Source: a virus. Taken from it: 64,000 bases of DNA. Location: positions 34,894 through 98,893 of IMG/VR virus record IMGVR_UViG_3300009506_000009. One strand, 5' to 3'. The notes beneath the pieces are model-generated. The model worked only from the letters and a program-made list of their open reading frames with translations, did not search any database and had not been told where the DNA came from. How positions within the stretch are numbered: position 1 is the stretch's first letter; each line of letters begins with the position of its first letter. Below, one piece after another: positions 1-64,000 of the stretch. The position numbers and the translations under genes are program-made.

Positions 1-244
1 CTAGACCCCTTCCGAATTGAGTGACCTGGACAGTGGACCTACTTTTGATTGATGAAGGAGATTACAATGTACTTTATCTTTAATCTAAAAGCAACTAGTG
101 GTACTGCACACTATATTAAATGTGAAACCAGACAGGACCTTGAAGATCAGGTTGAATGGGCAATGAATCGAGAAGTTGCCTTCTTTGTTTCCCCTGATCT
201 TGAAACCGTTCGCAGGGTTGCGGGTGTTGAATTAGAAGAGTTTT

Positions 245-451
245 AGATTGACCAGAGAACTCGTCGCTGTACGGCAGTGCCGTATAGAGGAACTTCAGGA
301 CTCCACTGCTAGAGGAAGGAGGCTAACGCCGATTGCACTTCCGAGGGAGCAAGCCAAACAGACCTAGCTGGAAAGCAGGGCAATGATGGTCGGGTTGGTG
401 CATAGGTAGATGACGAGATAGAACAGAATCCTGGGTAAGCTCAGTCAATCT
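245..451 (+). ncRNA. rnpB: RNase P RNA, minimal form (catalytic domain, ~35-nt residual S-domain, no P18)
   Basis: P1 AGATTGAC/GTCAATCT (245-252/444-451); P2 CTCGTCG/TGACGAG; P3 hairpin 267-287; CR-I GAGGAACTTCAGGACTCC; P5 CTCC/GGAG followed by CAAGCCAAA; P15/P16 with GGGT loop; CR-V AACAGAATCCTGGGTAA pairs CR-I to form P4 with bulged U. Confidence 0.9.
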
Positions 452-456
452 TTCAC

Positions 457-528
457 TGACATGTGGTATAATGGTATTATGTCCGGCTGTTAACCGGAAC
501 GATGTAGGTTCGAATCCTACCGTGTCAG
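457..528 (+). tRNA. tRNA-Asn(GTT)
   Basis: Cloverleaf; anticodon arm TCCGG-CTGTTAA-CCGGA; T-loop TTCGAAT; followed by CCT. Confidence 0.95.
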
Positions 529-543
529 CCTTTAGGAGGAACC

Positions 544-894
544 ATGGCGAAAGATCGAAACATCAGAAAGAAGACCCGCTTCAACCCATACAAGAGTTGG
601 GAAGGCGACTGTGAGAGCTTCTCAGATGCTAGTCGTCGCCAGTTTGCCGAAGAACAAGTGGACCCCCCACGCAATAGACATATTAGAAAAAAGAAGAAAC
701 TGATCTTCATTATGGCTACAGCCTATGGTACCCCAAAGTGGTACATGCCAAAGGGTGCCTGGAGAATAGGCAAGTATGAGAAGATGCGGGATGCTGAAAA
801 GGCTCTGGAGACCATGCAGAATAAACGCTGGCCTGGAGACTTCTACGAATTGAGAATCGAAGACAGGAGACCTGAGAGTGAAAAGACTGCGTAG
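544..894 (+). CDS. hypothetical basic protein
   Basis: ORF with AGGAGG RBS. Confidence 0.6.
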   Translation: MAKDRNIRKKTRFNPYKSWEGDCESFSDASRRQFAEEQVDPPRNRHIRKKKKLIFIMATAYGTPKWYMPKGAWRIGKYEKMRDAEKALETMQNKRWPGDFYELRIEDRRPESEKTA

Positions 895-1927
895 CTTTTT
901 AATTGGGATTGTAATCGGGCTGATCGTTGTGTATCTACTTTCATCCTGTAAGCCAGAAGAAGAGATCAAATCTATCCCACAGACTCTACCAAGGCAGTAC
1001 CAAGTAATCCTTCCATTAGCGATGAAGAATTATAGAGTTCCTACTATCGTTGCTGTTGAAGCAGAGACTCCTGCTGATCCCAATCAATACCTATGGATGG
1101 GGGATATTCTAAAAGTGTCATGTGGTGCTGAGAATACTGAACGGTATGGTATGTCGTACTGTACTGACAAGGTTAAAGGGTTCCCGGATGGAACACACAT
1201 CTGGTTACAGTTAAAGCAGGGACACTCCTGGTGGGTTACTCCAGCATGTAGACCTATACCAGAGAAGTATTGGGATGCCTGGGTTGAGCAGTTTGCTCTT
1301 GTTGTGATCCAGGAAATGGAAGACATTCTTGGTCCAGATGCAGTTTGGTATCTGTCGTATACAAATGAACCAGATACTTCTTTTGCAGGTTTGGGTGAGT
1401 GGCTCGGGTGTTGGGGTGAGACCTTTGAAGAAGGTCAATATTATGCTCAGTTCGCAAATCATGTAATCCCACAAATCCGGGCACGATATCCACATATTAG
1501 GCATGTTGTAGGTGAGTTTATTAATTATGGGTTGCCTTTTGCAGAGGGTGTAGCATCAACAATTACAGAGGCTGATGTTATCTCTTTTCATAGTTATAGT
1601 GGATGTGGCTGGAGCACAACAGGACTTGTTGAGCGTAAGATAGCTTGGTTCACAGAAAACTTTCCTGGTTTTCCCTTAGCTTTATCTGAGACAGGAATGA
1701 CCTATGATACCCCATCGGATGAATGTGATCTTCAGCAAGCAGAGTATGTAAAGTTTGTAACCAGCGATATTGATGTAGAAGCAGTGGGTTTATATACAGG
1801 CTGGCCTAACGGTTGGAAAAATACAGACTTGACAAGGTTTGATAAAGATGGTAAAATTGAACTTAAGCCGTCATATTTTGTTTACGAGTCACTACAGATA
1901 TCCAAGGGATGGGAACCTTGGAGATAA
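878..1927 (+). CDS. lipoprotein with clan GH-A glycoside hydrolase-like domain
   Basis: Signal peptide ending LLSSC; TNEPD acid/base motif, FHSY, LSETG nucleophile motif; VILPLAMKN motif. Confidence 0.65.
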   Translation: MKRLRSFLIGIVIGLIVVYLLSSCKPEEEIKSIPQTLPRQYQVILPLAMKNYRVPTIVAVEAETPADPNQYLWMGDILKVSCGAENTERYGMSYCTDKVKGFPDGTHIWLQLKQGHSWWVTPACRPIPEKYWDAWVEQFALVVIQEMEDILGPDAVWYLSYTNEPDTSFAGLGEWLGCWGETFEEGQYYAQFANHVIPQIRARYPHIRHVVGEFINYGLPFAEGVASTITEADVISFHSYSGCGWSTTGLVERKIAWFTENFPGFPLALSETGMTYDTPSDECDLQQAEYVKFVTSDIDVEAVGLYTGWPNGWKNTDLTRFDKDGKIELKPSYFVYESLQISKGWEPWR

Positions 1928-1932
1928 ATAAT

Positions 1933-2004
1933 TGCCCTGTCGTACAACTGGCAGTATGCCTGACTCTGACTCAGGTGATCTAGGTTCAAATCCTAGCGGG
2001 GCGG
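1933..2004 (+). tRNA. tRNA-Gln(CTG)
   Basis: Anticodon arm CCTGA-CTCTGAC-TCAGG; T-loop TTCAAAT. Confidence 0.93.
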
Positions 2005-2007
2005 CTA

Positions 2008-2134
2008 GTGTATATAAGGTTCGTTACTAAGACGTATGCAGTGGAAGGTTGTTGGAGTTGCGTCCAAGAGGAAGCCTTTATCCGGGCACGTCGGGATACG
2101 GCATTCCACAAACCTCACTTCGAAGTATATACAC
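2008..2134 (+). ncRNA. putative structured RNA of unknown class
   Basis: Closing stem GTGTATATA/TATATACAC, nested AGGTT/AACCT and GTGGAA/TTCCAC, internal hairpins; no ORF. Confidence 0.5.
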
Positions 2135-2136
2135 AA

Positions 2137-2233
2137 ACAGGCTAATAAAGGCAAGTCTCGATTGAGACAGGAACTGTATGGTAGCCACTACACACCGTAG
2201 ACCCGGAGACTCCCTCACCTTGCCTTGGCCTGT
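2137..2233 (+). ncRNA. putative structured RNA of unknown class
   Basis: Closing stems ACAGGCT/GGCCTGT and AAGGCAA/TTGCCTT; ends 7 nt before tRNA-His. Confidence 0.45.
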
Positions 2234-2240
2234 ATAACAT

Positions 2241-2314
2241 GGAGCCTATAGTATAACGGTTCAACATTCCTGACTGTGGATCAGGAGATACGGGTTCGAA
2301 TCCCGTTAGGCTCC
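2241..2314 (+). tRNA. tRNA-His(GTG), G-1 encoded
   Basis: Anticodon arm CCTGA-CTGTGGA-TCAGG; G-1:C73 pair. Confidence 0.95.
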
Positions 2315-2499
2315 CAAGGAGTTACAATGAGTAAATATCAGATCGAAGAAAACCCAGGTGATCTGCCTACAGTATTGATGGTTGGTACCTTTAGCATTGA
2401 TCAGCTTCAAGAGATTATTGCTGAGATGGAAGACTTGTATGCTTCCCAGGATACTGACTTTACTGATGAGATTGTTTCTCAGATGATGGAGGATCGCTA

Positions 2500-2910
2500 A
2501 TGGCAGTTCTCGTAGGCAAGAATGCTGTAATCACCATTGACAACTCCAAACCGTTTTATACCACTGAGTTTGACTTGACGCCTATCAAGTATGTCAAAGA
2601 TGCTCTTCCAGAAGTTAGCATCACTGCTAATTTTGATGGTCTTGGTCCTTCATTAGACCTGTTCAGTTATGCTCAATACCATACAACCACGTTGTATTAC
2701 GAGACTGGAACATATTGGTTCTGCCACCGCAACAAGATGGAAGTATATACACGTGGTATGACAGTACTTGATAATACAGTTAGTATTGACTTCGAAGTTG
2801 TTCCTGGATCAGAAGTTGACCTAACAAACTATAGCTGGATTGCACGCTTCCTACGTTTCGTGTTTCGCCACAAAATGGGAAGAGTGGCAATTGAATACTT
2901 TACGAGGTGA
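2500..2910 (+). CDS. hypothetical protein
   Basis: ORF with GGAGG RBS, coupled to neighbours. Confidence 0.55.
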   Translation: MAVLVGKNAVITIDNSKPFYTTEFDLTPIKYVKDALPEVSITANFDGLGPSLDLFSYAQYHTTTLYYETGTYWFCHRNKMEVYTRGMTVLDNTVSIDFEVVPGSEVDLTNYSWIARFLRFVFRHKMGRVAIEYFTR

Positions 2911-3185
2911 GTATGCCTGTTATCTGGAAGTATGATCTTAGTGAAGTAGAGAGGCTAACGTATGTAGACATTCCAGGTCTGATACAGGTTTTGTCCGTTG
3001 GCACTCAGGATGATCAACCAGTTGTATGGGTTATGTGCCAGCCAAAAGAGCCAACGAAAAGGTACTTATTCTGGTATGCTCAAACAGGCCGTCCGTTTGA
3101 TCCAGACAAAGGTCTAAAGTATATTAATACAACTCAACACATGGGCGGTTTGTATGTAGCTCATTGGTTTTATATGCGGGTGTGA
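2907..3185 (+). CDS. hypothetical phage protein
   Basis: ORF; its last codons overlap tRNA-Gly. Confidence 0.55.
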   Translation: MSMPVIWKYDLSEVERLTYVDIPGLIQVLSVGTQDDQPVVWVMCQPKEPTKRYLFWYAQTGRPFDPDKGLKYINTTQHMGGLYVAHWFYMRV

Positions 3186-3246
3186 TGTAATGGTAACGTG
3201 CCGTCCTTCCAAGTCGGTCTTCGGAGTTCGAGTCTCCGCACCCGCA
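3176..3246 (+). tRNA. tRNA-Gly(TCC)
   Basis: GCGGGTG/CACCCGC acceptor; loop CTTCCAA; discriminator A. Confidence 0.92.
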
Positions 3247-3302
3247 CTTTTCATGTAATGATAATACCCCTTAGGAGGCACTATCACTACACAAAACATC
3301 AT

Positions 3303-3373
3303 GCGGTATTAGTTTAGGGGTAAAACGAGTGCTTGCCAAGTACTAGTCAGCAGTTCAAATCTGCTATACCGCT
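3303..3373 (+). tRNA. tRNA-Gly(GCC)
   Basis: GCGGTAT/ATACCGC acceptor; loop TTGCCAA. Confidence 0.92.
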
Positions 3374-3401
3374 CTGGTAACCATTAGACAGGAGAGAGGA
3401 T

Positions 3402-3674
3402 ATGTCTGAAAAAGTGTTTGTTTTGGTGAGTGAAGAAGGGGATGTGTATGGTGTGTTCAAAGATAAGGAAAATCTTGAATGGGAAATCCTGCGAGCCGCA
3501 ATGGACGGGTATGACCGGGACCCGGAACTACCATCGCCAGAGTTTGCATCCTTCTGTCTGATCCCGAACTACTATTCAGAAAACTCATATGGAGTTTACG
3601 TTGCAGGTATGGGAAAACACCCTGAGCCTTTCCTTTGGGATGTTGTTTATCTAGAAGAGAGCACACTCTATTAA
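3402..3674 (+). CDS. hypothetical protein
   Basis: ORF with GAGG RBS. Confidence 0.55.
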   Translation: MSEKVFVLVSEEGDVYGVFKDKENLEWEILRAAMDGYDRDPELPSPEFASFCLIPNYYSENSYGVYVAGMGKHPEPFLWDVVYLEESTLY

Positions 3675-3675
3675 T

Positions 3676-3747
3676 GCCCTGGTAGTCGAGCGGATAAGAC
3701 GCTACCCTGCGAAGGTAGAAGCGAAGGTTCGAGTCCTTCCTGGGGCA
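3676..3747 (+). tRNA. tRNA-Arg(GCG)
   Basis: Anticodon arm CTACC-CTGCGAA-GGTAG; T-loop TTCGAGT. Confidence 0.92.
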
Positions 3748-3748
3748 C

Positions 3749-3777
3749 TTGACAACTTCCGGCTCGTATGGTAAAAT
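3749..3777 (+). promoter_or_regulatory. sigma70/SigA promoter with extended -10
   Basis: TTGACA-17-(TGG)TAAAAT. Confidence 0.8.
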
Positions 3778-3783
3778 ACTTTT

Positions 3784-3833
3784 GCCGGGTTGGGGAAACT
3801 CTGGAGCGAGTCACTCCACCCCTCCCGGCTCCA
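3784..3833 (+). ncRNA. 50-nt minihelix-like RNA ending in UCCA
   Basis: Starts 7 nt after the -10; GCCGGG/CCCGGC-T-CCA, GGGG/CCCC, TGGAG-7-CTCCA. Confidence 0.45.
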
Positions 3834-3836
3834 CGA

Positions 3837-4085
3837 TATGGCGCAGATACCGAACGGTCAGAGTATTCTTGTATCATCTGTGGTTGGAATGAGATTAGTC
3901 CATCACTAGGATATTCTCCCCTACAAATAGACCATATCAACGGAGATTGGACGGATAACTCTCCAAAAAATCTTAGAGTTATATGTCCTAATTGTCACAG
4001 CCTCACGCCAACATACGGTTCTCAGAATACAACAATAGAGAAAAACGCAAGAGGTAGAGGCTTACAAAGAGAGTACAAGGGGTAA
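3837..4085 (+). pseudogene. HNH endonuclease, probably N-terminally truncated
   Basis: CIICGW...LQIDHINGDWTDNSPKNLRVICPNCHS; the ORF-track ATG (3768) lies inside the promoter and no RBS is evident. Confidence 0.7.
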
Positions 4086-4148
4086 GAGCCATATGGAGAG
4101 GCTACGGTCTGCAAAACCGTTTAAGGAGTTCGATTCTCCATTACCCCT
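4079..4148 (+). tRNA. tRNA-Cys(GCA)
   Basis: Anticodon arm ACGGT-CTGCAAA-ACCGT; U73. Confidence 0.9.
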
Positions 4149-4725
4149 CTGGAGAAACTATGTGGTTAAACTTAAAGCTCTGGTTAGAAGAATGGTGGAT
4201 ACTAATGTATAATTGGTATCGCTTAAAGAAGATCAACTACTTGATGTGGAAGCTTGATCGTCTAATGAAAAAGCATATTGTGGTTGAAGGTGACTTTAAA
4301 GTGAGTGAAGAACAGGAGAGTAGTAATGAGTCGAAGCAATAAAGAAATCAAACGGTTGGTGTCTGATGCGGCCTTGATAGTTGCTGGAATGGTTTTGTTT
4401 GTGTATGGTTTTGTGTCCAAAGACCCGTATGTGGCTTTTGGCGGGGCTGTTTGTTTTATTGTGGGGTTAATATAGTGTGCCTATATCGACTCCCACTTGC
4501 GTCTCTAGGAGTTTAGTAATGGCAGGAGAAAATATAGAACTAGGGTTGACGTGCATTAACGATGAGTTTCAGGATGCAGATGCGGTTGCCTTTGAAGACG
4601 ATCATGGTTTGCTTATTAGCTTATCCCACGATACGTACATCCGAATTGAGCCACAGGTGTTCCCAAAGCTGATCGCACTGATGGCAGAAACAATGGATGG
4701 GATGGTAGCCTTTTAATAATCGTAT

Positions 4726-4812
4726 GGAGTCGTGACAGAGTACGGTAATGTGCCCGGTTGCTACCCGGAGACCATGGGAAACCATGCGGAGGTTCAAATC
4801 CCCCCGGCTCCG
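4726..4812 (+). tRNA. tRNA-Ser(GCT)
   Basis: Loop TTGCTAC; long variable arm CATGG-GAAA-CCATG; G73. Confidence 0.92.
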
Positions 4813-5000
4813 CTGATGATTGTAGTATGAAGATGTTCGAAACTAACATAAGGAAAATCATGTTTTACTTTAACACTCAGAGCTTATCCATAGCTAAATC
4901 CCAATTGCCACTACTTGTGGAGTTTTTGGTTTGAGTGGATAAGTCTCGATTGATACAATGATTGGACCACCCAGGCCGGATGGTCTTTTTATTTGGAACC

Positions 5001-5029
5001 TTGACAACTGAATAGTAATGTGGTAAACT
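5001..5029 (+). promoter_or_regulatory. sigma70 promoter
   Basis: TTGACA-17-(TGG)TAAACT. Confidence 0.8.
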
Positions 5030-5035
5030 ATACTC

Positions 5036-5128
5036 GTGACGAAAAACAAACTCTTTCTCATTATTGCAATCTGCATCTTTCTAGGTCTCAGCCTGCTAGG
5101 TGCAATCTCATATCTGATGTTTTCTTAG
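5036..5128 (+). CDS. 30-aa single-TM peptide, leaderless
   Basis: GTG 6 nt after the -10; MTKNKLFLIIAICIFLGLSLLGAISYLMFS. Confidence 0.45.
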   Translation: MTKNKLFLIIAICIFLGLSLLGAISYLMFS

Positions 5129-5138
5129 CAATAATATT

Positions 5139-5211
5139 GGAGGCGTAGCGCAAAGGTTAGAGCACCCGTCTCATAAACGGTAGGTTGAGAGTTCGATTCT
5201 CTCCGCCTCCA
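5139..5211 (+). tRNA. tRNA-Met or Ile2 (CAT)
   Basis: Loop CTCATAA; G1-C72 paired, so not an initiator. Confidence 0.9.
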
Positions 5212-5222
5212 CAGGAGTTCTT

Positions 5223-5735
5223 ATGATCATTGGATGTGTATATAGGCTAGAAGCAAGTGGTGATGTGAATGGTATCCCGCTGTTTCTGTATGATAACGGA
5301 AGTACCGTGGATGTCCGTGGTTTCCCTAACATAACGTCTGACGACATGAAGTTCGTGCTCTCATGGGCGTCCAAACCAACGGATGATGATATAGAGATCG
5401 TGTGGAAAAATATCTCAGCACCATACTTTTTGCACCTGTTCCGTGATCAGTATGTATCTGAGGTCCCAATTCAATACGTGCATATTGGTATCTTCAAACA
5501 TCTGGCGTACAAGTATCCGCCAGCAATGGTACAGCACGATGTCACCAGCCAATTAAAATCCCTTGATGCATATTGGTCAAACGTGGCACGGCAGGTTGCT
5601 GGACTAACTAACTTACAACAGTGGACCATGCTTGAGCTTCGTGACCTGAAATATACACCGGAGCAGATTGCTAATGAGCTTGGGATCGATGAAGCTGTTG
5701 TGATCGAGTACTTCAAAACAAACATATTGGTATAG
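5223..5735 (+). CDS. protein with C-terminal HTH (sigma region 4-like)
   Basis: LTNLQQWTMLELRDLKYTPEQIANELGIDEAVV. Confidence 0.55.
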   Translation: MIIGCVYRLEASGDVNGIPLFLYDNGSTVDVRGFPNITSDDMKFVLSWASKPTDDDIEIVWKNISAPYFLHLFRDQYVSEVPIQYVHIGIFKHLAYKYPPAMVQHDVTSQLKSLDAYWSNVARQVAGLTNLQQWTMLELRDLKYTPEQIANELGIDEAVVIEYFKTNILV

Positions 5736-5736
5736 A

Positions 5737-5810
5737 GCCGTCATAGTTTAATGGATAAAACAGACGCCTTTTAAGCGATCAGACTGAGGGTTCGAGTCCT
5801 TCTGGCGGCA
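5737..5810 (+). tRNA. tRNA-Lys(TTT)
   Basis: Loop CTTTTAA; T-loop TTCGAGT. Confidence 0.9.
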
Positions 5811-5831
5811 TAAAAACTATGGAAATCATAA

Positions 5832-6113
5832 ATGCACATTGACAAGTTCAACAGCTACGTGCGTATTCTAAGCACACGTTTTTGGGTAAGACATTGGTAC
5901 AACTTCTATGATGTGCCCCTGTTTACTGACCACAAGCGCACTATGGCGATCAGCCTAATTGACCTTGTTGATCGTAAGAATATGTTTGAAGAAGTCTGTC
6001 GGGACTTAAAGAAAGCCGGGTTTGATGTCCGAGTAAAGCTGGATGCAACTAGCCCCTACCCATATGCGGAGTTGGTTGCGTTTGTAGAAAGAACAGATTG
6101 GCCTATAGTGTAA
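5832..6113 (+). CDS. hypothetical protein
   Basis: ORF; 3' end overlaps tRNA-Gln. Confidence 0.5.
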   Translation: MHIDKFNSYVRILSTRFWVRHWYNFYDVPLFTDHKRTMAISLIDLVDRKNMFEEVCRDLKKAGFDVRVKLDATSPYPYAELVAFVERTDWPIV

Positions 6114-6170
6114 TGGTTATCACGTCTGCCTTTGAAGCAGAAGACCCAGGTTCGAACCCTGGTGGGCCAG
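6099..6170 (+). tRNA. tRNA-Gln(TTG)
   Basis: Anticodon arm TCTGC-CTTTGAA-GCAGA. Confidence 0.93.
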
Positions 6171-6200
6171 CTAACCTATCAATGAGTGAAGGAGATTAAA

Positions 6201-6728
6201 ATGATTAACCCAAATCAAGGAAGCGGTGTGAAAATCCAGATTAACAGTTTAGCGGCATTAGAACGTCTGCTCGGTGATGATGCGAAAATGGAGATCGAAG
6301 TTCGGCAGTCTGTTGTAGAAGCTTTTGCTCGTGGTTTTGTAAAGAACATTGCGAATGCTGATGCTGTTGCTAAGGTTATCGAAGACCTTAAAGACTTTGT
6401 GAAACGGGAAGTTGTGGAAGAGACATCTAACCAGATGGCAATGGCTGGTATTGTCAAGGATGGGTCCTGGTATCAGACGAAGTTGAAACTTACCGATACT
6501 GCTGAAGAGAAGATCGCATCGGAAGTACGTATACAAGTGTATGATAATATACGTAAAGCAATCAGCGAAATGAATATTGATGAGATTGTAACCCGTTATG
6601 TTACGGATGCTATCCGTCGTGAAGTCAACCATCAGGTCAAGGCTATCACCCAATCCACTGTTATGGCATCCCTACAGTTGGCAATGGATCAAGCCTTAGA
6701 TACTGACCCGGTAGATAATGAAGATTAA
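6201..6728 (+). CDS. hypothetical helical protein
   Basis: ORF with AAGGAG RBS before ATG 6201. Confidence 0.6.
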   Translation: MINPNQGSGVKIQINSLAALERLLGDDAKMEIEVRQSVVEAFARGFVKNIANADAVAKVIEDLKDFVKREVVEETSNQMAMAGIVKDGSWYQTKLKLTDTAEEKIASEVRIQVYDNIRKAISEMNIDEIVTRYVTDAIRREVNHQVKAITQSTVMASLQLAMDQALDTDPVDNED

Positions 6729-6852
6729 ACTTACGCTTTACAATGATGATGGTCAGCCTGTTGCATCTGCTACTCTGAAGTCCGGGGTAGTGGATGCCAA
6801 CGGTAATATCTTGACAGAAGAAGCCCTACGAAGTATGGTAGGTAGTATAAAT

Positions 6853-6934
6853 ACCAGCGTGGCGGAACTGGTTTACGCAGAGGACTTAAAACCCTCCGAC
6901 TCCGGTCATGTGGGTTCGACTCCCACCGCTGGTA
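6853..6934 (+). tRNA. tRNA-Leu(TAA)
   Basis: Loop CTTAAAA; variable arm; ACCAGCG/CGCTGGT acceptor. Confidence 0.92.
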
Positions 6935-6946
6935 CAAAGGATTAGC

Positions 6947-7378
6947 ATGGACATTCTCGAAGTGCAGTATGGTATCATCGTCCATCAGGTAAACTTACAA
7001 GGTAAGATGGGTGCTGGTCTTGCAAAGCAAGTCAAAGAAACGTACCCACTCAATTATGAGAAATACCTGGAAGATTATCATGTACGTGTCCTTGGGGATG
7101 TCTTGGTTGTGACTGTAAAAAAGAACCTTCACATTGCTAACCTGTATGGACAAGAGAGCGTTGGTGCAGGTCTCCAAACAGATTATACCGCTATAGCAAC
7201 AGGTCTCGACTTGATTGCTCATTGGTCTGAGCATGCACAGCTTCCTGTATATATTCCAGAGAAGATGGGATGCGGCCTCGGTGGTGGAAACTGGAATGCA
7301 ATCAAAGCGATTATTAAAGATACAATTCCGTATGCCTGGATCGTTTCTTTAGAAAGGTCTACACCGTATAGATTATGA
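6947..7378 (+). CDS. macrodomain (ADP-ribose processing) protein
   Basis: HQVNLQGKMGAGLAKQVKETYP and KMGCGLGGGNW motifs. Confidence 0.85.
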   Translation: MDILEVQYGIIVHQVNLQGKMGAGLAKQVKETYPLNYEKYLEDYHVRVLGDVLVVTVKKNLHIANLYGQESVGAGLQTDYTAIATGLDLIAHWSEHAQLPVYIPEKMGCGLGGGNWNAIKAIIKDTIPYAWIVSLERSTPYRL

Positions 7379-7845
7379 CTCCTATACCACAACCTGCTAA
7401 CTTGTCGTACATTGTAGGTTCTCACTTTAACCATATTGAAGTATGTACTGCATTCCCACGCACACGAGAAGATATCTCCAGGATGTCTTGTGGTCACATT
7501 TCGGTAGAGAGTGTAACGTATGATGATAGGCCAGATGGCACAGTTATGTGGGTAAAACCTGGAACAGCAGGAGATATTATTAGAAGCGGTACTGTTACAT
7601 ACTTTGCAATCTGTGACAGTCACAGTACACCTATCCTGGTAAATACATTCACACAGAAGTTTCAATTGCAGGAAGGTTGCATCTTTACATTGGCTCCGTT
7701 TGATGTTACTTTGGCTCCAACAGATGTAGTGGTAGGCACGTATCCATACAACGATTCGGGCCTAAACGAAATAGAGTGCATCTACTGTGGACAACCAAGG
7801 CGTCCAAATATACCGTGCCCACATTGTGGTGGGCGCATAGACTAG
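7375..7845 (+). CDS. hypothetical protein with C-terminal Zn ribbon
   Basis: CIYCG...CPHCGG. Confidence 0.5.
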   Translation: MTPIPQPANLSYIVGSHFNHIEVCTAFPRTREDISRMSCGHISVESVTYDDRPDGTVMWVKPGTAGDIIRSGTVTYFAICDSHSTPILVNTFTQKFQLQEGCIFTLAPFDVTLAPTDVVVGTYPYNDSGLNEIECIYCGQPRRPNIPCPHCGGRID

Positions 7846-7926
7846 CCAGCATGGTGGAATTGGCAGACACAGTGTCCTCAAAAGGCACCGGGTAAAACCG
7901 TGAGAGTTCGACTCTCTCTGCTGGCA
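7845..7926 (+). tRNA. tRNA-Leu(CAA)
   Basis: Anticodon arm GTGTC-CTCAAAA-GGCAC; variable arm. Confidence 0.93.
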
Positions 7927-8820
7927 CAAAGGATCAACATGCTTCCAACACAGATTTATGATCTTGAGATTGACGTACAAGGGGTCTTCACCATGACAGG
8001 CAACTCCCCTATCCCTATTGTGGTTGGTCATATTTTCATTACATCTACTGGTATGATTGTTCGCATTACTGAGGTTGAGATAGATTTTGACACAAGAAAG
8101 ATTATGTGTAAAGCAATGTCCAACCTAATCACGTTTACAGAAATTGAAAATGGTTCAGCCTATAACTGATAAGAGAGTAGAGTGGTACTATATTTACCTA
8201 CCAGAATTAGGAACCAACCCATTAACCATATCCCTGTTATCCCGAAGAGCCGTCCCAGGATTGTTCCTAGGTTTTGATAACAGGGTTTATTTGTATTCAG
8301 AGGTTGTAGATATTAGTAACCCGCACCATCCATACATCGTATGTACACATGTTGATGGTGATCTAAAATATTTAAATGTGGAGGCCACACGTGCGAGTCA
8401 TTTACAAAGGACGGGTGATCGGGGAGTGCCCCGACGAACACAGATCAGGAGAAACTGTGCAATTAGCTGGATCGGATTACGTAATTTTATACGTAGACAA
8501 GCTAAACGATTTAGTAGCTATAGTTCAAAAGGTAGAGTGATAAATGAAGAAAGCACCTGCATACTGTTATGGAACTAGAGATGGGACCTATCTTGTTATC
8601 CGGGATTGGGGGCACGCTAGGATTGTTCCTGCTGAGGAGGCGTTGGATGGGAGGCATATTCTTCTTGTATATACCGCACTTGGGACTGCGAAGAAGGCCC
8701 TATCCTCCAGAGTAATATATCCTTTTTATCAAGACGGTAACCGTTGGCATTATAAGAATGACGGCAGTACGCCGTTGGTAACAAAGGAGCTACTTGTGAT
8801 CTTACCTCTAAAACTGACCC

Positions 8821-8849
8821 TTGACATCGAAGATTGACTGTGGTAAAAT
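8821..8849 (+). promoter_or_regulatory. sigma70 promoter
   Basis: TTGACA-17-(TGG)TAAAAT upstream of ssb. Confidence 0.8.
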
Positions 8850-8899
8850 AGTGTTGCTGTCGAAAAAATTCTAACAACTAATTAATAAGGAGCAAACAA

Positions 8900-9316
8900 A
8901 TGTCAGCACAGAATCAACTCACTTTACTTGGAAACGTTGGAGGTGAAAACACAATCCGTCAGTCTACAAACGACGAGGGTAAAGTTACCGTTATCTCGTT
9001 TTCTTTTGCTGTTAATGAGTGGAGGTACAACAAAGCTACCAACCAGAAAGAACGCATGACCGACTTCCATAACGCTCAGGCGTTCGGTTACGTGGCTGGT
9101 CGCTTGGCCCAGTTCGTTGAGCAAGGCCAAGGTCTGTTACTTCAAGGGCGACTATACAAAGACCAATACACCAACAGTGAAGGCGAACAGCGCACCGCTT
9201 ATGGTATCGAGGTCGAGGACTTCGCTCTAGTTGGTGGTGGTGGACGTGGTGCCTCACAAGATGCTGAAGAGTCGGATGCCTCATCTGGATTGGAAGAGGA
9301 TGAGTTCCCGTTCTAA
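8900..9316 (+). CDS. ssb: single-stranded DNA-binding protein
   Basis: NQLTLLGNVG OB-fold start; acidic tail EEDEFPF. Confidence 0.93.
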   Translation: MSAQNQLTLLGNVGGENTIRQSTNDEGKVTVISFSFAVNEWRYNKATNQKERMTDFHNAQAFGYVAGRLAQFVEQGQGLLLQGRLYKDQYTNSEGEQRTAYGIEVEDFALVGGGGRGASQDAEESDASSGLEEDEFPF

Positions 9317-9762
9317 CCCCTTCTCGTCACCAGAAGTAGTTGTAAATACCGTGCCCCCTACCGAACTGGATGGGGGCACATTTGCAGAGCAGATGATGTA
9401 TCACTTATATGTTGCCCTTTGGTACGCCGAGCAAAACCATGCATCAACCAGGATAACACAGCCAATCCGTCTTGCTTTACGAATGACACTAACGCTTCAC
9501 CAACGTGGTAAATACTTTGATGAACATGGTCGTATCCGGCGATCAGCTAGGAGATAAGCATGAGCACTGAAATACTTTTGAATTGGATAGCAGATACGTT
9601 TGCTAAGACTGATGTCATTGACTTATATTTTATATTATCTGACCTAGTTGATATTCCTATCAGCGAAGCTGAATTATGTGAGACTGCTTACTTTGATGCC
9701 ATGGCAAGTGAGTCTGTCAATCAATATACGGGAGACAATACACCCATTGGTAAGACAGTAAT

Positions 9763-10140
9763 ATGATCTCATTAGCAGAATACCGTAAACAAATGCGCTT
9801 CCTCGCCATTACTCGTGACGGGGGACTTTGCATGATATGCAAATGGGTCCACCATCGAGAACGGGATGCTCAGGAAGTACACCACGTGTTTGGTAGGGGG
9901 ACCAGTAATGCATCGGTCAAAGAATATTATACTTCTCTCATGAGTGTTTGTATAGAGTGTCACCCACAACCAATCCTGTTACCACCAACAATGGAATGGC
10001 AGGCTACGATCCTCAGAGTTTGGAGAAACATGAACTGTGATCATCATAATAAAACAATGTTGATTGCACCAGAACTCGTTGTTGATAACCCGGTTGGCCT
10101 ATCAAGATTTAACATAAGTGATGGTCTGATCTACGATTGA
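9763..10140 (+). CDS. HNH-like nuclease
   Basis: RDGGLCMIC...EVHHVFGRG...CIECH. Confidence 0.6.
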   Translation: MISLAEYRKQMRFLAITRDGGLCMICKWVHHRERDAQEVHHVFGRGTSNASVKEYYTSLMSVCIECHPQPILLPPTMEWQATILRVWRNMNCDHHNKTMLIAPELVVDNPVGLSRFNISDGLIYD

Positions 10141-10151
10141 AGGAAGTAAGA

Positions 10152-10721
10152 ATGAGTAAGCCGCCAGCTACCTGGAAAAAGGTAGAGTTACGGATAGCAC
10201 GATACTTAGGTGGTCAACGCCGGGGTGCGGATTTTTCGGAGAGAGATGGTTCCAATATTGGGAAAGACGATGTTATTGATGTCCCAGGTTGGGCTATAGA
10301 AATCAAGCACGCCAAAGATGCAAGCTACGGATTAGCTTGCGAGGCGTTAGATCAGGTTGATCAAGTCTATGGAGTGGTGCAAGGCGAGGCCATGCCCGTA
10401 GCAATCATCCACCGTGGGGGAACACGGATAATTGAAGAGTCAGTGGTATGCTTCAGACCCAGGAAGTTCTGGTACTTAATGGCAGAACGCCCTAACGATA
10501 GCAAGTTTACGCTAGAAGCACCTATCTACTCGTCAACCAAACCGCTGTGGAAAAATATTATATCTGGTGTAACCAAGGTAAAACAGTTTATAGATGTTCC
10601 TTGTGTCCAAGTATATAAAATAGTTATGACAGAGGAGGGTCCTGATGTATATCGGAATCCTTGCTTTGTAGCCTGCTCTCTCCCGAACTTTAAAGAGTTC
10701 ATCCTTCCTTTGCGTCAATAG
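10152..10721 (+). CDS. PD-(D/E)XK nuclease, Holliday junction resolvase-like
   Basis: WKKVELRIARYLGG...DV...AIEIK. Confidence 0.6.
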   Translation: MSKPPATWKKVELRIARYLGGQRRGADFSERDGSNIGKDDVIDVPGWAIEIKHAKDASYGLACEALDQVDQVYGVVQGEAMPVAIIHRGGTRIIEESVVCFRPRKFWYLMAERPNDSKFTLEAPIYSSTKPLWKNIISGVTKVKQFIDVPCVQVYKIVMTEEGPDVYRNPCFVACSLPNFKEFILPLRQ

Positions 10722-10779
10722 GCGCAACTACAACTGAATACCCAAGCCACCTAGTGTGGCTTTTTGTTTAGGAGTTATT

Positions 10780-12438
10780 ATGGTAGAATATACCCCTATG
10801 TCTCCGCTTAGTCCAGAAGCGGAGAATGTTTTACGGTCTCGATATTACAAAGATGGTGAAACGTCTTGGGAAGAGGTAGTGGATCGTGTGTGTGAGCATA
10901 TGCACATTACCGATAAAAGTACACATGACATGTTGTTGCATCGTTACTTTCTTCCCAATACCCCTACTCTTGTAAATGCCGGGACACAATCTGGACTGAG
11001 TGCCTGCTTTGTACTTGATATGTACGACAGCATCGAAGATATCTACTCCGTAAAGTTTGACGTTGCACGGATAGCCAGAGCAGGTGGCGGAGTTGGGATC
11101 AGTTTGTCTCACTTGAGACCGATGGACCAACCAGTAAAGGGATCGTCTCATGGTAAGGCCGCAGGTCCGGTTGCCTTTGCCAGTACAATCTCCGTAGATG
11201 CTATGATTTTGACCCAGGCGGGATCACTACGGCCTATGGCTTTGATGTTTGTCATGGATGTTAGCCACCCTGATATACGAAAATTCATCACGGCTAAATC
11301 AGAAGAGGGAGTTATCACCAATGCGAATATTAGTGTTATGGTTGACGATGAGTTTATGCTTGCTGTTATTGAGGATCGGGATTATGACCTTACGTTTGAA
11401 GGCACAGTTTACGAAACAGTAAAAGCACGAGAGCTTTTCGATCTAATCACGGAGCACACCCACAAGAACGGTGAGCCTGGACTTCTCTTCAAAGATAAGA
11501 TTAACAATAACACCCCATATAGGTATGATAATAGAGTAATCTATGCCACAAATCCTTGTGGAGAGATACCTGCTCCAGACAATGCTGTCTGCAACCTTGG
11601 TTCATTGAACCTTGCTAACTTTGTACACGAAGATGGGTATGTAGATGCGTCACTACTTTCTGATGCCACTATACGTGCGGTAAAGTTTCTGGATAACGTG
11701 ATCACTTACAATCACTATCCTACAGAGGATATACGCAACTTCGTTGAAAGGTACCGTCCTATTGGTCTAGGCGTCATGGGTGTGGCGGACATGTTTCTTA
11801 AACTTGGTGTGCGATACGGCAGTCAAGAGTCGTTGGACCTCTTGGACAGTGTCATGGAGATAATCGCTACCGTAGCCAACCAGACATCTATGGCTTTGGG
11901 AATTACACTAGGAATACCCGAAGGGTGTGAGAACTTGCCAACACCACGTCGCCACGTAACCTGGGGTTCAGTTGCGCCCACAGGCAGTATCTCTATGATA
12001 GGTGGTTGTTCTTCGGGTATCGAACCTGTTTTTTCTCCTGTCGTGTATCGTCAAGACAACACAGGGACCTACACGATACCACACCCTGATGCTGACTTAG
12101 ATTGTTTTGTTAGTGCTGTTAATTCAGACCCCTCTCGCATAGTGTCGGTAGAGGAGCACATAAAGATGCTCTCTGTGGCACAGAAACACGTTGACAGCGG
12201 CGTAAGCAAGACAATCAACCTCCCACATGAGTCTACCGTGGAAAACGTCGCAGAAGCCGTCCTGATGGCTTGGAGAGACCCTTTCATCAAAGGTACTGCA
12301 TTGTACCGTGATGGGTCCAGGGATGTGCAAGTGCTCTCATCCGTTGATCTGTGCCCTGAATGTGAGACCCCATTGGAGTCTGATGGAGGTTGTCAACACT
12401 GCCCAAGCTGTGGATGGGGAGCTTGTGCTATTTCTTGA
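10780..12438 (+). CDS. nrdJ: class II (adenosylcobalamin-dependent) ribonucleotide reductase
   Basis: PNTPTLVNAG, SACFV, TNPCGEI, APTGSIS, VSKTIN; C-terminal CPEC...CPSCGWGAC; no R2 gene nearby. Confidence 0.9.
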   Translation: MVEYTPMSPLSPEAENVLRSRYYKDGETSWEEVVDRVCEHMHITDKSTHDMLLHRYFLPNTPTLVNAGTQSGLSACFVLDMYDSIEDIYSVKFDVARIARAGGGVGISLSHLRPMDQPVKGSSHGKAAGPVAFASTISVDAMILTQAGSLRPMALMFVMDVSHPDIRKFITAKSEEGVITNANISVMVDDEFMLAVIEDRDYDLTFEGTVYETVKARELFDLITEHTHKNGEPGLLFKDKINNNTPYRYDNRVIYATNPCGEIPAPDNAVCNLGSLNLANFVHEDGYVDASLLSDATIRAVKFLDNVITYNHYPTEDIRNFVERYRPIGLGVMGVADMFLKLGVRYGSQESLDLLDSVMEIIATVANQTSMALGITLGIPEGCENLPTPRRHVTWGSVAPTGSISMIGGCSSGIEPVFSPVVYRQDNTGTYTIPHPDADLDCFVSAVNSDPSRIVSVEEHIKMLSVAQKHVDSGVSKTINLPHESTVENVAEAVLMAWRDPFIKGTALYRDGSRDVQVLSSVDLCPECETPLESDGGCQHCPSCGWGACAIS

Positions 12439-12463
12439 CAAAACAAATCAAGTGTGTTATACT
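12435..12463 (+). promoter_or_regulatory. sigma70 promoter
   Basis: TTGACA-17-(TGT)TATACT. Confidence 0.75.
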
Positions 12464-12782
12464 GTAGCCCAATGAAACCGTTGGGCTTTTTTTGTTTACC
12501 TGGAGGTTCCTATGTTGAGAGATATACTTGAGGTAATACAGGATATCTGGAATGATGCGTTTGGTAAGGCGATTGCAATTACATGTATGGTTGGGATCGT
12601 TCTAATTATTGTTCTTGGCGTGCTTGCAAGCCAGCACTCAACCAATACAATGATGCTACGTAAAACTTGTGCCGACAATGGATACCCAACCTTTCGTGAG
12701 ATTGGAGGGGAGTATTACTGTCAGAGGTTAGTTGATGGTACTGATGAGATTGTGCCTGTCACTATCTTCATAGGAGACTGAT

Positions 12783-13508
12783 ATGGCTAGTCGTGCTAAG
12801 GCTAAGAATTATACAAACAACACACGTACAACTAAATCCACTGGAAAGATCAGGCCAGAAGAGGCTCGTGTTTGGATGCTACGGTTTATGGGTTTGCTCT
12901 GGTCTCTTGGTGCCGCTGGTTTTACTATCTACTTTTCAGCCAGTGGGTTTGGTACCTTGTTTGATGGTGGACCTGTCATTAAAGCGTTTGGTGGGTTTAT
13001 TGCGTTTGGTGTTGTCTTCTGGCAACTTTACTTCTACCAGGGGTATACTGAGAACAAGACCTTCCTATCTGTAAGTGTGTTCGCTATGCTGTACTCTCTT
13101 TGGAGCACATGGATTGGACTGATGACTTTGGGCAACACAGATATGTTTGCTGAACCTATGAAGGCTCTCTGGAAGCTGTTCTTTGCTGTTCTTATTGACT
13201 GGACTGCTGAGCCTGTCTTTCTGTTTGCTGTCTTTGGTAAGGAAGCTCTTAGAGTTTCTGATGCTATTGGTGCGTTCTTTGATATCATTATCCCTGGTGA
13301 TCAGAGTGGCTTGTACAAGAAGCGGTCCTTTTCTCTCTTCAACCGAAAGAAGAACCACACACCATATACCACCCCCTCTACGGCTCCGTTACGAACTACA
13401 CCAGTTGCTGGTGGTCGTACCAACTTTAACGCTACAGCACATGGTGAGGATCGTCGCACAATCCCATCACATGTTGCTGAGTTACAGGAACGACTAAAGA
13501 GGATATAA
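12783..13508 (+). CDS. multi-pass membrane protein
   Basis: About four hydrophobic segments; GGAG RBS. Confidence 0.6.
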   Translation: MASRAKAKNYTNNTRTTKSTGKIRPEEARVWMLRFMGLLWSLGAAGFTIYFSASGFGTLFDGGPVIKAFGGFIAFGVVFWQLYFYQGYTENKTFLSVSVFAMLYSLWSTWIGLMTLGNTDMFAEPMKALWKLFFAVLIDWTAEPVFLFAVFGKEALRVSDAIGAFFDIIIPGDQSGLYKKRSFSLFNRKKNHTPYTTPSTAPLRTTPVAGGRTNFNATAHGEDRRTIPSHVAELQERLKRI

Positions 13509-14006
13509 TATATGAGCGTGATTACTGTACTATTGTTGATCTGGCTAGTTGGCTTTGCATTAACAACGTTGGCGGTTTTTTGGATAGATGGAGATGATGC
13601 AGGTCAACCAGGATGGGGATGCACCGCTCTTGTGGTCTCGGTGTTTTGGTTTGTCTTCTGGCCTTATATTGTGATAGCTCAACGTAAAAGGGAAAAGAAA
13701 CTGAGGAGGTTTATCCATGATGACCATTAAATCAGATACCTATATGCTCTGGCAGAATAATGACCCCTCCAAAGATGTCACAGTTGAAATGACTATTCGG
13801 TGGGGTATTGAGCACTTTGAACGTAAGTATCAACAGCCAGTTGTGCATATCTCATGTCATAAGCAGGTACCTCTATCGGACTTGGTGAAAACCTTTCCTG
13901 GGATCACTTTTAATCATGATGAGTCCATCTATACCACGTCCCTGCTTTACATTTATGGTAAGTTGAAACCAGAAGTAGAGCAGGAAGAATTACTCTAGGA
14001 GAAACT

Positions 14007-14540
14007 ATGTATGTAGAATTAGCAAAAGCTTTAAGTGAATACCAGCCCAATACCCACTTGACTGCCATCTACCCACGGGAGCATGCCCTTAGCTATCTTT
14101 TAATGGGTCTTATGGCAGAGGTCTCTGAGTTTGGTAACAGCGAGACTAGAGAGGACGCCATCAAAGAGTTGGGCGACCTATTCTGGTTTACCTCCGAACT
14201 TGCCACCCTCATTAATGCCGACCTCTCTACTCTCTATCAGGCCAGCCCCGGCATCAACGAACTCGGAGAAGCTTGGCGACCACCCAAGGGCGATGTAATC
14301 GCTATGGCGATCTTCTCCAACGAGGTCATGGACATCCAGGGTGTAGCCGCAAAACATCTTCGTGATGGTACACCCTATGAAGATGAGATGTCTTTGTTCC
14401 TGACACGAGCACTCCGCACCTGGGAAACGATTGCAGATGCGATGGGGGCAGATGCTGTACCGCTATTATATGACAATCTGGCAAAACTACAGTCCAGACA
14501 ACGCCGGGGTGTACTCGGTGGATCAGGAGATAATAGATAA
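14007..14540 (+). CDS. MazG-like nucleoside triphosphate pyrophosphohydrolase
   Basis: GLMAEVSE, KELGDLFW, NLAKLQSRQRRGVLGGSGDNR. Confidence 0.85.
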   Translation: MYVELAKALSEYQPNTHLTAIYPREHALSYLLMGLMAEVSEFGNSETREDAIKELGDLFWFTSELATLINADLSTLYQASPGINELGEAWRPPKGDVIAMAIFSNEVMDIQGVAAKHLRDGTPYEDEMSLFLTRALRTWETIADAMGADAVPLLYDNLAKLQSRQRRGVLGGSGDNR

Positions 14541-14543
14541 CCG

Positions 14544-14562
14544 CCCCCGTAAGGGGGTTTTT
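14544..14562 (+). terminator. intrinsic terminator
   Basis: CCCCC-GTAA-GGGGG-TTTTT. Confidence 0.8.
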
Positions 14563-14567
14563 CATCC

Positions 14568-14596
14568 TTGACACAGCCTGCCTTCTGTGTTAAAAT
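14568..14596 (+). promoter_or_regulatory. sigma70 promoter
   Basis: TTGACA-17-(TGT)TAAAAT upstream of rtcB. Confidence 0.8.
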
Positions 14597-14623
14597 CATT
14601 CTACTTTTTATGGAGGTGTAACT

Positions 14624-15814
14624 ATGGCAGACCTTTATATCCCAGGCAACCCATCAATAGATGAGGCAATAGAATACTTCGGCGCAGAAGCAATGAAGCA
14701 GGTCCAGACCCTGGTCTCTCGACCAGAGTTTACTCATGTGCGCCTAATGCGGGATGGTCACCTTGGCTATCAGTCTATGCCAATCGGTGGGGTAACTGTA
14801 TCACATCGATATATTGCTCCTGGTGGGGCAGGGTTTGATATTGGGTGTGGTAATTGGGCTGGTAAAACAGAAGTTCATATGTCTTACTTAACCAGAGGTG
14901 ACCTGTATGAATTGGGGATCGAAATCTCTAAGAAGATTGCTATTGGTCTTGGTCAGGCTTATGGTACGTTCGCTGACCACCCACTGCTTCCAGACATCAT
15001 CCATGCAGTTAAGGATGCTCATATCAATATCACACCTGAAGTTATCATTAACCAGTTTGGTTCCGTTGGTGCAGGCAACCACTATATTGACCTGATGACA
15101 GACTCCGAAGGATATATCTGGATCGCTCTTCACTATGGCTCCCGTAAGCTTGGGCATACCATTGCTGATCACTACCTTAAGATGCTTGGAGCTAATGACG
15201 GTATGTTCTCGATGCCTGTATTCCTGGATACATGGTCGATGGTTGGTCAAGAGTACCTACGCCTTATGGAGCTTGCAGGTGAGTATGCTAGAGTATCACG
15301 CCGCTTGGTAGGTACAAAGATTGCTACGCAAATCCTTCAAGACACTGTGGTTGATGTAGTAGAGAACCACCACAACTACATCTGGCAGGAAGTACATCAT
15401 GGTGAAGCTGTCTATGTTACCCGCAAGGGTGCAACTCCCGTTCACCCAGGTGTACGTGCTTTCATCGGTGGCTCCATGGGTACGGACTCAATTATTGTGG
15501 AAGCAATTGACTGTGACGAAAACAACAAGACATTCCGCTCGGCTATGCATGGTGCTGGACGTACTATCAGCCGTGGTATGGCAAAGGGTAAGTTTACACG
15601 CAGTGGAGAAATGAAGCGTGCTCCACTAGTAACAAAGGAAATGATGAACGGCTGGATGAATACGGAAGGGATCATTCGGATTGGTGGTGGGGTTGACGAG
15701 TCACCACACTGCTACCGTAACTTGATCGAAGATGTGCTTCCTTATTACCCGCACCTTAAGGTTAAGGAAATCCTATCTCCAGTCGTAGTTATCATGAACC
15801 CTGATGAGCATTAA
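14624..15814 (+). CDS. rtcB: RtcB RNA ligase
   Basis: DGHLG, GFDIGCG, GAGNHY, LHYGSR, HHN, RKGAT, HGAGR, DESP motifs. Confidence 0.95.
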   Translation: MADLYIPGNPSIDEAIEYFGAEAMKQVQTLVSRPEFTHVRLMRDGHLGYQSMPIGGVTVSHRYIAPGGAGFDIGCGNWAGKTEVHMSYLTRGDLYELGIEISKKIAIGLGQAYGTFADHPLLPDIIHAVKDAHINITPEVIINQFGSVGAGNHYIDLMTDSEGYIWIALHYGSRKLGHTIADHYLKMLGANDGMFSMPVFLDTWSMVGQEYLRLMELAGEYARVSRRLVGTKIATQILQDTVVDVVENHHNYIWQEVHHGEAVYVTRKGATPVHPGVRAFIGGSMGTDSIIVEAIDCDENNKTFRSAMHGAGRTISRGMAKGKFTRSGEMKRAPLVTKEMMNGWMNTEGIIRIGGGVDESPHCYRNLIEDVLPYYPHLKVKEILSPVVVIMNPDEH

Positions 15815-15819
15815 TGAGT

Positions 15820-15842
15820 GGCCCACTTCGGTGGGCCTTTTT
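15820..15842 (+). terminator. intrinsic terminator
   Basis: GGCCCAC-TTCG-GTGGGCC-TTTTT. Confidence 0.85.
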
Positions 15843-15881
15843 CTTGACTTTTACTAGGGAGTATGGTACAATACCTGCACT

Positions 15882-16682
15882 ATGAAAAACGAACTCAGCC
15901 TACTAGAATATATGTACAACCTGGACCTGCTAGGGTTCAGGGGTTCCCTGCCACCTGTGGAAAATAAAATCTTCGAAGTGTATGCCGGGTCCTATGGTCG
16001 TAAGATCGCTGGTCTTATGTCAGATGTAGATATCGTGGCTGTGTATGTACCAGACTATGATGACCTTTACGGGCACCTTGTACCTGGGTTTGGTACAAAG
16101 ACAGAACGCTTCAAAGCCTTTCACACACCAGACTATATGGTGAAGCTCAATGCTGGTATGAAGAAAGTAGATGTAACAGCGTTTGATGTGGTACACTTCT
16201 TCAACTTACTACTCAAAGGTAGCCCAAATCATGTGGAATACCTATTCCTTGAGCCAGGACGTAAGCTCACAGAAGCTGGAAGTATCCTGCTGGCTAATCG
16301 TGATCTGTTTGTTACGCAAACACTGGTTACCAAGCTGATCGCCGCAGGCAAACACATCATGCTTAGAGAAAGCCCACACTCCATCAAAGACTACATGCTG
16401 GCTACCCGCTTCTTTATCTATGCGGTACACGCCTACAGCCATGGAACACTGATGCCTGAACTTACGGTTAAGCTAATGCGAGAGATTAGGGATACAAATG
16501 ATTGGGATTACGCTCAGATGTGGGCAAAATCTTTCTATGAGCATGTCACTCAACTAGTAGAGACAAAAGATACTTTTATCCCGAAAGAAACCAGTGAAGA
16601 GCTTGCTAATGAAGTCCTGCTACAGGTCCTACACGCTCATTGGAACTCACGAGCAAAGGAGAACTATGACTGCTACTCTTGA
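15882..16682 (+). CDS. Pol-beta superfamily nucleotidyltransferase (RlaP/YcgL-like)
   Basis: AGSYGRKIAGLMSDVDIVAVY, FFNLLLKGSPNHVEYLF; adjacent to rtcB. Confidence 0.75.
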   Translation: MKNELSLLEYMYNLDLLGFRGSLPPVENKIFEVYAGSYGRKIAGLMSDVDIVAVYVPDYDDLYGHLVPGFGTKTERFKAFHTPDYMVKLNAGMKKVDVTAFDVVHFFNLLLKGSPNHVEYLFLEPGRKLTEAGSILLANRDLFVTQTLVTKLIAAGKHIMLRESPHSIKDYMLATRFFIYAVHAYSHGTLMPELTVKLMREIRDTNDWDYAQMWAKSFYEHVTQLVETKDTFIPKETSEELANEVLLQVLHAHWNSRAKENYDCYS

Positions 16683-17676
16683 TCTTGTACGTAAAGCGTT
16701 TGGTCCTGAAATCGCATATCAGCTAGGAGAGGAAGGCCGATCACCGAATGTGACCTTCCTCCCTACAGGCATTGCTACACTCGATGAAGCTTTGGGGGGT
16801 GGGGTACCTGCTGGACGGATTATAGAGATTTACGGTCCTGAAAGCTCAGGAAAGACTGCCACTGCGTGTGCCATTGTGGGGTCCTTACAACGCCATGGGT
16901 ATGATGCTGTCTACGTTGATCTTGAATATTCTCTCAACCTACAGGAGGCTGACAGCAATGGAATGAGCATCGATGATGTGATTATCTCTCAGCCTGACGA
17001 TGCTCGTACAGCTATGAAAGTTATTGAAACCGTTGTTCGGGGAGCACAGAACAAAACTGTTGTCGTGCTCGATAGTGTTGCTGGCCTCGTCACACCCGCA
17101 GAGTTAGAGGCTGATCCTGGTGATGCCAGGATTGGCGAGACAGCTAGACTTATGTCTCAGATGATGCGTAAGTTGGCTGGTCCTACCAGTACTGGAGAGC
17201 ATGTGCTAATATTCACAAACCAACTACGTATGAAGATTGGTGTAATGTTTGGCAACCCGGAGACTACTACAGGGGGTCGTGCCTTGCGCTTTTGGGCGTC
17301 TCAACGGATACAGCTACTTGGTCGTCAGAAACTCATGGAAGGCAAAACCACCCCTATTGGCATTAACTGTAGGGCACGTATTGACAAAAATAAAGTAGCT
17401 CCACCATTCAAGAATGCCGACTACGTGATCCTGTTTGATGGTACCGGGATCGACCGAGTACCTGCAACCCTTACCGTTGCAAACAAGTATGGGATCGTCC
17501 GTAAGAGCGGTGGATATCACTACTACCCACCAGACGCCGAGAAGTATACTGCTTCATCGTTTGACAACATGGTGGCATGGTTGAAAGATAAAGAGCACGT
17601 AGAAGACTACCAAGAAATATACAACCAAGTTGTTGAAGCTGTAAAGCCCCCTACTATCGAAACCCCTTCTGCGTAA
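16666..17676 (+). CDS. recA: recombinase RecA
   Basis: GRIIEIYGPESSGKT, LDSVAGL, NQLRMKIGVMFGNPETTTGGRALRF, KNKVAPPF. Confidence 0.97.
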   Translation: MTATLDLVRKAFGPEIAYQLGEEGRSPNVTFLPTGIATLDEALGGGVPAGRIIEIYGPESSGKTATACAIVGSLQRHGYDAVYVDLEYSLNLQEADSNGMSIDDVIISQPDDARTAMKVIETVVRGAQNKTVVVLDSVAGLVTPAELEADPGDARIGETARLMSQMMRKLAGPTSTGEHVLIFTNQLRMKIGVMFGNPETTTGGRALRFWASQRIQLLGRQKLMEGKTTPIGINCRARIDKNKVAPPFKNADYVILFDGTGIDRVPATLTVANKYGIVRKSGGYHYYPPDAEKYTASSFDNMVAWLKDKEHVEDYQEIYNQVVEAVKPPTIETPSA

Positions 17677-17745
17677 GGGGTTTTTCTTGTTTTTCACGCC
17701 TGGGGAAGTGGTTAGTATAGGCATATCATTGGAGTGGGGGAGGGG

Positions 17746-17774
17746 TTGACAGTTGTCCTCGTATGTGATATAAT
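17746..17774 (+). promoter_or_regulatory. sigma70 promoter, leaderless transcript
   Basis: TTGACA-17-TATAAT, ATG 6 nt downstream. Confidence 0.8.
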
Positions 17775-17780
17775 GACGAC

Positions 17781-18338
17781 ATGCCCGATGGAAAGACTCA
17801 CCTAACATATAATAACCGATGGAAACCTGCCCTACTTTTTCTAGGGTCTATCTTCTTTCTATCTGTTGGCTTTGGCATGTTCCCTGATCTTCCCAGTTTA
17901 TCCTGGAAGGTAACCATCCTGGGGTATGTGGGATACTTATGTGGGATATTCATCAGCCGTTGGATTGATCCAGACTCTGACCTCATGGGTATGACAGAAT
18001 CAGAAGGTCGCTTAATGAATGAATGGCGCATCACAAAGTTTCGTTTTATCCAGGAGCTTGGTGGTGCCTTTGGTTTCTTGATCGTTTGGTGGATGCTACC
18101 TTATGCATATATCATGCGCTTCTTTGGTGGACATCGTGGACTATCCCATGTCTATGTCCTTGGGACCCTTACTAGAGTCCTCTGGTTGCTGGTCCCCATT
18201 GCCCTAGTCTGGTGGTGGTATTACTGGAGCTACCCTGAGTTTGTGACTCCCTGGCTAATTGGGGTCTTCATCGGACTATCCATAATGGATAGTCTACACG
18301 TTTGGTTAGATAATCACCCACCCAGGAGGCTAAGATGA
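17781..18338 (+). CDS. DUF2227-like metal-binding membrane protein
   Basis: MPDGKTH, DPDSD, HRGLSH, HVWLD. Confidence 0.75.
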   Translation: MPDGKTHLTYNNRWKPALLFLGSIFFLSVGFGMFPDLPSLSWKVTILGYVGYLCGIFISRWIDPDSDLMGMTESEGRLMNEWRITKFRFIQELGGAFGFLIVWWMLPYAYIMRFFGGHRGLSHVYVLGTLTRVLWLLVPIALVWWWYYWSYPEFVTPWLIGVFIGLSIMDSLHVWLDNHPPRRLR

Positions 18339-18564
18339 CAGCCCCATTTCTTCCAGACTTTCAGATTGAATTAGAGGCTGAGGACTTTACATTGTGCAGG
18401 CTAAACATAGATGTTAAACCTGTATTATGGGGAGAGTGGTATGTTAGAATAAGTGAAAAACGATGGTATGTGGTTGACTTTAAAATGGGTCATATCGCTA
18501 GAATGAAGTTGAAAAGACAGTGGTCCAGGCTAGAGGCTCTGTACCAAAAAACAAAGGAGATGAA

Positions 18565-18960
18565 ATGAAAAAGTTAGTTGGTTTGGTTATAGCATTGGTG
18601 TTGCTGTTTGGGTCGTTGACAAGTTGTATGACATCTGATGCAGATATTGCATCAAAGAACTTATCCCGGTCTGCGGATCAGTTTGAGGTTACTCGTCGGA
18701 TCGTGTTTTATAACGGGATCACTGGTGAGTATATCCTGCAACTAGAAGGGCTGTGCTCACTTGGTAATTACGATTCCGCTGGAGAACTGACGGTCACGTG
18801 TAAGACTGGACCAGACCAGTACAAGAAACACTTCCTGGGCCTATCGGATAATGTTACGTACTTCGCTGAACAGATTGACTCTGCTGGTGTCAGCCCGTAT
18901 CACTACCGAGTGATCTTCAAGCCTGCCGCAATCATCCCGGACATCGACCTGGAGCCGTAA
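18565..18960 (+). CDS. conserved phage lipoprotein
   Basis: Lipobox LTSC; RRIVFYNGITG...YKKHFLGLSDNVTYFAEQ. Confidence 0.7.
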   Translation: MKKLVGLVIALVLLFGSLTSCMTSDADIASKNLSRSADQFEVTRRIVFYNGITGEYILQLEGLCSLGNYDSAGELTVTCKTGPDQYKKHFLGLSDNVTYFAEQIDSAGVSPYHYRVIFKPAAIIPDIDLEP

Positions 18961-19433
18961 TGAGCGTAATCGAACAGCGGTGGGTAGGAACGGGGTTCGA
19001 ATTAAACCATGTGGGCACGGACGATGTGCCCACAACAACTCTTTCCTATGTCAGCATGGGGTCCAAGCTTGAGCGGGTCACTCACTCCGTTATTTTGCGA
19101 GACTCCACCAGGATTCAATACCCACATTGGAACTACAAGCGTGAGGTCCAGGACGCAATGGAGTACCTTACTCGCTGTCTCAAAGAAAGTTGTCGAGGCA
19201 AAGGCATCCTGGACGAGAGTAGCATCGAGTTCACTACTGACTATGATTATGATAGAAAAGGTGAAATCCTTCGCATCCATGCTAACTTGATGGTTCCGTA
19301 CTCACCACCACCAACGATAATTAAGGCAGAGCCTAAAAAGTATTATTGTGATCACTGCGACTCCGTTGCATTAGAAGATGAGTACCACTCAGGCACCTGC
19401 GAGAATTGCGGTGCACCGTTTCCAAAACCATAG
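18960..19433 (+). CDS. hypothetical protein with Zn ribbon
   Basis: CDHC...CENCGAP. Confidence 0.55.
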   Translation: MSVIEQRWVGTGFELNHVGTDDVPTTTLSYVSMGSKLERVTHSVILRDSTRIQYPHWNYKREVQDAMEYLTRCLKESCRGKGILDESSIEFTTDYDYDRKGEILRIHANLMVPYSPPPTIIKAEPKKYYCDHCDSVALEDEYHSGTCENCGAPFPKP

Positions 19434-19442
19434 GAGAACATC

Positions 19443-20045
19443 ATGCCGTTAATCGTAATTGAAGGACCAGACTTTTCAGGTAAGAGCACACTAGCAAAAC
19501 AGCTTTATGAAGACTGCTTCCCGGCACAGTTACTTCACGAGCCTGGGTCCACCAAATTAACTGAGCATATTCGCCTGGGTATGAAAAGTTACCCGATGCA
19601 GATTGATGCTCGACAGCTTATTATGCATGGCTGTAGACTTGATCTAGTTGGAACAGAAAACCTTTGGGATACTCAGGATCGACTGGTGATCCTGGATCGG
19701 TATGTCCCGTCCACAATCGTTTATGGTGTCACTGATGGAATCCCACTTGATACCTTACAGAATCTGTTTCATCTATTCCCGGTCCCGGTGCCGGATGTCA
19801 CGTTTGTGCTAGTCCCTCACCTTGAGACAATCTTAGGCAGGTTTGCGATGCGATCTGGACTCGATGCATTGGAAGGGTCCAGAGAAAGAATCATTCGAAT
19901 ATACCAAAATTATAAGGCTCTTGCCCATAATTTCCCTGGTATGGTACACATTATTGAAGAGCACAACCCATACCCCGCTATCAGAGAAATCCTATTGTCT
20001 AATCCCAGGTATGCATCCTACCTATATGAAACCTGGACAAGATAG
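19443..20045 (+). CDS. tmk: thymidylate kinase
   Basis: IVIEGPDFSGKST, HEPG, LDRY, PDVTF. Confidence 0.88.
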   Translation: MPLIVIEGPDFSGKSTLAKQLYEDCFPAQLLHEPGSTKLTEHIRLGMKSYPMQIDARQLIMHGCRLDLVGTENLWDTQDRLVILDRYVPSTIVYGVTDGIPLDTLQNLFHLFPVPVPDVTFVLVPHLETILGRFAMRSGLDALEGSRERIIRIYQNYKALAHNFPGMVHIIEEHNPYPAIREILLSNPRYASYLYETWTR

Positions 20046-20078
20046 CTATCTTGTGGTATACTTGCAGTGGAGGTATCT

Positions 20079-20651
20079 ATGATATCATTTGAACGAGAAA
20101 TCCGAGAGTACTTGAAAGCCAAGAATGTTACATTCATTGACTATGGTGCCTCTTATGACCAGCCTGACTTTGAGATCAAAGGGCGGACAACAACCTTTTT
20201 GGCGGAAGCCAAAGAGAAGAGGCAGACCTACTCTACCAGCACATGGCCTATTAACTTCCCTGAAACCAAGGCGTTCATCTTGGATGAACTAACAGCACGT
20301 AAGTTGATGATGTACCCACAGAACGGATGCCTTGTTATCCGGGATAACACCACCGGATTGTACTACTTCACTGATCCTGTCCGACTCTGGTTGATGCCAC
20401 GCACCCGCTGTGAACGCAACCATAACGGCTTTATGAAGGGTAAGTGGGTTCTAAACTTTGATAGCTTCATGCAGTCTGACCGTTTATCTGATCTGTTCGT
20501 CTGGATGAGAGATTGGGTAAATGAGTCCAAAGAGTTATTCAGCAGGGACGCACACTTACACGCTGTGGATATCCCAGGTGAAACCATTGTAGAAGCTGGT
20601 ACCCCACGTACCGAAGAACAGAAGGAGCACGATGTCCAGGAAACCCGCTAG
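20079..20651 (+). CDS. PD-(D/E)XK-like nuclease
   Basis: PDF...AEAKEK; own promoter TGGACA-17-TATACT at 20034-20062. Confidence 0.5.
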   Translation: MISFEREIREYLKAKNVTFIDYGASYDQPDFEIKGRTTTFLAEAKEKRQTYSTSTWPINFPETKAFILDELTARKLMMYPQNGCLVIRDNTTGLYYFTDPVRLWLMPRTRCERNHNGFMKGKWVLNFDSFMQSDRLSDLFVWMRDWVNESKELFSRDAHLHAVDIPGETIVEAGTPRTEEQKEHDVQETR

Positions 20652-21938
20652 AAAACTTCGTACCAAATACATGAAACAGATCACGCAACAACCTGTCACT
20701 GTGATGCAGTCTATTATGCAATCTAATGGGGGGTTATCTGTTAAGCTGTTGATGCTTATGTTCGCTCGGCTGGTACACATCTTAGTATCCCGTGGCTTTC
20801 TTCATGCTGGAGAAGTTTTGTTTATTACCTCCGGGTATTACTTCCCGGATGAAGAGTACGCTGATTGGACCCCTGCGGATGAGCTAGATCAAGGTCCAGA
20901 AATCCCAATTATAAGGACAAGATAATGCCTAAACACAAACCAACACCGATGGATATTGATGCCTTGTTTTCGAAGGTACCCTTCAAACCAGGGTTCTCTT
21001 TCACCCCTCACATCCCTACACAGCTTAAGGAAATCCTCAAGGCTATGCCTGAGTATGATGTAACCTACCTGAAGAAGGTTGTCCCAAAACCTCAGTCGGT
21101 AAAAACTCTGTTGGCCCAGGCTGGCTATGGTCCACTGCGTGGGGTAGGATATACACGCAAGAATAAGGATCAAACCAAGAAGGCCAGGAAAACATCTGCA
21201 CGCTCACGAGCCAGGAATAGGAGGAGCTAATGTGTAATTGCTGGTGTCCAGACCTTACGTTCGTAGTGGCACAGTTGGTGGTTACAATAATTGTCTGTGC
21301 GCTCTATATTATTCTGAGGCTAAAGTATGATGATTGATAAAACTGTTGATCTACTCGACTATATGCTTGATCTCCTTCTAAGTCACCTGAAGGATGTCAA
21401 GATTAAACGCTTCACTTATGGTACCCTTATTGGTTACCGTATGGGCAAGCTGTCTCCTGAAGCTGTCGAAGGTCTATTTACCCATGGTGACCTGTGGACA
21501 TTGATGTATGACCTGTGTCTGCGGTGGGATGGCAGGGAAGACATCCATGGTCCTGTAGATATGGTAAACGATTGGTTCTCTGTGGAGGAAAGCCCCTATG
21601 CCAACTGCTGAATTAAGAACTGAACGCAAGTCTCTGATTAAGAGAGCCGCTGTGCTCCTGGGATGGTTCGTTGCCGGAGTCGTGGCTGTTATCGGGACAG
21701 TGCTACTGCTCCCCTATCCCACAGATTGGGTCGTAGCAGGTATCCTTGGATTCTTACACTTCTCTGTTGTTGGGTATGAGGTTGGTATCTATATCCGTAA
21801 ATGGCAAACGTATGCAAGGCTGGTTCACTACGCTCAGTATGATGATCAGGTGTGCAGTCAGTGTTCGTTGCAAAACTCAGCGGCATGTCAGGACTTGAAG
21901 GCACAAATCTTTGAGGACTTGAAGAAAGGAATCCTAGA

Positions 21939-22499
21939 ATGAGTACAATCATCTTTGATGTGGATGGCACGGTCTTGGACCTGCATACCCCATGGGTAAA
22001 AGAGTATAATCGCTTGACTGGCTCTGATCTGCGGCTCCATCAGATTACTGATTGGTATATACCTCCCTTCATGCCAAAACTCTCTGAGAAAGAGATCGTA
22101 GCTATCATCGCCGACCCACTCATCTATGATGAGGTTGAACCTATCCCAGGCGTGTGGGAAGTGATTGAACAGCTTCGCAAGGAACAGCACACGGTCCTGT
22201 TTGCTTCTGATTGCTATCCTAGTTTGTTCCGGGCTAAGTTCATGTGCCTCAAACGCCATGGCTTCTTGGTTGAACGGGAAGACTTCTGGTCTGTCCCCAT
22301 CAAGTATAAGCACCTGCTGAAATGCTCTGCAATAATCGATGACCATAACGGGATAGTGAACGACCATCCTAATGGCATCCTGTATTGTCAGCCCTGGAAT
22401 AAGTGGGCGAGGATGACTCCCGGCAAACAGTTCATCTATAACTGGTTGGATGTGGACGGAGCAATTGAAACCATCTATGATGTGGTGTTTGACGACTAG
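21939..22499 (+). CDS. 5'(3')-deoxyribonucleotidase (HAD, NT5C-like)
   Basis: FDVDGTVLD, IIDD, QPWN. Confidence 0.85.
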   Translation: MSTIIFDVDGTVLDLHTPWVKEYNRLTGSDLRLHQITDWYIPPFMPKLSEKEIVAIIADPLIYDEVEPIPGVWEVIEQLRKEQHTVLFASDCYPSLFRAKFMCLKRHGFLVEREDFWSVPIKYKHLLKCSAIIDDHNGIVNDHPNGILYCQPWNKWARMTPGKQFIYNWLDVDGAIETIYDVVFDD

Positions 22500-23272
22500 G
22501 GTTTTTGAAATCCACCAACAAAAAAATTAAGGCCCCCTTTCCTTCGGGATTGGGGGTCTCTTTTTTTATTTATTTATTTCAATTTCTTTTTCTATTTTAT
22601 TTTGTTTTAAATATTTTATTGCATTTTCTAATGTGGGTATTTTCTCTTTGAGTAAGCCTAGAGATACGTTACATCCATGACACAAAACTCCTCGATACTT
22701 TCCCGTGTCATGGTCATGATCGATGCATAGCTGTTCTTCACTCCCGCATATCTCACATTGCGTAGGCATCTGCTGTAGATCAGTTAATGTCATGTTGTAC
22801 CGGGTAGCGTATACCCCCCACCCTTTATCTGTGCAGGATGTACAGTACTTTTTAGACGCAGGCTCCCCACATATCTCACAAACGACATCAAGCTCTATCT
22901 TGCCTTCTCTCTGCCACAGGTCTATGGTGCTTGAGTGCACATCGACTAGGGTTGCTAACTCCGTCCTCCGAATGTTAGGCCGTACCTCTAAAATATCCTG
23001 TGCCATCAGGAGCTTACGGTTGCAACTTTTTGATATGTTGTATAGATGGGGATCACGACTCTTTGCCCAGTAGCTTACTGATTGGGTTGAGATTCCGAAC
23101 ATTCGACTTACCTGTTCCAGGGTTAGGTTTGTGTGCAGGAATATATCTGCAACTAGCTGTTTGTATTTTGGGTGGTATGCCATACCGGACATTATACCAC
23201 AGGTGGGGGTAATTGTCAAATCGGGCCTACGGGTGGTGGTGGTCAGGGTTTTTGAAACACCACAAAAATTAA
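22498..23272. repeat. imperfect direct repeats flanking the EndoVII-type gene
   Basis: AGGGTTTTTGAAA-TCCACCAACAAAAAAATTAA (22498-22530) and AGGGTTTTTGAAA-CACCACAAAAATTAA (23245-23272). Confidence 0.75.
22566..23183 (-). CDS. HTH + endonuclease VII domain protein (homing endonuclease-like)
   Basis: Two HTH-like segments; CEICG...LCIDHDHDTGKYRGVLCHGCNVSLG; leaderless from TTGACA(23219-14)-17-TATAAT(23196-91). Confidence 0.85.
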   Translation of the reverse strand: MAYHPKYKQLVADIFLHTNLTLEQVSRMFGISTQSVSYWAKSRDPHLYNISKSCNRKLLMAQDILEVRPNIRRTELATLVDVHSSTIDLWQREGKIELDVVCEICGEPASKKYCTSCTDKGWGVYATRYNMTLTDLQQMPTQCEICGSEEQLCIDHDHDTGKYRGVLCHGCNVSLGLLKEKIPTLENAIKYLKQNKIEKEIEINK

Positions 23273-23279
23273 CTGCCAG

Positions 23280-23940
23280 GGTGCCTACTTACACGTGTAA
23301 GGCGATCAATCCGCCCAACATTGGTCCGAATTGTCCACTTCACGTCTGGATGACCCTTCGTGTCACAGTGACACTAACCCACTGCTGGACGCCTAATCGG
23401 ACGTATGCGACCGACTATATCTTATTACGTGCACGTATGCGTTAGTGTGCGTATGACACTAACTAATAATCGGACTAACATGGTCGGCAATATCCAAATA
23501 GGATGGTGTCATGCCGACACTAACCCCCCTTAGTGTTTACTTGACAATAACTCCCAGGTTGAAACATAGTGTCGCCGATACACTAACCCCCATTTTTGTC
23601 CAAACATTGTCATAATTGGACAATGCAGGTCTTATTACACCAATTCCTTTTTGAATATGACAAAGGTTGTCCGATTCACGCCTGGGTGACGCCTGGGAGA
23701 ATGGTGCGACAAATGTCATAAAAAACATGTGACAAATGACACTTGACCCATTACGAAAAAATTGGTTGAATAGTGGCAGAACCTTACCAACCCGCCTGAC
23801 CCGCTCGCTCGCTCGCACATTCGTGTGCGGTCGGGTGAGTGCGAGCGCAGGCACACACACACACTCACGGGGGCGCACCAGCCCGCCTGTGCGACGCCAC
23901 ATGCGACAGCCCGCCTAACGAGCATATACGTGAGTGTGTA
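23280..23940. repeat. non-coding tract with short iterated motifs (candidate origin or packaging/terminus region)
   Basis: ACACTAAC x4 (~23371, 23457, 23517, 23580), TAATCGGAC x2, CCCGCCT x3, alternating purine-pyrimidine runs. Confidence 0.55.
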
Positions 23941-24512
23941 CGCCACCCTACGGGTGGCAGGCAACTAGCATAACGCACATCCGTGTCCGTGAAAGCCTGC
24001 ACGCCTATAACACCCACATCCGTGACCGTGAAAGCACCCCGTAGGGGTGGCGACCAATAACCAAGTCCTACGCTAGTCACGTAGTGACTGGGTTGCGACC
24101 TTAACAACCAAGCCGTACCTGAAAGTCCCCTTTAGGGGACTGCCAATCAAGCCTTCCGCAAGGGTGACTTGTTCCAGGCAGGCGGCGGAATATCCACGCA
24201 ATCTCACCCCGTAAGGGGTGGGGCAACCACTGAGCGACGCAATAGCCAGCCGTAGGCTGAAGCTACCCCCACTGCAAGTACTGCCGTAGGCAGAGACCCT
24301 GGTGGGCAACCCAAAGCCGCACAAGCGAAGGCAACATATGTTGCCTGACTAGCAACTCACTCTCAAGTCCTTCGGACTTGGAGATGGCGACCAAACAGGC
24401 GTACCCTGCGAAGCAGAAGTGGGAGTGGGAGTTTCGCACCAAGCACTCGTAAGAGTGCTTCGCAGGCGGCTCGGATGTGCTGAGTACACACACAATTTAC
24501 CGGAGGTAAATC

Positions 24513-24698
24513 ATGTCCCCTACCAGCAAAACCTACAACGTCGTGATCACAGTCCAAAGGACTGTGGATAGTAAGTCCACCACTTTTGGTCACCCTAAGT
24601 TTCTGCCTTTGGCAGAAGCATTGCAGGTGGTTAGCGATTATGCTAATCGCTATGCTAAGCACTACTCGGTTTCTAGCACCCTAATCCCCACCCGTTAG
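24513..24698 (+). CDS. small hypothetical protein
   Basis: GGAGGT RBS within a hairpin. Confidence 0.6.
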   Translation: MSPTSKTYNVVITVQRTVDSKSTTFGHPKFLPLAEALQVVSDYANRYAKHYSVSSTLIPTR

Positions 24699-24799
24699 TC
24701 CGTAGGACTAACGATTTCACTCAGCACATCCGACCTGCTTGCGAAGCAGGCTAAGTACTTCGTACTTAGTCAACCTACCCCTAAATCGGAGATTTAGCC

Positions 24800-24928
24800 A
24801 TGAAAAAAGCACTCGTTATCGGTCTCGCAATCGTGATTATCCCCCTGCTCAACTACGTTGGGATGTCGTTGGCAGATGTCATCAATGTCCTTACGGACAT
24901 TGGCAACCAAGTACTGGCGGCTTTCTAA
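24800..24928 (+). CDS. 42-aa hydrophobic peptide
   Basis: GGAG RBS; MKKALVIGLAIVIIPLLNYVGMSLADVINVLTDIGNQVLAAF. Confidence 0.6.
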   Translation: MKKALVIGLAIVIIPLLNYVGMSLADVINVLTDIGNQVLAAF

Positions 24929-25008
24929 GCACGCCAATTTCTCAACTCAGCGTATCCGACCTGCTTGCGAAGCAAGCAGAGATCACACATTAGTCCAAGG
25001 AGTATATC

Positions 25009-25290
25009 ATGTCCACAAACCCGGAAGCCCACCTTTGGTGGAAATTTAGCGACAACTATACCGCCGCTTATTACAAGTTAGACCACAAAGTGGTCTATGT
25101 GCAAGCCAAGACCGAGACTGCCGCAGTCGCACGATTCGAGCGTGTGACAGGCTGTGACCCTTGGGTCACCCACTGCCGTTGCTGTGCAAGCCGTGACTTT
25201 CACTGGGAGCGTCTGGAAGGTACTCCCTATGGGGAGTATAGACCACAAGGTCTGTTGATCTTCGTGGATGATAGCACTGAAGTGCTATAG
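25009..25290 (+). CDS. hypothetical phage protein
   Basis: AAGGAG RBS; HCRCC motif. Confidence 0.6.
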   Translation: MSTNPEAHLWWKFSDNYTAAYYKLDHKVVYVQAKTETAAVARFERVTGCDPWVTHCRCCASRDFHWERLEGTPYGEYRPQGLLIFVDDSTEVL

Positions 25291-25300
25291 GAGATAAGCC

Positions 25301-25531
25301 ATGTACACGTATGTCATCCTGCAAGCGTATGCCGACCCTAGCGACCCGCAGTATTATACCTGCACACTCACCCGCTATGCTGGCCCAAGTAAGGCCATCG
25401 CCAACCGAACCATTGAGCAGGTTCGTAAAGAACCTGACACCGAATGGGTTGAAGTGGAAGTCTGGCAAGACACAGACAAAGTCTGTGAGTTTAGCGTGTC
25501 CCCCGATGGGGAAGTAAGCCAATTCGAGTGA
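25301..25531 (+). CDS. hypothetical protein
   Basis: AGGAG RBS. Confidence 0.6.
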   Translation: MYTYVILQAYADPSDPQYYTCTLTRYAGPSKAIANRTIEQVRKEPDTEWVEVEVWQDTDKVCEFSVSPDGEVSQFE

Positions 25532-25624
25532 CGTTTGTCATAGTCAACTAGTGACATTTGTCACTGTCCAAGTCATGCCAACCCCAGTATACTGGGGATA
25601 AATCTGCACCACAGGAGTTTAGCT

Positions 25625-26011
25625 ATGCTAAAGTTTACTCGCAAGATCGTTGTCCACGTCGTGACTGCCGAAGGCAGTCCAGAGAGCCACAAGTACTGGC
25701 GAGACCGCTTTGCGGCTTGTGCGCCAGACGGTTTCACCGTCTTCTTGCCGGAAGCCGTCGAAGGTGGGTGGCGGATGGCTGATGGCTCAGTTGTCACTGA
25801 GCCAGTGTCACTGTTCGAAGTGTGGGAACCTTCGGTTCCCCAGGTGGTCGATGTACTGACCGTTGCAAGTCAGTTGCAAACTGACGAGAACCAGGAAGCC
25901 GTGAGCGTGCAGTGGGTTTCACCCACTGGTTGGGTTGCGGCAATCTGCTTCGACAGTGCCGACTGGTTAGAGTTAGAAACTCTAATCCGGGCGGATCAAC
26001 CAGCCGACTAG
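25625..26011 (+). CDS. hypothetical protein
   Basis: AGGAG RBS; GFTV...GGW...E...QEAV pattern. Confidence 0.6.
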   Translation: MLKFTRKIVVHVVTAEGSPESHKYWRDRFAACAPDGFTVFLPEAVEGGWRMADGSVVTEPVSLFEVWEPSVPQVVDVLTVASQLQTDENQEAVSVQWVSPTGWVAAICFDSADWLELETLIRADQPAD

Positions 26012-26066
26012 TCGGCTGACAAGTACTGGGACCCCTTCGGGGGTCCCAATTTCCAGGAGTAAAATC

Positions 26067-26669
26067 ATGATCGAGAATTTGTTGGCGTTTTACGCCAAAG
26101 CACTGCCCACCGAACGTGCCCAGGCACGCTGGTATCATACCGCCCACGATGAGTGCAAGTCCGTTGCCTACGAGTTAGGCGTGCCGTTCAAACACTTCGT
26201 GTTTGCAGTGGCGGCACTGTCACCGGGGTGCTACTGGGAGCGGAACATCCTAGGGGTCGAGCAACTGGTCACCGAAGGTGACACGGGGTACGGCTATCGG
26301 CGCAACAGAGCGAAAGCTCTGGAGTGCTTAGCAGGGAACCTGCAAGCACTGCGGGGACCGAAGGTCACTCGCTTTGCGGCGAATATCCTGGACCCGGACC
26401 AACACGCCTACGATGTGGTCGTGGACATGTGGGCATGGCGTGCCTGGGAAGGGGTCGTCATTGGCGAAGCCAAGAGCCTGACCCCGAAGCAGTACGAAGC
26501 CATAGCCGAAGGCTATGTGTCGGCGGCTAAGCAAGTCGGCCTAACCCCTTCGGCCTTTCAAGCAGTCGTCTGGACCGTAACCCGGCGACTGGGCAAGTCT
26601 GCTCTGTTAGAGCAGAGATTGGAGCGTAATCGTGAGAAGCGACAAGCAAAGGTTAGCGGAGCTAACTGA
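26067..26669 (+). CDS. conserved phage protein, possible HhH-glycosylase-like fold
   Basis: WY...AALSP..WERN...GPKVTRF..NI...VVDMWAWRA...QAVVW. Confidence 0.55.
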   Translation: MIENLLAFYAKALPTERAQARWYHTAHDECKSVAYELGVPFKHFVFAVAALSPGCYWERNILGVEQLVTEGDTGYGYRRNRAKALECLAGNLQALRGPKVTRFAANILDPDQHAYDVVVDMWAWRAWEGVVIGEAKSLTPKQYEAIAEGYVSAAKQVGLTPSAFQAVVWTVTRRLGKSALLEQRLERNREKRQAKVSGAN

Positions 26670-26892
26670 GAAAGCCAACCTGATCCTGGACATCCGGGAT
26701 CGAGAGCACTTGGCAGGTGTTCCACCTGTCAACCTGGAAGGTTACGACTGGCAAGCACTTCGTGCTTACTATCGGAGCCTGACCCCTGTTATCACAGGGG
26801 ACGACCGACCGTTCAACCCCGAAGCCCACTACGGGACCCTTGGGGATTATTACGACAGTCAGGAATGACTGTCAATTTGCAGGAGTAAAGCC

Positions 26893-27219
26893 ATGACCAT
26901 CACACTGACCGCCCACGTGTTAGACCGTATTGCCGACCGACCGCTCATCAGCTATGCTGACCTGTGCAAGGCCGTTGACAACATCGAGCAGTGGATTGGC
27001 AAGTATGCCAAGTGCCGCCAAGTGGCGGTAGTACTGCGTGAGTATGACCACTGCGTGAACCTGGGGAACACCTACGGTGACCGTCTGGTTCTCGTGGTGG
27101 ATGTGGAACAGGGTACTGTTCCGACGATCTTCTGCCGCAACAAAGTCCAACGTAAGCCGCAGTCAGTCCAGGCATACGTGAACATGTACGGGTATCCGGT
27201 GCAGGCCGGACGCCGATAG
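26893..27219 (+). CDS. putative BECR-fold/DUF4258-like ribonuclease
   Basis: ITLTAHVLDRIADR N-terminus; LVLVVD...VPTIF C-terminal strands. Confidence 0.4.
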   Translation: MTITLTAHVLDRIADRPLISYADLCKAVDNIEQWIGKYAKCRQVAVVLREYDHCVNLGNTYGDRLVLVVDVEQGTVPTIFCRNKVQRKPQSVQAYVNMYGYPVQAGRR

Positions 27220-27499
27220 GAGCAAGTTATGCCACCCCTAGTTGTTGTCCCAATCCTGATTGCACTGATTGCATGGTGCATTGGCCTGCTGTCCTACTTC
27301 GTAGGGCAGTTCTTCGAAGTCGAGAGCTTTATACTTGTGAGCAAGTTCTGTAAACTGACCATTGTGCTCTGCTTTTTAGCAGAGATCGCCGTAGTTGTAT
27401 CCACCTGTTAGTCCAGCCAGACCTAAGCCAGTCGGCTTACATCGCAGTCACACGTCCCGACTGGCTAGGATTTCATCCTAGAACCGAAGGAGTAATGAG

Positions 27500-27703
27500 A
27501 TGACATATTACACAGTCGAAATCCGCAGTGACGGTGAAACCGTCATGATAGGACGTACACCAGGGTTGGACACAGCCCTGCTCACCGTGCACACCAACCT
27601 GAAGCACTACGGGGGATTGGTCAAGCCCGTGCGTAACGTCAAGCACCGATGGGTGGGGTACGTTGATGGGCACACCATCGCCATCCAGGTAACACAGGCG
27701 TAA
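27500..27703 (+). CDS. hypothetical protein
   Basis: AAGGAG RBS. Confidence 0.55.
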   Translation: MTYYTVEIRSDGETVMIGRTPGLDTALLTVHTNLKHYGGLVKPVRNVKHRWVGYVDGHTIAIQVTQA

Positions 27704-27710
27704 GTACTGG

Positions 27711-27822
27711 CTGGTGCTTCGCTCTCCGCCGACCCTATTGGGGTAGCCTACCAAGGCATGGGCGATGATGGACGACCCCCAGGCGTCCGGGGCGGACAGC
27801 GGGGCATCAGTTTTATTTTTTT
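27711..27822 (+). ncRNA. multibranch structured RNA followed by a U-tract
   Basis: CTGGTGC/GCATCAG, TTCGCT/AGCGGG, TCCGCC/GGCGGA nested stems with internal hairpins; TTTTATTTTTTTT after. Confidence 0.5.
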
Positions 27823-28819
27823 TCTCTCGTGTGTACATGTGCGTACACGTATTGGGTTTTTTAGAGTACTTTGCGGGGTCCCTTTTCCGGTCCCTATAGG
27901 AGAGTGAGTGATGAAAGTCGGACGTATTGCAGTAAACGCCCAATGTTTCTTGGGCAACCTTCCCTTCCAGGCTGTAAGCCTTCCCGAAAGTCTGGCACAC
28001 TGGAAGTTCTACCTGGACACACACATGTCCATCATCGAGACCCCTGGTCTCAGCTTCACGGATTGGAACCTGGGCAACGACTGCTTTGGGTTCTACTTTT
28101 GGGATACCGAAGGCAACGACATCACCACGCAAGCACTGGCACAGATCAGCGACGTGCACTTGCGCCTATATGCTGGTTGTCGGTCAGCCTGCCTAGTTTT
28201 CCACCTTACCGAAGGTAACCACACAGATCAGGCATGGGTTTGGTTCCAAGCCTGCACCATCCGATAGGAGAGTATCATGTTGACAGTTTCGAAAGTTCGT
28301 GTTACCCTTAAGGGTAAGCAAGCAGTGAAGGCAGTATTCACCACCACAGGTGAGTACTTCACCTTCCGCTATGGGTCATGGATGACCCCTGGCTCCATCC
28401 TGCACCTGGACAGTGCGGGTAAGCCTGTCCGTGGTGACATCCGCAGGGGTGAGGACGCAGATGGACCCATCTTCACCGAAGGTGTGGCCTTGTGGCCCAT
28501 CTAAGTACAGGCAGGGGTCGAAGGACCCCTGATTTCGGACCATTCAACCTAATGAGTACAAAGGAGTAGATCATGAGAAACGTTTACGGAGTACGCTGTG
28601 GTAGTGAGAGTATGTACGGGCATGTGATCTGTGTGGTCGCCGCTGAAAGCGTAACAGAAGCACGTGATGTAGTTCGCAAATCACAGGAGTACGCCACACT
28701 CAACAAGCAATGGCAAGTATACTGCACATCGCTGAATGCAGTCAATGGTCCCTTCGGGATCACTAGTCAGGAAACAGGTGTTTTACACACCTATCCAGAG
28801 TTAAATTAGGAGATTACAC

Positions 28820-29266
28820 ATGTTAACTTTAGTTCCAGCATACGGTCGTGATTACAAAAGCAAGGCGGCAGTCCAGGCGGACCTGGACGCAGGCAAGGAC
28901 TTCGAAGTAGTCTGGACGCCTGTCGATCCTGGTGGGTACGCAACTGCGTCGGACCTGTTAGAAGACGGGCACACTCAGGTGCGGGTGCGCTACCAGCGTA
29001 AGACCAAGGTGGGAGTGTTTACACTCCATGAGCCTGAGCCATATGACAAGGGTCTTGAGCAGGGGGCAACGAACCTGGAAGAGTTCGTCAACACGTACAT
29101 CAGTACGCCAGTAGCCTGGGCGACCATGTTCTTGATAGATCATGACAAAGACATCCAGAAAATGCTTGATGATGGGGATGGTAGTGAGTATGAGAAGAGT
29201 TCTTTCAAAGACATGATTGCTGAGTTGGCAGACGCCCTGCAACAATGGGCAGAAGATGAGGAGTAA
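28820..29266 (+). CDS. conserved phage protein
   Basis: LVPAYGRDYKSKAAVQADLDAGKDF. Confidence 0.6.
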   Translation: MLTLVPAYGRDYKSKAAVQADLDAGKDFEVVWTPVDPGGYATASDLLEDGHTQVRVRYQRKTKVGVFTLHEPEPYDKGLEQGATNLEEFVNTYISTPVAWATMFLIDHDKDIQKMLDDGDGSEYEKSSFKDMIAELADALQQWAEDEE

Positions 29267-29275
29267 GGAGTAAAC

Positions 29276-30664
29276 ATGCACTGGATACAAACCCCACAAG
29301 CAATACGTGACTTCGCCCTTATGCTCAGCATCGCTTTCGGTGCTGAGACCTGGGTGGTTGGGGGCGCATGCCGGGATACAGTCCTGGGTGACACCCCACA
29401 TGACATCGACATCGAGATCACTGGGTTGAGTGAGTACAACTTGACCCACTTGCCCTTCGCTCAGGTAATACCTGGGGGTGATCGGTTCGGTGTTTGGATT
29501 GTGACCTTCCACGATGAGACCTTCGAAGTGGCACTGCCACAAACCCGTGAGCGTGTGGGTGATGGTCACTCAGGCGAGATCGCACACATCGACCCGAACC
29601 TGCCCATTGAGCAGAGCTTAGCACGCCGAGACTTCACGGCTAACGCCATCGCCTGGAATGTGCTGACCGAAGAGATCGTTGATCCCTTCGACGGGATTGA
29701 TGACATCCACACTGGCATCTTACGGGCAGTGAATGCAGGCAACTTCGCTGATGACCCACTGAGAGTACTACGTGGTGTGCAGTTAGCATCACGCACTGGG
29801 CTGGTCCCTGATTGCCCAACGGTATCCGCCGCACAAGCACAGATCGGCGGGTTCAGTGCCCTGAGTTCGGATCGTGTGCGCCAGGAGTGGGTGAAGTGGG
29901 CGCAAGGTTCAACCCCTGCACTGGGCATCAAGTTCCTGGTCGAGTGTGGTTGGATCGAGTGCTTCCCATCGCTGAATGCCTTACGTGAGACGGAGCAGGA
30001 CCCCATCTGGCATCCCGAAGGGGACGCCTTGACCCACACAATCTTTGCCCTGGAAGTCCAGCCAAGCTGTGACCCCATCATCAACTGGGCAATCCTACTG
30101 CACGACATTGCCAAGCCACACTGCACGGCTACTCGTGAAGATGGACGCATCATCAGCCCCGGTCATGACCAACTGGGTGCGGACATGATCCCGGATGTAC
30201 TACGTGAGTTCGGGTTCGAGATACACGGACGCATCCCGGAGTGGGTGCAGGCAGTGCAGGCCATCGTTCGGGAGCACATGTGGGCGGCAAGCCTGAGTGG
30301 TGCACCTGGACACCGTGGTGTACGACGCTTAGCACGACGCTTAGCACCTGCCACTGTTCGTCAGTGGGGTGCTGTCTGCTTAGCAGATGTGGGTGGTCGA
30401 GCAATTGCTCGGAGTGAGAGAAACTCACTGATTGACACCATCCTGGATGTAGCCGAAGACGCTACCAGCCTGGGCATCGTAGATGACGGGCCTGCCAAGA
30501 TCGTCACGGGCAAGTTGCTGATCGAGCATGACATCATCGAGCCTGGAATTGCCATGGGCAAGCTGATCGACCTGCTGTTTGAGCTACAGCTAGACGGATG
30601 GTTCACGGACGAAGAGATCGGGCTACAGTTTGCACGTGAGTTAGTCGAGAACGTGCAGTTATGA
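29276..30664 (+). CDS. cca: class II tRNA nucleotidyltransferase (CCA-adding) with HD domain
   Basis: VVGGACRD, DIDIE, EVALPQTRE, RRDFTANA, DPLRVLRG, HPEGDALTHT, LLHDIAK. Confidence 0.92.
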   Translation: MHWIQTPQAIRDFALMLSIAFGAETWVVGGACRDTVLGDTPHDIDIEITGLSEYNLTHLPFAQVIPGGDRFGVWIVTFHDETFEVALPQTRERVGDGHSGEIAHIDPNLPIEQSLARRDFTANAIAWNVLTEEIVDPFDGIDDIHTGILRAVNAGNFADDPLRVLRGVQLASRTGLVPDCPTVSAAQAQIGGFSALSSDRVRQEWVKWAQGSTPALGIKFLVECGWIECFPSLNALRETEQDPIWHPEGDALTHTIFALEVQPSCDPIINWAILLHDIAKPHCTATREDGRIISPGHDQLGADMIPDVLREFGFEIHGRIPEWVQAVQAIVREHMWAASLSGAPGHRGVRRLARRLAPATVRQWGAVCLADVGGRAIARSERNSLIDTILDVAEDATSLGIVDDGPAKIVTGKLLIEHDIIEPGIAMGKLIDLLFELQLDGWFTDEEIGLQFARELVENVQL

Positions 30665-30711
30665 GAACGGGCTAGTCTCAATTGAGACTAGCCATTTCCC
30701 GGAGGTGAGAG

Positions 30712-31236
30712 ATGACAGTTACAAACACAAACAACGTAGTTGGTATCACATTGGCCTTGCAATACCCATACTTTTGGGAACACAAACCTATGCCCAAGGA
30801 GTTTGATCTTGATTACTTAGCCCACCAACGAGTACAGAAGATCATCAAGAGCATGGGCATGCGGTACGACCTGTGGGAAGGTGGCGCACAGGATAGTGCC
30901 TACTACACACTCAAAGACCTTCCAAAAGGATTGACCTGGGACGAAGCCATCGAAGCAGTTGAAATTGCATGGTTCGATACGCCTACTGATCACCCAATTA
31001 TGTACTGCCATGAGTGTGAACAGTTTACACAATGGACTATCCCAACCTTCCATCTCAAATGCACAGTGTGTGGTGAGTGGCAATACGGCGAGAGTGAAGA
31101 GTACTTACTAGAAGAACACCCGCTTGAGTATTGGACAGAAGACAACACTATGTTAGAAGAGTGGGAGAAGTTTGGTCCACAGGAAGATGGAGAAATGAAG
31201 GAGTACGGTAATGGAAACAGACCAGTTGATCGTTGA
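30712..31236 (+). CDS. hypothetical protein with Zn ribbon
   Basis: CHEC...CTVCG; GGAGGT RBS. Confidence 0.55.
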   Translation: MTVTNTNNVVGITLALQYPYFWEHKPMPKEFDLDYLAHQRVQKIIKSMGMRYDLWEGGAQDSAYYTLKDLPKGLTWDEAIEAVEIAWFDTPTDHPIMYCHECEQFTQWTIPTFHLKCTVCGEWQYGESEEYLLEEHPLEYWTEDNTMLEEWEKFGPQEDGEMKEYGNGNRPVDR

Positions 31237-32326
31237 AGTTGTGCAAAGTGATGTAGATGATTATGTCATATTCACAAAGAACCTAAATCAGGAACCTGTC
31301 CAAGTGACTAAGCCTGGAACCTATGCGGCAGACTGCTTCATCATCGCAGGAACAAGTGCAAGCAGACAAGGCACAAACTATGGCACTACCTTTGGTAGTA
31401 GCACAGGCTGGTACTACTCCAACAAGAAATATCGTTTCATGCCTGGAACACCAGACTGGGTAAGTAAGATCATAGCACAGGCTGGTCACTATACAGGCGG
31501 AGGTGGCAAGGCATACTATCCTGGCAAATACATCATCTTTAACAAGCGGTTGTTCAAAACTGTGAAGGGTGCACAGCAAGAAGCCAAATGGTTGATGGGC
31601 GGACGACGACAAGGTTGGTAGTATCAATTGAGACTTCACGACTGTGAGCCACCAGGACGCTCTCTAACGAGCGCACTGCCCTGCACAGGATAAAACATAC
31701 ACATCAGCACAGCACGCCAGTCCTGGCAAGCCTGTGTTGTTCCTGGACCACAATGCAAGTAGGGTTGTGGTCCTGAATTTCAGTAAGTTTGGACATCCTA
31801 CTGTAAGTAGGACCCCTTGGTTAGTGTACATAGTACACGAAGGAGAGAGAGACATGAGTATAACCTACGAAGAACTTGAGATTGCCCACTTCCAAGCAAT
31901 GAGTGTTGCACAAGGGTTGGCAGGCCGAGTGGTAGACGCATTCCTGGGTCGCAAGTGGGACGACCTGAGCGAGAATGAGCACCAGTTATTGATCCCGTTG
32001 ATGAGTAACAACCCACTCGGTGTGCTGGTAGCCTACCTTGCACTGGATGACAACGGGGTCATCATCCGATGGGAAGACAGCCCCGAAGGGATTGAGTACT
32101 GGAAGGGTGTCTACGAACGAGCGGGATACGACTTCGAGAGTAAGACATGGAGGCAAGATGATCCACTCCCCTTATGGGAGAAATTGGGAGACATCCCCAT
32201 TGATGAGAACGAAGCAATTGAAGAGCCGTTCTTACACTTCCCACGGGGTACAGATCGGTTCACGATCTGGCACTGGTTCGAAGAGCGGTTTGATATTACA
32301 ATTGGTGAAATGATACAGGAGAGTGA

Positions 32327-32632
32327 ATGATGTTGATGTTGACTAAGCAAAACCGTAAGGACCTACCTGCGTTATACTCGCAGGAGGACAAGGGTGATGA
32401 CGCTATCGCCCATGTGAAGTTCTTCACACCTGACGCTGGCTGGACGTGGTACGCTACAGAGTTCGATGGTGATGACTGCTTCTTTGGGCTGGTGGTTGGG
32501 TTGGACACAGAGCTTGGGTACTTCTCACTGCGTGAGTTGCAGTCAGTGACCGGGCCGTTTGGCCTGCCTATTGAACGAGATCGCCACTTCACCCCTTGCA
32601 CATTGCGGGAATGCCGGAGGAAGCACATATGA
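32327..32632 (+). CDS. DUF2958 protein
   Basis: VKFFTPDAGWTWYATE...FFGLV...ELGYFSLREL...IERDRHF. Confidence 0.85.
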   Translation: MMLMLTKQNRKDLPALYSQEDKGDDAIAHVKFFTPDAGWTWYATEFDGDDCFFGLVVGLDTELGYFSLRELQSVTGPFGLPIERDRHFTPCTLRECRRKHI

Positions 32633-32754
32633 GTACACACAAAATGCTGTTCAACACTGGGGTTCTACCCCAAAATCGTCCTGGTGGGACGTTGATGGAA
32701 CATCAGTCCTGGCTACTCTGAAGCGTGTGGAGTGTGGGATTAAAAACTAGCCCC

Positions 32755-32798
32755 TTGACAGGGGCATTTCAATCTGCTAAAATTGTATCAGTTGAGAC
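32755..32798 (+). promoter_or_regulatory. sigma70 promoter with a 14-bp palindromic site over the start point
   Basis: TTGACA-17-TAAAAT then GTATCAGTTGAGAC. Confidence 0.75.
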
Positions 32799-33665
32799 AA
32801 AGGAGTTGAGCATGTATCCACACAAACAGGATGAGTATTGCCCACGATGTGGGAACCTATGGGAAACCCGGACACGCAGTGGACTGGGTAGCATAAGCAC
32901 CTGCCCTAATAAGCATGCGTGGGCAGTGAATGTTGAGCGAGCACCTTACATGAAGATTGACGCCAACACCAAGTACGGCGATGATCGCATCCACAAGGCC
33001 CTGGCAGGCTGGTGCATTACTGAGTTGACTGGTGACGCTGAGCGGTATGTTCCCACGTTTGAAGTCCCGGAAGATGGTAAGTACTTCACACCCAAGCAGT
33101 ACGCAGAAGCACGCATATACTGGGGGAGCCTGACGGATGAAGAAGAGCAAATGTTCTACGAACACTACACCAGGGGGGCAGGCAAGGGTCTCTTCCGTGG
33201 TGTTGATGAAGACACTACCTTCGAAGACTACCAAGTGATCAGCATGCTTCAAACTGAGTTTGAAATCGCACACGACATCTAAGGAGTAGCCAATGGCTAA
33301 GAAACCGAAGAGTGTAGCAATCAACATGAGTGACATCATCCTAGCCAAGAAGCGGGTCCCGAATGAACACATCAAGATTGAGTTCAAAGACTGGACCTTG
33401 TTTCGCAAATGGTTGGGTGATCGACCAGTGTTCCCACGCAAATCTGCCTTACAGTGGGACAAGAACACAGCGTGGTATGAGAAGTACTACGAACGTACAC
33501 CATACTGGGTGCAGGTGACGCTGTGGGGAGACGACGACCTGCTATTGACTGCTGTCTTTGACAGCAAGGACAAGGCACTGGAATGCTTTGATGATATACT
33601 AACAACCCCGGATGATACCGAACCTGACTGGGACAAATGGGGCTTTGGATAAACAGGAGAGTAAC

Positions 33666-34082
33666 ATGGCACGAACAGTTTCAAGACCTTGTAATGCTAC
33701 TGCGGTAGCCTATACTCACTTAGAGTATGAAGATGAGTACGACGACTGGACCTTTGACAACTTCGTTGAGTGGTTCAAAGACACCTGCAAAGAACATTGG
33801 CCTAGCCTGGAAGAGCCGAACAAATCCACCTGGATTGGCAGAGAAGATCACGTGCTCTTAGAGAATGCCCATGCACAGATTGGTATCTCTGAGTACATGG
33901 GGTTGGTTGCCGTTTGGATTGTGCCTGTTAATGATGACTGGTACTATGAACACAACGGGCTACATGATCACTGGTGTGCTCAGATTGAACCTAAGTTTGA
34001 AGAGTTGTTTGGTACCTTACGCAAAATAGGAACCTTCTCCAATGGGGAAGCGGTGTTCGAGCGAAGGAGAGTATCAAATTAG
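33666..34082 (+). CDS. conserved phage protein
   Basis: AGGAG RBS; C-terminal GTFSNGEAVFE. Confidence 0.55.
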   Translation: MARTVSRPCNATAVAYTHLEYEDEYDDWTFDNFVEWFKDTCKEHWPSLEEPNKSTWIGREDHVLLENAHAQIGISEYMGLVAVWIVPVNDDWYYEHNGLHDHWCAQIEPKFEELFGTLRKIGTFSNGEAVFERRRVSN

Positions 34083-34383
34083 TACTTGACAAACATGGAC
34101 GCCCCCGGTAAAATGGTGGTGTCCTTATTTCCTGGAGGTGAGAGATGACTAGAACAATATGGATCGGAGCGGACTACCCCTGGAGTGGCATGCCCTGGCA
34201 GGTGTTCACGGATCGTGAGCAGTTCGGTTGTAACACACGCTGTATTGCTATGATACACGAAGGCCATGTACCTGATGACGCTGAGCAGGTGTATGCCGAT
34301 GATGCCTGCATAATCTATCGGTACGCAGGTATCATGTTTCAAATCGACAAGCACGGAGAGATCACTGTGATCGGAGGTAAATA

Positions 34384-34896
34384 ATGACTGGTTGCACGAA
34401 TGTTTTCTTCGAGGATGACGGGTACTGCACAGCATGTGGTGAATACCACAAACGTGGCAAGCGCACAGATGCACCCACCTACGCAGTTAAGGAAGCGACA
34501 CCCGTCGCCGGGACAGAAGCAAGTGTCAAGCAGGTTGTCCGGGAAACCCTGGATAAACTGATTGCCATCTACGGGATTGCCTGTGGCTTGAAGTTCACCC
34601 GTGGTATGCGGGGTAGGGCTATCCACAACATGATAACAAAAGAGCACCGCTTTGTCCTGGGTGTGCCACGCCTGCTAGATGACTTCGAAACAGGCTTCAA
34701 AGAATACACGACTGTAGCTCCACTGGTGGGGTTAAATAATAGGGACCCACTAATGGGTATGGACGCAGTCAAGCAAACTGTATACCATGAGTATGCCCAC
34801 GTACTACAGGTGCACCGTGGTTTATACAAACCACGAGGGGATCATGACCTTAACTTTGTAAAGTGCTACCGTGAAGTTATGAAGGCCATGAGATAA
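34384..34896 (+). CDS. SprT-like zincin
   Basis: HEYAHV...HD..F. Confidence 0.6.
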   Translation: MTGCTNVFFEDDGYCTACGEYHKRGKRTDAPTYAVKEATPVAGTEASVKQVVRETLDKLIAIYGIACGLKFTRGMRGRAIHNMITKEHRFVLGVPRLLDDFETGFKEYTTVAPLVGLNNRDPLMGMDAVKQTVYHEYAHVLQVHRGLYKPRGDHDLNFVKCYREVMKAMR

Positions 34897-35540
34897 CCTA
34901 TTGACAAGTCTGCCAGACCTATGGTAGACTTGATTTACCGGAGGTGAAATATGACGTATCGAGTTGAAATATGGCGACAGTGGGACCTGCAAGAGCAGGA
35001 GCGTGGACGTAACCGCAAGTTTGCAGAGTTGAATAACTTATACCTGCGGTGTGAGCGTGGTGACGTGCAGATGTCTGTAGCTATAAGTAATGAGCTTCGC
35101 ACGTTGGTTTATCAAGCGTATGATCCTGTGGCTGACGCACAGATAATCGCTTGGTGGGCTGATGAGTTTATGACTTTACCGGGCTGGTTAGACTATTAGA
35201 CTGGAGGATATTACTATGCGTGAAATGGCTTGTGTTGATTGTAATTGGGTTGGTTCGGAAGATGATGTTGAGTGGGCTTTGAATGGTCGAGACTATGACC
35301 AGGATGAAGAGCCTGTCTGCCCTATCTGCATGGGGCAAGTCCGGTGGGCAAAGTACTGGGTCGTGGTCTACGCCAATGGGGACAACATCTACCGTGGGAC
35401 CTTGTGCCTGGAAGGTGATGACCTGGAGCAGGTTGCAGTTAAGGCTGAGACCTTATCCGTGGGTGGTGGGCACCCCATTGATATCCTGGGACCTATTGAC
35501 TACCACATTACATCAGCTATCTAAATACCTGGAGGTTACA

Positions 35541-35837
35541 ATGATAAAAATCTGGCATGCAAATACTCGTGAGTCAAGGTTCAATGATCAGTGGCCTGTC
35601 AACTTTCCTGATAACTACCAGGAAATCTGCACCTTAGATGTACCGTATAACCTGGATGACATCTATGACTACTGCAACAACAAGCCTTGGGATGAAATTC
35701 CCTGGTATGAGCAAGCTGATGTCACTCTGGCAAAGGGTATTAATGGTGCCCGTTCATTGAGTGCAGGCGACCTGATCCAGATCGGTGACATCTTGATCCG
35801 GGTGATGGGTGTGGGCTTTGAGTTAGTAAAATATTAA
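35541..35837 (+). CDS. YodL-like protein
   Basis: LDDIYDYCN...RSLSAGDLI...GF. Confidence 0.55.
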   Translation: MIKIWHANTRESRFNDQWPVNFPDNYQEICTLDVPYNLDDIYDYCNNKPWDEIPWYEQADVTLAKGINGARSLSAGDLIQIGDILIRVMGVGFELVKY

Positions 35838-36593
35838 CCCCTTGACAAGGGGGAGTTAATCTGGTAACATGGAGGTTGACATGCCTAACATTCGTAAGGC
35901 CAACAAGCGTGACGCTAAGCGTCGCAATGCACAGTACGGTCACAAGGGTGGTAGCAGACCTTACCTGCACATCATTAACCGCAAGAACAAAGAGCAGAAG
36001 GCTCGGAGGAAACAACATGGCTGAACAGTTTGAACTTGAAGAACTTGATGGCTGGTGGCGAGACTTTGAAGATTACACGGATGAAGAAGATAGCTTAGAT
36101 GATCTTCGCCTGGGCGATGAGATTACCCATAGTGAGTACGGGAAGTGCACCTTCCGTGTGTGGGAGGATCGGGATGAAGGTATCGCTGTTATTGAGCTTG
36201 CCGATGGAACCTTCGAAGAAGTGTTTATTGACGTAGAAAACCTTGTGGAGGATCGAGATGAGTGACTTTGACTTGTACTGGGATGAGGACGAGTTCATTG
36301 ATGAGTGGGTTTTTGATGAAGAGCCAGATGAAGAGCCAGAAGCACTTCATGTGATCCGCATCACAACCCAAGACAATGGTAAAGTTTCTATGTACAACTG
36401 GACCAACGATAACCTAGACACTGGATACCCGTCAGAGGATGCTTCCTGGACAACCACTTTCCCATCTGTACGTGACGCCCTGCGTTCTACGGGCGGAAGT
36501 CGGTACGGTCTGGCTTGTCGAGTTGAGGTCTATGTAGACGGGAAAGAGATGTCTGACGAAGAGGTAGATACTTATCTAGGTAAATAGCTTTTG

Positions 36594-36737
36594 AGCACCC
36601 GCTGGCCTGCAAAGTCCAGCACGTAATACCTGCTCCCTTCTGAATGCTGTAGGAACACCTTGGCGTGGTGGTATCAGTGAGGTTAGGCAGTAGGCTGGAG
36701 CACAGTCTCCATAAGGAACGGGCAAGAGCCGGGTGCT
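36594..36737 (+). ncRNA. putative structured RNA
   Basis: Closing stem AGCACCCG/CGGGTGCT with internal hairpins; intergenic. Confidence 0.45.
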
Positions 36738-36744
36738 ATTTCAT

Positions 36745-36825
36745 GGGGCGTAGTGGTAGACGTACCAAATTGGATGAAGGCATGGCGGCACCATGCCGTA
36801 GCGGGTTCGATCCCCGTCCGCTCCA
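36745..36825 (+). ncRNA. tRNA-like RNA with Ala-type acceptor stem and no canonical anticodon loop
   Basis: GGGGCG/CGCTCC-A with G3:U70; T-arm GCGGG-TTCGATC-CCCGT; 7-bp stem with 5-nt loop in place of the anticodon arm. Confidence 0.7.
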
Positions 36826-39191
36826 CTAGGCAGGCCCCCGCAGGTGATGCGGGTACATGTGGGCAACACACCCCACCGCTGGTACGATGATGCCTGCCCT
36901 TCACTGGGATGAAATAGGGTAAGCCCAGTGTTGATCACATCCCTATCCCATGCTGGCCTGGGAGATGACCAGCAACAATATATCGGAGGATAAAATGGCA
37001 CACTTTGATACAGCGCAGTATACCGAACAGCTAAATCCCCATCGGTACACGTTCCATGTCCCTTGTCTTGTATGCAGGACGGTTGGGGATATTGACATAC
37101 CTGCTCAGGAATTGTTTGAGTACCGTCAGGGAAAGCTAATCCAGCATGCTATGCGATCCGTCAGTGTTGATAACAGGGAATGGTTAATCAGCGGTATCTG
37201 CCCAACCTGCTGGAATGAAATGTTCCCACCAGAGGAGGATGAATATGAGTACGCCTATTGACTTAAACGAATTGCATGACATCCCACCAGTACTGAAAGA
37301 AGTTTTAGAAATAGTTGAACAGGGGTCAGGTAAGAAGATTACCCATCCAGACTGTCACACCTGTACCCATCGTAGATCGGTTCCAGGCAGTGCACACAGT
37401 GAATGTGTTTCCTTTGAGGACCCCACATCTCGCCTACTACTAGCGTCTGGTGTACTAACATGGGGCGGTAATGGGATACCACGGGTGTCTAGTAATATAC
37501 CTATCGTAGGGTTACACAGGATCGGGGTACATGGGGGTTGGGCAACATGGCCCATCGACTTTGACCCACGATGGGTATTGTGGTGCCTGAGTTATGAACC
37601 AAGAAAGGAATGAAAATGACTTTCCAATCTGAGTTATATGATCCTATTGAATTGCCTACACTAGATGGATCAGACCAACCCGAAGCACCTACATTCTGGT
37701 TGTTCATCTTGTCTGTGAATGGTGCGCCTGGAGGGTTCATGGTCTTCACTGGTGCCACAGAGGATGACGCATACAATAAGTTACGCCTTTCCACCACACG
37801 CACAGTTGAACATGTCTTCGGCCCGTTCGATAAATATCCTGAAGGTGAGTAAGCTTCATATTATATAAACCTTGTGTCTTATGATCTAATTCGTGGAAAA
37901 AATGGAGAATGAAATGCCTACTGCTATCTGTACCAATTGTGTGTTCTGCTTTCATGACATTAAAAATAGAATGGCACCTACCGTCTGGTATAACTGGGTT
38001 TGTACACACAAGTCGGTTGAACGCAAACCAATGATTAATCCTGTCACTGGTGAGCATGAATATGAAGACTCAAACGATCTTGGTGGTGTATTCACCACAA
38101 CAGAACCATATCCATTCTGTCGGGATATTAATGTTCGTGGAGAATGCCAGAAGTATGAGGAGAAATAACATGAGTGACAACCGTAAACGTTTAGCCGAAG
38201 GTGTGCAGTTGATCAGCACACAGCCGTTCAATGCTGATACCTTGCTTCAGTTTATCAGCTTGACTTACAAAACCTATGCTCAAGGGATAGGTATCCCACA
38301 CGAGCAGGTGATGCAAATCATCCAGGATAACATCGATCCTGACCGGGTGATGATCTCTAAGAAACGTCTCGCAGAACTGGAAGATGCTGAAACTGCGATC
38401 CAGTACCTGAACATGGCAGGGGTAGATAACTGGTCCGGGTGTGAGTATGCCTATGAGTTGGCACGTGAGGATGGAGTAGATATAAGCATATGATTACACC
38501 ACAACGAGTTTCCCAGATAAACTGTCAACTAAATAGCATCCTGAAAGAGTGGATCGAAGTGTTTTATGAGAAGCTACCTGACGGGGACTACCAAGCTCGT
38601 GCTGAGGTAACAATCAAAGATGGTATCCCTTACTTGAGTTTCCCCTACCTTGTCGAACCCGGACAACCAGGAGAACCCTTGACAGAATAGCACCATGGTG
38701 GTAAGCTAATAGAAACTACACAGACATAGGAGCAAAATATGAAGGCACTCTGGCAACTACTAGACTTTTTCATCCAAGTACTTTTGTTTGTCCCGGCAGT
38801 GATCATGGAAGTTGGTACGTTTCTAATGTCCCTGATTGGTGTGATCGTTGCCGCCGCTATGATCATCCCGGCTGTTGGATTGTTCTTGCTGATCATCATC
38901 CTGATCTTTTAATACGGAGGTTATAATGAAAGCGTTAGTTCGAGTTAACCGTGATAGTGCAGTATCTCCGAAGCGTCCCGAAACTACCATCGAGGTGCAT
39001 GGAAAAGGTAAAGCCGCAAGTGTTGAGTTTGTCTACCCTGATGGTCGCCGGATTGAGTACGACCTGCATGATCTTCTCTCTGCATTGAAGGGGCTGGAGT
39101 TGTCCAGCCGATAAGTGATACTTGACAGGGTGCCGAAGGTGTGGTACCCTGTATTTACTGGCCCTAACCCAACTACCAAACGGAGGTTCTA

Positions 39192-40070
39192 ATGGCTAAG
39201 AAATCTATCTACCAAATCGTGACCGAACAAATCATCACCATGCTTGAGCAGGACCTGATCCCTTGGCGTCGCCCTTGGGTGGCATCCGCACAACGCAATG
39301 CGATCACTAAGAACTACTACAACGGGTTCAACGTGTTTGTCCTGGAAGCCACCAAGATGGCTAATGAATACTCCAAGTCACTCTGGTGCTCAGTCAAACA
39401 AGCGAAGCGGAAGAAGGGGACCCTAAAAGAAACCGAGTATGGCAACTCAGCCCAAGTTATCTTCTGGCCTACCAAGCGAGAAGAGAATGATGAAGGCAAG
39501 ATGGTTACCCGCTTCCTTGGCATCCGTTATTATAACGTATACAACGTGGATCAGTTTGACTGGGAAGACCCTTCCTTCCTGGATGAGCTTGAGGCCCTGC
39601 CCAATGAGCGCACACAGATCGACCCGGACGTGTTTATCTTTGAACATATGCCCAAGAAGGTGGATGTACGCCACCGATATGACAAGGCGTTCTACGTTCC
39701 TTCAGCAGACTATGTTGGTATGCCTAAACCAAAACAGTTTACCAGTGATGGGGAGTACTATAGCACACTGTTCCACGAAATCACACACAGCACGGGGCAC
39801 AAGTCCCGCCTGGGTCGGTTCGAAGGTGACGTGGAAGAGACCACCTTCGGGAGTGAGAGTTACTCGTTTGAGGAACTGGTCGCTGAACTGGGTGCGGCAA
39901 TGTTGTGTGCAGTGTGGGGCATCAGTGATGACCGTGTGCTGGAAAACAGTGCATCCTATATCAAGTCCTGGAAGTCACGCCTAACTGACAACCCTACTTG
40001 GATGGTACAGGCTTCATCCAAGGCAACTAAAGCAGTGCAGTATACGATGGGAGAGAAAGTCAATGCGTAA
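39192..40070 (+). CDS. ardC: ArdC-like antirestriction protein (ssDNA-binding domain + zincin)
   Basis: IYQIVTEQII...IPWRRPW, YNGFN, YNVYNVDQ, YYSTLFHEITHSTGH, EELVAELGA, SASYIKSW. Confidence 0.9.
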   Translation: MAKKSIYQIVTEQIITMLEQDLIPWRRPWVASAQRNAITKNYYNGFNVFVLEATKMANEYSKSLWCSVKQAKRKKGTLKETEYGNSAQVIFWPTKREENDEGKMVTRFLGIRYYNVYNVDQFDWEDPSFLDELEALPNERTQIDPDVFIFEHMPKKVDVRHRYDKAFYVPSADYVGMPKPKQFTSDGEYYSTLFHEITHSTGHKSRLGRFEGDVEETTFGSESYSFEELVAELGAAMLCAVWGISDDRVLENSASYIKSWKSRLTDNPTWMVQASSKATKAVQYTMGEKVNA

Positions 40071-40442
40071 AGATTGGACGAATGAAGACTTCGAGTTTCT
40101 CTTAGAGAAAGTTAACGCAGGTGAAATCATCTTGGTTGCTGACCATGACCTTGGGATACCAACCATCCATGGGATCGCTGGCACGGAGCATGATGGGTTC
40201 GGCTTCTTCACTGCTACCACTGCGGAGTACACTGTCCAGTTTGAAGGTGGAACTGGGATGCCCCGTACTCCATCAGGAAAAGGGTACACAAAAGTCAAAG
40301 TACTTCGTGGTGTGTTCCCTTACAACTGTCAGCAGGTTGCCCAGACTATTGAAGACTTAATCAGTGAATAACCCTTGACAGGATACCAGATGTCTGATAT
40401 CCTGTATTTGTTGATACAGACAGCTACCACCTGGAGGTTGAA

Positions 40443-41222
40443 ATGATACAGTACTTGCTCAGTGAATGGGAAATTAACGGCTATAGTGACAGCGACTTTG
40501 AAGGTGCCGTTTGGGATACCGAAGCAAACAGTGTGAAGCGTATCATGTTGGGAACCACCCGCTTTGCGGCACCGATCACCTATGACGGTATAACTGTTGG
40601 AGATATCCCGGAGGATATAATTGTAAAGGCACTCTCATGGTTGTCTGATGCAATCTACCACGATATGTGGCACCATGAACATAATAAGATTGCTTGCCCT
40701 AATGATGTCCGTCCAGGCGACCGTGTGGTGCTTCAGGAGGACCGTCGTAATCATAAAAAAGTCTCCATTGAGACTGCTTGTCACAAGTGTGAGGGGACAG
40801 GTGCCTGGGTTAATCCACACAACACAGAAGATGTCCGGGAATGCTTTGCATGTGATGGTAAAGGGGTACATATCTCGTTTGAAAAGGCCCCGAAGGTAGA
40901 CGGTAAGTTACAGTGGGACACTTTCAAGGCTGGTGATGCGGGTATCGTAACCTGGGTGGGGACATTCCGACAAATATGGCATAATGGCGGGTACAATCGC
41001 CGGGATCGACACACTTTATCTGTGCGTGTTCTAATGGATGATGGGCGTTTGATGAATTGTATGCTGGATCAGCTTAGCCTGGAGCATGAACCCGATAGTG
41101 ATAATGTATTACGTGAGCGTGCTAACAGTCTGGCATTGAAGTGCCAGTTTGGTAAGGCACTTAATCCCCGCCACGCTTGGGATACTCGTAACTATCTCAG
41201 GGAACAGCTAAATGGAAAGTAG
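40443..41222 (+). CDS. protein with DnaJ-type Zn finger
   Basis: CHKCEGTG...CFACDGKG. Confidence 0.6.
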   Translation: MIQYLLSEWEINGYSDSDFEGAVWDTEANSVKRIMLGTTRFAAPITYDGITVGDIPEDIIVKALSWLSDAIYHDMWHHEHNKIACPNDVRPGDRVVLQEDRRNHKKVSIETACHKCEGTGAWVNPHNTEDVRECFACDGKGVHISFEKAPKVDGKLQWDTFKAGDAGIVTWVGTFRQIWHNGGYNRRDRHTLSVRVLMDDGRLMNCMLDQLSLEHEPDSDNVLRERANSLALKCQFGKALNPRHAWDTRNYLREQLNGK

Positions 41223-41235
41223 TTTCTAACTACCC

Positions 41236-41282
41236 TTGACAGGATACCGCACTCGTGGTATCCTATTTGTATCAACTGATAC
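41236..41282 (+). promoter_or_regulatory. sigma70 promoter with internal inverted repeat and downstream 14-bp palindrome
   Basis: TTGACA-17-TATCCT; AGGATACC/GGTATCCT; GTATCAACTGATAC. Confidence 0.75.
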
Positions 41283-44200
41283 ACGGAGGTAACGATGTTA
41301 ATTATAAACGATGAACTAACTTGCTCAGTCTGTGGGGCTTATGCCCAAGGCAATGGCTATTGTGCCAACGGTCATGAGTTTGGACCTAACTTGTTCCAGG
41401 AATGGGAGGATCGTTGCATTACTGACGATGAGCTTGCCAATATGGAAGAGGACTTGATCTGCAATCCGAATGGTTGTGGATCATGCACCGACTATGATAC
41501 TTGTGAGTTCTATGATGGTGAAGAGGACCTGCCTTTACCGTTTGATGCTGAGAGCGAGAGGCAGTACATCTTAGCACGCAAACGCAACTACCAATCAGAA
41601 TAAACGGAGGTTGATGTTATGCTAAAAGCTGTTGTGTCACTTGTGCTCTTCGCACTTATGATTGCATTACTAGCATTCAACTATTGGTGGCTTGTTATTG
41701 TCGTTTTGGCAGGCATGACCACCGTCTCATTAATTGACACCATCAAAAATGGTAACCCCACATCTTGGAGGAATGAATAATGAAAGACTTCATCAGTTTT
41801 CTGTGTGTTGTTCTCCTGGTTCCTGCCCTGGTTGGTGAGCATAATCCAAACGCAGTGATCAACGCTCAGGGATATACGCTGTTTCAGTTACAGGCTATCA
41901 TGTATGTTCTGCTGACCTTTGTCAACAGATTATGGGTGTTCTTCTTCGTTCCTAAACGAGACCTGGAGAAAGAACTTAGTGAGCTTGATATGCGGGTGTT
42001 ACGCTTATCCAATCGTGAAGCTACACTAACAAAAGCTGTCAATGAGTTATCTGATTATCTATTGCGCCTAGTAAACCACCTTCATAAAAAATAATGCACA
42101 CACTTCAAGATGTTCTCCCAAATAAGGATCAGCGATGGGAGTTGATTACCAACATGACGGTAGGCGTATACCATGGACGCATACCCATTGGGATAGATCG
42201 CTATGGGCGCAAGATACTGGTGCTTCTACGTATCCCCAATCATGGTAAGTTCGTTGAGATTATATATAACCCAGGTGGTCGCAAACCTGTGGTAGAGAAG
42301 ATTAGGCCGGAGTAGACTATGTATGTTGTTGAACAGACGGTAACTAAAACCTTCCCTATAGGAAGTGATGCGTTGGGACTGGAGAAGAGGTACAAATGAT
42401 TTGGCATACACTGGAAGAAACACGACCAAAATACTTGCAGTATGTGGTCCTGCGCTTGAAGGGACACATGGCTGTTGTCGGCTGGCTTCATACCACCAAT
42501 CAGTTCTTGGGTTGGGGTGGTGGTCCTGCCACATCTGCTCTTGATGAAGGGTTGATCTTGCGATGGGCTTACCTTGATGATGTACTCAAGTGCACAGATG
42601 ATCAGGATGCTTTTGCTCAGGGCAAAGCATTGCGGAGGTAAGAGATGACTTGGAAGATGGTAGAACTAGAAGAAGGGACCCCCGTTGTCTACGTTGGTGT
42701 GTATGTATTACACTGGCGTCCTGAATGGGGACAACCAGACGTTGGGTTTGTCTCGGAAGAACATGATGAAGAGGATGTTGCAGACCTTATCACTGAGAAT
42801 GCGAGGTTGCGTGGTAAGTTAGGGGAGTATACTACCACTGACGAACTAGGTAAAGACAGATCACAGGATGCAGACTGGTTGCGAGTACATTACTTCGAGG
42901 CTCGAAAGGAAAACGAGCGCATGAAACAGGGGATCAGTGAGGTTGTTGACATGTTGGATGAAGCTATTAAAGCTAACGAGCCTTACACGTTCAACAAAGC
43001 GGTTAGGAACTTGAACAAGCAATACCGCAGATTGATTGGTATGCTAGAAAGGATTGCTGATGCGTGACTTTGAATGGTACTGCCCATACTGTGAGGAGTA
43101 CTTATACCCGGAAGAAGTTACCTTCGAAGAGACCCATGATGAAAGAGAAGGTGGGTGTGGTCACCCGGTGCAAGGTATCCCTGACCCAAACGACGGTCCT
43201 TACGATACATTAGAGGAAAAGTATATGTAATGTGGAGGTGACAAATAATGAATATCAAAATGTTTAAGTTTTGGATCAATGTTAGGAACATCCTTATTGC
43301 AGGAACGGTGTACGCTTATAGTGAGAAAGAAGCCAGAGAAGAAATTAATATGTTCTTCTATGGTGCAGTTAATGAGCCGTGTGTGCTTTCATTCCAGGGG
43401 TACACCACTAGTTCTGGAGGTCCTGGAGTATACTCCTTCGTAGGGGAGCATGAATAATGGATGACAATGAACTGTTAAAACTTGCTACTCGTTTGTTGTG
43501 GGTACTGCACAACAGCCCATATGAGATGAATGCCAAGGTCACTTTTATAAATGGGGTTCATCATGGTCGTGTTGAATGGCATGACCCTGCTGGTAGAGAG
43601 TATAAGCGTCGATGGGTACACCAAACCATGCAAGCCGTAGTCTCTGAGTTTACTGCTGATGTTATGGCAGGTATCTATGGTTTAGAAGCTGTATATGTAC
43701 CAGAAACAGGACGAGATGAGCCGATTGTCATCCAATATGAATGGAATGACTACCCTAAGACCTTCTACTTTGGGTTCCCAACTGCACGTCAGCACCGCAA
43801 ATGGATGGATGTACATGGAGGATGGTTGACCTGGGCACCGCTTCGAGGTCTGCGCTGAGTACTTGACAAGACAATAGACCTGTGCTATGATTCGGGTATA
43901 GTGAAACGGAGGTAACAATGTCAGCACTTGATAGACCAGTAGGAATGACTTGGGTTACACCCAACATGGTTGGAGATATCCCCGGACTGTTTACCAAGGG
44001 CAAGCCGTTATATGTTGATGGTAGTTGGGTTGAAGCCTTCACACCTATGCGAATATGGCATGGTGTATATGTTCGTAAGCTATACCCACAGGCATCTGCC
44101 AAAGATGTCAACGAACACGAGGTACTAGATTGGCCTGATGTTGAGTGGGTTATCTGGCGTGAACTATATGAATGGCACTTCTTGTCTGAATACCCCATCA

Positions 44201-44727
44201 AGTATAAGTACTATATTGCATATGACAAACACTACCGCATCAAGGCCCTGGTCATTGATGAAAATTGCAGGCTTGAGTTCAGCATTAAAGATGTTAAGTC
44301 TTCTTTGACCGAGATCAAGAAGATGCTTGAAGCCTACTACTCTTGACAAATAGGAGCAACTAAGGTATAATTAGCTACATGAACAAAGTGTACTTTAATC
44401 AACCAATCCAACTATTGTATAAGCCAGCGTCAGGTTTGCTGGCTTTTGGTCTTGGTGAAGTAACGGAAGATGCTCTAGCGTCCGTGCCCCAAGGCGAGTT
44501 ACTAATCCAGGTGGGGGATCATGTGTCAATTGATACAGGGAGAAAGTTTAGAGGGGCTATAACAGATATATGGCTAGTAGTTATAGGCACAGATGAGACC
44601 ACGGTTGCTCACATCATTGAGACCAAAGACCTGCCTGCTAGTATGAAGGCCCTTGAGTTGCCTTTTGAGCAGGTCATTAGTATCTTTCGCATTGCAGAGA
44701 AGGACATCACTGGCGGAGGCCCATACT

Positions 44728-45156
44728 TTGTTAAACCATAACTTCCCAACGAATGCCGCAGTGGGTGTGGTTGGTAGTCGTACATTCAATCACAAGCCGT
44801 GGCTTTTCTCTGTTCTGGATTATTACCACACCACCTATGGTATCCGTGAGATTGTATCCGGGGGTGCCATAGGTGCAGATACTTTTGGGGAGGAGTGGGC
44901 TAAGTTAAAGCAGATCGAGAAGCTGACCATTTGGCTGGCCCAGTGGGATAAGTTTGGTAAGTCCGCAGGTTTCATCCGCAACCCCAAAATTGTAGAGAGT
45001 AGTGAAATCGTGATAGCATTCTTAACTCCTACGAGTACTGGGACGCATAATACGATTGACTACGCAACCACGAAAGGTACACCAGTAATCATTTGCAAAC
45101 ATGCACTCGATTACATTGGCCTGGAGGTAAATGATTATGAAATTAAGAATTGTTAG
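44728..45156 (+). CDS. SLOG/DUF2493 (YspA-like) nucleotide-binding protein
   Basis: VGVVGSRTF, IVSGGAIGAD, GKSAGFIRN; start codon uncertain. Confidence 0.8.
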   Translation: MLNHNFPTNAAVGVVGSRTFNHKPWLFSVLDYYHTTYGIREIVSGGAIGADTFGEEWAKLKQIEKLTIWLAQWDKFGKSAGFIRNPKIVESSEIVIAFLTPTSTGTHNTIDYATTKGTPVIICKHALDYIGLEVNDYEIKNC

Positions 45157-45724
45157 AGTACTTGCGACAGTGTTATTATCCCTAGTCATGGTTATGACTG
45201 TGGTATTATCTGTTCAAGCAGGCGAAGTGATTGATCCCGATACGGCATCCATTTATGTTACCGATGCAGTCTGCAACACAGGTGATATAGGCAAAGCCTA
45301 TGTATCTATGCATGACCCGAATACTATCATCGACGCCTTGGTATTCTCCCTTGATGTCAGTGATGGGATCACTGCTACTAGTGTGATTGGTGAAGGGGAT
45401 CATATGCAGTGGATTATATTTGATCCGACTGATCCTGATGGGGAGGTTGACTATGCGGAAGTTGATCTGTTTGGCAACCCAATTCCATCTGGCCTGATTG
45501 CGACAGTTGAGTTCGATTGTGATGAACCTGGGACTTATGCGATCTCGTTCTCCAGTGATCCAATGCCTTCGGCTGGTGGGGATGGACAAAGCATCCCTTT
45601 GCTCTTAGGTGAAGCAACAGTCCAGGTACAGTCTAACCCTACCGCAGTTAGTATATGGTCTTTCTCTGCTCACAGTTGGAGCATCTTTGATTGGTTCCGT
45701 GAGTGGTTTAATTGGGGCAACTAA
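45137..45724 (+). CDS. secreted protein with cohesin-like beta-sandwich
   Basis: Signal peptide ending VQA; GLIATVEF; C-terminal NPTAVSIWSFSA. Confidence 0.55.
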   Translation: MKLRIVRVLATVLLSLVMVMTVVLSVQAGEVIDPDTASIYVTDAVCNTGDIGKAYVSMHDPNTIIDALVFSLDVSDGITATSVIGEGDHMQWIIFDPTDPDGEVDYAEVDLFGNPIPSGLIATVEFDCDEPGTYAISFSSDPMPSAGGDGQSIPLLLGEATVQVQSNPTAVSIWSFSAHSWSIFDWFREWFNWGN

Positions 45725-46759
45725 TGTACTTACTTGCAGGGTACGAACCCTTACCATTAAAAGTTTTCATTGTCCACCGTACCTTGTTCGGTAGTGAAGA
45801 GGAAGCACAGAAGTTTCTCCAGGATGCAGACCTGGAGAAGTTCTCATTCCTAAAACCGATGACCATTCAGCAGGTGGCTGAGCATGTCACATCCAATGGG
45901 AAGGATGTACTATTGGTTCCTGTTGATCCTATTATCCCGGAGGAAATATGAGAGTTGAAGCTAGATTATTGATTATATTTTTGCTGGTTGTAGTTGTGTT
46001 GTTCGCACCAATAGGCTGGACCATCTTTGCCTTCATTGCATACCTATTAACTGAGTTATGTATTTGGGCACAGAATAGTGGGGCTATGGAGCCGTTCCTT
46101 GGTGGTACAGTACTACGCCCATGGCGTGATCGATGGATCACATGGAGGCTTGCTAATCCTGACAAGCAGGTTGATGAAGACCCGGACGAGCCATGGTTGC
46201 CTAGGTCATTAAAAGCATACTATTCCAGACTTGCGTTAGCTTTACAGTTCGAGAAGGCTAAGAGAGAGAAGCAAGAACAGGACATGAAAGCGGTTCATAA
46301 GAAAATATCTAGGAATGAAAGGCGCAGGAAATCATCGCATGCCAAGGAAACGTAAGTACGACGACATCTACCATGCGGTCTTTCAGATGACCGGGAAGGA
46401 TAAGAAGGGATACATGTCCATCTGGTTGAAGAGACACCCAGGTAAAGAGAAAGTCTGGATCACTGATGTAGCTCCTTACCTTGACCCACCCTACTTGTTA
46501 TGGAGTGCACCAAGAGAGAACCCGATCCTGAGCCTGCTTAACATCATCATCGAAGAGAATGACTTGGACATAGATATCAAGGAAGTACTCAGACAAAGGG
46601 TAGAGGTGTATGAATGTGAAGAGTGTGGTCTCAAGGTGGTGTATAGAACGAAGCATGAAGATAGGTTACTCTGCCTGAAATGTTTCTCTCAAAGTACCCT
46701 TGACGAAAATGAATAGTCATGATAGAATAAAGGCATCTTCAAAACGGAGGTGTCTTTTT

Positions 46760-47248
46760 ATGTTGTGTCCAGAGTGTAAAGAAGAAGTTAATAAGCGAGT
46801 TGATGGTTGCTGTCCAAACTGCTGGACACGAGTGGAGTACTTTAAGGGGAAAGATGGTACTCGACTACTATACCGCACCGATGACGACCGACCCCCAACA
46901 CAACTAATGAAGTACTGGCTAAAGCTAGTCAGCGAACGGCTCACCAGTGAGACAGGCAGAGATGTCAACTATGATATCCCCAAGCGACAGTTGCAGAAGT
47001 ATCAGAAAGAGATTGCTCTAGCTGAACAGCTTCTATCCATTGCTGACTGGGATATGGAAGTTGCTAAGGTTGCTCTTGAACTTGCTGTACGCAACGCATA
47101 CCGTGCGCCTTCAACTTTGACTTGGACCATTGATGAGTTCCCCCTACAGGTTGCTGTTGCCAGGGCAACTATTGAAGAGACAACTAAGAAGACATCAGAA
47201 GACTTCACAAAGGAACAACTAGCAGGGAGACAGAACGTATGGGAGTAA
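46760..47248 (+). CDS. Zn-ribbon protein preceding the polymerase
   Basis: CPEC...CPNC; GGAGGT RBS; promoter TTGACG-17-TAGAAT at 46700-46728. Confidence 0.6.
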   Translation: MLCPECKEEVNKRVDGCCPNCWTRVEYFKGKDGTRLLYRTDDDRPPTQLMKYWLKLVSERLTSETGRDVNYDIPKRQLQKYQKEIALAEQLLSIADWDMEVAKVALELAVRNAYRAPSTLTWTIDEFPLQVAVARATIEETTKKTSEDFTKEQLAGRQNVWE

Positions 47249-49206
47249 CTACTTATGATGACGGCCTATCTGTCTTAAAAAATCCCCACATTGTGACGGA
47301 TGTTGTCACAGCGGCACAGATTCCTCATCAGCTTGTGCTGAAAGATAAGTTCTCTTTCGATGTTGAGGCATCGTCTCTATACTTTCATGAGGCACACCAC
47401 CACGGAGTAGCTGTTGCTACCGATACAGATGAGTGGTACATCACGTATGGAGTGCACAAAGCTTTTTACAGAGAAGCGGCTAAGGTAAACCTATTCACTC
47501 GTCGCTGGTCCTTCATGCACAACGCCGCTTATGATGTCCCCTTTATTCGCAGGCACATCCCAGGCATTGAAGTCAAAGTCTTTTGTACCCTATTAGCTCA
47601 ACACACTATTGATGAGAACCAAGGGTTAGGGTTGAAGCCCCTGGCACAGGCCAAGCTTGGTGCACCTCGTAACCTTGCGGACTTTGCTGAGCTACAAAAA
47701 GAAGCCGCAAAGTTAGCCGACATCCGTGGACATAAAAAGATGCGGGTATGGGACTTCAACTTTGAACACCTTGCGTACTACGCTATGCGTGACGTGCGAT
47801 ACACCTACGATCTTGGTCTGCTCTCGGCTAAAGAGCTTCGAGAGATTGGATTGTGGGATGTGTTCACAGAGTATATTATGCCTGTGTTCCCGCTGATCGT
47901 AGAGATGGAAGATGCAGGCGTATACATTGACCGCACTAAACTTGCAGAAGTTACTGCTGAGTACAAGGCAGAGCTAAGTAGACTACAGACACTGTGGGAT
48001 CAGAAGACAGACAATGTAAACCCACGCAGTACACAACAGATGTCTGCTTTGCTATACGATAGGCTGGACCTACCTATAATTGCCAACACTGCAAGTGGCA
48101 ACCCATCGACTAGCTCTAAGACAATCCAGAGATTGAAGGATCGTCTGGAGATCACGGAGCCAGAGCACCCACTTAACCTGTTCATTGAGATATCTAAGTT
48201 ACAGACCTTAGTCAATGTGCTTGATACTACAGACTACAGCATTGAACCAAATGGTAGAGTGTATGGTAAGTTTAACCAGACCGGAGCACGCACAGGACGA
48301 ATGTCCTCTTCCGGCATGGATGACATACACGGCAATAAAAAGGGTCTGAACAACCAGAACATTCCTAGTCACACTATCGAAGCTGTCCGTGTTCGTGAAA
48401 CCTGGGCCGCACCACCAGGAAAATTACTAGCTGTGTTGGATTATTCTCAGCTTGAGTTGAGACTAGCCGCACACTTTATGGCTAAGTATATATACTTGTT
48501 ACAATCCAAAGGGCAGACAACGTATCGCACCTGGATGCAAAGGTACAACAGTGTCCTTCAAGTTCCCGAAGTTCCCCAACTTCTCCAGGTGTTCAAGGAT
48601 GGTAAAGACCCACACCAGATGACTGCTGATGCAGTCGGTGCTCCACGTGCCGCTGGAAAGACCACAAACTTTGGTACGTTCTATGGCATGGGTCCTAACA
48701 AGTTTATTGTGCAGATCGAACTAGCTACTGGCATCAAGTACTCTATGAAGGATGCTAAGAAGTTCCTTAGCGGGTTCAGCGTTGCTTATCCAGAGTATCC
48801 TATCTGGCAAGATGCTGTCCTTCGATACTGTGAACGCCTCGGCTACGTGCAAACAATCACTGGGCGTAGGAGAAGACTACCAGCCATCACCAGTAGTGAC
48901 TGGGGTGAGAAGTCTCGTGCCCAACGACAGGCTGTAAACTCTATTATTCAAGGCAGTGCGGCTGATATCATGAACCTAGCCAACTTGAACGTGTACCGAT
49001 TGATCCAGACTACTCCGTTCTACTCTGGTATGCGGTGCATTGGACAGGTACACGATGAGTTAGCCGTCGAGGGAACCAAAGAACAGCTTGAACATATCTT
49101 CGAGCCGATGGAACGGATCATGGTAGGGGCTGGTGAGCACTTCAACTTGTTGGTCAAGTTGGATGTTGATGGTGGTATTGGACCTAATTGGAAGGAAGCA
49201 AAATGA
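47239..49206 (+). CDS. polA: family A DNA polymerase (3'-5' exonuclease + polymerase, no 5' nuclease)
   Basis: FDVE, HNAAYD, YAMRD; TGRMSS, DYSQLELR, KTTNFGTFYG, QGSAAD, QVHDEL. Confidence 0.95.
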   Translation: MGVTTYDDGLSVLKNPHIVTDVVTAAQIPHQLVLKDKFSFDVEASSLYFHEAHHHGVAVATDTDEWYITYGVHKAFYREAAKVNLFTRRWSFMHNAAYDVPFIRRHIPGIEVKVFCTLLAQHTIDENQGLGLKPLAQAKLGAPRNLADFAELQKEAAKLADIRGHKKMRVWDFNFEHLAYYAMRDVRYTYDLGLLSAKELREIGLWDVFTEYIMPVFPLIVEMEDAGVYIDRTKLAEVTAEYKAELSRLQTLWDQKTDNVNPRSTQQMSALLYDRLDLPIIANTASGNPSTSSKTIQRLKDRLEITEPEHPLNLFIEISKLQTLVNVLDTTDYSIEPNGRVYGKFNQTGARTGRMSSSGMDDIHGNKKGLNNQNIPSHTIEAVRVRETWAAPPGKLLAVLDYSQLELRLAAHFMAKYIYLLQSKGQTTYRTWMQRYNSVLQVPEVPQLLQVFKDGKDPHQMTADAVGAPRAAGKTTNFGTFYGMGPNKFIVQIELATGIKYSMKDAKKFLSGFSVAYPEYPIWQDAVLRYCERLGYVQTITGRRRRLPAITSSDWGEKSRAQRQAVNSIIQGSAADIMNLANLNVYRLIQTTPFYSGMRCIGQVHDELAVEGTKEQLEHIFEPMERIMVGAGEHFNLLVKLDVDGGIGPNWKEAK

Positions 49207-49808
49207 ACCACGCACACTTACTTACTACAGATAGTTATGATGATGTTGGTACATTGCTTGAAGCCATCCACAATGCTGTTGGTGGCTATGATCAAGCACA
49301 TGTATGGGCAGAAGTACCAAATACAGTCAAGGCAGTTGTATACACTACTCTTAGTCGTGAGTGGGTATACAAAGCACTATGTCATGAATGTAATGAACAT
49401 CTAATCGCTCGGATTGAAACTTTGTTCTAGGTTGACAATGGCAAGACTTAATGTTATAATAGGAGCTATGAATATGGAAGAAACCTTACGGCAAGACCTT
49501 ATACCAGCAACACAAGTTATCAAGTTTGTCACTGCTATAGAGGTAGTCCGACAAGTCAGTGGAACTGTTGATCTTTTAGGTGTTACAATCTATACCCATG
49601 ACAAGGGACAGGCTGTACTGTGTGGTTTGCCTGCTGAGCCTGATGAGTACCATCTGGTCACCAGCATTCTTGTGTCACCAAATAATGCAGTGGCACGCAT
49701 ACGTCCTGGCAAAGGTCAGAACACAATCATCTATGAGTTCATTGGGTATGCAGAAGCAGTTCTCTATCCACACATTCCTACCATTCTAAACATCCTTTAG
49801 GAGGACCT

Positions 49809-50873
49809 ATGTCCGACGAGGCAAAAAGATACCAATATGCTGAAGTCCAACATATTGGTGCGCTTGCACGCAACAGTAAGAAGCAATGGGGAGACCCTGT
49901 TGAGAATAGGAAGCGGCTAGTCCCCTATGGGTTCGGTCCTATTGATAATGCTCTCTATGGTATCCTTCCAGGTCGCAACTTCTATGATGCTCCTGCTGAG
50001 TTTGGTGTTCTTCAGGGGCCTGAGAAGGGGCGTAAGTCCACTACCATGCAGAACTTTGTCAAGAATGTACAGACCTATGCTCGACTCAAAGAGAAACCTA
50101 CTATGGTTATTGATATCCTGGAGTCAAGCTCAGGTCCTGAGATTGTCAAGGACAACTTTGTATGTATGATTGCTTCAGAGTATATCATGCAGGTAGGACA
50201 TACCAGTCATCAGCCTTGTAAGCTGTGTGGTGGAAAGCAGTGTCGTGAGCTAACCTTGTCTTCCCGCTCATTACCCTTCACTACTAAGTCTCGACTGCAA
50301 CAGCGTGCCATTGACCGTGCCTTACAAGATATAGAAAGCTGGAACCTGTTCCTGTTTGGTCCAGGTTTATCAGAAGGCAACACTCGTGATATGGATGGTA
50401 CATTGCGCCGTTGGAAGTGGCTGGCAGAAAATTATGGTGCCACTATCTTTATCCCGGACCATGTGCAACAATATAATCTTGCCAACCAACGAGGTGGATT
50501 ATCGGATTATGAGAAACAACAGGTTGTAGTACCTGCTCTGAGCACATTCGTTGGGCAAGAACGACTGACTGTATTAGCTTTGTCTCAATTGAGCCTAGGC
50601 ACACGCAAAAGTGATGGTCGCCAGTATGCAATTGGTGGTGCTCGCATGGCGTCCGAGGCTAATACTGTCTTACAATCATACTATGATGAGGACAATCCTA
50701 CACAGGTTGCTGTACGCATTATGGAGTCACGCTACTCTGGAAAACTAAAAGCGTGGAGTTGGATCGATCCATCATCTGGTTTGTTTCATGGAGAGATGGG
50801 GTATGACCCGCTCATTCCACAAGAACGAGAAATGACTGACGAAGAAAGAGAGAATAGCCCATTTAATGACTAG
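49809..50873 (+). CDS. DnaB-like (SF4) helicase domain
   Basis: GVLQGPEKGRKST, IPDHVQ, LALSQL, ESRYS. Confidence 0.65.
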   Translation: MSDEAKRYQYAEVQHIGALARNSKKQWGDPVENRKRLVPYGFGPIDNALYGILPGRNFYDAPAEFGVLQGPEKGRKSTTMQNFVKNVQTYARLKEKPTMVIDILESSSGPEIVKDNFVCMIASEYIMQVGHTSHQPCKLCGGKQCRELTLSSRSLPFTTKSRLQQRAIDRALQDIESWNLFLFGPGLSEGNTRDMDGTLRRWKWLAENYGATIFIPDHVQQYNLANQRGGLSDYEKQQVVVPALSTFVGQERLTVLALSQLSLGTRKSDGRQYAIGGARMASEANTVLQSYYDEDNPTQVAVRIMESRYSGKLKAWSWIDPSSGLFHGEMGYDPLIPQEREMTDEERENSPFND

Positions 50874-51831
50874 TGATCTAATCCCTTACGATTACAATGA
50901 CGCCATCACTGGGTTCCTTGAAGACATCGGGATCGTCCAGGAAGTTGGCAACGAGAAAGGTACCGATGAGCAGAAGCTGAGAGCTATAGTTTCTGCTCTT
51001 GGTAGTTTATTCTCAATGCAGGTACCTACCATTGGCAATGATCCTATGCAGACTTTGCGTGAGATCGCACGGGATACAAAGCTTGCTAACATAGCAAGGG
51101 AGCGAGCCTTCTATAAACTGTATCTTCTTACTAGACGCACCAAGGAATTGGAGACTGGAGTAACCGTACCAATGTGGTACGGTATAACGAACGATGAAGA
51201 AGAAGTCTTGGGTACACAAGAGGATTTCATCGGCTGGTTTACATCCAAATCTGGCCTGGGTAGGGCTTCCACCTTTCGTAGGCTAAGGGTTTACCAACGC
51301 CTTGAAGAGTTTGGAATTGATGGGCAGTCAGCTTGGCTTAAAGTTTTACAGATGCCAAATGCTATGCAGGAACTTACAAGCATCATAGCCAACTGGAACC
51401 GCAACCAATTCACTGGAGCAGATAGACAAATCGCTTTGGGGATCGCTGAGTATGTAATGCCAGAACAGAAACCACTATTGGAGCAGGCATTCCAAGATAA
51501 CCAAGACACCCAAACGATTAAAGAATTATATTCTCCTGTGGTGAGAGCCTTTATCAACGAGGTAACCACATACCAAACAGCAAAGTCAGCCCTGGAGCAT
51601 GTTAAAGTAGATATCCTTGGGTCTGCTTCTGTTTCGTATAGGTGGTCCCCTGATGAGGATACTATTCTTGCAACAATTATTGTACCGACTATTGAGAATG
51701 GAGAATTAGTCTCAGAGAGTCTCCGGGAAATTGCAATATTTGTTGACGATCCTGAACCACCAGATGCATTGATGCAAGATTTATTCAAGAGGTTACCAAT
51801 TCGCAATAGACATGAGCTTCCGGGGGCTTGA
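50866..51831 (+). CDS. hypothetical protein, possible HTH
   Basis: 321-aa ORF coupled to the helicase; SGLGRASTFRRL. Confidence 0.55.
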   Translation: MTSDLIPYDYNDAITGFLEDIGIVQEVGNEKGTDEQKLRAIVSALGSLFSMQVPTIGNDPMQTLREIARDTKLANIARERAFYKLYLLTRRTKELETGVTVPMWYGITNDEEEVLGTQEDFIGWFTSKSGLGRASTFRRLRVYQRLEEFGIDGQSAWLKVLQMPNAMQELTSIIANWNRNQFTGADRQIALGIAEYVMPEQKPLLEQAFQDNQDTQTIKELYSPVVRAFINEVTTYQTAKSALEHVKVDILGSASVSYRWSPDEDTILATIIVPTIENGELVSESLREIAIFVDDPEPPDALMQDLFKRLPIRNRHELPGA

Positions 51832-51890
51832 CAGTATGGCGGTAGTGTGGTAGAATATACCCAGGTTAACCTAAAATATCGGAGGCTCTA

Positions 51891-52445
51891 ATGATTGATA
51901 AAGCTGTAACACTCACGGGTATCCCCGTCATGGAAGTACCAAACGCATTAGCACGTGTGCTTCCTCCTGCGGCATACTCTGAGATCAAAGGTACCCGCAA
52001 AAAGGGCATGACAGATACCAAGCCACACTTTGTGCGTCAGCGTTTGACCGAAATCTTTGGCGTATGTGGTATCGGGTGGTGGGTAGAGCCGTATGGTGAA
52101 ATCCACTCTGAACTTGACCCTGACCCTGAGAAGTCAAACCCATGGACTTCGACGGCAGTAGTTATGTTTTACTTCAACTACATCGATGAGAACGGTGAGA
52201 CCAAAAAAAGTGCTCCGGTGATTGGTACGGGAGGTATTAGTATGGATCGTCGGGACTTTACTGAGCGGGGTGCCATTACTAATGCCATCAGTGACTGCAT
52301 CAAGCAGATGGGTTGGCAGAAGTACTTATGGTATGGTCTACTGGATCACAAGAATGCCGCTGAGATGTATGAAAAGCAGTCCCGTAAAGATAAGGAACTG
52401 CTTGAAGCAGGGGAGCATATCCCCGGCACACCACTAGAACCATAA
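51891..52445 (+). CDS. Rad52/Sak-like single-strand annealing protein
   Basis: RQRLTEIFGVCGIGW, RGAITNAISDCIKQMG; promoter TTGACA-17-TAGAAT at 51828-51856. Confidence 0.75.
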   Translation: MIDKAVTLTGIPVMEVPNALARVLPPAAYSEIKGTRKKGMTDTKPHFVRQRLTEIFGVCGIGWWVEPYGEIHSELDPDPEKSNPWTSTAVVMFYFNYIDENGETKKSAPVIGTGGISMDRRDFTERGAITNAISDCIKQMGWQKYLWYGLLDHKNAAEMYEKQSRKDKELLEAGEHIPGTPLEP

Positions 52446-52833
52446 AAGACCCCCGAAAGGGGGTCTTGTTGTGTTGATGGAATGTCTTATGGACTGCGGC
52501 TTCGATGGCGTCGTCAATTGCATTGATATCAATTGCAATACCATTAGCAGTCAAGGCTTCTTGTACACGTTGAAGGGCAAAGGCTTTCTTGGCCTCACCA
52601 AGGTTTTCGATCTTATCCGTAAGACCTAGTTGTTCTGCGGTAGCAACAGCATCTTCTGCCATAGCCAACAGCATCTCATAGTTCTGTACACCGATCTCTC
52701 CTTGGATGCGTGAAACCAATGCGGCACTGACCTTGCGTGCCTCATTAGCAATCAACACAAGGACAGGGGGCAAGACCACACCGATAGCAACGATGAGTAC
52801 TTGCTGAATAATTTCCCAATACACTGAATCCAT
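52300..52833 (-). CDS. LL-H family holin
   Basis: N-terminal TM; AEDAVATAEQLG...KKAFA...IEAAV. Confidence 0.8.
   Translation of the reverse strand: MDSVYWEIIQQVLIVAIGVVLPPVLVLIANEARKVSAALVSRIQGEIGVQNYEMLLAMAEDAVATAEQLGLTDKIENLGEAKKAFALQRVQEALTANGIAIDINAIDDAIEAAVHKTFHQHNKTPFRGSFMVLVVCRGYAPLLQAVPYLYGTAFHTSQRHSCDPVDHTISTSANPSA
52444..52470. terminator. bidirectional terminator between convergent modules
   Basis: AAAAGACCCCC-GAAA-GGGGGTCTTGTT. Confidence 0.8.
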
Positions 52834-52859
52834 TTTCTACTCTCCTTAAAAGTTAGTAA

Positions 52860-53231
52860 TTAAAGCTTGAAAGCAACGATCTCAACGGAACCGTCCGTGA
52901 TGCTACTATCAAGCAACACTGCGTTATCTACAACACCACTATCAGCGGTGTCATCCTGGTTATAAATGCTCCGCTCAAATGGTTTGATCAACCAGTAATC
53001 TCCGGCACTGATAGTGAAAGTACGATCCGGGATTACAAGGTCCCCATCTGCAAAAGTGGGTACATCTACTGTAATTGTTGCTGTGCTTCCTGCTCCATTC
53101 TTAATGAGGACTGCAATGCGGGAGCTTTTATTGTCGATGGCAACACCATCTACGCCGAAGGCTTCCAGAACAGTTTCTAGTTCATCTCCATCTGGAGCCA
53201 GGGTTTGAGTTGTTAAAGCTAAACGAGCCAT
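52860..53231 (-). CDS. probable virion structural protein
   Basis: Acidic beta-rich 123-aa ORF in the late operon. Confidence 0.5.
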   Translation of the reverse strand: MARLALTTQTLAPDGDELETVLEAFGVDGVAIDNKSSRIAVLIKNGAGSTATITVDVPTFADGDLVIPDRTFTISAGDYWLIKPFERSIYNQDDTADSGVVDNAVLLDSSITDGSVEIVAFKL

Positions 53232-53266
53232 ATGATTCTCCTTGTTAGGTAACTACCTACTACAAT

Positions 53267-53764
53267 CTATTTGGTGTATTTTGTGTCTTTGTACCCACCG
53301 TTTAATAACAATGAGTCCACCTCTTCCATGGTTTCAGTTACAATATCCTCAATCCCCTTTACCCTGGACCACATATACGTGGTCATCTCATCATAAAAAG
53401 GGCATGTGATCTCATGTGCTTCAACCTCATGCATATCCCATCTTGATTCCATATCTGATATAAGATCAGATAACGTGCGTTCCAATACAATCAACTTGCG
53501 TACCACAAAAGTAATCGTATGCAAAAGCTTACGATCCTTCTCGGTTAATGCCTGATACTGCTCAGACAGTTGTCTATATAAGCCAACTGTGTCTTCGGAT
53601 ACCTGCTTCTCAAGAGCACGCTTTCTATCATGCTCTTTTGACACAAGGGTACTGCGTTCAATGCGTGATTTAATTTCGTCCCTACGAAAGGATGCGACTG
53701 CCGCAACTAAGGATGTGATCGCTCCAAGGACAGTAACAGCGGCAATTAGTATTTCAGTATTCAC
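53267..53764 (-). CDS. single-TM coiled-coil protein (lysis-module associated)
   Basis: N-terminal TM then helical region. Confidence 0.5.
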   Translation of the reverse strand: MNTEILIAAVTVLGAITSLVAAVASFRRDEIKSRIERSTLVSKEHDRKRALEKQVSEDTVGLYRQLSEQYQALTEKDRKLLHTITFVVRKLIVLERTLSDLISDMESRWDMHEVEAHEITCPFYDEMTTYMWSRVKGIEDIVTETMEEVDSLLLNGGYKDTKYTK

Positions 53765-54097
53765 TTGGTGGGCACTCCATTTTCTTCATTATATTTATGA
53801 TACGCACTATGGAACCAACCATGATGGTAAACACCACAGAAACCAGAGCCATTGCGTACCCGTATTCGCTCTCTTGAACGATCTCCATGAGGACAATAAT
53901 GAAAGAGGCTATAAATAAAGAAACAGCGTAGGCACACTTAAGATTCCTACAGAACTTGTTACGAGTATTGACAGCACCAAAAAGTTGTAGGATTCCTGTA
54001 AACATAGCAAGAAGTAAAATTATGTAGTTATACCACATAGTCACCATTAAAAAATAAGCCACGCTGTGATGCGTGGCTAGGTTGTAAGGTAAGCAGG

Positions 54098-54634
54098 CTA
54101 GATAGCTTTCTTGACTGCTCGAACTAATGATGCCGCTGTACGAGCCTCACCAGTAGAGAGTGTCTTCTTGACAGCCTTAGTCTGTCCTCGCTCGTCACGC
54201 TGTAATGTCTGGTTCCAGACAAAGTTCTTGAAAAGATCAGATAACCATTCTAGTCTTGACGATTCAACTTCGTACTCGATCTCTTCTGCTTGAAGAAGCT
54301 CATCGTAGGACACACCTTGAGGTAGTTCTGCAAACGCTTCCTGGGCTTCTTCGATCTCCCTTTCAAGAGATGCCGGAACTTCAGTGTTGGCTTTTTGTAG
54401 CATGGAAAGTTTGTTTTCCAACGCCTTCACTGCTCGCTGTTCTTTAAACCACTTTAGTCGGACCTCACGATCCATGGCTTCGACCAACTTCTCTGCACCT
54501 TCCAGGTCAAGTGCATCGGAGATGTCTGCAATGCTTAGGATTGCTTCGGTATCTAAGTCTTCAATACCGCTGTGGACTGTGAACACTGCTCGCAACATGT
54601 TACGGTGTCCAATGTTAAGACTAATTGTACTCAT
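54098..54634 (-). CDS. hypothetical protein
   Basis: AAGGAG RBS; late operon. Confidence 0.55.
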   Translation of the reverse strand: MSTISLNIGHRNMLRAVFTVHSGIEDLDTEAILSIADISDALDLEGAEKLVEAMDREVRLKWFKEQRAVKALENKLSMLQKANTEVPASLEREIEEAQEAFAELPQGVSYDELLQAEEIEYEVESSRLEWLSDLFKNFVWNQTLQRDERGQTKAVKKTLSTGEARTAASLVRAVKKAI

Positions 54635-54683
54635 TCTTCTTTACTCCTTTTTGGTTTCTCAACTTCATTGTCTACAATCGATT

Positions 54684-54992
54684 TTAGCCAAGGTCAATCG
54701 AGTTGTCCGCTAATGCCGCCTCCCTTGCTGAATCTACAGCTATATCGATAAGGTTATTTCGTGCAATTCTCATTACGTTCTGCCGCACAAACACGTCTAC
54801 CATGTCTAACCTTTCCTGGTTAGTAAGGTTGTCAAACACAGCGGACCCATCCAATTCGCCCGTTAAAAGTTTCTCTTTGAATAGAAGTTCAGCCGCATTG
54901 TCTATTACAGCCTGCGCTTTGTCGGTTTCAGCGGTGTATTCAAACGAGATTGTAAAGGTTCCGTCCCCGTTATTTGTAAAAGTTCCTGCCAT
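54684..54992 (-). CDS. hypothetical tail-associated protein
   Basis: AGGAG RBS; directly after the tail fibre gene. Confidence 0.55.
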   Translation of the reverse strand: MAGTFTNNGDGTFTISFEYTAETDKAQAVIDNAAELLFKEKLLTGELDGSAVFDNLTNQERLDMVDVFVRQNVMRIARNNLIDIAVDSAREAALADNSIDLG

Positions 54993-55001
54993 ATTATCTC
55001 C

Positions 55002-58000
55002 TTAGATTGAGTACCCGAAAACCTGCAACCATGCATTACCAACGGATGCTCCAGATACTAGCACATCAATGTCACCATTGCTGTCACATGGTACCCACCC
55101 TATATTCTCCATTAGTAGGTTAGCTACGATACCACGGATACCAACAGGGTATACAGCCGTACTTTTCGGACGTACTGACATTGAATAAGAACTGCTTGTT
55201 GCTCCAAAGTAGCCACCAATGCGTACCAGTACAGCCTTTGCATTTGCAGGCCATGTTTCTGATGACCCGTTGGTGAAGTCGGTTCGTGTAATAGTATGTG
55301 TACCAGTGGACTTCGCATCATCCCCATCCCATGCTGTGTTGGTTAGTGGGCTGGTGAAGTAGTGTGCTCCGAATACCTCGTAGTTTGTTGAACTCTTACG
55401 AGAGTACAATGATCCCTCGTAGATAACACTGTTATCAACCCCGGTACCTGCCGTTGATCCAACGTAAATACCTTGACCGAAGGAAACATACTTATCAAAT
55501 GAGTAGCCAGAACGATCTGTGTTGAAGTAGATCAGTACTGAGTTTGCCGCACCGATAGTAACGTATCCATTGGAGTTTTGGATTTTAGTAAGCTCATTGG
55601 ACGACGTATTTAGTAGAATTGGGCCTGTTGGGGTATACAACTGTGCATATGTGCCGGAGTGTCCAAGTCGGACATACTCAGTTAAGGCTGAACTAGCACC
55701 ATAAACTCGGATATATGCACTATAAGACCTAGTACCAGCATAGTTGGAGTAGAAATCGAAATACTGATCAGCATGATCATCACCTTCCACGACTAGAAGG
55801 TTGTTGTTAGCTATTGTGATGTTTGGTCTTACTGATCCATCAGTTGAGTATGAGCGTAATGTAAGTTTACCGCTTTCATTTGTACTATTACCAGTAGCAT
55901 AGATTTCACCATCAGCAGGGGAGTAAGAGAGATCACCAACAGACAAACCACTACCAATCCGCACGTCATCTTGGAAGTAGGCGGCACCGTAGGTATATGC
56001 TAAACTAGTTGGTCGTAACTCAATACGATCACCATAGATTACTACATCACCAGACGTAGTAAGTGTCATGTCAGGATCACCCCCGGAGTTATCTTTGACG
56101 ATGATTTCTGCTTCCACAGCTTCTGTTGTATAGTTCAAGAAGCGCAACCCATAGTTAGTGCCTGCGGCATATGTATTGACAAAGGAAAACAAACCATCAC
56201 CATAGATACCACCAGCGTAGTTGTCATTGTACCCTTTGATCCGTCCAGTATAAGATACACTATCATCAACATATAATGGCTGTGTAATAAAGTTTCCTGT
56301 AGGTGCACCAAAGACAGCCGCCACATTAGATGAAGCATCAAATATCTGCAATCCATAGGTTGCCGATGTGTTAATATGTGCAGTGGATGCTGACCCCAAG
56401 CGCACACCAGATGTAGATATAGAAATAACGCTAGTACTGCCATAGTACTGTTCAATACCAGTCGATGATACAGTCATGAAGGTACCACTAGATGTGGTAC
56501 CCAATGTTAATGTGCTATCTGTAAGATCAACATTGACATCCGTACCATTACGTAGTTGTATGCCCGTACTTGTGATGTAGATGTTCTCGGTTGCAACATT
56601 ACCAATGCGAATATTGCCACTTATATCCCACTGAGCAACATTCGTGGTGTAGTTCATGATGCGGATACCGTTGGTGCTATCCATTCCAATCCAAGGTATG
56701 CCACTGGCGTACTCACCAAATGCCGCACCATAGGTTTCTGTAGCATACCCGTAGAGACCTTCAAGGTTACCAACTGCCCAATGCTCAGACCAGTCGTTGT
56801 ATGTAGAACTATTGCGAACATTACCTACAATAGCAGGTCCAACCGTACCAGATGTGATACCACTGTATGAGTAGATATCGATGAATCCTTTACCAATATC
56901 ACCAGTATTAAATAGAGCATCACCTGGGTGCCATAGGTTAGTACCAGAACCATCGAGGTCTCGCCAAACATAGTAAGTGTATGGACCCGATCCTTCTGGA
57001 CCACCCATAACCCAAAAGAACTCTACTTTTCCATTGGACTCAGCATAAACTACATCACCATAGGACATCTGGTTGTGCTCTGTTGAGATTGGCACACCTT
57101 GGGTTAGGGTAGCATAGTCGAAGTATGTACGATCTGTGTTTACGGATGGACTGCGGAAAAGGATTCGGACACTAACACAGGCCGATGGGACCGTAAATTC
57201 TACACTAGTCTCATACCACGTAGCCGCATCTCCAGCTACACCCGTGACTGTGGTTGTCGCAATAATGTTAGCTGAGTTTGTTAGGTCCCACACTTGATAC
57301 CTACCGAGGGATGTATCACCTGCATAACTTCTCGTGTAGAATATCAGCCTATAAACTTCACCTTCGGTTACTGTTTCGTCCTGGTAAACATACGTATCTG
57401 CTGTTGAGCCAGCCACAAGTAGAGCAGAATAACTACCATCATAATACACTGTAGCATCTTGTGTGATCGCTCCGGTTCCGGCGGATTCACCCCAGTCAGA
57501 GAACACATCAGAACCACCAGCACCTGCGGTCTCAAAACTGTTGTTAGCAAACTCATTAGTATATGTGTCTGCGGATAGTACAGTATCTGTAAATTTTGTA
57601 GTAGGACCAACAAGGATGCGTCCCCCAATCGTGGCAATGGTATTCTGTGCAACCAGGGTTTCAACCCATAACTCAGCGGCGTGAAGTGTCAACCACTTCT
57701 TACTGATCGATCCAAGGTTTAACTCATACCCGGTTGCAGGACGTACATCTAACCCGGCTGGATCGAAGATGTAGTCTCCGGTTGGAGCAACAGTCATTGT
57801 TCCTGATGCATCTACAGAGAAAGTTGAGTAGTTGCTGGCGTCATAAGCAAGTACTAAATCGTCTCCGAAACGCACCTGACCAGCCCCTGTATAGATAGCA
57901 TAACTGGTTGTTGCATTAACAATATCAAGTATATACAGTCCGGTATACTCAGCAACCGATCCCGTCCCAACAGCGAAATCAGAGACAATGATCCCGTAAG

Positions 58001-59351
58001 AATCCCCGCTAACGGTTCCAGTGTCAACAGATGGAATGATCTGAAGGCCAAAGAAGCCATCCGTTACCGAAGCGTCTTCAAAATCGAAAGCCACATACAG
58101 CCCTCTGGTATCACCACCTATTGTTGGTGTAAGACCATTCGAAATAGAGCCATTAAAACTACCTAATGTTGGACCACTAATAGCTGTGTCTGATCCAGTA
58201 AAGCTGTACTTATAATACGCTACGATTCCTCCAGGAGAACTTGCGCCATCAAATAGAAGGCTGTAGTATGCACTATAGACAGTACCAAAAGGAGCCTGTG
58301 ACGTGTGTCCATAATATGCGGCGGAGGTCTTACCGGATACATTAATAATCGATCCATAACTTGTGGATGGTGCTTGACCAATGCCAAGTCCCTCTAGTCC
58401 TAATCGACCACCGCTATCTGATGCCAGAATACTTGCCCCTGTTGGATCGGAGCTTGTTGTCACTTCATGGGTGTGGCTGGTCGTTGTGACTGCGTTAGTA
58501 GTTGAGACTGTAAGTGTAGATGGGGTGCCCAGGACAAGATCACCACCGCTTGTGGTAAGGCCGTCGCCTGCAAAATCAGACACATTAATAACTAAGGCAC
58601 CAGTATCAAACGTGAGACCGTCGCCTGCGTTTATTCTGATGTCATTAGCACTTTCGGTGAGACCATAGGATGTATCTATAAAATCGGTAACATCTACACC
58701 AAGGGCACCAGTGTAGAAGTCCAACCCACCACCAGCGTATAGATTTAGTTGGATGTTATTGCTTGCCTCAGTAAGACCCGCCGCTGTATCTATAATGTCG
58801 GTCACATCTATAACAATTGCACCCGCCGAGAAATCTAGGCCATCCCCGATATTAACACGAATGTTGTTGGTGTCTTCGGTCAGACCGTATGCGGTATCAA
58901 TAATAGCGGTCACATCTACTACTAAGGCACCAGTATCAAAGGCTAATCCATCCCCGGCATTGATACGAATGTTGTTGGTGTCTTCTGTGAGACCGTAAGC
59001 AGTGTCAATAAAGTCTGTAACGTCCACGTTTATGGTTACAGTACTACCTGCACCACCATCAACTATACCAATTCCATCCCCGGCAGTCAACACTCTCTCA
59101 TTGCTCAGGTCTGGATCAGTGGCTAGTGTAACAAATTGTGAACTGGAAGGGGCATACCCGCTTGCACCCGTAGGTGTAAAGCTGTCGGCAATCATTTCAC
59201 GTGCGTAAATAGTATCATACCGTCGATTAGTCGAACCTAAATCATATGTTTCTGTGTTTTTAGGTTTGATGTTACCACCGACGGTAGAGTCACCGTCACG
59301 ACGAACGAACTTTAAGTTAAGAAGATCAAGCACGCCCTGATCAATACGCAT
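55002..59351 (-). CDS. tail fibre / receptor-binding protein with internal repeats and a CBM4/9-like domain
   Basis: 1449 aa, Gly/Ser/Thr rich; ~35-aa repeats; NNSFE...W...Y.YQ...EGEVY...YFDYA carbohydrate-binding pattern. Confidence 0.8.
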   Translation of the reverse strand: MRIDQGVLDLLNLKFVRRDGDSTVGGNIKPKNTETYDLGSTNRRYDTIYAREMIADSFTPTGASGYAPSSSQFVTLATDPDLSNERVLTAGDGIGIVDGGAGSTVTINVDVTDFIDTAYGLTEDTNNIRINAGDGLAFDTGALVVDVTAIIDTAYGLTEDTNNIRVNIGDGLDFSAGAIVIDVTDIIDTAAGLTEASNNIQLNLYAGGGLDFYTGALGVDVTDFIDTSYGLTESANDIRINAGDGLTFDTGALVINVSDFAGDGLTTSGGDLVLGTPSTLTVSTTNAVTTTSHTHEVTTSSDPTGASILASDSGGRLGLEGLGIGQAPSTSYGSIINVSGKTSAAYYGHTSQAPFGTVYSAYYSLLFDGASSPGGIVAYYKYSFTGSDTAISGPTLGSFNGSISNGLTPTIGGDTRGLYVAFDFEDASVTDGFFGLQIIPSVDTGTVSGDSYGIIVSDFAVGTGSVAEYTGLYILDIVNATTSYAIYTGAGQVRFGDDLVLAYDASNYSTFSVDASGTMTVAPTGDYIFDPAGLDVRPATGYELNLGSISKKWLTLHAAELWVETLVAQNTIATIGGRILVGPTTKFTDTVLSADTYTNEFANNSFETAGAGGSDVFSDWGESAGTGAITQDATVYYDGSYSALLVAGSTADTYVYQDETVTEGEVYRLIFYTRSYAGDTSLGRYQVWDLTNSANIIATTTVTGVAGDAATWYETSVEFTVPSACVSVRILFRSPSVNTDRTYFDYATLTQGVPISTEHNQMSYGDVVYAESNGKVEFFWVMGGPEGSGPYTYYVWRDLDGSGTNLWHPGDALFNTGDIGKGFIDIYSYSGITSGTVGPAIVGNVRNSSTYNDWSEHWAVGNLEGLYGYATETYGAAFGEYASGIPWIGMDSTNGIRIMNYTTNVAQWDISGNIRIGNVATENIYITSTGIQLRNGTDVNVDLTDSTLTLGTTSSGTFMTVSSTGIEQYYGSTSVISISTSGVRLGSASTAHINTSATYGLQIFDASSNVAAVFGAPTGNFITQPLYVDDSVSYTGRIKGYNDNYAGGIYGDGLFSFVNTYAAGTNYGLRFLNYTTEAVEAEIIVKDNSGGDPDMTLTTSGDVVIYGDRIELRPTSLAYTYGAAYFQDDVRIGSGLSVGDLSYSPADGEIYATGNSTNESGKLTLRSYSTDGSVRPNITIANNNLLVVEGDDHADQYFDFYSNYAGTRSYSAYIRVYGASSALTEYVRLGHSGTYAQLYTPTGPILLNTSSNELTKIQNSNGYVTIGAANSVLIYFNTDRSGYSFDKYVSFGQGIYVGSTAGTGVDNSVIYEGSLYSRKSSTNYEVFGAHYFTSPLTNTAWDGDDAKSTGTHTITRTDFTNGSSETWPANAKAVLVRIGGYFGATSSSYSMSVRPKSTAVYPVGIRGIVANLLMENIGWVPCDSNGDIDVLVSGASVGNAWLQVFGYSI

Positions 59352-59352
59352 A

Positions 59353-60528
59353 TTATTTCAACCCTCCAGAAAGTCCCAATCGAGACATCAGCACTGAGAA
59401 ATCTGAGTCAGTCTTACCAATGGTAAGGGATGTCATTTGAGACTGAGCACTATAACTTGTACCTACTACAAACATCCTGGTTTTGGTAGCTACCTGCTCA
59501 GATGATGTAGGGAACACGATAGCGTTCGGATCATTGTTGTCTAGGAAGACAAGATCGCCTGCACGTATCATGTAATTTTCTTCAATCTTACCTGCCCATG
59601 AATATATCTGGCCTTCAACCTGCATCTGCGTAGAAATCTTAGGCCATGCAAACTCTTCAAGAGCATAGTCTCGAAGGTCCTCTCCCATAGCTAGACCCTC
59701 CGGGTTACCACCATTCTGAACGATACCTTCTCTGGTTCCAAATCTAGCAATAGACAAGGAATCAGATGCGGCTGTAGTCTTACTCTCACCATCACCTTCA
59801 TTGGCATAGATACCATATACCTTGTTAAAAATCTCATTCACATCCTGTGCATAGGTAGGTGGTGAACTGTGTACATTCTCTGCTTTCAATACCCAATCTG
59901 GTTCACTGGTTACAAGTGAAGGCTTGACGATTACATACATTACCCGGTTATCATAGATAGCAACATACGGGGTAGCATAGTTGGTAGAGCTATATCCATA
60001 GACTAAACACCGCTCCAATGCATCCACCACCTTAAGGTCCGTGAAGTCTACAGCTAAGATTGCACCCGTATCTGGATCAGTTACAGCAAGATCGTAAGAC
60101 GCAGGCCATGTCTCCGCCATGCGACCGTTCCACGAATCGATAAGGTCAATCGAGTCATCAATAATTTCACTCAATAGGATCGAGCTTGTCACATATATAC
60201 GGTCGTCCACAACTGCTTTACCATCTGCATAGTATCCTGTCATCTTGACAGTCAAGGTGCCTGGGACTGTAGAAAGCTGTGTCACTCTCCCTTCATAGAC
60301 AACCCGAAAGAAGCTGTCAACCACGATAGCATGGTGCCCCAGGATAATATCAAACAGCCTATTGATACCAATCACATCCCCGTATATGTTTGCGGATGCA
60401 GTACCAAACCCACCGTGAAGTTGTGTGGTAAACTGAAAAGAATCAGTAATGTTGTAGGCAAACTGAGGCGGATCAGTATGTATGTTAGGTAGCTCTTGAT
60501 AGAGCAGAAGTGAAAAAGTATTGTTCAT
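59353..60528 (-). CDS. tail hub / Tal-like protein
   Basis: Position after the Dit-like gene; YEGRV, SIARFGTREG, IRAGDLV; TAATG coupling at 60528. Confidence 0.65.
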   Translation of the reverse strand: MNNTFSLLLYQELPNIHTDPPQFAYNITDSFQFTTQLHGGFGTASANIYGDVIGINRLFDIILGHHAIVVDSFFRVVYEGRVTQLSTVPGTLTVKMTGYYADGKAVVDDRIYVTSSILLSEIIDDSIDLIDSWNGRMAETWPASYDLAVTDPDTGAILAVDFTDLKVVDALERCLVYGYSSTNYATPYVAIYDNRVMYVIVKPSLVTSEPDWVLKAENVHSSPPTYAQDVNEIFNKVYGIYANEGDGESKTTAASDSLSIARFGTREGIVQNGGNPEGLAMGEDLRDYALEEFAWPKISTQMQVEGQIYSWAGKIEENYMIRAGDLVFLDNNDPNAIVFPTSSEQVATKTRMFVVGTSYSAQSQMTSLTIGKTDSDFSVLMSRLGLSGGLK

Positions 60529-62111
60529 TAATAAGCCAATGTATGAAACGATTCCGTAATAAAGACCTGGACTTTGAAAGCACGTTGTCGGTCTGCAAGA
60601 ATACCACCCGTACCGTATGACATGAAATATAATCGGTTGCCCTGTGTAGGGTGTAAACGAAGGCTGTCCATATATGGAATGTATGGCATCCACGCCGATG
60701 ACCCATCACTTGCATAGTATAGGTTCAGCATCATGTCATCATAGAAAGGGCTTTGAAGAGCAGTACCTGTGGTTAAGGCTGTCCAAACACGCATACCATT
60801 GGTGACCGGGATCAGGCGCAGATATTCCAGGCTCCAAGTCTTGGATGTAACCGAGTTACTGCCCAACCAAACACCAATGCGGATAGATGAATCCAACGGA
60901 GATTGTCCAAATAGGTTCATCCTGGCAGGCGGAATCTGTACAACACCCAATGGAAATACAGTAGCACCAGCATATGGCGTTGTGTAAAACAAACCACGCT
61001 CTTCGATATCGGAATTACCATCAGTGTAATAGGTAGTTGCTCGATCCAAGACACCAACAGCCATCATGACATCATCATTGTCTTGTGTGTTGGTTCCAGA
61101 ACAAGCCAAGACGTAGTAGTTTCCTGGGAATGGGTTGCTTGAGCCGTACCCACCAAGGGCAAAACTTATGCGTGGATCAGGAGTGTACCCTAAACCTACT
61201 GTACCAGTTACATAGTAACCGTGCATCGTGTTTGTAACATCATATACTGTACTTAGGTCCGGGTCTGGATATGCAACTTCTGGTGCGTACATTGCGGCAT
61301 AATAGTCACGTTCAGGCCAATAAGGTGAGATATTTGACTTAACAACATGCCCAATCATCAATTGCTTCCAGTCATTATAATATGTTGTGTCTGGTGTGAT
61401 TTTGAACTTCATCAATGGGCGACCGTTGCCTGCGAATGATCCGGTCTCTACATAGGAGTGGTTGTATGCTCCCGCCCAACCAAACCCTGACTGGTATCCT
61501 GGATTTTGTACAATAACCCCACCTGTAGTTGGTGTTCCAACTGAAGGATTCTCTAGTGCCAATTCAGTGTCTGGTGTGTCATTGATAGAGTTACCCCATC
61601 CGGTAGGTGCGATATATAATGTAATTTCTATATCACTCAACACCATACGATCTTCATAATGTGCCAGTGCTGTCTGGATTGACATAACCCCATCAGGAAG
61701 TTTAATGTCTACTGCATATACTTCGAAGTAAGTTGTATAGTCGGCACCACTCCACTTCCAGATCAATTCTCCACGAGACACATCTAGTGGGTCCTGAAGG
61801 TCTTCAACTTCCATGGCAAACCGTTCGAGGTCATTCAACTCATCCAAGATGTATCCACGTAATTGGTCGTCTGTGTAGGACCCGGTTTGTATGGCAACAA
61901 TTGATGCCTTGATGGTGGCAGTGCGGTATTCAGGGTATGACTTGATTAGCTTAAAGAATCCAGGTCGTGATGGTTTCAACTCTCGTGTCTTCCTGGTCAT
62001 GGATATGTTGAAGCCACCATCCATCAATGCCCATCTTGCAGGCGTTGTTGTCGTATCAAGAAAGTCAACACTCGTGCCTGTATTTGTTAGTAACTCTAAA
62101 GTAAATGCCAT
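60528..62111 (-). CDS. distal tail (Dit)-like protein
   Basis: Directly after the tape measure; C-terminal LRLHPTQGNRLYF. Confidence 0.6.
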   Translation of the reverse strand: MAFTLELLTNTGTSVDFLDTTTTPARWALMDGGFNISMTRKTRELKPSRPGFFKLIKSYPEYRTATIKASIVAIQTGSYTDDQLRGYILDELNDLERFAMEVEDLQDPLDVSRGELIWKWSGADYTTYFEVYAVDIKLPDGVMSIQTALAHYEDRMVLSDIEITLYIAPTGWGNSINDTPDTELALENPSVGTPTTGGVIVQNPGYQSGFGWAGAYNHSYVETGSFAGNGRPLMKFKITPDTTYYNDWKQLMIGHVVKSNISPYWPERDYYAAMYAPEVAYPDPDLSTVYDVTNTMHGYYVTGTVGLGYTPDPRISFALGGYGSSNPFPGNYYVLACSGTNTQDNDDVMMAVGVLDRATTYYTDGNSDIEERGLFYTTPYAGATVFPLGVVQIPPARMNLFGQSPLDSSIRIGVWLGSNSVTSKTWSLEYLRLIPVTNGMRVWTALTTGTALQSPFYDDMMLNLYYASDGSSAWMPYIPYMDSLRLHPTQGNRLYFMSYGTGGILADRQRAFKVQVFITESFHTLAY

Positions 62112-64000
62112 TAGAACCTCACTCTGCCACCGTAGGCAATATTGTTATTTGTTAGCTCACCAAGCTTGCGGATCACTTTATCCACAAGCATATCTGCATC
62201 ATCCTCACTGCGTATCTGTGCCTCACGCAAGTCAATGGTCACGTAATACGTTGCACCTGCACTTGTAGGTGTAGGTATACCTGTATTTGCAACAGCCGCA
62301 CCAGCAAGAGCCGGGGTTACACCCATTGCCAGATTAATTGCCCTTACTATTTCAGATTCTTCACCCTCAATACCAATGGCAAAGCCTTCTCCTGTCCACG
62401 AACCGAATTGTTCGAACAGTTTAGAAGGAGAAGACAATCCAAGAAGTTTCTTTACCTTTTCAATGGCGGCATCAACAACTGCTTTGATTGCACCTTTAAC
62501 CTTTTCAGTCATAGAGTTGATACCTTCGATCATACCCTCAATGATACCAACACCCATGTCGATAAATTCTTGTCGCTTCTCTTCGATCCAGGTTTTGATA
62601 GCCTCTATCTTATCCGTAACATTAGTCTTTAATTCTTCAGCCTTGGCTTCAACAGCGGCACGAATCTCTTCCCATTTCTCTTCGGCTCCGGTCTTGATAC
62701 TATCCCAGGTTGTGCCCATAATGGTAGCAAGACCATCCCAAAATGTGGACCATGCAGTTGTGAATGTCTCCCAAGCGGTATCAAAGTTAGACTTAATGGT
62801 TTCCCAAGCGGTACCAACAGTCTCTTTGATAGTATCCCATGCTGTAGATAGGATTGACCCTATCTCAGACCAGTTACCACTCCAGATAGCCTTAAATACA
62901 TCGACCGCCGCCCAAAATGTTGTAGTAAGAACCTCCCATGCAGACATAACTGCTGTCTTTAGGCTATCCCAAGCAAGTACTGCAAAGCTTATCAGCATTA
63001 CCAGCCAAGAGTTCCACATCTCATTGAATGTATTAAACGCATTGGCAAAGAAGTCTGAGAATGTACCCCATATAGACTTTGCCATACCTGTCCACCATTC
63101 CCATTTTGCCGCAATGTTTTCAGCAAAGGTCTTGATGATTGACCATACCTGTAGAGTCAGACCAAGCAAACGAACAGCCGCCACACCAATAAGAACTAAG
63201 ACCTCTACAAATCTATCAGCAACACTACCAATCGCTTCACCAACAGTATACCAGTCTATATTTCCAGACAAGCCAAAGGTCTCTTTAAATAATGCCCATG
63301 CGTCTGTTAATCCATCCCATGCATCACGAAGAGCATCCAATAGTGTAGGGTCGATACCATCAAACCCTTCCTGTAATCCCTTAATGAAAGGCAACTCAGT
63401 GATATCAAAGTCTTCAAAAGCAGAAGCAAAGTCTGTTCCTGTCAACTCTTCCCATATACCAGATAGTTTATCTTTTGCTTCACCAACGAAGGCAACGATG
63501 GCATCCTTCCAAGATACTAGGGTGTCGTAGATTTCACGGGCCTTGGTACCAATCTCATACATGGTGTTGTACGTGTTATTGGCTTCAACATCCACACCTG
63601 CATTAGCAAGCATGGTAGGATCAAGACCATGTAGGTCAAACCCTTGGGAGTCTACCCCATTCCAGGCATCAATGAATCCCTGAAGCATACCTTTGCCTCG
63701 TTCAAGCCTTTCTTGCAGTGACTTGAAGTCGCTGAGAGCCTTGTCAAACATATCATCAACATTAGGAAGTTCTGTATCTGAAAGATCACCAAATCCTCCA
63801 GCAATATCTTCCATTGTTTCTTTGAGAGATTCAAGGGCCTGGGCAATACGTTCAAAGACACTATCCTGGTCCATCATGGCGTCGATGATAGCCTTTTGGT
63901 AGTCCATGTTTTCTTTGTACTGGTCGCCTTGCTCTTCAAGAGCCGCTTGCTCTTCATCGAGACCCCGTAGATTATCATCTCGCTGACGCTGTGCTTCACG
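62111..64000 (-). CDS. tape measure protein (C-terminal part; 5' end outside window)
   Basis: Trp-periodic amphipathic repeats; LGLSSPSKLF motif; frame open to the window edge. Confidence 0.9.
   Translation of the reverse strand, partial: REAQRQRDDNLRGLDEEQAALEEQGDQYKENMDYQKAIIDAMMDQDSVFERIAQALESLKETMEDIAGGFGDLSDTELPNVDDMFDKALSDFKSLQERLERGKGMLQGFIDAWNGVDSQGFDLHGLDPTMLANAGVDVEANNTYNTMYEIGTKAREIYDTLVSWKDAIVAFVGEAKDKLSGIWEELTGTDFASAFEDFDITELPFIKGLQEGFDGIDPTLLDALRDAWDGLTDAWALFKETFGLSGNIDWYTVGEAIGSVADRFVEVLVLIGVAAVRLLGLTLQVWSIIKTFAENIAAKWEWWTGMAKSIWGTFSDFFANAFNTFNEMWNSWLVMLISFAVLAWDSLKTAVMSAWEVLTTTFWAAVDVFKAIWSGNWSEIGSILSTAWDTIKETVGTAWETIKSNFDTAWETFTTAWSTFWDGLATIMGTTWDSIKTGAEEKWEEIRAAVEAKAEELKTNVTDKIEAIKTWIEEKRQEFIDMGVGIIEGMIEGINSMTEKVKGAIKAVVDAAIEKVKKLLGLSSPSKLFEQFGSWTGEGFAIGIEGEESEIVRAINLAMGVTPALAGAAVANTGIPTPTSAGATYYVTIDLREAQIRSEDDADMLVDKVIRKLGELTNNNIAYGGRVRF

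Follow-up and report, generated by a model that had tools for sequence, protein, structure and literature searches.

Can a virus carry its own version of RNase P RNA, one of the two universal ribozymes, in a form that has lost nearly all of its specificity domain (S-domain), and what would such an RNA do during infection? The question is raised by a 207-nt stretch inside a viral tRNA array. The window analysed here is a 64,000-nt stretch of a 98.9-kb virus record, and the candidate mini RNase P RNA gene occupies window positions 245-451 on the forward (+) strand, from the 5′ strand of helix P1 to its 3′ strand. The original prediction, made from the sequence alone, described a phage-encoded RNase P ribozyme minimised independently of the archaeal forms. 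Its assumption of a viral origin agrees with the gene content of the window, which encodes a tape measure protein, PolA, ribonucleotide reductase, an RtcB ligase (14624-15814) and a CCA-adding enzyme (PolyA_pol head plus HD domain; 29276-30664), and with the record itself, which is an IMG/VR virus.

Match to the bacterial RNase P RNA model

At gathering thresholds, Rfam called only tRNAs over the 64-kb window and did not call an RNase P RNA. In E-value mode, cmscan of positions 150-560 gave a global match to the bacterial class A model (RF00010) at 247-453, covering model positions 1-367 with 42.9 bits and an E-value of 3.3e-12; the E-value of the same match was 1.9e-13 when the entire record was searched. 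RF00010 was the top match for the window RNA within clan CL00002, and a profile of the family described below matched it with 144 bits (nhmmer). The RF00010 score is less than half of the gathering threshold of 100 bits because about 140 S-domain positions and P18 are missing, while the alignment spans P1, P2, P3, CR-I, P5, J5/15, P15-P17, CR-IV and CR-V. The folding energy of the RNA was no better than that of shuffled sequence (z = -0.94). Thermodynamics is thus uninformative here, and the case for the RNA rests on homology and covariation.

Helices and conserved regions of the catalytic domain

Each helix of the window RNA was verified against the sequence letters and mapped onto MAFFT alignments that had been built without structural information. 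These alignments comprised 14 and 18 sequences, the latter including the window itself and relatives that are 49-74% identical to it. All features below lie on the + strand. The predicted boundaries coincide exactly with P1 (245-252/444-451), which continues inwards at 255-257/440-442; the inner pairs covary, and the outer pairs are poorly aligned by MAFFT. P2 (260-265/412-417) is 97-100% paired, with covariation in all six pairs. It is followed by the P3 hairpin (267-275/279-287), a 9-bp stem with the loop AGU in which 80-88% of cells are paired and seven pairs change on both sides. CR-I (287-300) carries the motif GAGGAA..UC, five of whose eight specified positions are invariant and three at least 90% conserved across the 18 relatives.

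The central helix P4 is formed by 292-294 plus 296-300 (A292 C293 U294 and C296-A300) with 429-436. It is a pseudoknot with a bulged U (U295) placed between the universal nucleotides of CR-I and CR-V, is 98.6-100% paired and covaries in six of its eight pairs. The prediction had singled out C293-G435 as a swap relative to a usual G-C pair. The two nucleotides do form a genuine P4 pair, but the reference state was wrong: the RF00010 consensus at this place is A-U, and G-C is the commonest pair at 293/435 only inside the phage family (12 of 18 sequences).

P5 (301-304/346-349; 90-93% paired, covarying) encloses J5/7, the 5′ strand of P6 and the remnant of the S-domain. P6 is a CUGC/GCAG pseudoknot (306-309/375-378) that is paired in 80-82% of cells, and all four of its pairs change on both sides. 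J5/15 starts at 350 and reads CAA. P15 (353-355/397-399) and P16 (361-364/388-391) are both 100% paired, and P17 (367-369/379-381) is 91% paired, with the 3′ strand of P6 (375-378) held in its loop. L15 is GGGUU (392-396), within which and around which the motif CGGGU.GG is invariant. In the cmscan alignment CR-IV occupies 404-411, with invariant columns AG....AU, and J2/4 leads into CR-V (423-437), which includes the P4 3′ strand and has the invariant columns AC...A....G..UA. The universal positions of CR-I (G.AA..UC), CR-IV, CR-V and the L15 GGU are therefore all invariant or at least 90% conserved, and the periphery of a type A catalytic domain (C-domain) is present as P15-P16-P17, the L15 GGU and the P6 pseudoknot. 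Everything that had been noted from the letters (P1, P2, P3, P4 with its bulged U, P5, the P15/P16 GGU loop and CR-I, CR-IV and CR-V) was located in the sequence; the P6 pseudoknot and P17 come in addition.

Covariation across relatives

In the 14-sequence alignment, 85.5% of the cells in the mapped helices were paired, as against 62% with shuffled partners and 30-42% with slid partners. Changes on both sides were found in 48 of 60 pairs, and none of 500 shuffles attained even one of the observed values. Pairing in the 18-sequence alignment was 98.6% for P4, 97.2% for P2, 90% for P5, 100% for P15/P16, 91% for P17 and 82% for P6. The nested part of the Rfam model includes neither P4 nor P6, so covariation in these two helices is evidence independent of the covariance-model match. 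The absence of any such match together with a lack of covariation in P4 and P2 had been named beforehand as evidence against the assignment; what was found is a global RF00010 match and dense compensatory changes.

Comparative analysis thus shows the window RNA to be under purifying selection for a predicted complete catalytic-domain fold, comprising P1-P5, P15-P17, the P4 and P6 pseudoknots, CR-I, CR-IV and CR-V, the bulged U and the L15 GGU. As far as sequence comparison can establish it, positions 245-451 are almost certainly a genuine, selected homologue of RNase P RNA.

What remains of the specificity domain

The near-complete loss of the S-domain with CR-II/III was correctly anticipated: in the cmscan alignment about 140 model positions are reduced to 37 nt. 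In place of P7-P14 and the CR-II/CR-III T-loop binding site there are just P7 and one hairpin, 29 nt in all (314-342). P7 (314-318/338-342, GGAAG/CUUCC) is followed by GA and then by a P8-like hairpin of 3 bp with the loop UAAC (321-330), from which a 7-nt joiner (GAUUGCA) leads back to the P7 3′ strand. The arrangement P7-(G/A)A-hairpin-G..A-P7′ recurs in 20 of 28 distinct relatives, and its stems covary. The hairpin occupies the place of bacterial P8, directly after the 5′ strand of P7, and UAAC is the consensus P8 loop sequence of RF00010.

In type A RNAs, L8 touches P4 and L18 touches P8 (PMC8457005). Given the first of these contacts, the P8-like stub was probably kept as a brace, its loop buttressing the catalytic helix P4. 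The window RNA lacks P18, the helix whose GNRA loop docks on P8; P18 had been noted as missing, and the 24 model positions concerned, between 399 and 404, correspond to 0 nt in the cmscan alignment. Among the 18 aligned sequences P18 is present in 13 and absent in five, the window included, and an additional scan yielded 20 further loci without it. The distance from CR-I to P15 summarises the reduction. It is 67 nt in the window and 67-93 nt in 16 of the 19 viral copies with a recognisable CR-I (121-133 nt in the other three), as against 161-212 nt in 39 cellular RNAs.

This pattern of retention and loss matches the published biochemistry of C-domain deletions, in which the E. coli C-domain cuts substrate by itself and gains about 190-fold in activity from the C5 protein, P6 pairing matters in a C-domain-only RNA, and P18 becomes dispensable once the S-domain is gone (PMC5839562). 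The engineered Eco CP RPR/delta-P18 constructs, which cleave substrates and are strongly stimulated by C5, consist of the same parts, namely the C-domain with P6 and an optional P18 (PMC5839562). Those constructs were made by deletion in the laboratory, whereas the phage RNAs occur in nature, have been stable in evolution and still carry the P7-P8 stub.

Relationship to bacterial type A and archaeal type T RNAs

The window RNA shares with type A RNase P RNA (RF00010; E. coli M1 RNA, encoded by rnpB, 377 nt) the C-domain, an end-to-end alignment, the A's of J5/15 and the UAAC loop of P8. It differs in length (207 nt, whereas type A RNAs have about 350-400 nt), in lacking P9-P14, CR-II/III and P18, in having a P15 that is one base pair shorter (GCAAGCC in place of GCAAGNCC), and in having a viral gene that is not accompanied by a cognate rnpA. 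The gene was most likely derived from a bacterial type A RNase P RNA.

The archaeal type T RNAs are similar in outline (PMC3579882). Both kinds are about 200 nt long and keep the whole C-domain and P6; in both, P18 is missing, P15 is shortened, and all that is left of the S-domain is short hairpins extending from P7. However, type T RNAs have a 3-bp P2 and a 2-nt P5/15 linker (PMC3579882), are archaeal in sequence and use archaeal proteins, whereas P2 has 6 bp and the P5/15 linker 3 nt (CAA) in the window RNA. None of the type T characters (an archaeal best match, the 3-bp P2 and the 2-nt linker) was found in the window RNA. Because its best match is bacterial and the P2 and linker lengths differ, the likeness to type T is to be read as convergence, not membership. 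Minimisation independent of type T, as had been proposed, is borne out by the class A best match, by the presence of P6, P16, P17 and the L15 GGU, and by the 6-bp P2.

A family of reduced RNAs in viral DNA

Relatives were gathered by four pattern scans of IMG/VR, by the nhmmer profile and by blastn against GenBank phages. About 40 related loci were found, on viral contigs, in the cultured Stenotrophomonas phage DLP6 and in a published 735-kb phage genome, the largest in print; most sit on contigs of 50-465 kb. Blastn against GenBank phages returned only DLP6 and the uncultured 735-kb phage genomes LR756501/LR756503, and megablast of window positions 1-9000 against 50,697 GenBank phages gave no match. 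The DLP6 homologue is an unannotated stretch of 249 nt between genes, immediately 5′ of tRNA-Arg, with an RF00010 score of 54.7 bits. The window carries the family signature exactly (AGCAAGCCAAACAGACC ... GGUCGGGUUGGUGC), together with the P7-P8 stub and the tRNA-array setting. We take the family to belong to viral DNA, usually within or near tRNA arrays. A search for the short-P15 signature (GCAAGCCAAAYAG ... GGNCGGGTTGG) found no match in 185,579 cellular genomes, one per bacterial or archaeal species; as a positive control, the general P15-L15 pattern matched more than 120 of the same genomes.

Two larger RNase P RNAs on presumed viral contigs score above the RF00010 cut-off. One (L048:3624-3910) has 287 nt and 174 bits and keeps P7-P12 and CR-II, without P13/P14; the other (L046:2690-2994) has 305 nt and 101 bits. 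Since both pass the cut-off on such contigs, phages probably carry a range of RNase P RNA sizes, and these two may be intermediates toward the mini form. At two loci (L032:880-1069 and L049:3804-4003), a tRNA ends where P1-P3 should start. For the RNAs of L032 and L021 it is the archaeal RNase P model that gives the highest score (31.7 and 51 bits), presumably an effect of the missing P18. The T4 stable RNAs rnaC and rnaD, encoded where that phage's tRNA cluster ends, were considered as relatives or halves of the family and set aside, as they gave no nhmmer or RF00010 signal.

Some copies are interrupted by endonuclease genes. In L015 (8620-9302, - strand), and also in L014, the RNase P RNA gene is split in the P17/L17 region by an ORF for a 136-aa HNH endonuclease. 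The 5′ piece in L015 ends with a complete P17 hairpin and a run of U's, a terminator-like arrangement, and the 3′ strand of P17 (GGUGUCGGUU) is duplicated downstream of the HNH ORF. The split copy may represent either a gene that has been disrupted or a ribozyme that naturally works in two pieces. In L008 (2633-3517, - strand), and also in L019 (contigs of 435 kb and 40 kb), an ORF for a 199-aa GIY-YIG endonuclease follows right after the P4 5′ strand. In L008 it substitutes for 11 nt holding the 5′ strands of P5 and P6 and is thus no clean insertion; L017 is an intact relative without it. Group I introns were considered for the interrupted copies, and Rfam found none at E <= 1.

The family as a whole bears on the view that the window RNA is a decaying, functionless remnant of a captured host rnpB. 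That view could appeal to the score under the Rfam cut-off, to the deletion of large parts and to the relatives split by endonuclease genes. Yet some 40 copies, at 49-74% identity to the window, keep all C-domain helices through compensatory changes, the deletion boundaries and the stub architecture are common to the family, and the signature is missing from the 185,579 cellular genomes. Decay is accordingly scarcely credible as an explanation.

Setting within a tRNA array

The RNA gene is closely packed between its neighbours. The stop codon of a 65-aa ORF (49-246; no Pfam family) lies directly before it, and P1 is followed by a 5-nt tail, UUCAC, from 452 and then by tRNA-Asn(GUU) on the + strand (457-530, from tRNA calls). 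The window holds 13 tRNA genes (457-7927) and the 15 kb upstream of it 23 more as well as a tmRNA, which places the RNA gene within an array of 36 or more tRNA genes spanning about 21 kb. No sigma-70-like promoter was found directly upstream of the RNA gene, which suggests co-transcription with the tRNA array.

Several further observations concern this array. Two divergent tRNA-Asn(GUU) genes (L001:1132-1204 and window 457-530) bracket the 65-aa ORF and the ribozyme. An HNH homing-endonuclease ORF lies among the tRNA genes (window 3768-4085, +) and has homologues in the ribozyme loci L049, L027 and L032. The tmRNA (L172:11786-12073, equivalent to G000:C1:31785-32072), about 2.8 kb upstream of the window and directly 3′ of tRNA-Tyr, is shorter than usual at 288 nt; it scores at the Rfam cut-off (RF00023, 47.7 bits against 47), and ARAGORN predicted a 30-residue tag. 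It is a second shortened host-type stable RNA in the same array, of another family and another function. Theta (HDV-like) ribozymes are likewise phage catalytic RNAs beside phage tRNAs and are implicated in tRNA maturation (PMC10879173). They differ in being small self-cleaving RNAs of an unrelated fold, not trans-acting RNase P (PMC10879173).

The short distance to the next tRNA recurs in the family. Gaps of 2-15 nt (nhmmer envelope) are also seen in DLP6, L017, L022, L008/L019 and L032, and several relatives adjoin an upstream tRNA as well. Such proximity would suit a cis-acting module, in which the tethered ribozyme cuts the leader of the downstream tRNA in the same molecule and so offsets the loss of its substrate-binding domain. 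However, many members are free-standing genes flanked by promoter-like and terminator-like sequences of their own, as in L013, or lie hundreds of nucleotides from a tRNA (L013, L027, L034, L039). In addition, the 5 nt beyond the 11-bp P1 would be unlikely to reach the active site in a type A architecture. Cis-action is for these reasons very improbable as the role of the window RNA.

None of the 13 tRNA genes in the window encodes the 3′-CCA, so the conserved L15 GGU could come into play only once CCA has been added. The T-arms of all 13 are canonical, and the host enzyme should process these tRNAs like any others, which leaves the selective benefit of a phage ribozyme not obvious. Their leaders are A/U-rich, and position -1 is U in seven of the 13.

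Protein partner and proposed role

RnpA binds the C-domain, the part of RNase P RNA that the window gene retains. No RnpA (PF00825) was found in the virus record, nor was PF00825 found in five complete or near-complete carrier genomes (465, 390 and 373 kb, LR756501 and DLP6). As the phage has no RnpA gene, the partner is assumed to be the RnpA of the host, one of the two partners proposed in the prediction, which also suggested that the RNA may accept hairpins other than tRNAs. A conserved neighbour protein was sought by tblastn of eight window ORFs against all loci, and only the HNH endonuclease recurred. A basic 116-aa ORF (544-894, +) lies immediately after tRNA-Asn. It resembles RnpA in size and charge, with nothing else linking the two, and it matches nothing in Pfam or PHROG and lacks homologues elsewhere among the loci.

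The preferred reading, to which we give a probability of roughly two in three, is that of a working catalytic subunit that would act with host RnpA and serve the phage tRNA array. The ribozyme would be transcribed together with the surrounding array of at least 36 tRNA genes, and its 3′ end would be freed by an RNase P cut at the 5′ end of the adjoining tRNA-Asn; as P1 ends 5 nt before this tRNA, that cleavage would define the ribozyme 3′ end. It would then assemble with the RnpA of the host and trim the 5′ leaders from phage pre-tRNAs. RNase P capacity would thereby be added or secured during infection by a phage that also has a CCA-adding enzyme, RtcB and a tmRNA.

A more far-reaching version, which we hold as possible and clearly tentative, adds a change of specificity. 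The S-domain-less virus ribozyme would take host RnpA and read only the leader and acceptor stem, shifting capacity or specificity to phage transcripts, possibly including non-tRNA ones. The gene would spread between unrelated phages, and some endonuclease-interrupted copies might work in two pieces.

The lack of a phage RnpA gene can also be turned into an argument for host take-over, with the RNA acting as a hijacker or specificity re-programmer that captures limiting host RnpA and thereby starves M1 RNA or alters substrate choice. The complete retention of the RnpA-binding C-domain and the family-wide loss of the T-loop-reading S-domain would fit, as would the A/U-rich leaders of the window tRNAs with U at -1 in seven of 13. 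A pure sponge, however, would need neither the bulged U nor the L15 GGU nor the J5/15 nucleotides, and yet these are invariant or nearly so; moreover, a hijacked holoenzyme would still be catalytic, and the proposal for that reason largely coincides with the preferred reading. As a separate explanation it appears unlikely.

We consider it equally unlikely that the ribozyme is independent of host RnpA, acting in vivo either as RNA alone or with a phage protein standing in for RnpA as well as for the lost S-domain. The carrier phages range from about 100 to 735 kb and have unrelated hosts, large phages encode many proteins of unknown function, and the basic 116-aa ORF, which belongs to no known family, is found close behind the RNA gene on its downstream side, all of which could be cited for such independence. 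Against it, no protein gene is conserved beside the RNA, where only the homing HNH endonuclease recurs, the 116-aa ORF is without a homologue at other loci, and protein-free C-domain RNAs need very high salt in vitro (PMC5839562).

Significance

A literature search for RNase P RNAs of phages or other viruses, which included the papers on Bcheck, on metagenome RNase P and on DLP6 and covered subscription journals poorly, found no earlier report of a virus-encoded RNase P RNA. A natural bacterial-type RNA that is stable in evolution and has no S-domain would give three decades of deletion biochemistry their in vivo equivalent, revealing the minimal working RNase P when protein is present and standing as an independent parallel to archaeal type T. 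With lengths of about 190-250 nt, the RNAs offer small and varied scaffolds for structural studies and engineering, and because one carrier, Stenotrophomonas phage DLP6, is in culture, the question lends itself to direct experiment. For the phages themselves, the finding would mean that a translation toolkit of tRNAs, tmRNA, CCA-adding enzyme and RtcB reaches as far as the maturation of the tRNA 5′ end.

Follow-up and report, generated by a model that had tools for sequence, protein, structure and literature searches.

An uncultured tailed phage (IMG/VR record IMGVR_UViG_3300009506_000009) carries a miniature RNase P RNA of bacterial type-A ancestry, which is 207 nt long, consists of the catalytic domain only, and belongs to a family with conserved sequence and secondary structure. 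RNase P is one of the two universal ribozymes, and to our knowledge no virus is known to supply an active RNase P RNA of its own. The same contig encodes tRNAs, a CCA-adding type of enzyme, the RNA ligase RtcB and an RlaP-like nucleotidyltransferase. We consider it probable that the miniature ribozyme acts with the RnpA of the host on phage pre-tRNAs and that the three enzymes serve in tRNA repair, all of them being separately acquired accessories and not a single pathway.

The Contig and Its tRNA Genes

The analysis covered a window of 64,000 nt (positions 34,894–98,893 of the record), and all coordinates below are positions in this window. The contig is 98.9 kb long, and the phage genome is ~99 kb or more. 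CheckV rated the contig 68% complete, so that genes missing from it can be called absent only provisionally. Each contig end falls inside a tape-measure-like ORF, which suggests that the contig is nearly whole. A “translation island” of 20 kb, with repeated sigma-70-type promoters, contains 36 tRNA genes and a tmRNA and covers all 20 amino acids. In one tRNA-like gene of the island, the anticodon arm is interrupted by 45 extra nt, fewer than a group I intron would need.

Of this tRNA array, only the 3′ third falls within the window. ARAGORN identified 13 tRNAs on the + strand between positions 457 and 7927, 12 of which were backed by the Rfam search. The first is tRNA-Asn(GUU) (457–530), and it is followed by the tRNAs for Gln-CUG (starting at 1933), His (2242), Gly-UCC (3176), Gly-GCC (3303), Arg-GCG (3676), Cys (4079), Ser-GCU (4726), Met (5139), Lys-UUU (5737), Gln-UUG (6099), Leu-UAA (6853), and Leu-CAA (7845, with the array ending at 7927). 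None of the 13, and none of the 36 tRNA genes on the contig, encodes CCA. C74, the C directly after the discriminator, is encoded in 35 of the 36, and CC followed by T occurs in four. Only 3 nt separate the ribozyme model from the 5′ end of tRNA-Asn, and a cut by RNase P at this end would therefore also set the 3′ end of the ribozyme. The same 3-nt spacing was found in Stenotrophomonas phage DLP_6, a cultured carrier of the miniature ribozyme, and in L005.

Detection of the Miniature RNase P RNA and Its Family

The region at 247–453 (+ strand) matched the bacterial type-A RNase P RNA model (RF00010) from end to end, with the full model (1–367) squeezed into 207 nt (42.9 bits, E = 2.6e-10), and RF00010 was its best match in the Rfam clan. 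Relatives scored 44–61 bits against the same model. As the Rfam gathering threshold for RF00010 is 100 bits, standard annotation would miss the RNA; our own model, R1, scored it at 192.6 bits. No promoter-like site was found directly upstream of it.

We collected 47 homologues of 195–253 nt, all from viral contigs. The same search pattern matched 34 stretches in IMG/VR versus 2 in 185,579 species genomes, and both of the latter were on short MAG contigs. The search patterns fixed part of the core (the GAGGAA, UC, and GACU motifs), and that share of the core conservation is therefore circular. GGU, CGC, AG..AU, and UA lie outside all of the search patterns, and these were at least 97% conserved in the family. 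In an alignment of 39 distinct rows, fitted to the model, 93.3% of the cells were paired, versus 32–39% when the alignment was slid; compensatory changes were detected in 38 of the 45 pairs, and none of 500 shuffles reached the observed covariation values.

These data bear directly on the explanation that the element is a decaying, non-functional piece of a captured host rnpB, as its sub-threshold Rfam score and its size, about half of the normal one, might imply. Decay does not fit an architecture that recurs in 47 copies from very different phages, with compensatory changes in every helix and a deletion that takes out exactly one structural domain. We regard this explanation as extremely improbable, and it is effectively refuted by the covariation data.

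Secondary Structure of the RNA

All the helices of the catalytic domain, P1–P6 and P15–P17, covary across the family, and the elements described here all lie on the + strand. The 5′ strand of P1 (247–257) pairs with 440–449, and double changes occurred in all 10 pairs. The 5′ strand of P2 (CUCGUCG, 260–266) pairs with UGACGAG at 411–417 and is pseudoknotted with P4; complementarity of at least 7 bases was present in 36 of 38 copies, representing 28 sequence types, with a mean of 7.2 complementary bases versus 4.0 in shuffled sequences. The P3 hairpin (267–287; 267–275 with 279–287) was read from the sequence, and helix 2 was 94.9% paired. It is followed by CR-I (287–305), which is composed of J3/4 (GAGGAA), the 5′ strand of P4 (292–300, with the bulged U295; 99.7% paired, 5 covarying pairs), and the 5′ strand of P5 (301–304; 99.4% paired). 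The bulged U of P4 is conserved in the family. The 5′ strand of the P6 pseudoknot (CUGCU, 306–310) pairs with AGCAG (374–378) in the P17 loop. Here, complementarity of at least 4 bases was found in 35 of 38 copies, with more than 12 different sequence pairs and a mean of 5.3 complementary bases (3.65 when shuffled).

In place of the whole specificity domain, P7–P14, there is a stub of ~35 nt (311–345) consisting of a helix (314–318/338–342) and a small hairpin. The Rfam alignment deletes ~140 model positions at this stub, and the stub helix (helix 5) was 76% paired and covarying. According to the RF00010 alignment, the specificity domain with CR-II/III and P18 are both missing from the RNA. 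The P15–P16–P17 arm occupies 353–399 (helices 6–8, 92–97% paired), and its L15 contains GGU at 393–395, which is one of the at least 97% conserved elements outside the search patterns. In type-A enzymes, the GGU of L15 binds the 3′ RCCA of the tRNA. The 3′ part of the core (402–436) comprises the J18/2-like AUAGGUAGAUG, the 3′ strand of P2, CR-V (ACAGAAUCC, 423–431), and the 3′ strand of P4 (429–436).

We tentatively propose, as a reading that is somewhat less likely than not to be right, that the 207-nt RNA is an active virus-encoded RNase P ribozyme of a phage-specific family of 195–253 nt, that no smaller RNase P RNAs of the bacterial type are known than those of this family, that the RNA uses the RnpA of the host and dispenses with the specificity domain, and that C74, which nearly all tRNA genes of this phage have kept although they lack CCA, would be the substrate-side anchor to the GGU of L15. 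RnpA was not found in 46 of the 47 carriers, and the protein partner is therefore assumed; the exception is the 635-kb phage LR745206, which encodes a full-length RnpA (49 bits), in favor of a subunit role for the RNA. Alternatively, the miniature RNA might be a non-catalytic decoy for host RnpA or pre-tRNAs that shuts down or regulates host tRNA maturation. This would suit carriers that almost never encode their own RnpA, and an RNA that has lost the domain needed for efficient tRNA recognition; moreover, the one viral RNase P-like RNA described before, that of camelpox virus, was reported to be inactive and has been discussed as a decoy (PMC3001073). However, a protein sponge needs neither the GGU of L15, the bulged U of P4, and P6, nor the active-site nucleotides of CR-I and CR-V, all of which are conserved or covarying. 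A block of RNase P would also leave the 36 tRNAs of the phage itself immature, and one carrier brings its own RnpA. We consider a decoy quite unlikely.

RtcB, RlaP-Like, and CCA-Adding Enzymes

The 3′-phosphate RNA ligase RtcB (396 aa; 14624–15814, + strand) was identified with PF01139 (E = 1.4e-52, 179.8 bits against a cut-off of 27). Its motifs DGH, DIGCG, GNHY, HYGSRKLGH, HHN, and MHGAGR correspond to the metal ligands and the His404 nucleophile of Pyrococcus horikoshii RtcB, to which all the catalytic residues align. The RlaP-like Pol-beta nucleotidyltransferase (266 aa; 15882–16682, + strand) begins 68 nt past the stop codon of RtcB. It scored ~23–23.7 bits with PF10127 (cut-off, 23) and matched phrog_388 (5e-17), and it contains the motif AGS...DVD (Pol-beta GS...DxD). 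Its sole homologue found, with 41% identity, carries PF10127, and no relative in the PDB was found by sequence; its membership of the RlaP family is marginal. The third enzyme (462 aa; 29276–30664, + strand) is a class-II tRNA nucleotidyltransferase of the CCA-adding type with a C-terminal HD domain. The PolyA_pol head (PF01743) was clear (E = 6.8e-20, 72.1 bits; cut-off, 23) and showed motifs A (GG..RD, DxD), B (RRD), C, and D (DxxR), and the HD domain was marginal (22.0 bits, equal to the cut-off of 22), with the H..HD..H ligands present (HPEGD/LLHD/GHD). Its best NCBIfam match was the multifunctional CCA addition/repair enzyme (1.5e-38); the CCA families ranked above PcnB, and all of these matches were far under the equivalog cut-offs. 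The protein was 25–32% identical to other phage enzymes. Judging from their motifs, all three enzymes look catalytically intact.

RtcB and the RlaP-like protein may have a main role other than the repair of tRNAs damaged by anticodon nucleases: they may act on other RNAs, such as cleaved rRNA or mRNA, as the RtcB2/PrfH systems do in ribosome repair, or may join the halves of unusual tRNA-like genes of the island. RtcB is of a short form, and “release_rtcB,” a family associated with PrfH, is among its best NCBIfam matches, although far under the cut-off; the tRNA-like gene with the insertion in its anticodon arm would offer such halves. On the other hand, no PrfH-type release factor was found on the contig, none of the screened ORFs was recognized as a splicing endonuclease, and published comparative genomics connects the RtcB and RlaP of phages with tRNA repair (PMC7824862). 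We therefore consider this role unlikely.

A preliminary description of this DNA had reported 13 tRNA genes without a full CCA, an RNase P RNA, a CCA-adding enzyme with an HD domain, and RtcB adjoining an RlaP-like nucleotidyltransferase. Each of these was recovered here, with the RNase P RNA validated by the covariation of its family and with the HD domain and PF10127 assignments marginal as given above. The activities ascribed to the parts, namely removal of 5′ leaders, addition or repair of CCA, and sealing of 2′,3′-cyclic-phosphate/5′-OH breaks, are known ones. The description had also singled out the ribozyme as the unusual component, and we agree: the enzymes form a published kit, and our literature search found no paper on a phage RNase P RNA, so the miniature ribozyme seems to be undescribed.

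Distribution of the Genes Among Carriers

Among the 47 records with the miniature ribozyme, RtcB was present in 8, the CCA-type enzyme in 11, and both in 5, the other four being G010, G014, G036, and LR756501. Neither protein was found in three of the six carrier records that are at least 90% complete. Their presence followed the size of the record, with 7 of 9 records of at least 200 kb and 0 of 23 below 90 kb having them. RlaP accompanied RtcB in five of eight RtcB-positive records, versus one of the six RtcB-negative records tested, and the two genes were adjacent in none of the other RtcB-bearing carriers. The arrays adjoining the ribozyme vary: some encode the full CCA, others only CC, and others only C. 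Where the arrays are CCA-less, 3 of 13 records had a cca gene, versus 1 of 20 where they encode CCA (p = 0.28).

The preliminary description had interpreted the RNase P RNA, the CCA enzyme, RtcB, and RlaP as one complete, co-selected pathway that is tied to CCA-less tRNAs and makes the tRNA pool independent of the host. It is true that all four components share one contig with CCA-less tRNAs and that all three gene types occur together in four other carriers. However, the co-occurrence among relatives is limited to the five records given above, the association of cca with CCA-less arrays is not significant, and the ribozyme is common beside CCA-encoding arrays. The genes are dispersed 7–21 kb apart amid unrelated genes of nucleotide and DNA metabolism. 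Several steps are also missing: RnpA, 3′ trimming nucleases of the RNase Z and RNase T types, and PNK, RtcA, Archease, Rnl1, and Pth were not found on the contig (no match to PF00825, PF12706, PF00929, PF13671, PF01137, PF01951, or PF09511 on this possibly incomplete sequence), and no synthetase or modification enzyme was found among its large ORFs. A complete, host-independent pathway is not supported by these results, and we consider a single co-selected pathway very unlikely.

Proposed Mechanism and Significance

The conservation of sequence and structure, the intact motifs, and the content and distribution of the genes are observed directly, whereas we infer ribozyme catalysis, a protein partner, tRNA substrates, and a role in counter-defence. 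The 207-nt RNA would be excised from a polycistronic transcript and would join host RnpA, since the phage encodes none, and it would supply extra 5′-leader cleavage for the burst of the phage's own pre-tRNAs. The E. coli catalytic domain is active without the specificity domain and P18, with an efficiency that hinges on P6-type pairing (PMC5839562). Because the phage RNA has no T-loop reading, its grip on substrates would rest chiefly on the acceptor end and L15, which fits the retention of C74 in the tRNA genes. The 3′ trailers would be trimmed by host nucleases, after which the phage CCA/HD enzyme may finish or repair the CCA end. RtcB, aided by the adjacent RlaP-like enzyme, may reseal tRNAs cut by metal-independent anticodon nucleases. 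RlaP adds 1–2 nucleotides onto damaged RNA 3′ ends (bioRxiv 10.64898/2025.12.29.696909); against this scheme, its 3′-OH product is incompatible with the need of RtcB for a 3′-phosphate, and no kinase or cyclase was found on the contig. The set would be separately gained accessory genes that share one substrate pool, neither co-inherited nor a complete pathway.

If the proposal for the ribozyme is true, natural bacterial-type RNase P RNAs without a specificity domain would reveal the minimal core that works in vivo, and the phage takeover of translation, beyond tRNAs and tmRNA, would take in tRNA processing itself. The family would offer dozens of natural minimal RNase P variants to RNA biochemists, and tRNA genes that encode only C74 pose a specific question on substrate recognition and 3′-end processing. 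The tRNA-processing and repair genes of large phages behave as independent gains whose number scales with genome size, unlike a fixed pathway, and therefore several such genes on one contig should not be counted as a system.

Comparison With Known Systems

The classic case of tRNA repair by a phage is that of T4 Pnkp and Rnl1 against PrrC. The combination of tRNAs, RtcB or Rnl ligases, RlaP, and a CCA-adding enzyme is already known as a phage counter-defence RNA-repair kit (PMC7824862, where the proposal is attributed to Burroughs and Aravind, 2016). The contig shares with this kit the protein families and the proposed logic, i.e., mending of ribotoxin-cut tRNAs, re-addition of nucleotides, and rebuilding of CCA, but neither Archease nor an enzyme for end healing (PNK, RtcA) was found on it. 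RNase P is nowhere mentioned in that review (PMC7824862). The phage CCA enzyme has the class-II head motifs A–D and the C-terminal HD signature in common with the E. coli-type multifunctional Cca with HD (NCBIfam NF008137), but its score of 132.7 bits fell short of the equivalog cut-off of 451 bits. The camelpox virus RNA is likewise virus-encoded and resembles RNase P RNA; however, it is an H1-type copy in a eukaryotic virus, reported to have no processing activity in vitro, and without a tRNA context (PMC3001073).

Bacterial type-A RNase P RNA (RF00010; E. coli M1/rnpB, 377 nt) shares P1–P6, P15–P17, CR-I (GAGGAA..UC..G), CR-IV-like J18/2, CR-V (ACAGAAUCC), the bulged U of P4, and the GGU of L15 with the phage RNA. 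In contrast, the phage RNA is virus-encoded, 207 nt long, without a cognate rnpA on the contig, and has the ~35-nt stub for P7–P14 (CR-II/III, T-loop reading) and no P18. The archaeal type-T RNAs of Thermoproteaceae (~200 nt) have also lost nearly all of the specificity domain naturally, are of similar size, and, like the phage RNA, were missed by standard models at discovery (PMC3579882); they have an archaeal core and archaeal protein subunits and are encoded in cellular genomes, whereas the core of the phage RNA is of bacterial type A. The engineered E. coli catalytic-domain ribozyme (Eco CP RPR; PMC5839562) has the same domain content as the phage RNA, with no specificity domain; in it, P18 is dispensable and P6-type pairing matters, and P6 is kept in the phage RNA. 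Eco CP RPR is a laboratory construct of reduced efficiency, whereas the phage RNA, known from its sequence, represents a natural and conserved gene family.

Identification of a Miniature RNase P RNA in Viral Contigs

At the curated gathering threshold of Rfam, no RNase P RNA was detected in the window. When the bacterial type A RNase P RNA model (RF00010) was used in E-value mode, positions 247–453 (+ strand) were aligned to the model from end to end, with model positions 1–367 represented in 207 nt (42.9 bits, E = 2.6e-10). P1, P2, P3, CR-I, P4, P5, P15/16, a J18/2-like stretch, and CR-V were all kept in this alignment, and approximately 140 positions of the specificity (S) domain and P18 were deleted. 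Because the score was below the Rfam threshold, homologs were sought as an independent line of support. About 50 loci were obtained by scanning IMG/VR with sequence patterns and by BLAST searches against phage records; BLASTN with the RNA and with the tRNA region as queries returned almost nothing from 50,697 phage records, the matches being limited to DLP_6 and two huge uncultured phages. Using a covariance model constructed from six copies (R1), 47 full-length copies of 195–253 nt were identified, including those of two huge uncultured phages of 735 and 635 kb. Four pattern matches that did not reach an R1 E-value of 0.001 (L040, L042, L045, and L046) were used neither in the alignment nor in the counts of co-occurrence.

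Another of the 47 copies is an unannotated RNase P-like RNA of 249 nt in the cultured Stenotrophomonas phage vB_SmaS-DLP_6 (KU682439.2, 105774–106022; positions 2890–3138 of locus L002), which scored 54.7 bits against RF00010 and 159 bits against R1. This RNA is located 3 nt upstream of a tRNA-Arg gene and contains an extra insertion at the place where P18 is expected. In a related viral contig, L007 (7430–7900 and 3409–3509, both on the − strand), a GOLLD RNA that exceeds the gathering score (191.6 bits) shares a tRNA array with the miniature ribozyme, and a second, partial match to the ribozyme model occurs directly upstream of the full copy.

The same search pattern was found in 34 stretches of viral contigs compared with 2 in 185,579 prokaryotic species genomes, and both prokaryotic matches were on short MAG contigs, one of them a tRNA array. 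Based on these counts, the miniature form looks virus-specific.

Structural Conservation of the Ribozyme

In the 39 distinct rows of the alignment, which was itself fitted to the model, 93.3% of the cells formed pairs, compared with 32–39% when the partners were slid. Double compensatory changes occurred in 38 of 45 pairs, none of 500 shuffles matched any observed measure, and P4 was 99.7% paired in the same 39 rows. Two pseudoknots, P2 and P6, lie outside what the covariance model could hold, and each was examined separately. Both covary: at least seven complementary bases were present in P2 in 36 of 38 copies (28 sequence types), and P6 had four or more in 35 of 38, formed by over a dozen different sequence pairs. 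The search patterns required GAGGAA, UC, GACU, AGCAA, and ACAGAAUC, so the invariance of these elements is circular. The nucleotides that the patterns left free, including the GGU of L15, were at least 97% conserved. In type A RNase P enzymes, the L15 GGU pairs with the CCA end of the tRNA.

The miniature RNA probably provides extra 5′-processing capacity for the phage's own burst of tRNAs. A decoy role is less likely: both its substrate-binding and its active-site elements are conserved, which counts against a pure protein sponge. No RnpA was found on the contig or in 46 of the 47 records carrying the miniature ribozyme. The sole case was a full-length RnpA (PF00825, 49 bits) at 76444–76752 (+ strand) of LR745206.1 (W03); its presence supports a true RNase P subunit role for the RNA and implies that the remaining carriers borrow the host protein. 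LR745206 is a 635-kb uncultured phage, and its miniature ribozyme is located at about 502060–502282. The ribozyme in the window ends 3 nt 5′ of a tRNA-Asn gene, and the spacing is equal in DLP_6 and in locus L005, so RNase P cleavage itself could define the 3′ end of the RNA. A downstream tRNA was ≤ 10 nt away in only 7 of 31 copies, and some copies had no nearby tRNA.

The tRNA Array and Its Surroundings

All 13 tRNA genes of the window that were listed in the preliminary description were recovered with ARAGORN. The whole array occupies positions 22558–42820 of the contig (G000:C1) and comprises 36 tRNAs, among which all 20 amino acids are represented, and a tmRNA; window positions 457–7927 are its 3′ end. 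The earlier observation that no CCA is encoded can be extended to all 36 tRNA genes of the contig. Unexpectedly, C74, the C immediately after the discriminator N73, was encoded in 35 of the 36 genes, and CC followed by T in four. The arrays of related phages were uniform, with C only (L001, L007, L047, and L048), CC only (L006 and L025), or the full CCA. Among the tRNAs in arrays beside the ribozyme, 299 had the full CCA, 51 had CC only, and 103 had C only. It is possible that the retention of one or two C residues is linked to pairing with the L15 GGU or to a 3′-processing determinant.

Near-consensus sigma-70 promoters resembling TTGACA-N17-TAAAAT recur in the array (window 1829–1857, 3749–3777, 5001–5029, and 6811–6839; + strand), three of the four having an extended −10 TG; the overall count of promoter-like sites was 28 vs. 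16.2 expected. The tmRNA (G000:C1, 31785–32072, + strand) lies directly 3′ of a tRNA-Tyr gene, with an Rfam score of 47.7 against a gathering score of 47, and its predicted tag is unusually long (30 residues, with VAA at the end). A tRNA-like gene located upstream of the window (G000:C1, 26978–27096; L052, 6978–7096) has a 45-nt hairpin inserted into its anticodon arm. Its acceptor, D, and T arms are normal, and C74 is absent; the gene scored 48 bits against the Rfam tRNA model over 119 nt and was detected by ARAGORN in intron mode only. A group I intron was ruled out here because the insertion is too short.

Genes for HNH homing-type endonucleases occur among the tRNA genes at window 3768–4085 and G000:C1 30803–31336 (both + strand). 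The ORF at window 6908–7378 (+ strand), flanked by two tRNA-Leu genes, encodes a macrodomain protein of the DarG/Appr-1″-p-like type (PDB 5e3b, 7.5e-9; NCBIfam DarG, 2.6e-11); its phrog_335 label is "phosphatase", and its candidacy as an RNA end-healing enzyme was rejected. Judging from these matches, it is probably an ADP-ribose-removing counter-defense gene.

The window covers the last (3′) 64 kb of a single IMG/VR viral contig of 98,893 bp, which is of the linear class, with a CheckV completeness of 68%. The contig is that of a tailed phage, and its genes include those for an SU10-type capsid, portal, GpA terminase, tape-measure fragments, family-A DNA polymerase, GH25 lysin, RNR, RecA, SSB, thymidylate kinase, MazG, and Endo VII. 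No close DNA relative was found with BLASTN among 50,697 phage records. An anti-restriction protein family is represented at window 39192–40070 (+ strand; phrog_7245, E = 1.6e-64). Open-ended tape-measure-like ORFs are located on the − strand at the contig start (G000:C1, 2–2206; N-terminal part) and end (window 62111–64000; C-terminal part). Same-strand parts at both ends point to a circularly permuted genome that is nearly complete and split inside a single gene. When the contig ends were joined as a test of circular closure, the two fragments were in different frames and there was no terminal overlap.

Predicted RNA-Repair Proteins and Their Co-occurrence With the Ribozyme

In the RtcB assigned to 14624–15814, every metal ligand and the nucleophilic histidine were aligned with those of P. 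horikoshii RtcB, which confirms the assignment. A related-locus search with this RtcB as the query found no relatives in IMG/VR. PrfH-linked ribosome repair, considered for this short RtcB, was unsupported because PrfH is absent from the contig; family scans of the contig also detected no kinase, cyclase, or Archease. The RlaP-like protein (15882–16682) exceeded the RlaP model threshold by the slim margin of 23.7 vs. 23 bits, has the GS...DxD motif, and matched a PHROG nucleotidyltransferase family (5e-17). The adjacency of RtcB and RlaP was found in this contig only. For the proposed CCA enzyme (29276–30664), class-II motifs A–D and the HD signature were present; the nearest NCBIfam models were multifunctional CCA enzymes, and their cut-offs were far from being reached, so CCA addition is a putative specificity of the protein.

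The preliminary description had joined these proteins and the ribozyme into a complete tRNA maturation and repair pathway, independent of the host, and had named co-occurrence in relatives as its test. RtcB was present in 8 of the 47 carriers and a CCA-type enzyme scoring above the cut-off in 11; only 5 had both. Both were missing in three of the six viral records that were ≥ 90% complete; in the complete genome of DLP_6, RtcB was absent and the CCA-type head domain gave only a sub-threshold match. RtcB or the CCA-type enzyme was present in 7 of 9 records of ≥ 200 kb, 7 of 15 records of 90–200 kb, and none of 23 smaller fragments. The supposed link between cca and CCA-less arrays was not borne out (3 of 13 CCA-less vs. 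1 of 20 CCA-encoding records, p = 0.28). The presence of RtcB and the CCA-type enzyme tracks record size, not the type of tRNA tail. RlaP was present in five of eight RtcB-positive records compared with one of six RtcB-negative records tested. In family scans, no 3′-trimming nuclease, synthetases, or modification enzymes were found on the contig. Given these missing enzymes and the patchy co-occurrence, the terms "complete" and "independent of the host" claim too much. The data are consistent with accessory genes that were acquired independently and work on one substrate pool, and the framing as a pathway adds little.

Comparison With Known Systems

A set of tRNAs, RtcB or Rnl ligases, RlaP, and a CCA enzyme has been described as a counter-defense RNA-repair kit of large phages in a comprehensive review of jumbo phages, in which RNase P is not mentioned (PMC7824862). 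RlaP has been shown to extend damaged 3′ ends of RNA by one or two nucleotides, and the mismatch between its 3′-OH product and the 3′-phosphate needed by RtcB has been pointed out (bioRxiv 10.64898/2025.12.29.696909). Full-text searches of a literature collection without many of the subscription journals yielded no account of an RNase P RNA encoded by a phage; the sole viral precedent found was the RNase P-like RNA of camelpox, which is inactive (PMC3001073). In studies by the Kirsebom laboratory, the catalytic domain of the E. coli RNA, with neither S-domain nor P18, cleaved substrates with reduced efficiency, and P6-type pairing was important for cleavage by this lone domain (PMC5839562). 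The phage RNA amounts to a naturally occurring counterpart of that construct, with P6 kept. The protein kit is already known, and the ribozyme is a new, apparently virus-specific form of a known ribozyme.

Follow-up and report, generated by a model that had tools for sequence, protein, structure and literature searches.

A dense array of perfect mini-hairpins overlies the apparent first early operon of an uncultured siphovirus-like phage

An uncultured phage carries, over what appears to be its first early operon, a dense array of very short perfect palindromes. The array is real, comprises ~55 to 70 of these elements and is either selected or continuously regenerated. It lies in a 64,000-nt stretch of DNA (hereafter the window), which makes up the final 64 kb of one virus sequence of 98,893 bp (IMG/VR record IMGVR_UViG_3300009506_000009) that is linear according to IMG/VR and 68% complete according to CheckV. 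We tentatively read it, with slightly less than even confidence, as a hairpin or cruciform array that acts collectively at the level of DNA. The genome that carries it is that of a siphovirus-like uncultured phage of ~99 kb with many tRNA genes. It encodes a tape-measure protein, portal, protease, major head protein and large terminase, together with a family A DNA polymerase, ribonucleotide reductase, RtcB and a CCA-adding enzyme, and it contains a large tRNA cluster; two further proteins, of 956 and 1449 aa, are without a family match. None of 50,697 deposited phages is closely related to it, and the polymerase of the present phage is at most 30% identical to any of theirs; blastn of positions 23500-25500 against the same 50,697 phage records returned no match. 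Single IMG/VR queries with the CCA-adding enzyme and the DUF7178 protein yielded no relatives, and two conserved intergenic words had no match in IMG/VR.

Unless another stem length is given, a hairpin was counted when it had a perfect stem of at least 6 bp and a loop of 3-4 nt. All hairpins named in the first-pass annotation, which had described a ~1-kb array, are present where it had placed them (Table 1). Within the 1,038 nt at 23942-24979, we counted 21 hairpins with stems of at least 5 bp, 18 with at least 6 bp and 15 with at least 7 bp, compared with means of 1.99, 0.50 (maximum 3) and 0.17, respectively, in 200 dinucleotide shuffles. Between 23800 and 28900, 58 hairpins have stems of at least 6 bp and 40 have stems of at least 7 bp, where the shuffles lead one to expect 2.8 and 0.55, and the remaining 93.8 kb of the genome holds 1.0 and 0.36 per kb of the two classes. 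A genome-wide count against shuffles, proposed earlier as a check, thus gave an enrichment of at least 20-fold over both the shuffles and the rest of the genome. The genome-wide profile has a single outstanding peak, which is far broader than the 1 kb originally assigned to it: density is 13.5 hairpins/kb over ~23800-27700, with a tail to ~29300. The upstream genes and the divergent regulatory region have 1.3-1.8 hairpins/kb, the nine genes of the array have the same density as the leader that precedes them, and beyond 29267 the density is 1.2-1.7 hairpins/kb, background being reached by 29.3 kb. The array block has a raised GC content.

Several simple origins of the array were considered and rejected. 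Raised GC is not its cause, because GC is 0.541 inside and outside the hairpins alike. A tandem-repeat origin was rejected because TRF gives trivial repeats only and the stems are mostly unrelated, although a few 6-mers recur. The elements are not regularly spaced either, since the coefficient of variation of their spacing is no lower than under random non-overlapping placement. Intrinsic terminators were also rejected: the array hairpins lack T-runs, and terminator-like sites number 10 versus 8.3 in shuffles.

The array spans one apparent transcription unit, with candidate ends: it begins after a promoter-like site at ~23743-23771 and extends to a T-rich zone at ~27.8 kb (Table 1). The first-pass annotation had the hairpins heading the early region, which is inexact, as they cover the first early operon itself, and a conserved sigma70-like candidate promoter upstream of them had been overlooked. 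In a related metagenome contig (L001), the counterpart of this promoter, read directly from the sequence, is TTGACA, 18 nt, TAAACT. The earlier remark that no sigma70 promoter is visible further downstream held, in that a promoter scan found no strong plus-strand sigma70 site before 32755. A second candidate promoter was seen at 23541-23570. The leader is C-rich, contains no ORF with a Shine-Dalgarno sequence and folds with z-scores of -7.6 on the plus strand and -5.4 on the minus strand. The nine ORFs that follow are densely packed, each with a GGAG-type Shine-Dalgarno sequence correctly spaced from its start codon, and at three genes (24495, 24781 and 25618) the Shine-Dalgarno sequence or the start codon is placed in a hairpin loop. 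The longer intergenic stems are followed by ATTTC and resemble gene-end RNA hairpins.

Table 1. Positions in the window of the array, its control region and the hairpins described first
Feature	Position	Strand	Basis or remark
Divergent neighbour gene with two helix-turn-helix motifs and an Endonuclease_7 (HNH-type) domain	22566..23150	-	PF02945, E 2e-15; HTH matches weak
Perfect sigma70-type promoter of the nuclease gene (TTGACA, 17 nt, TG, TATAAT)	23191..23219	-	Promoter scan 12/12
ACACTAAC / GTTAGTGT repeats in both orientations; candidate operators, iterons or terminase sites	23360..23590		Inverted repeats I1-I4 and I9; motif also in L001
Block conserved in L001 (~80% identity) with duplicated ACGCCTGGG word and operator-like CGACAAATGTCA words	23667..23741	+	blastn and alignment; direct repeats D4 and D8
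Candidate early promoter, -35 TTGACC, extended -10 TGgTTGAAT	23743..23771	+	Inferred; -35 hexamer conserved in alignment
Untranslated leader, 733 nt	23780..24512		10 perfect mini-hairpins of at least 6 bp (13.6/kb)
Nine small early genes (61, 42, 93, 76, 128, 200, 108, 60 and 67 aa)	24513..27703	+	43 mini-hairpins (13.5/kb)
DUF7178 gene	26067-26669	+	PF23802, E 4e-35
T-rich, terminator-like zone beyond which hairpin density falls	27785..27870	+	Terminator scan match 27829-27850; fold weak, z +1.4
Array tail	27908..29266	+	6 hairpins in 1.36 kb (4.4/kb)
30-nt word ending GCGAAGC, inverted copy	24456..24485	-	
30-nt word, direct copy 1	24719..24748	+	Between genes 1 and 2
30-nt word, direct copy 2	24945..24974	+	Between genes 2 and 3
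GTA triloops	24035, 24075, 24247, 24281, 24693	+	Confirmed
GAA triloops	24406, 24961	+	Confirmed; stem at 24406 merely 4 bp
GGA triloops	24495, 24781	+	Confirmed
TAC/TTC loops (GTA/GAA on the minus strand)	23942, 24364, 24751	-	Confirmed
GTAA loops	24205, 24441, 24883(-)		Confirmed

The hairpins follow a narrow design. Enrichment is confined to minimal loops, with 33 loops of 3 nt and 25 of 4 nt where 1.4 of each are expected, and the counts for loops of 5-12 nt hardly depart from background. Stems of 6 bp (n = 19), 7 bp (n = 25), 8 bp (n = 11) and 9 bp (n = 4) were found, and none of 10 bp. They stop abruptly, continuing past an internal mismatch in only two cases in the window and one in L001, and they are strictly Watson-Crick, G-U pairs being hardly used. 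G-U covariation and variable loops, which the first-pass annotation had named as the signature of a large RNA, were not seen: three stems have an internal G-T pair, and loops of 5 nt or more are unenriched. The loop sequence is biased as well. In the arrays of the window and L001 taken together, 37 of the 52 triloops (71%) read GNA on either strand, compared with 3/29 elsewhere in the window (Fisher p 1e-7), and these divide into 18 on the plus strand and 19 on the minus strand; at 23800-29100 of the window, 23 of 33 triloops are GNA on either strand. The closing pair is 5'C-G3' in 57/88 hairpins versus 23/60 outside. The C-GNA-G loop rule put forward earlier thus describes most triloops but not all of them, it applies to both strands equally, and nearly half of the hairpins have 4-nt loops instead. 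The heptamer GCGAAGC occurs 10 times in the 64-kb window, with six occurrences in the array. Nineteen pairs of hairpins share a stem 6-mer versus 2.8 expected, an example being GACGGT, which stands with a TTC loop at 25726 and with a GAA loop at 27529.

The short stems and GNA triloops call to mind DNA signals at which transcription or replication starts. The first-pass annotation had suggested hairpin promoters of the N4 type, and the elements could be read individually, either as such promoters for a virion or phage RNA polymerase or as priming signals of the G4 oric or RSF1010 ssiA type for host primase or for the Prim-Pol protein that the phage encodes. We consider this very unlikely. The array does resemble the N4 promoters P1-P3 in its short stems (5-7 bp in N4, 6-9 bp here), its 3-nt loops with a sheared G:A pair and C:G closure, and its place in early DNA. 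However, N4 has three promoters that are conserved from -17 to +1, are intergenic, carry GNA on the template strand and are served by a 3500-aa virion RNA polymerase, whereas here more than 55 hairpins stand at random in both orientations, most of them inside genes, and the 15-nt flanks on each side of 59 hairpins share no sequence (information content 0.0-0.1 bit). No such polymerase was found, as the 98.9-kb record, which CheckV rates 68% complete, has no match to PF00940 for a T7/N4-type RNA polymerase (control genomes being uninformative for PF00940). The search for a virion RNA polymerase or an HUH protein, proposed earlier, yielded neither in this record, the HUH families covered being Y1_Tnp, Phage_GPA and Rep_1. 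With G4 oric and RSF1010 ssiA the array shares the loop and closing-pair chemistry of d(GCGAAGC) and d(C-GNA-G) (PMC13037366), but those are single specific signals on single-stranded replicons, unlike a 4-kb array of unrelated stems that overlaps genes in a double-stranded genome. The three copies of a 30-nt word ending in GCGAAGC, which lie beside the first three genes, would speak for such a reading; yet the word is absent from L001, and its copies are not in one orientation.

Most hairpins lie inside real genes and not ahead of them, as had first been assumed. Twenty-seven are located fully within the nine coding sequences, while shuffling of synonymous codons with the proteins kept gives 2.4 and shuffling of codon order gives 1.1; it is thus the particular choice of codons that creates the palindromes. 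Alignment with L001 shows that residues are sometimes bent to fit the palindromes too. The DUF7178 gene has 11.6 hairpins/kb, whereas 28 homologous genes of other phages average 1.2 and do not exceed 3.9. Perfect inverted repeats in protein-coding sequence, with the double constraint that they impose, are also found in the mitochondria of Nematomorpha (PMC6649704), but the latter palindromes have arms of up to 284 bp and belong to animal mitochondria, whereas the present ones have arms of 6-9 bp and minimal GNA-type loops and occupy a phage early operon and its leader.

One relative was studied, the 4.5-kb L001, a metagenome contig of 4,538 bp that is syntenic with the window. Its nuclease gene, in the same place, is 46% identical and its DUF7178 gene 57% identical, and the ACACTAAC repeats, the duplicated ACGCCTGGG word, the CGACAAATGTCA words and the TTGAC -35 hexamer are all kept. 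L001 has 30 hairpins of at least 6 bp, of which 28 lie at ~1950-4100, across a ~1-kb leader and small genes. The primary sequences of the two arrays do not align. Within the shared DUF7178 gene, most hairpins are at different or shifted positions, and stems that recur in both (CACCCC, AAGTCC) do so with other or flipped loops. A single pair of hairpins, at 24751 in the window and 2338 in L001, is apparently homologous and differs by a paired A-T to C-G change. The leader of the window prefers GTA on the plus strand, and that of L001 prefers TTC, i.e. GAA on the minus strand. What is conserved between the two is density and design; individual hairpins and polarity are not.

No comparable array was found at the other loci compared. 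None is present at 23 IMG/VR loci, 2 mycobacteriophages and 6 metagenome loci with DUF7178, and a link of the array to DUF7178 was rejected, since the gene occurs at these loci without it. The same holds for the Endonuclease_7 gene, whose link to the array was rejected on the basis of 80 viral loci (819 kb) with this domain: these have at most 6-8 hairpins per 2 kb and no comparable array, the apparent 10-11 hairpins per 2 kb at some of them being A-run/T-run terminator artefacts. The early segment with its small early genes, and a 5'-nucleotidase gene nearby (compare T5 dmp), resembles the first-step-transfer region of phage T5; an injection-stop region of the T5 type was nevertheless rejected, because bases 1-14000 of T5 hold 0-5 hairpins/kb with no GNA bias.

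Positions that turn over between relatives, with a density that persists, could also arise from mutation alone. The segment would often be single-stranded, through heavy transcription or because replication starts there, and template switching ('quasi-palindrome correction') would perfect near-palindromes and favour those loops that fold best as DNA on the exposed strand, leaving an array with no function. The recurrence of the same stems with different or flipped loops, the strand symmetry of the loops and the lack of regular spacing all agree with such an origin. We nonetheless regard a functionless by-product as improbable. Density is equal in the nine coding genes and the non-coding leader, although in the former such changes affect codons and at times amino acids; 7-bp stems are the most frequent, and the length distribution breaks off sharply at 9 bp; hairpins with one mismatch, the expected decay products, are very few; and nothing similar is found in 103 other viral loci or in the rest of the genome. 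The equal density of leader and genes, together with the density of L001, reached with different stems at different positions, argues for a selected set-point.

A function could be exerted through RNA. The hairpins would then be spread along the immediate-early transcript, in the untranslated leader as well as in the mRNA, with blocking of Rho loading or of R-loops, slowing of RNases and hiding from RNA-guided or single-strand-specific defences as possible roles. An RNA-level role is somewhat unlikely in our judgement, but it accounts for several observations. The array matches one apparent transcription unit with equal density in leader and genes, a long C-rich leader would favour Rho, Shine-Dalgarno sequences or AUG codons remain unpaired or lie in loops, and the ATTTC that follows the longer intergenic stems recalls gene-end RNA hairpins. 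There is also a slight plus-strand excess of RNA-compatible features: imperfect stems with an internal mismatch have three G-T and no A-C pairs on that strand, stem extensions through G-T and A-C number +12 and +6, and GNRA and UUCG tetraloops number six on the plus strand and one on the minus strand. T4-like phages have intercistronic C(UUCG)G and GNRA RNA hairpins, and some intergenic stems here are similar, e.g. a 9-bp C-UUCG-G stem at 26027 and the C-GUAA-G stems at 24205 and 24441. Such stems, however, are a small minority, the bulk being triloops of either polarity inside genes.

The strand symmetry counts against RNA. As RNA is single-stranded, a function in the transcript can account neither for the half of the optimised loops that lie on the untranscribed strand nor for a strand preference that changes from one relative to the other, the loop orientation of the leader being reversed in L001. 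Half of the biased triloops would be UNC on the RNA strand; we know of no special stability of a UNC loop in RNA, and Turner-type models, to our knowledge, give no bonus for triloop sequence. Selected RNA structure typically has loops of 5-8 nt, bulges and G-U pairs, and none of these is enriched here. The two strands of the array fold equally well as RNA (-39.4 kcal/mol per 120 nt on the plus strand versus -40.0 on the minus strand), unlike most control regions, where the plus strand folds better, and an Rfam scan of the window gave tRNAs only, with no family match for the array. If the hairpins do act in RNA, their DNA-type loop bias would be a by-product of how the palindromes originated.

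We therefore return to the reading of a collectively acting array at the level of DNA. The earlier proposal of a DNA structure is borne out to the extent that the design fits a DNA-level structure best, while its N4-type promoters fail. We favour DNA as the relevant molecule because the hairpins are built like DNA mini-hairpins and not like a folded RNA. Loops of the d(GNA) type closed by C:G are exceptionally stable in DNA, nuclease-resistant and not bound by SSB, and TTC loops have none of these properties (PMC3201870; PMC13037366); N4 hairpins with stems of 5-7 bp extrude at physiological supercoiling (PMC4496689). The hairpins are likely to act collectively because their flanks are unconserved and their positions turn over, and no single strand appears to matter because the GNA preference of the leader is for the plus strand in the window and for the minus strand in L001. 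In this DNA-level array, the stretch would become unwound or negatively supercoiled soon after entry, and the two strands would rapidly adopt compact and stable hairpins or small cruciforms by the same physics as in the N4 promoter hairpins. The elements would act jointly, as a bulk property of the segment and not as individually read signals. Exposed strands might be kept folded and thereby resistant to nucleases and SSB, or superhelical stress might be absorbed. The array itself, its extent, its design, its overlay on genes and a density that is conserved where position is not are observed directly; folding as DNA in vivo, the timing of this folding and its effect are what we infer from them.

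Some observations count against the DNA reading. The simplest explanation of why the array starts after a conserved promoter-like site and drops at the T-rich zone is that it functions in the transcript. The plus-strand excess of G-T pairs and of GNRA/UUCG tetraloops and the presence of Shine-Dalgarno sequences or start codons in loops are to be counted against it as well, and an even density over 3.9 kb sits uneasily with supercoiling that is concentrated near a promoter. No reader protein for the hairpins was identified.

A full-text literature search gave no description of such arrays in phages, and we found no published description of a mini-hairpin array over a phage early operon, single hairpins (N4, oric, ssiA) being already known. 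A survey of inverted repeats across the tree of life counted arms of 10 bp or longer (PMC13155455), and surveys of this kind would therefore miss such arrays. More generally, mini-hairpin arrays over the first-expressed, and perhaps first-entering, kilobases of a phage, genes included, could be a general and undescribed signal of phage genomes, although we think this a doubtful extrapolation at present. Such a structural code would be written in hairpin density on both strands and act at DNA entry or first transcription, either to shield unwound DNA from host nucleases and sensors or to control DNA topology or entry, and this phage and L001 would represent one of several independent lineages.

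The finding bears on several aspects of phage biology. Palindromes create spurious antisense ORFs, which is relevant to annotation, and the array is relevant to the design of recoded phages. It also touches on phage-host conflict: palindromes are known triggers of Lamassu/DdmABC and SbcCD, and phage palindromes can trigger Lamassu/DdmABC (PMC11707656). If the array is selected, 4 kb of a phage genome carry two superimposed codes, one for proteins and one for dense hairpins that dictate synonymous and even amino-acid choices, and this would imply a step of early infection, so far unknown, that senses or exploits folded DNA (or RNA).

The whole 98.9-kb genome contains exactly three copies of a 30-nt word that finishes with the canonical mini-hairpin GCGAAGC, and one copy is inverted relative to the other two. 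The word is absent from L001, a 4,538-bp metagenome contig that is a syntenic relative of the window and carries its own hairpin array. In RNA of the + strand, each direct copy is a potential partner for the inverted copy, with ~29 bp of pairing that would enclose gene 1 of the nine small early genes, alone or together with gene 2; such a fold is a candidate for an RNase III or switch structure. Another possibility is that the three copies represent a DNA signal. The Shine-Dalgarno sequences of genes 1 and 2 lie inside the loops of perfect hairpins (24495-24511 and 24781-24797), as does the start codon of gene 5 (25618-25632).

In Mycobacterium phage Rockstar (L012, NC_042036.1), the final 350 bp before the right cos end hold eight hairpins (35-341), which measure 7-13 bp; several have the triloops GAA, TTC or TAC. 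They are packed into the stretch that separates the genome end from the early operon, which opens with small genes and DUF7178, a family also represented among the early genes of the window. The mycobacteriophage DUF7178 genes themselves are not hairpin-rich.

To the left of the array, ACACTAAC / GTTAGTGT words are present in both orientations at 23360-23590, adjoining divergent promoters, and are kept in L001 (1259-1340). These words could serve as operators, iterons or terminase-binding sites. Just left of this control region lies an NT5C-family 5'-deoxynucleotidase gene (21939-22499, +), recalling dmp, a pre-early gene of T5. The HTH-Endonuclease_7 gene is kept at the same location in L001. 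Its nuclease domain is located at the extreme C-terminus, which suggests a site-specific nicking or homing-type enzyme and not a T4 endonuclease VII dimer. Elsewhere in the genome, a Prim-Pol/winged-helix protein might recognise folded single-stranded DNA.

Features of the early region and its surroundings (window coordinates unless stated)
Feature	Position	Strand
Two helix-turn-helix motifs fused to Endonuclease_7 (HNH-type) nuclease	22566-23150	-
Perfect consensus sigma70 promoter of the HTH-Endonuclease_7 gene	23219-23191	-
30-nt word, inverted copy	24456-24485	-
30-nt word, direct copy	24719-24748	+
30-nt word, direct copy	24945-24974	+
Spurious ORF, example	27473-28159	-
Spurious ORF, example	28958-29569	-
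Prim-Pol (archaeo-eukaryotic primase type) domain fused to winged-helix DNA-binding motifs	17312-18781 (L010, genome coordinates)	+

The GC content is 0.53-0.57 at 24000-31000, compared with ~0.45 in the remaining genome; hairpin stems were rejected as the source of this excess. A possible reason is adaptation of the early operon to host tRNAs, since its translation precedes production of the large tRNA set encoded by the phage. Across 23700-29600, the minus strand shows many spurious ORFs of 40-230 aa that arise from the palindromes and would mislead automatic gene callers.
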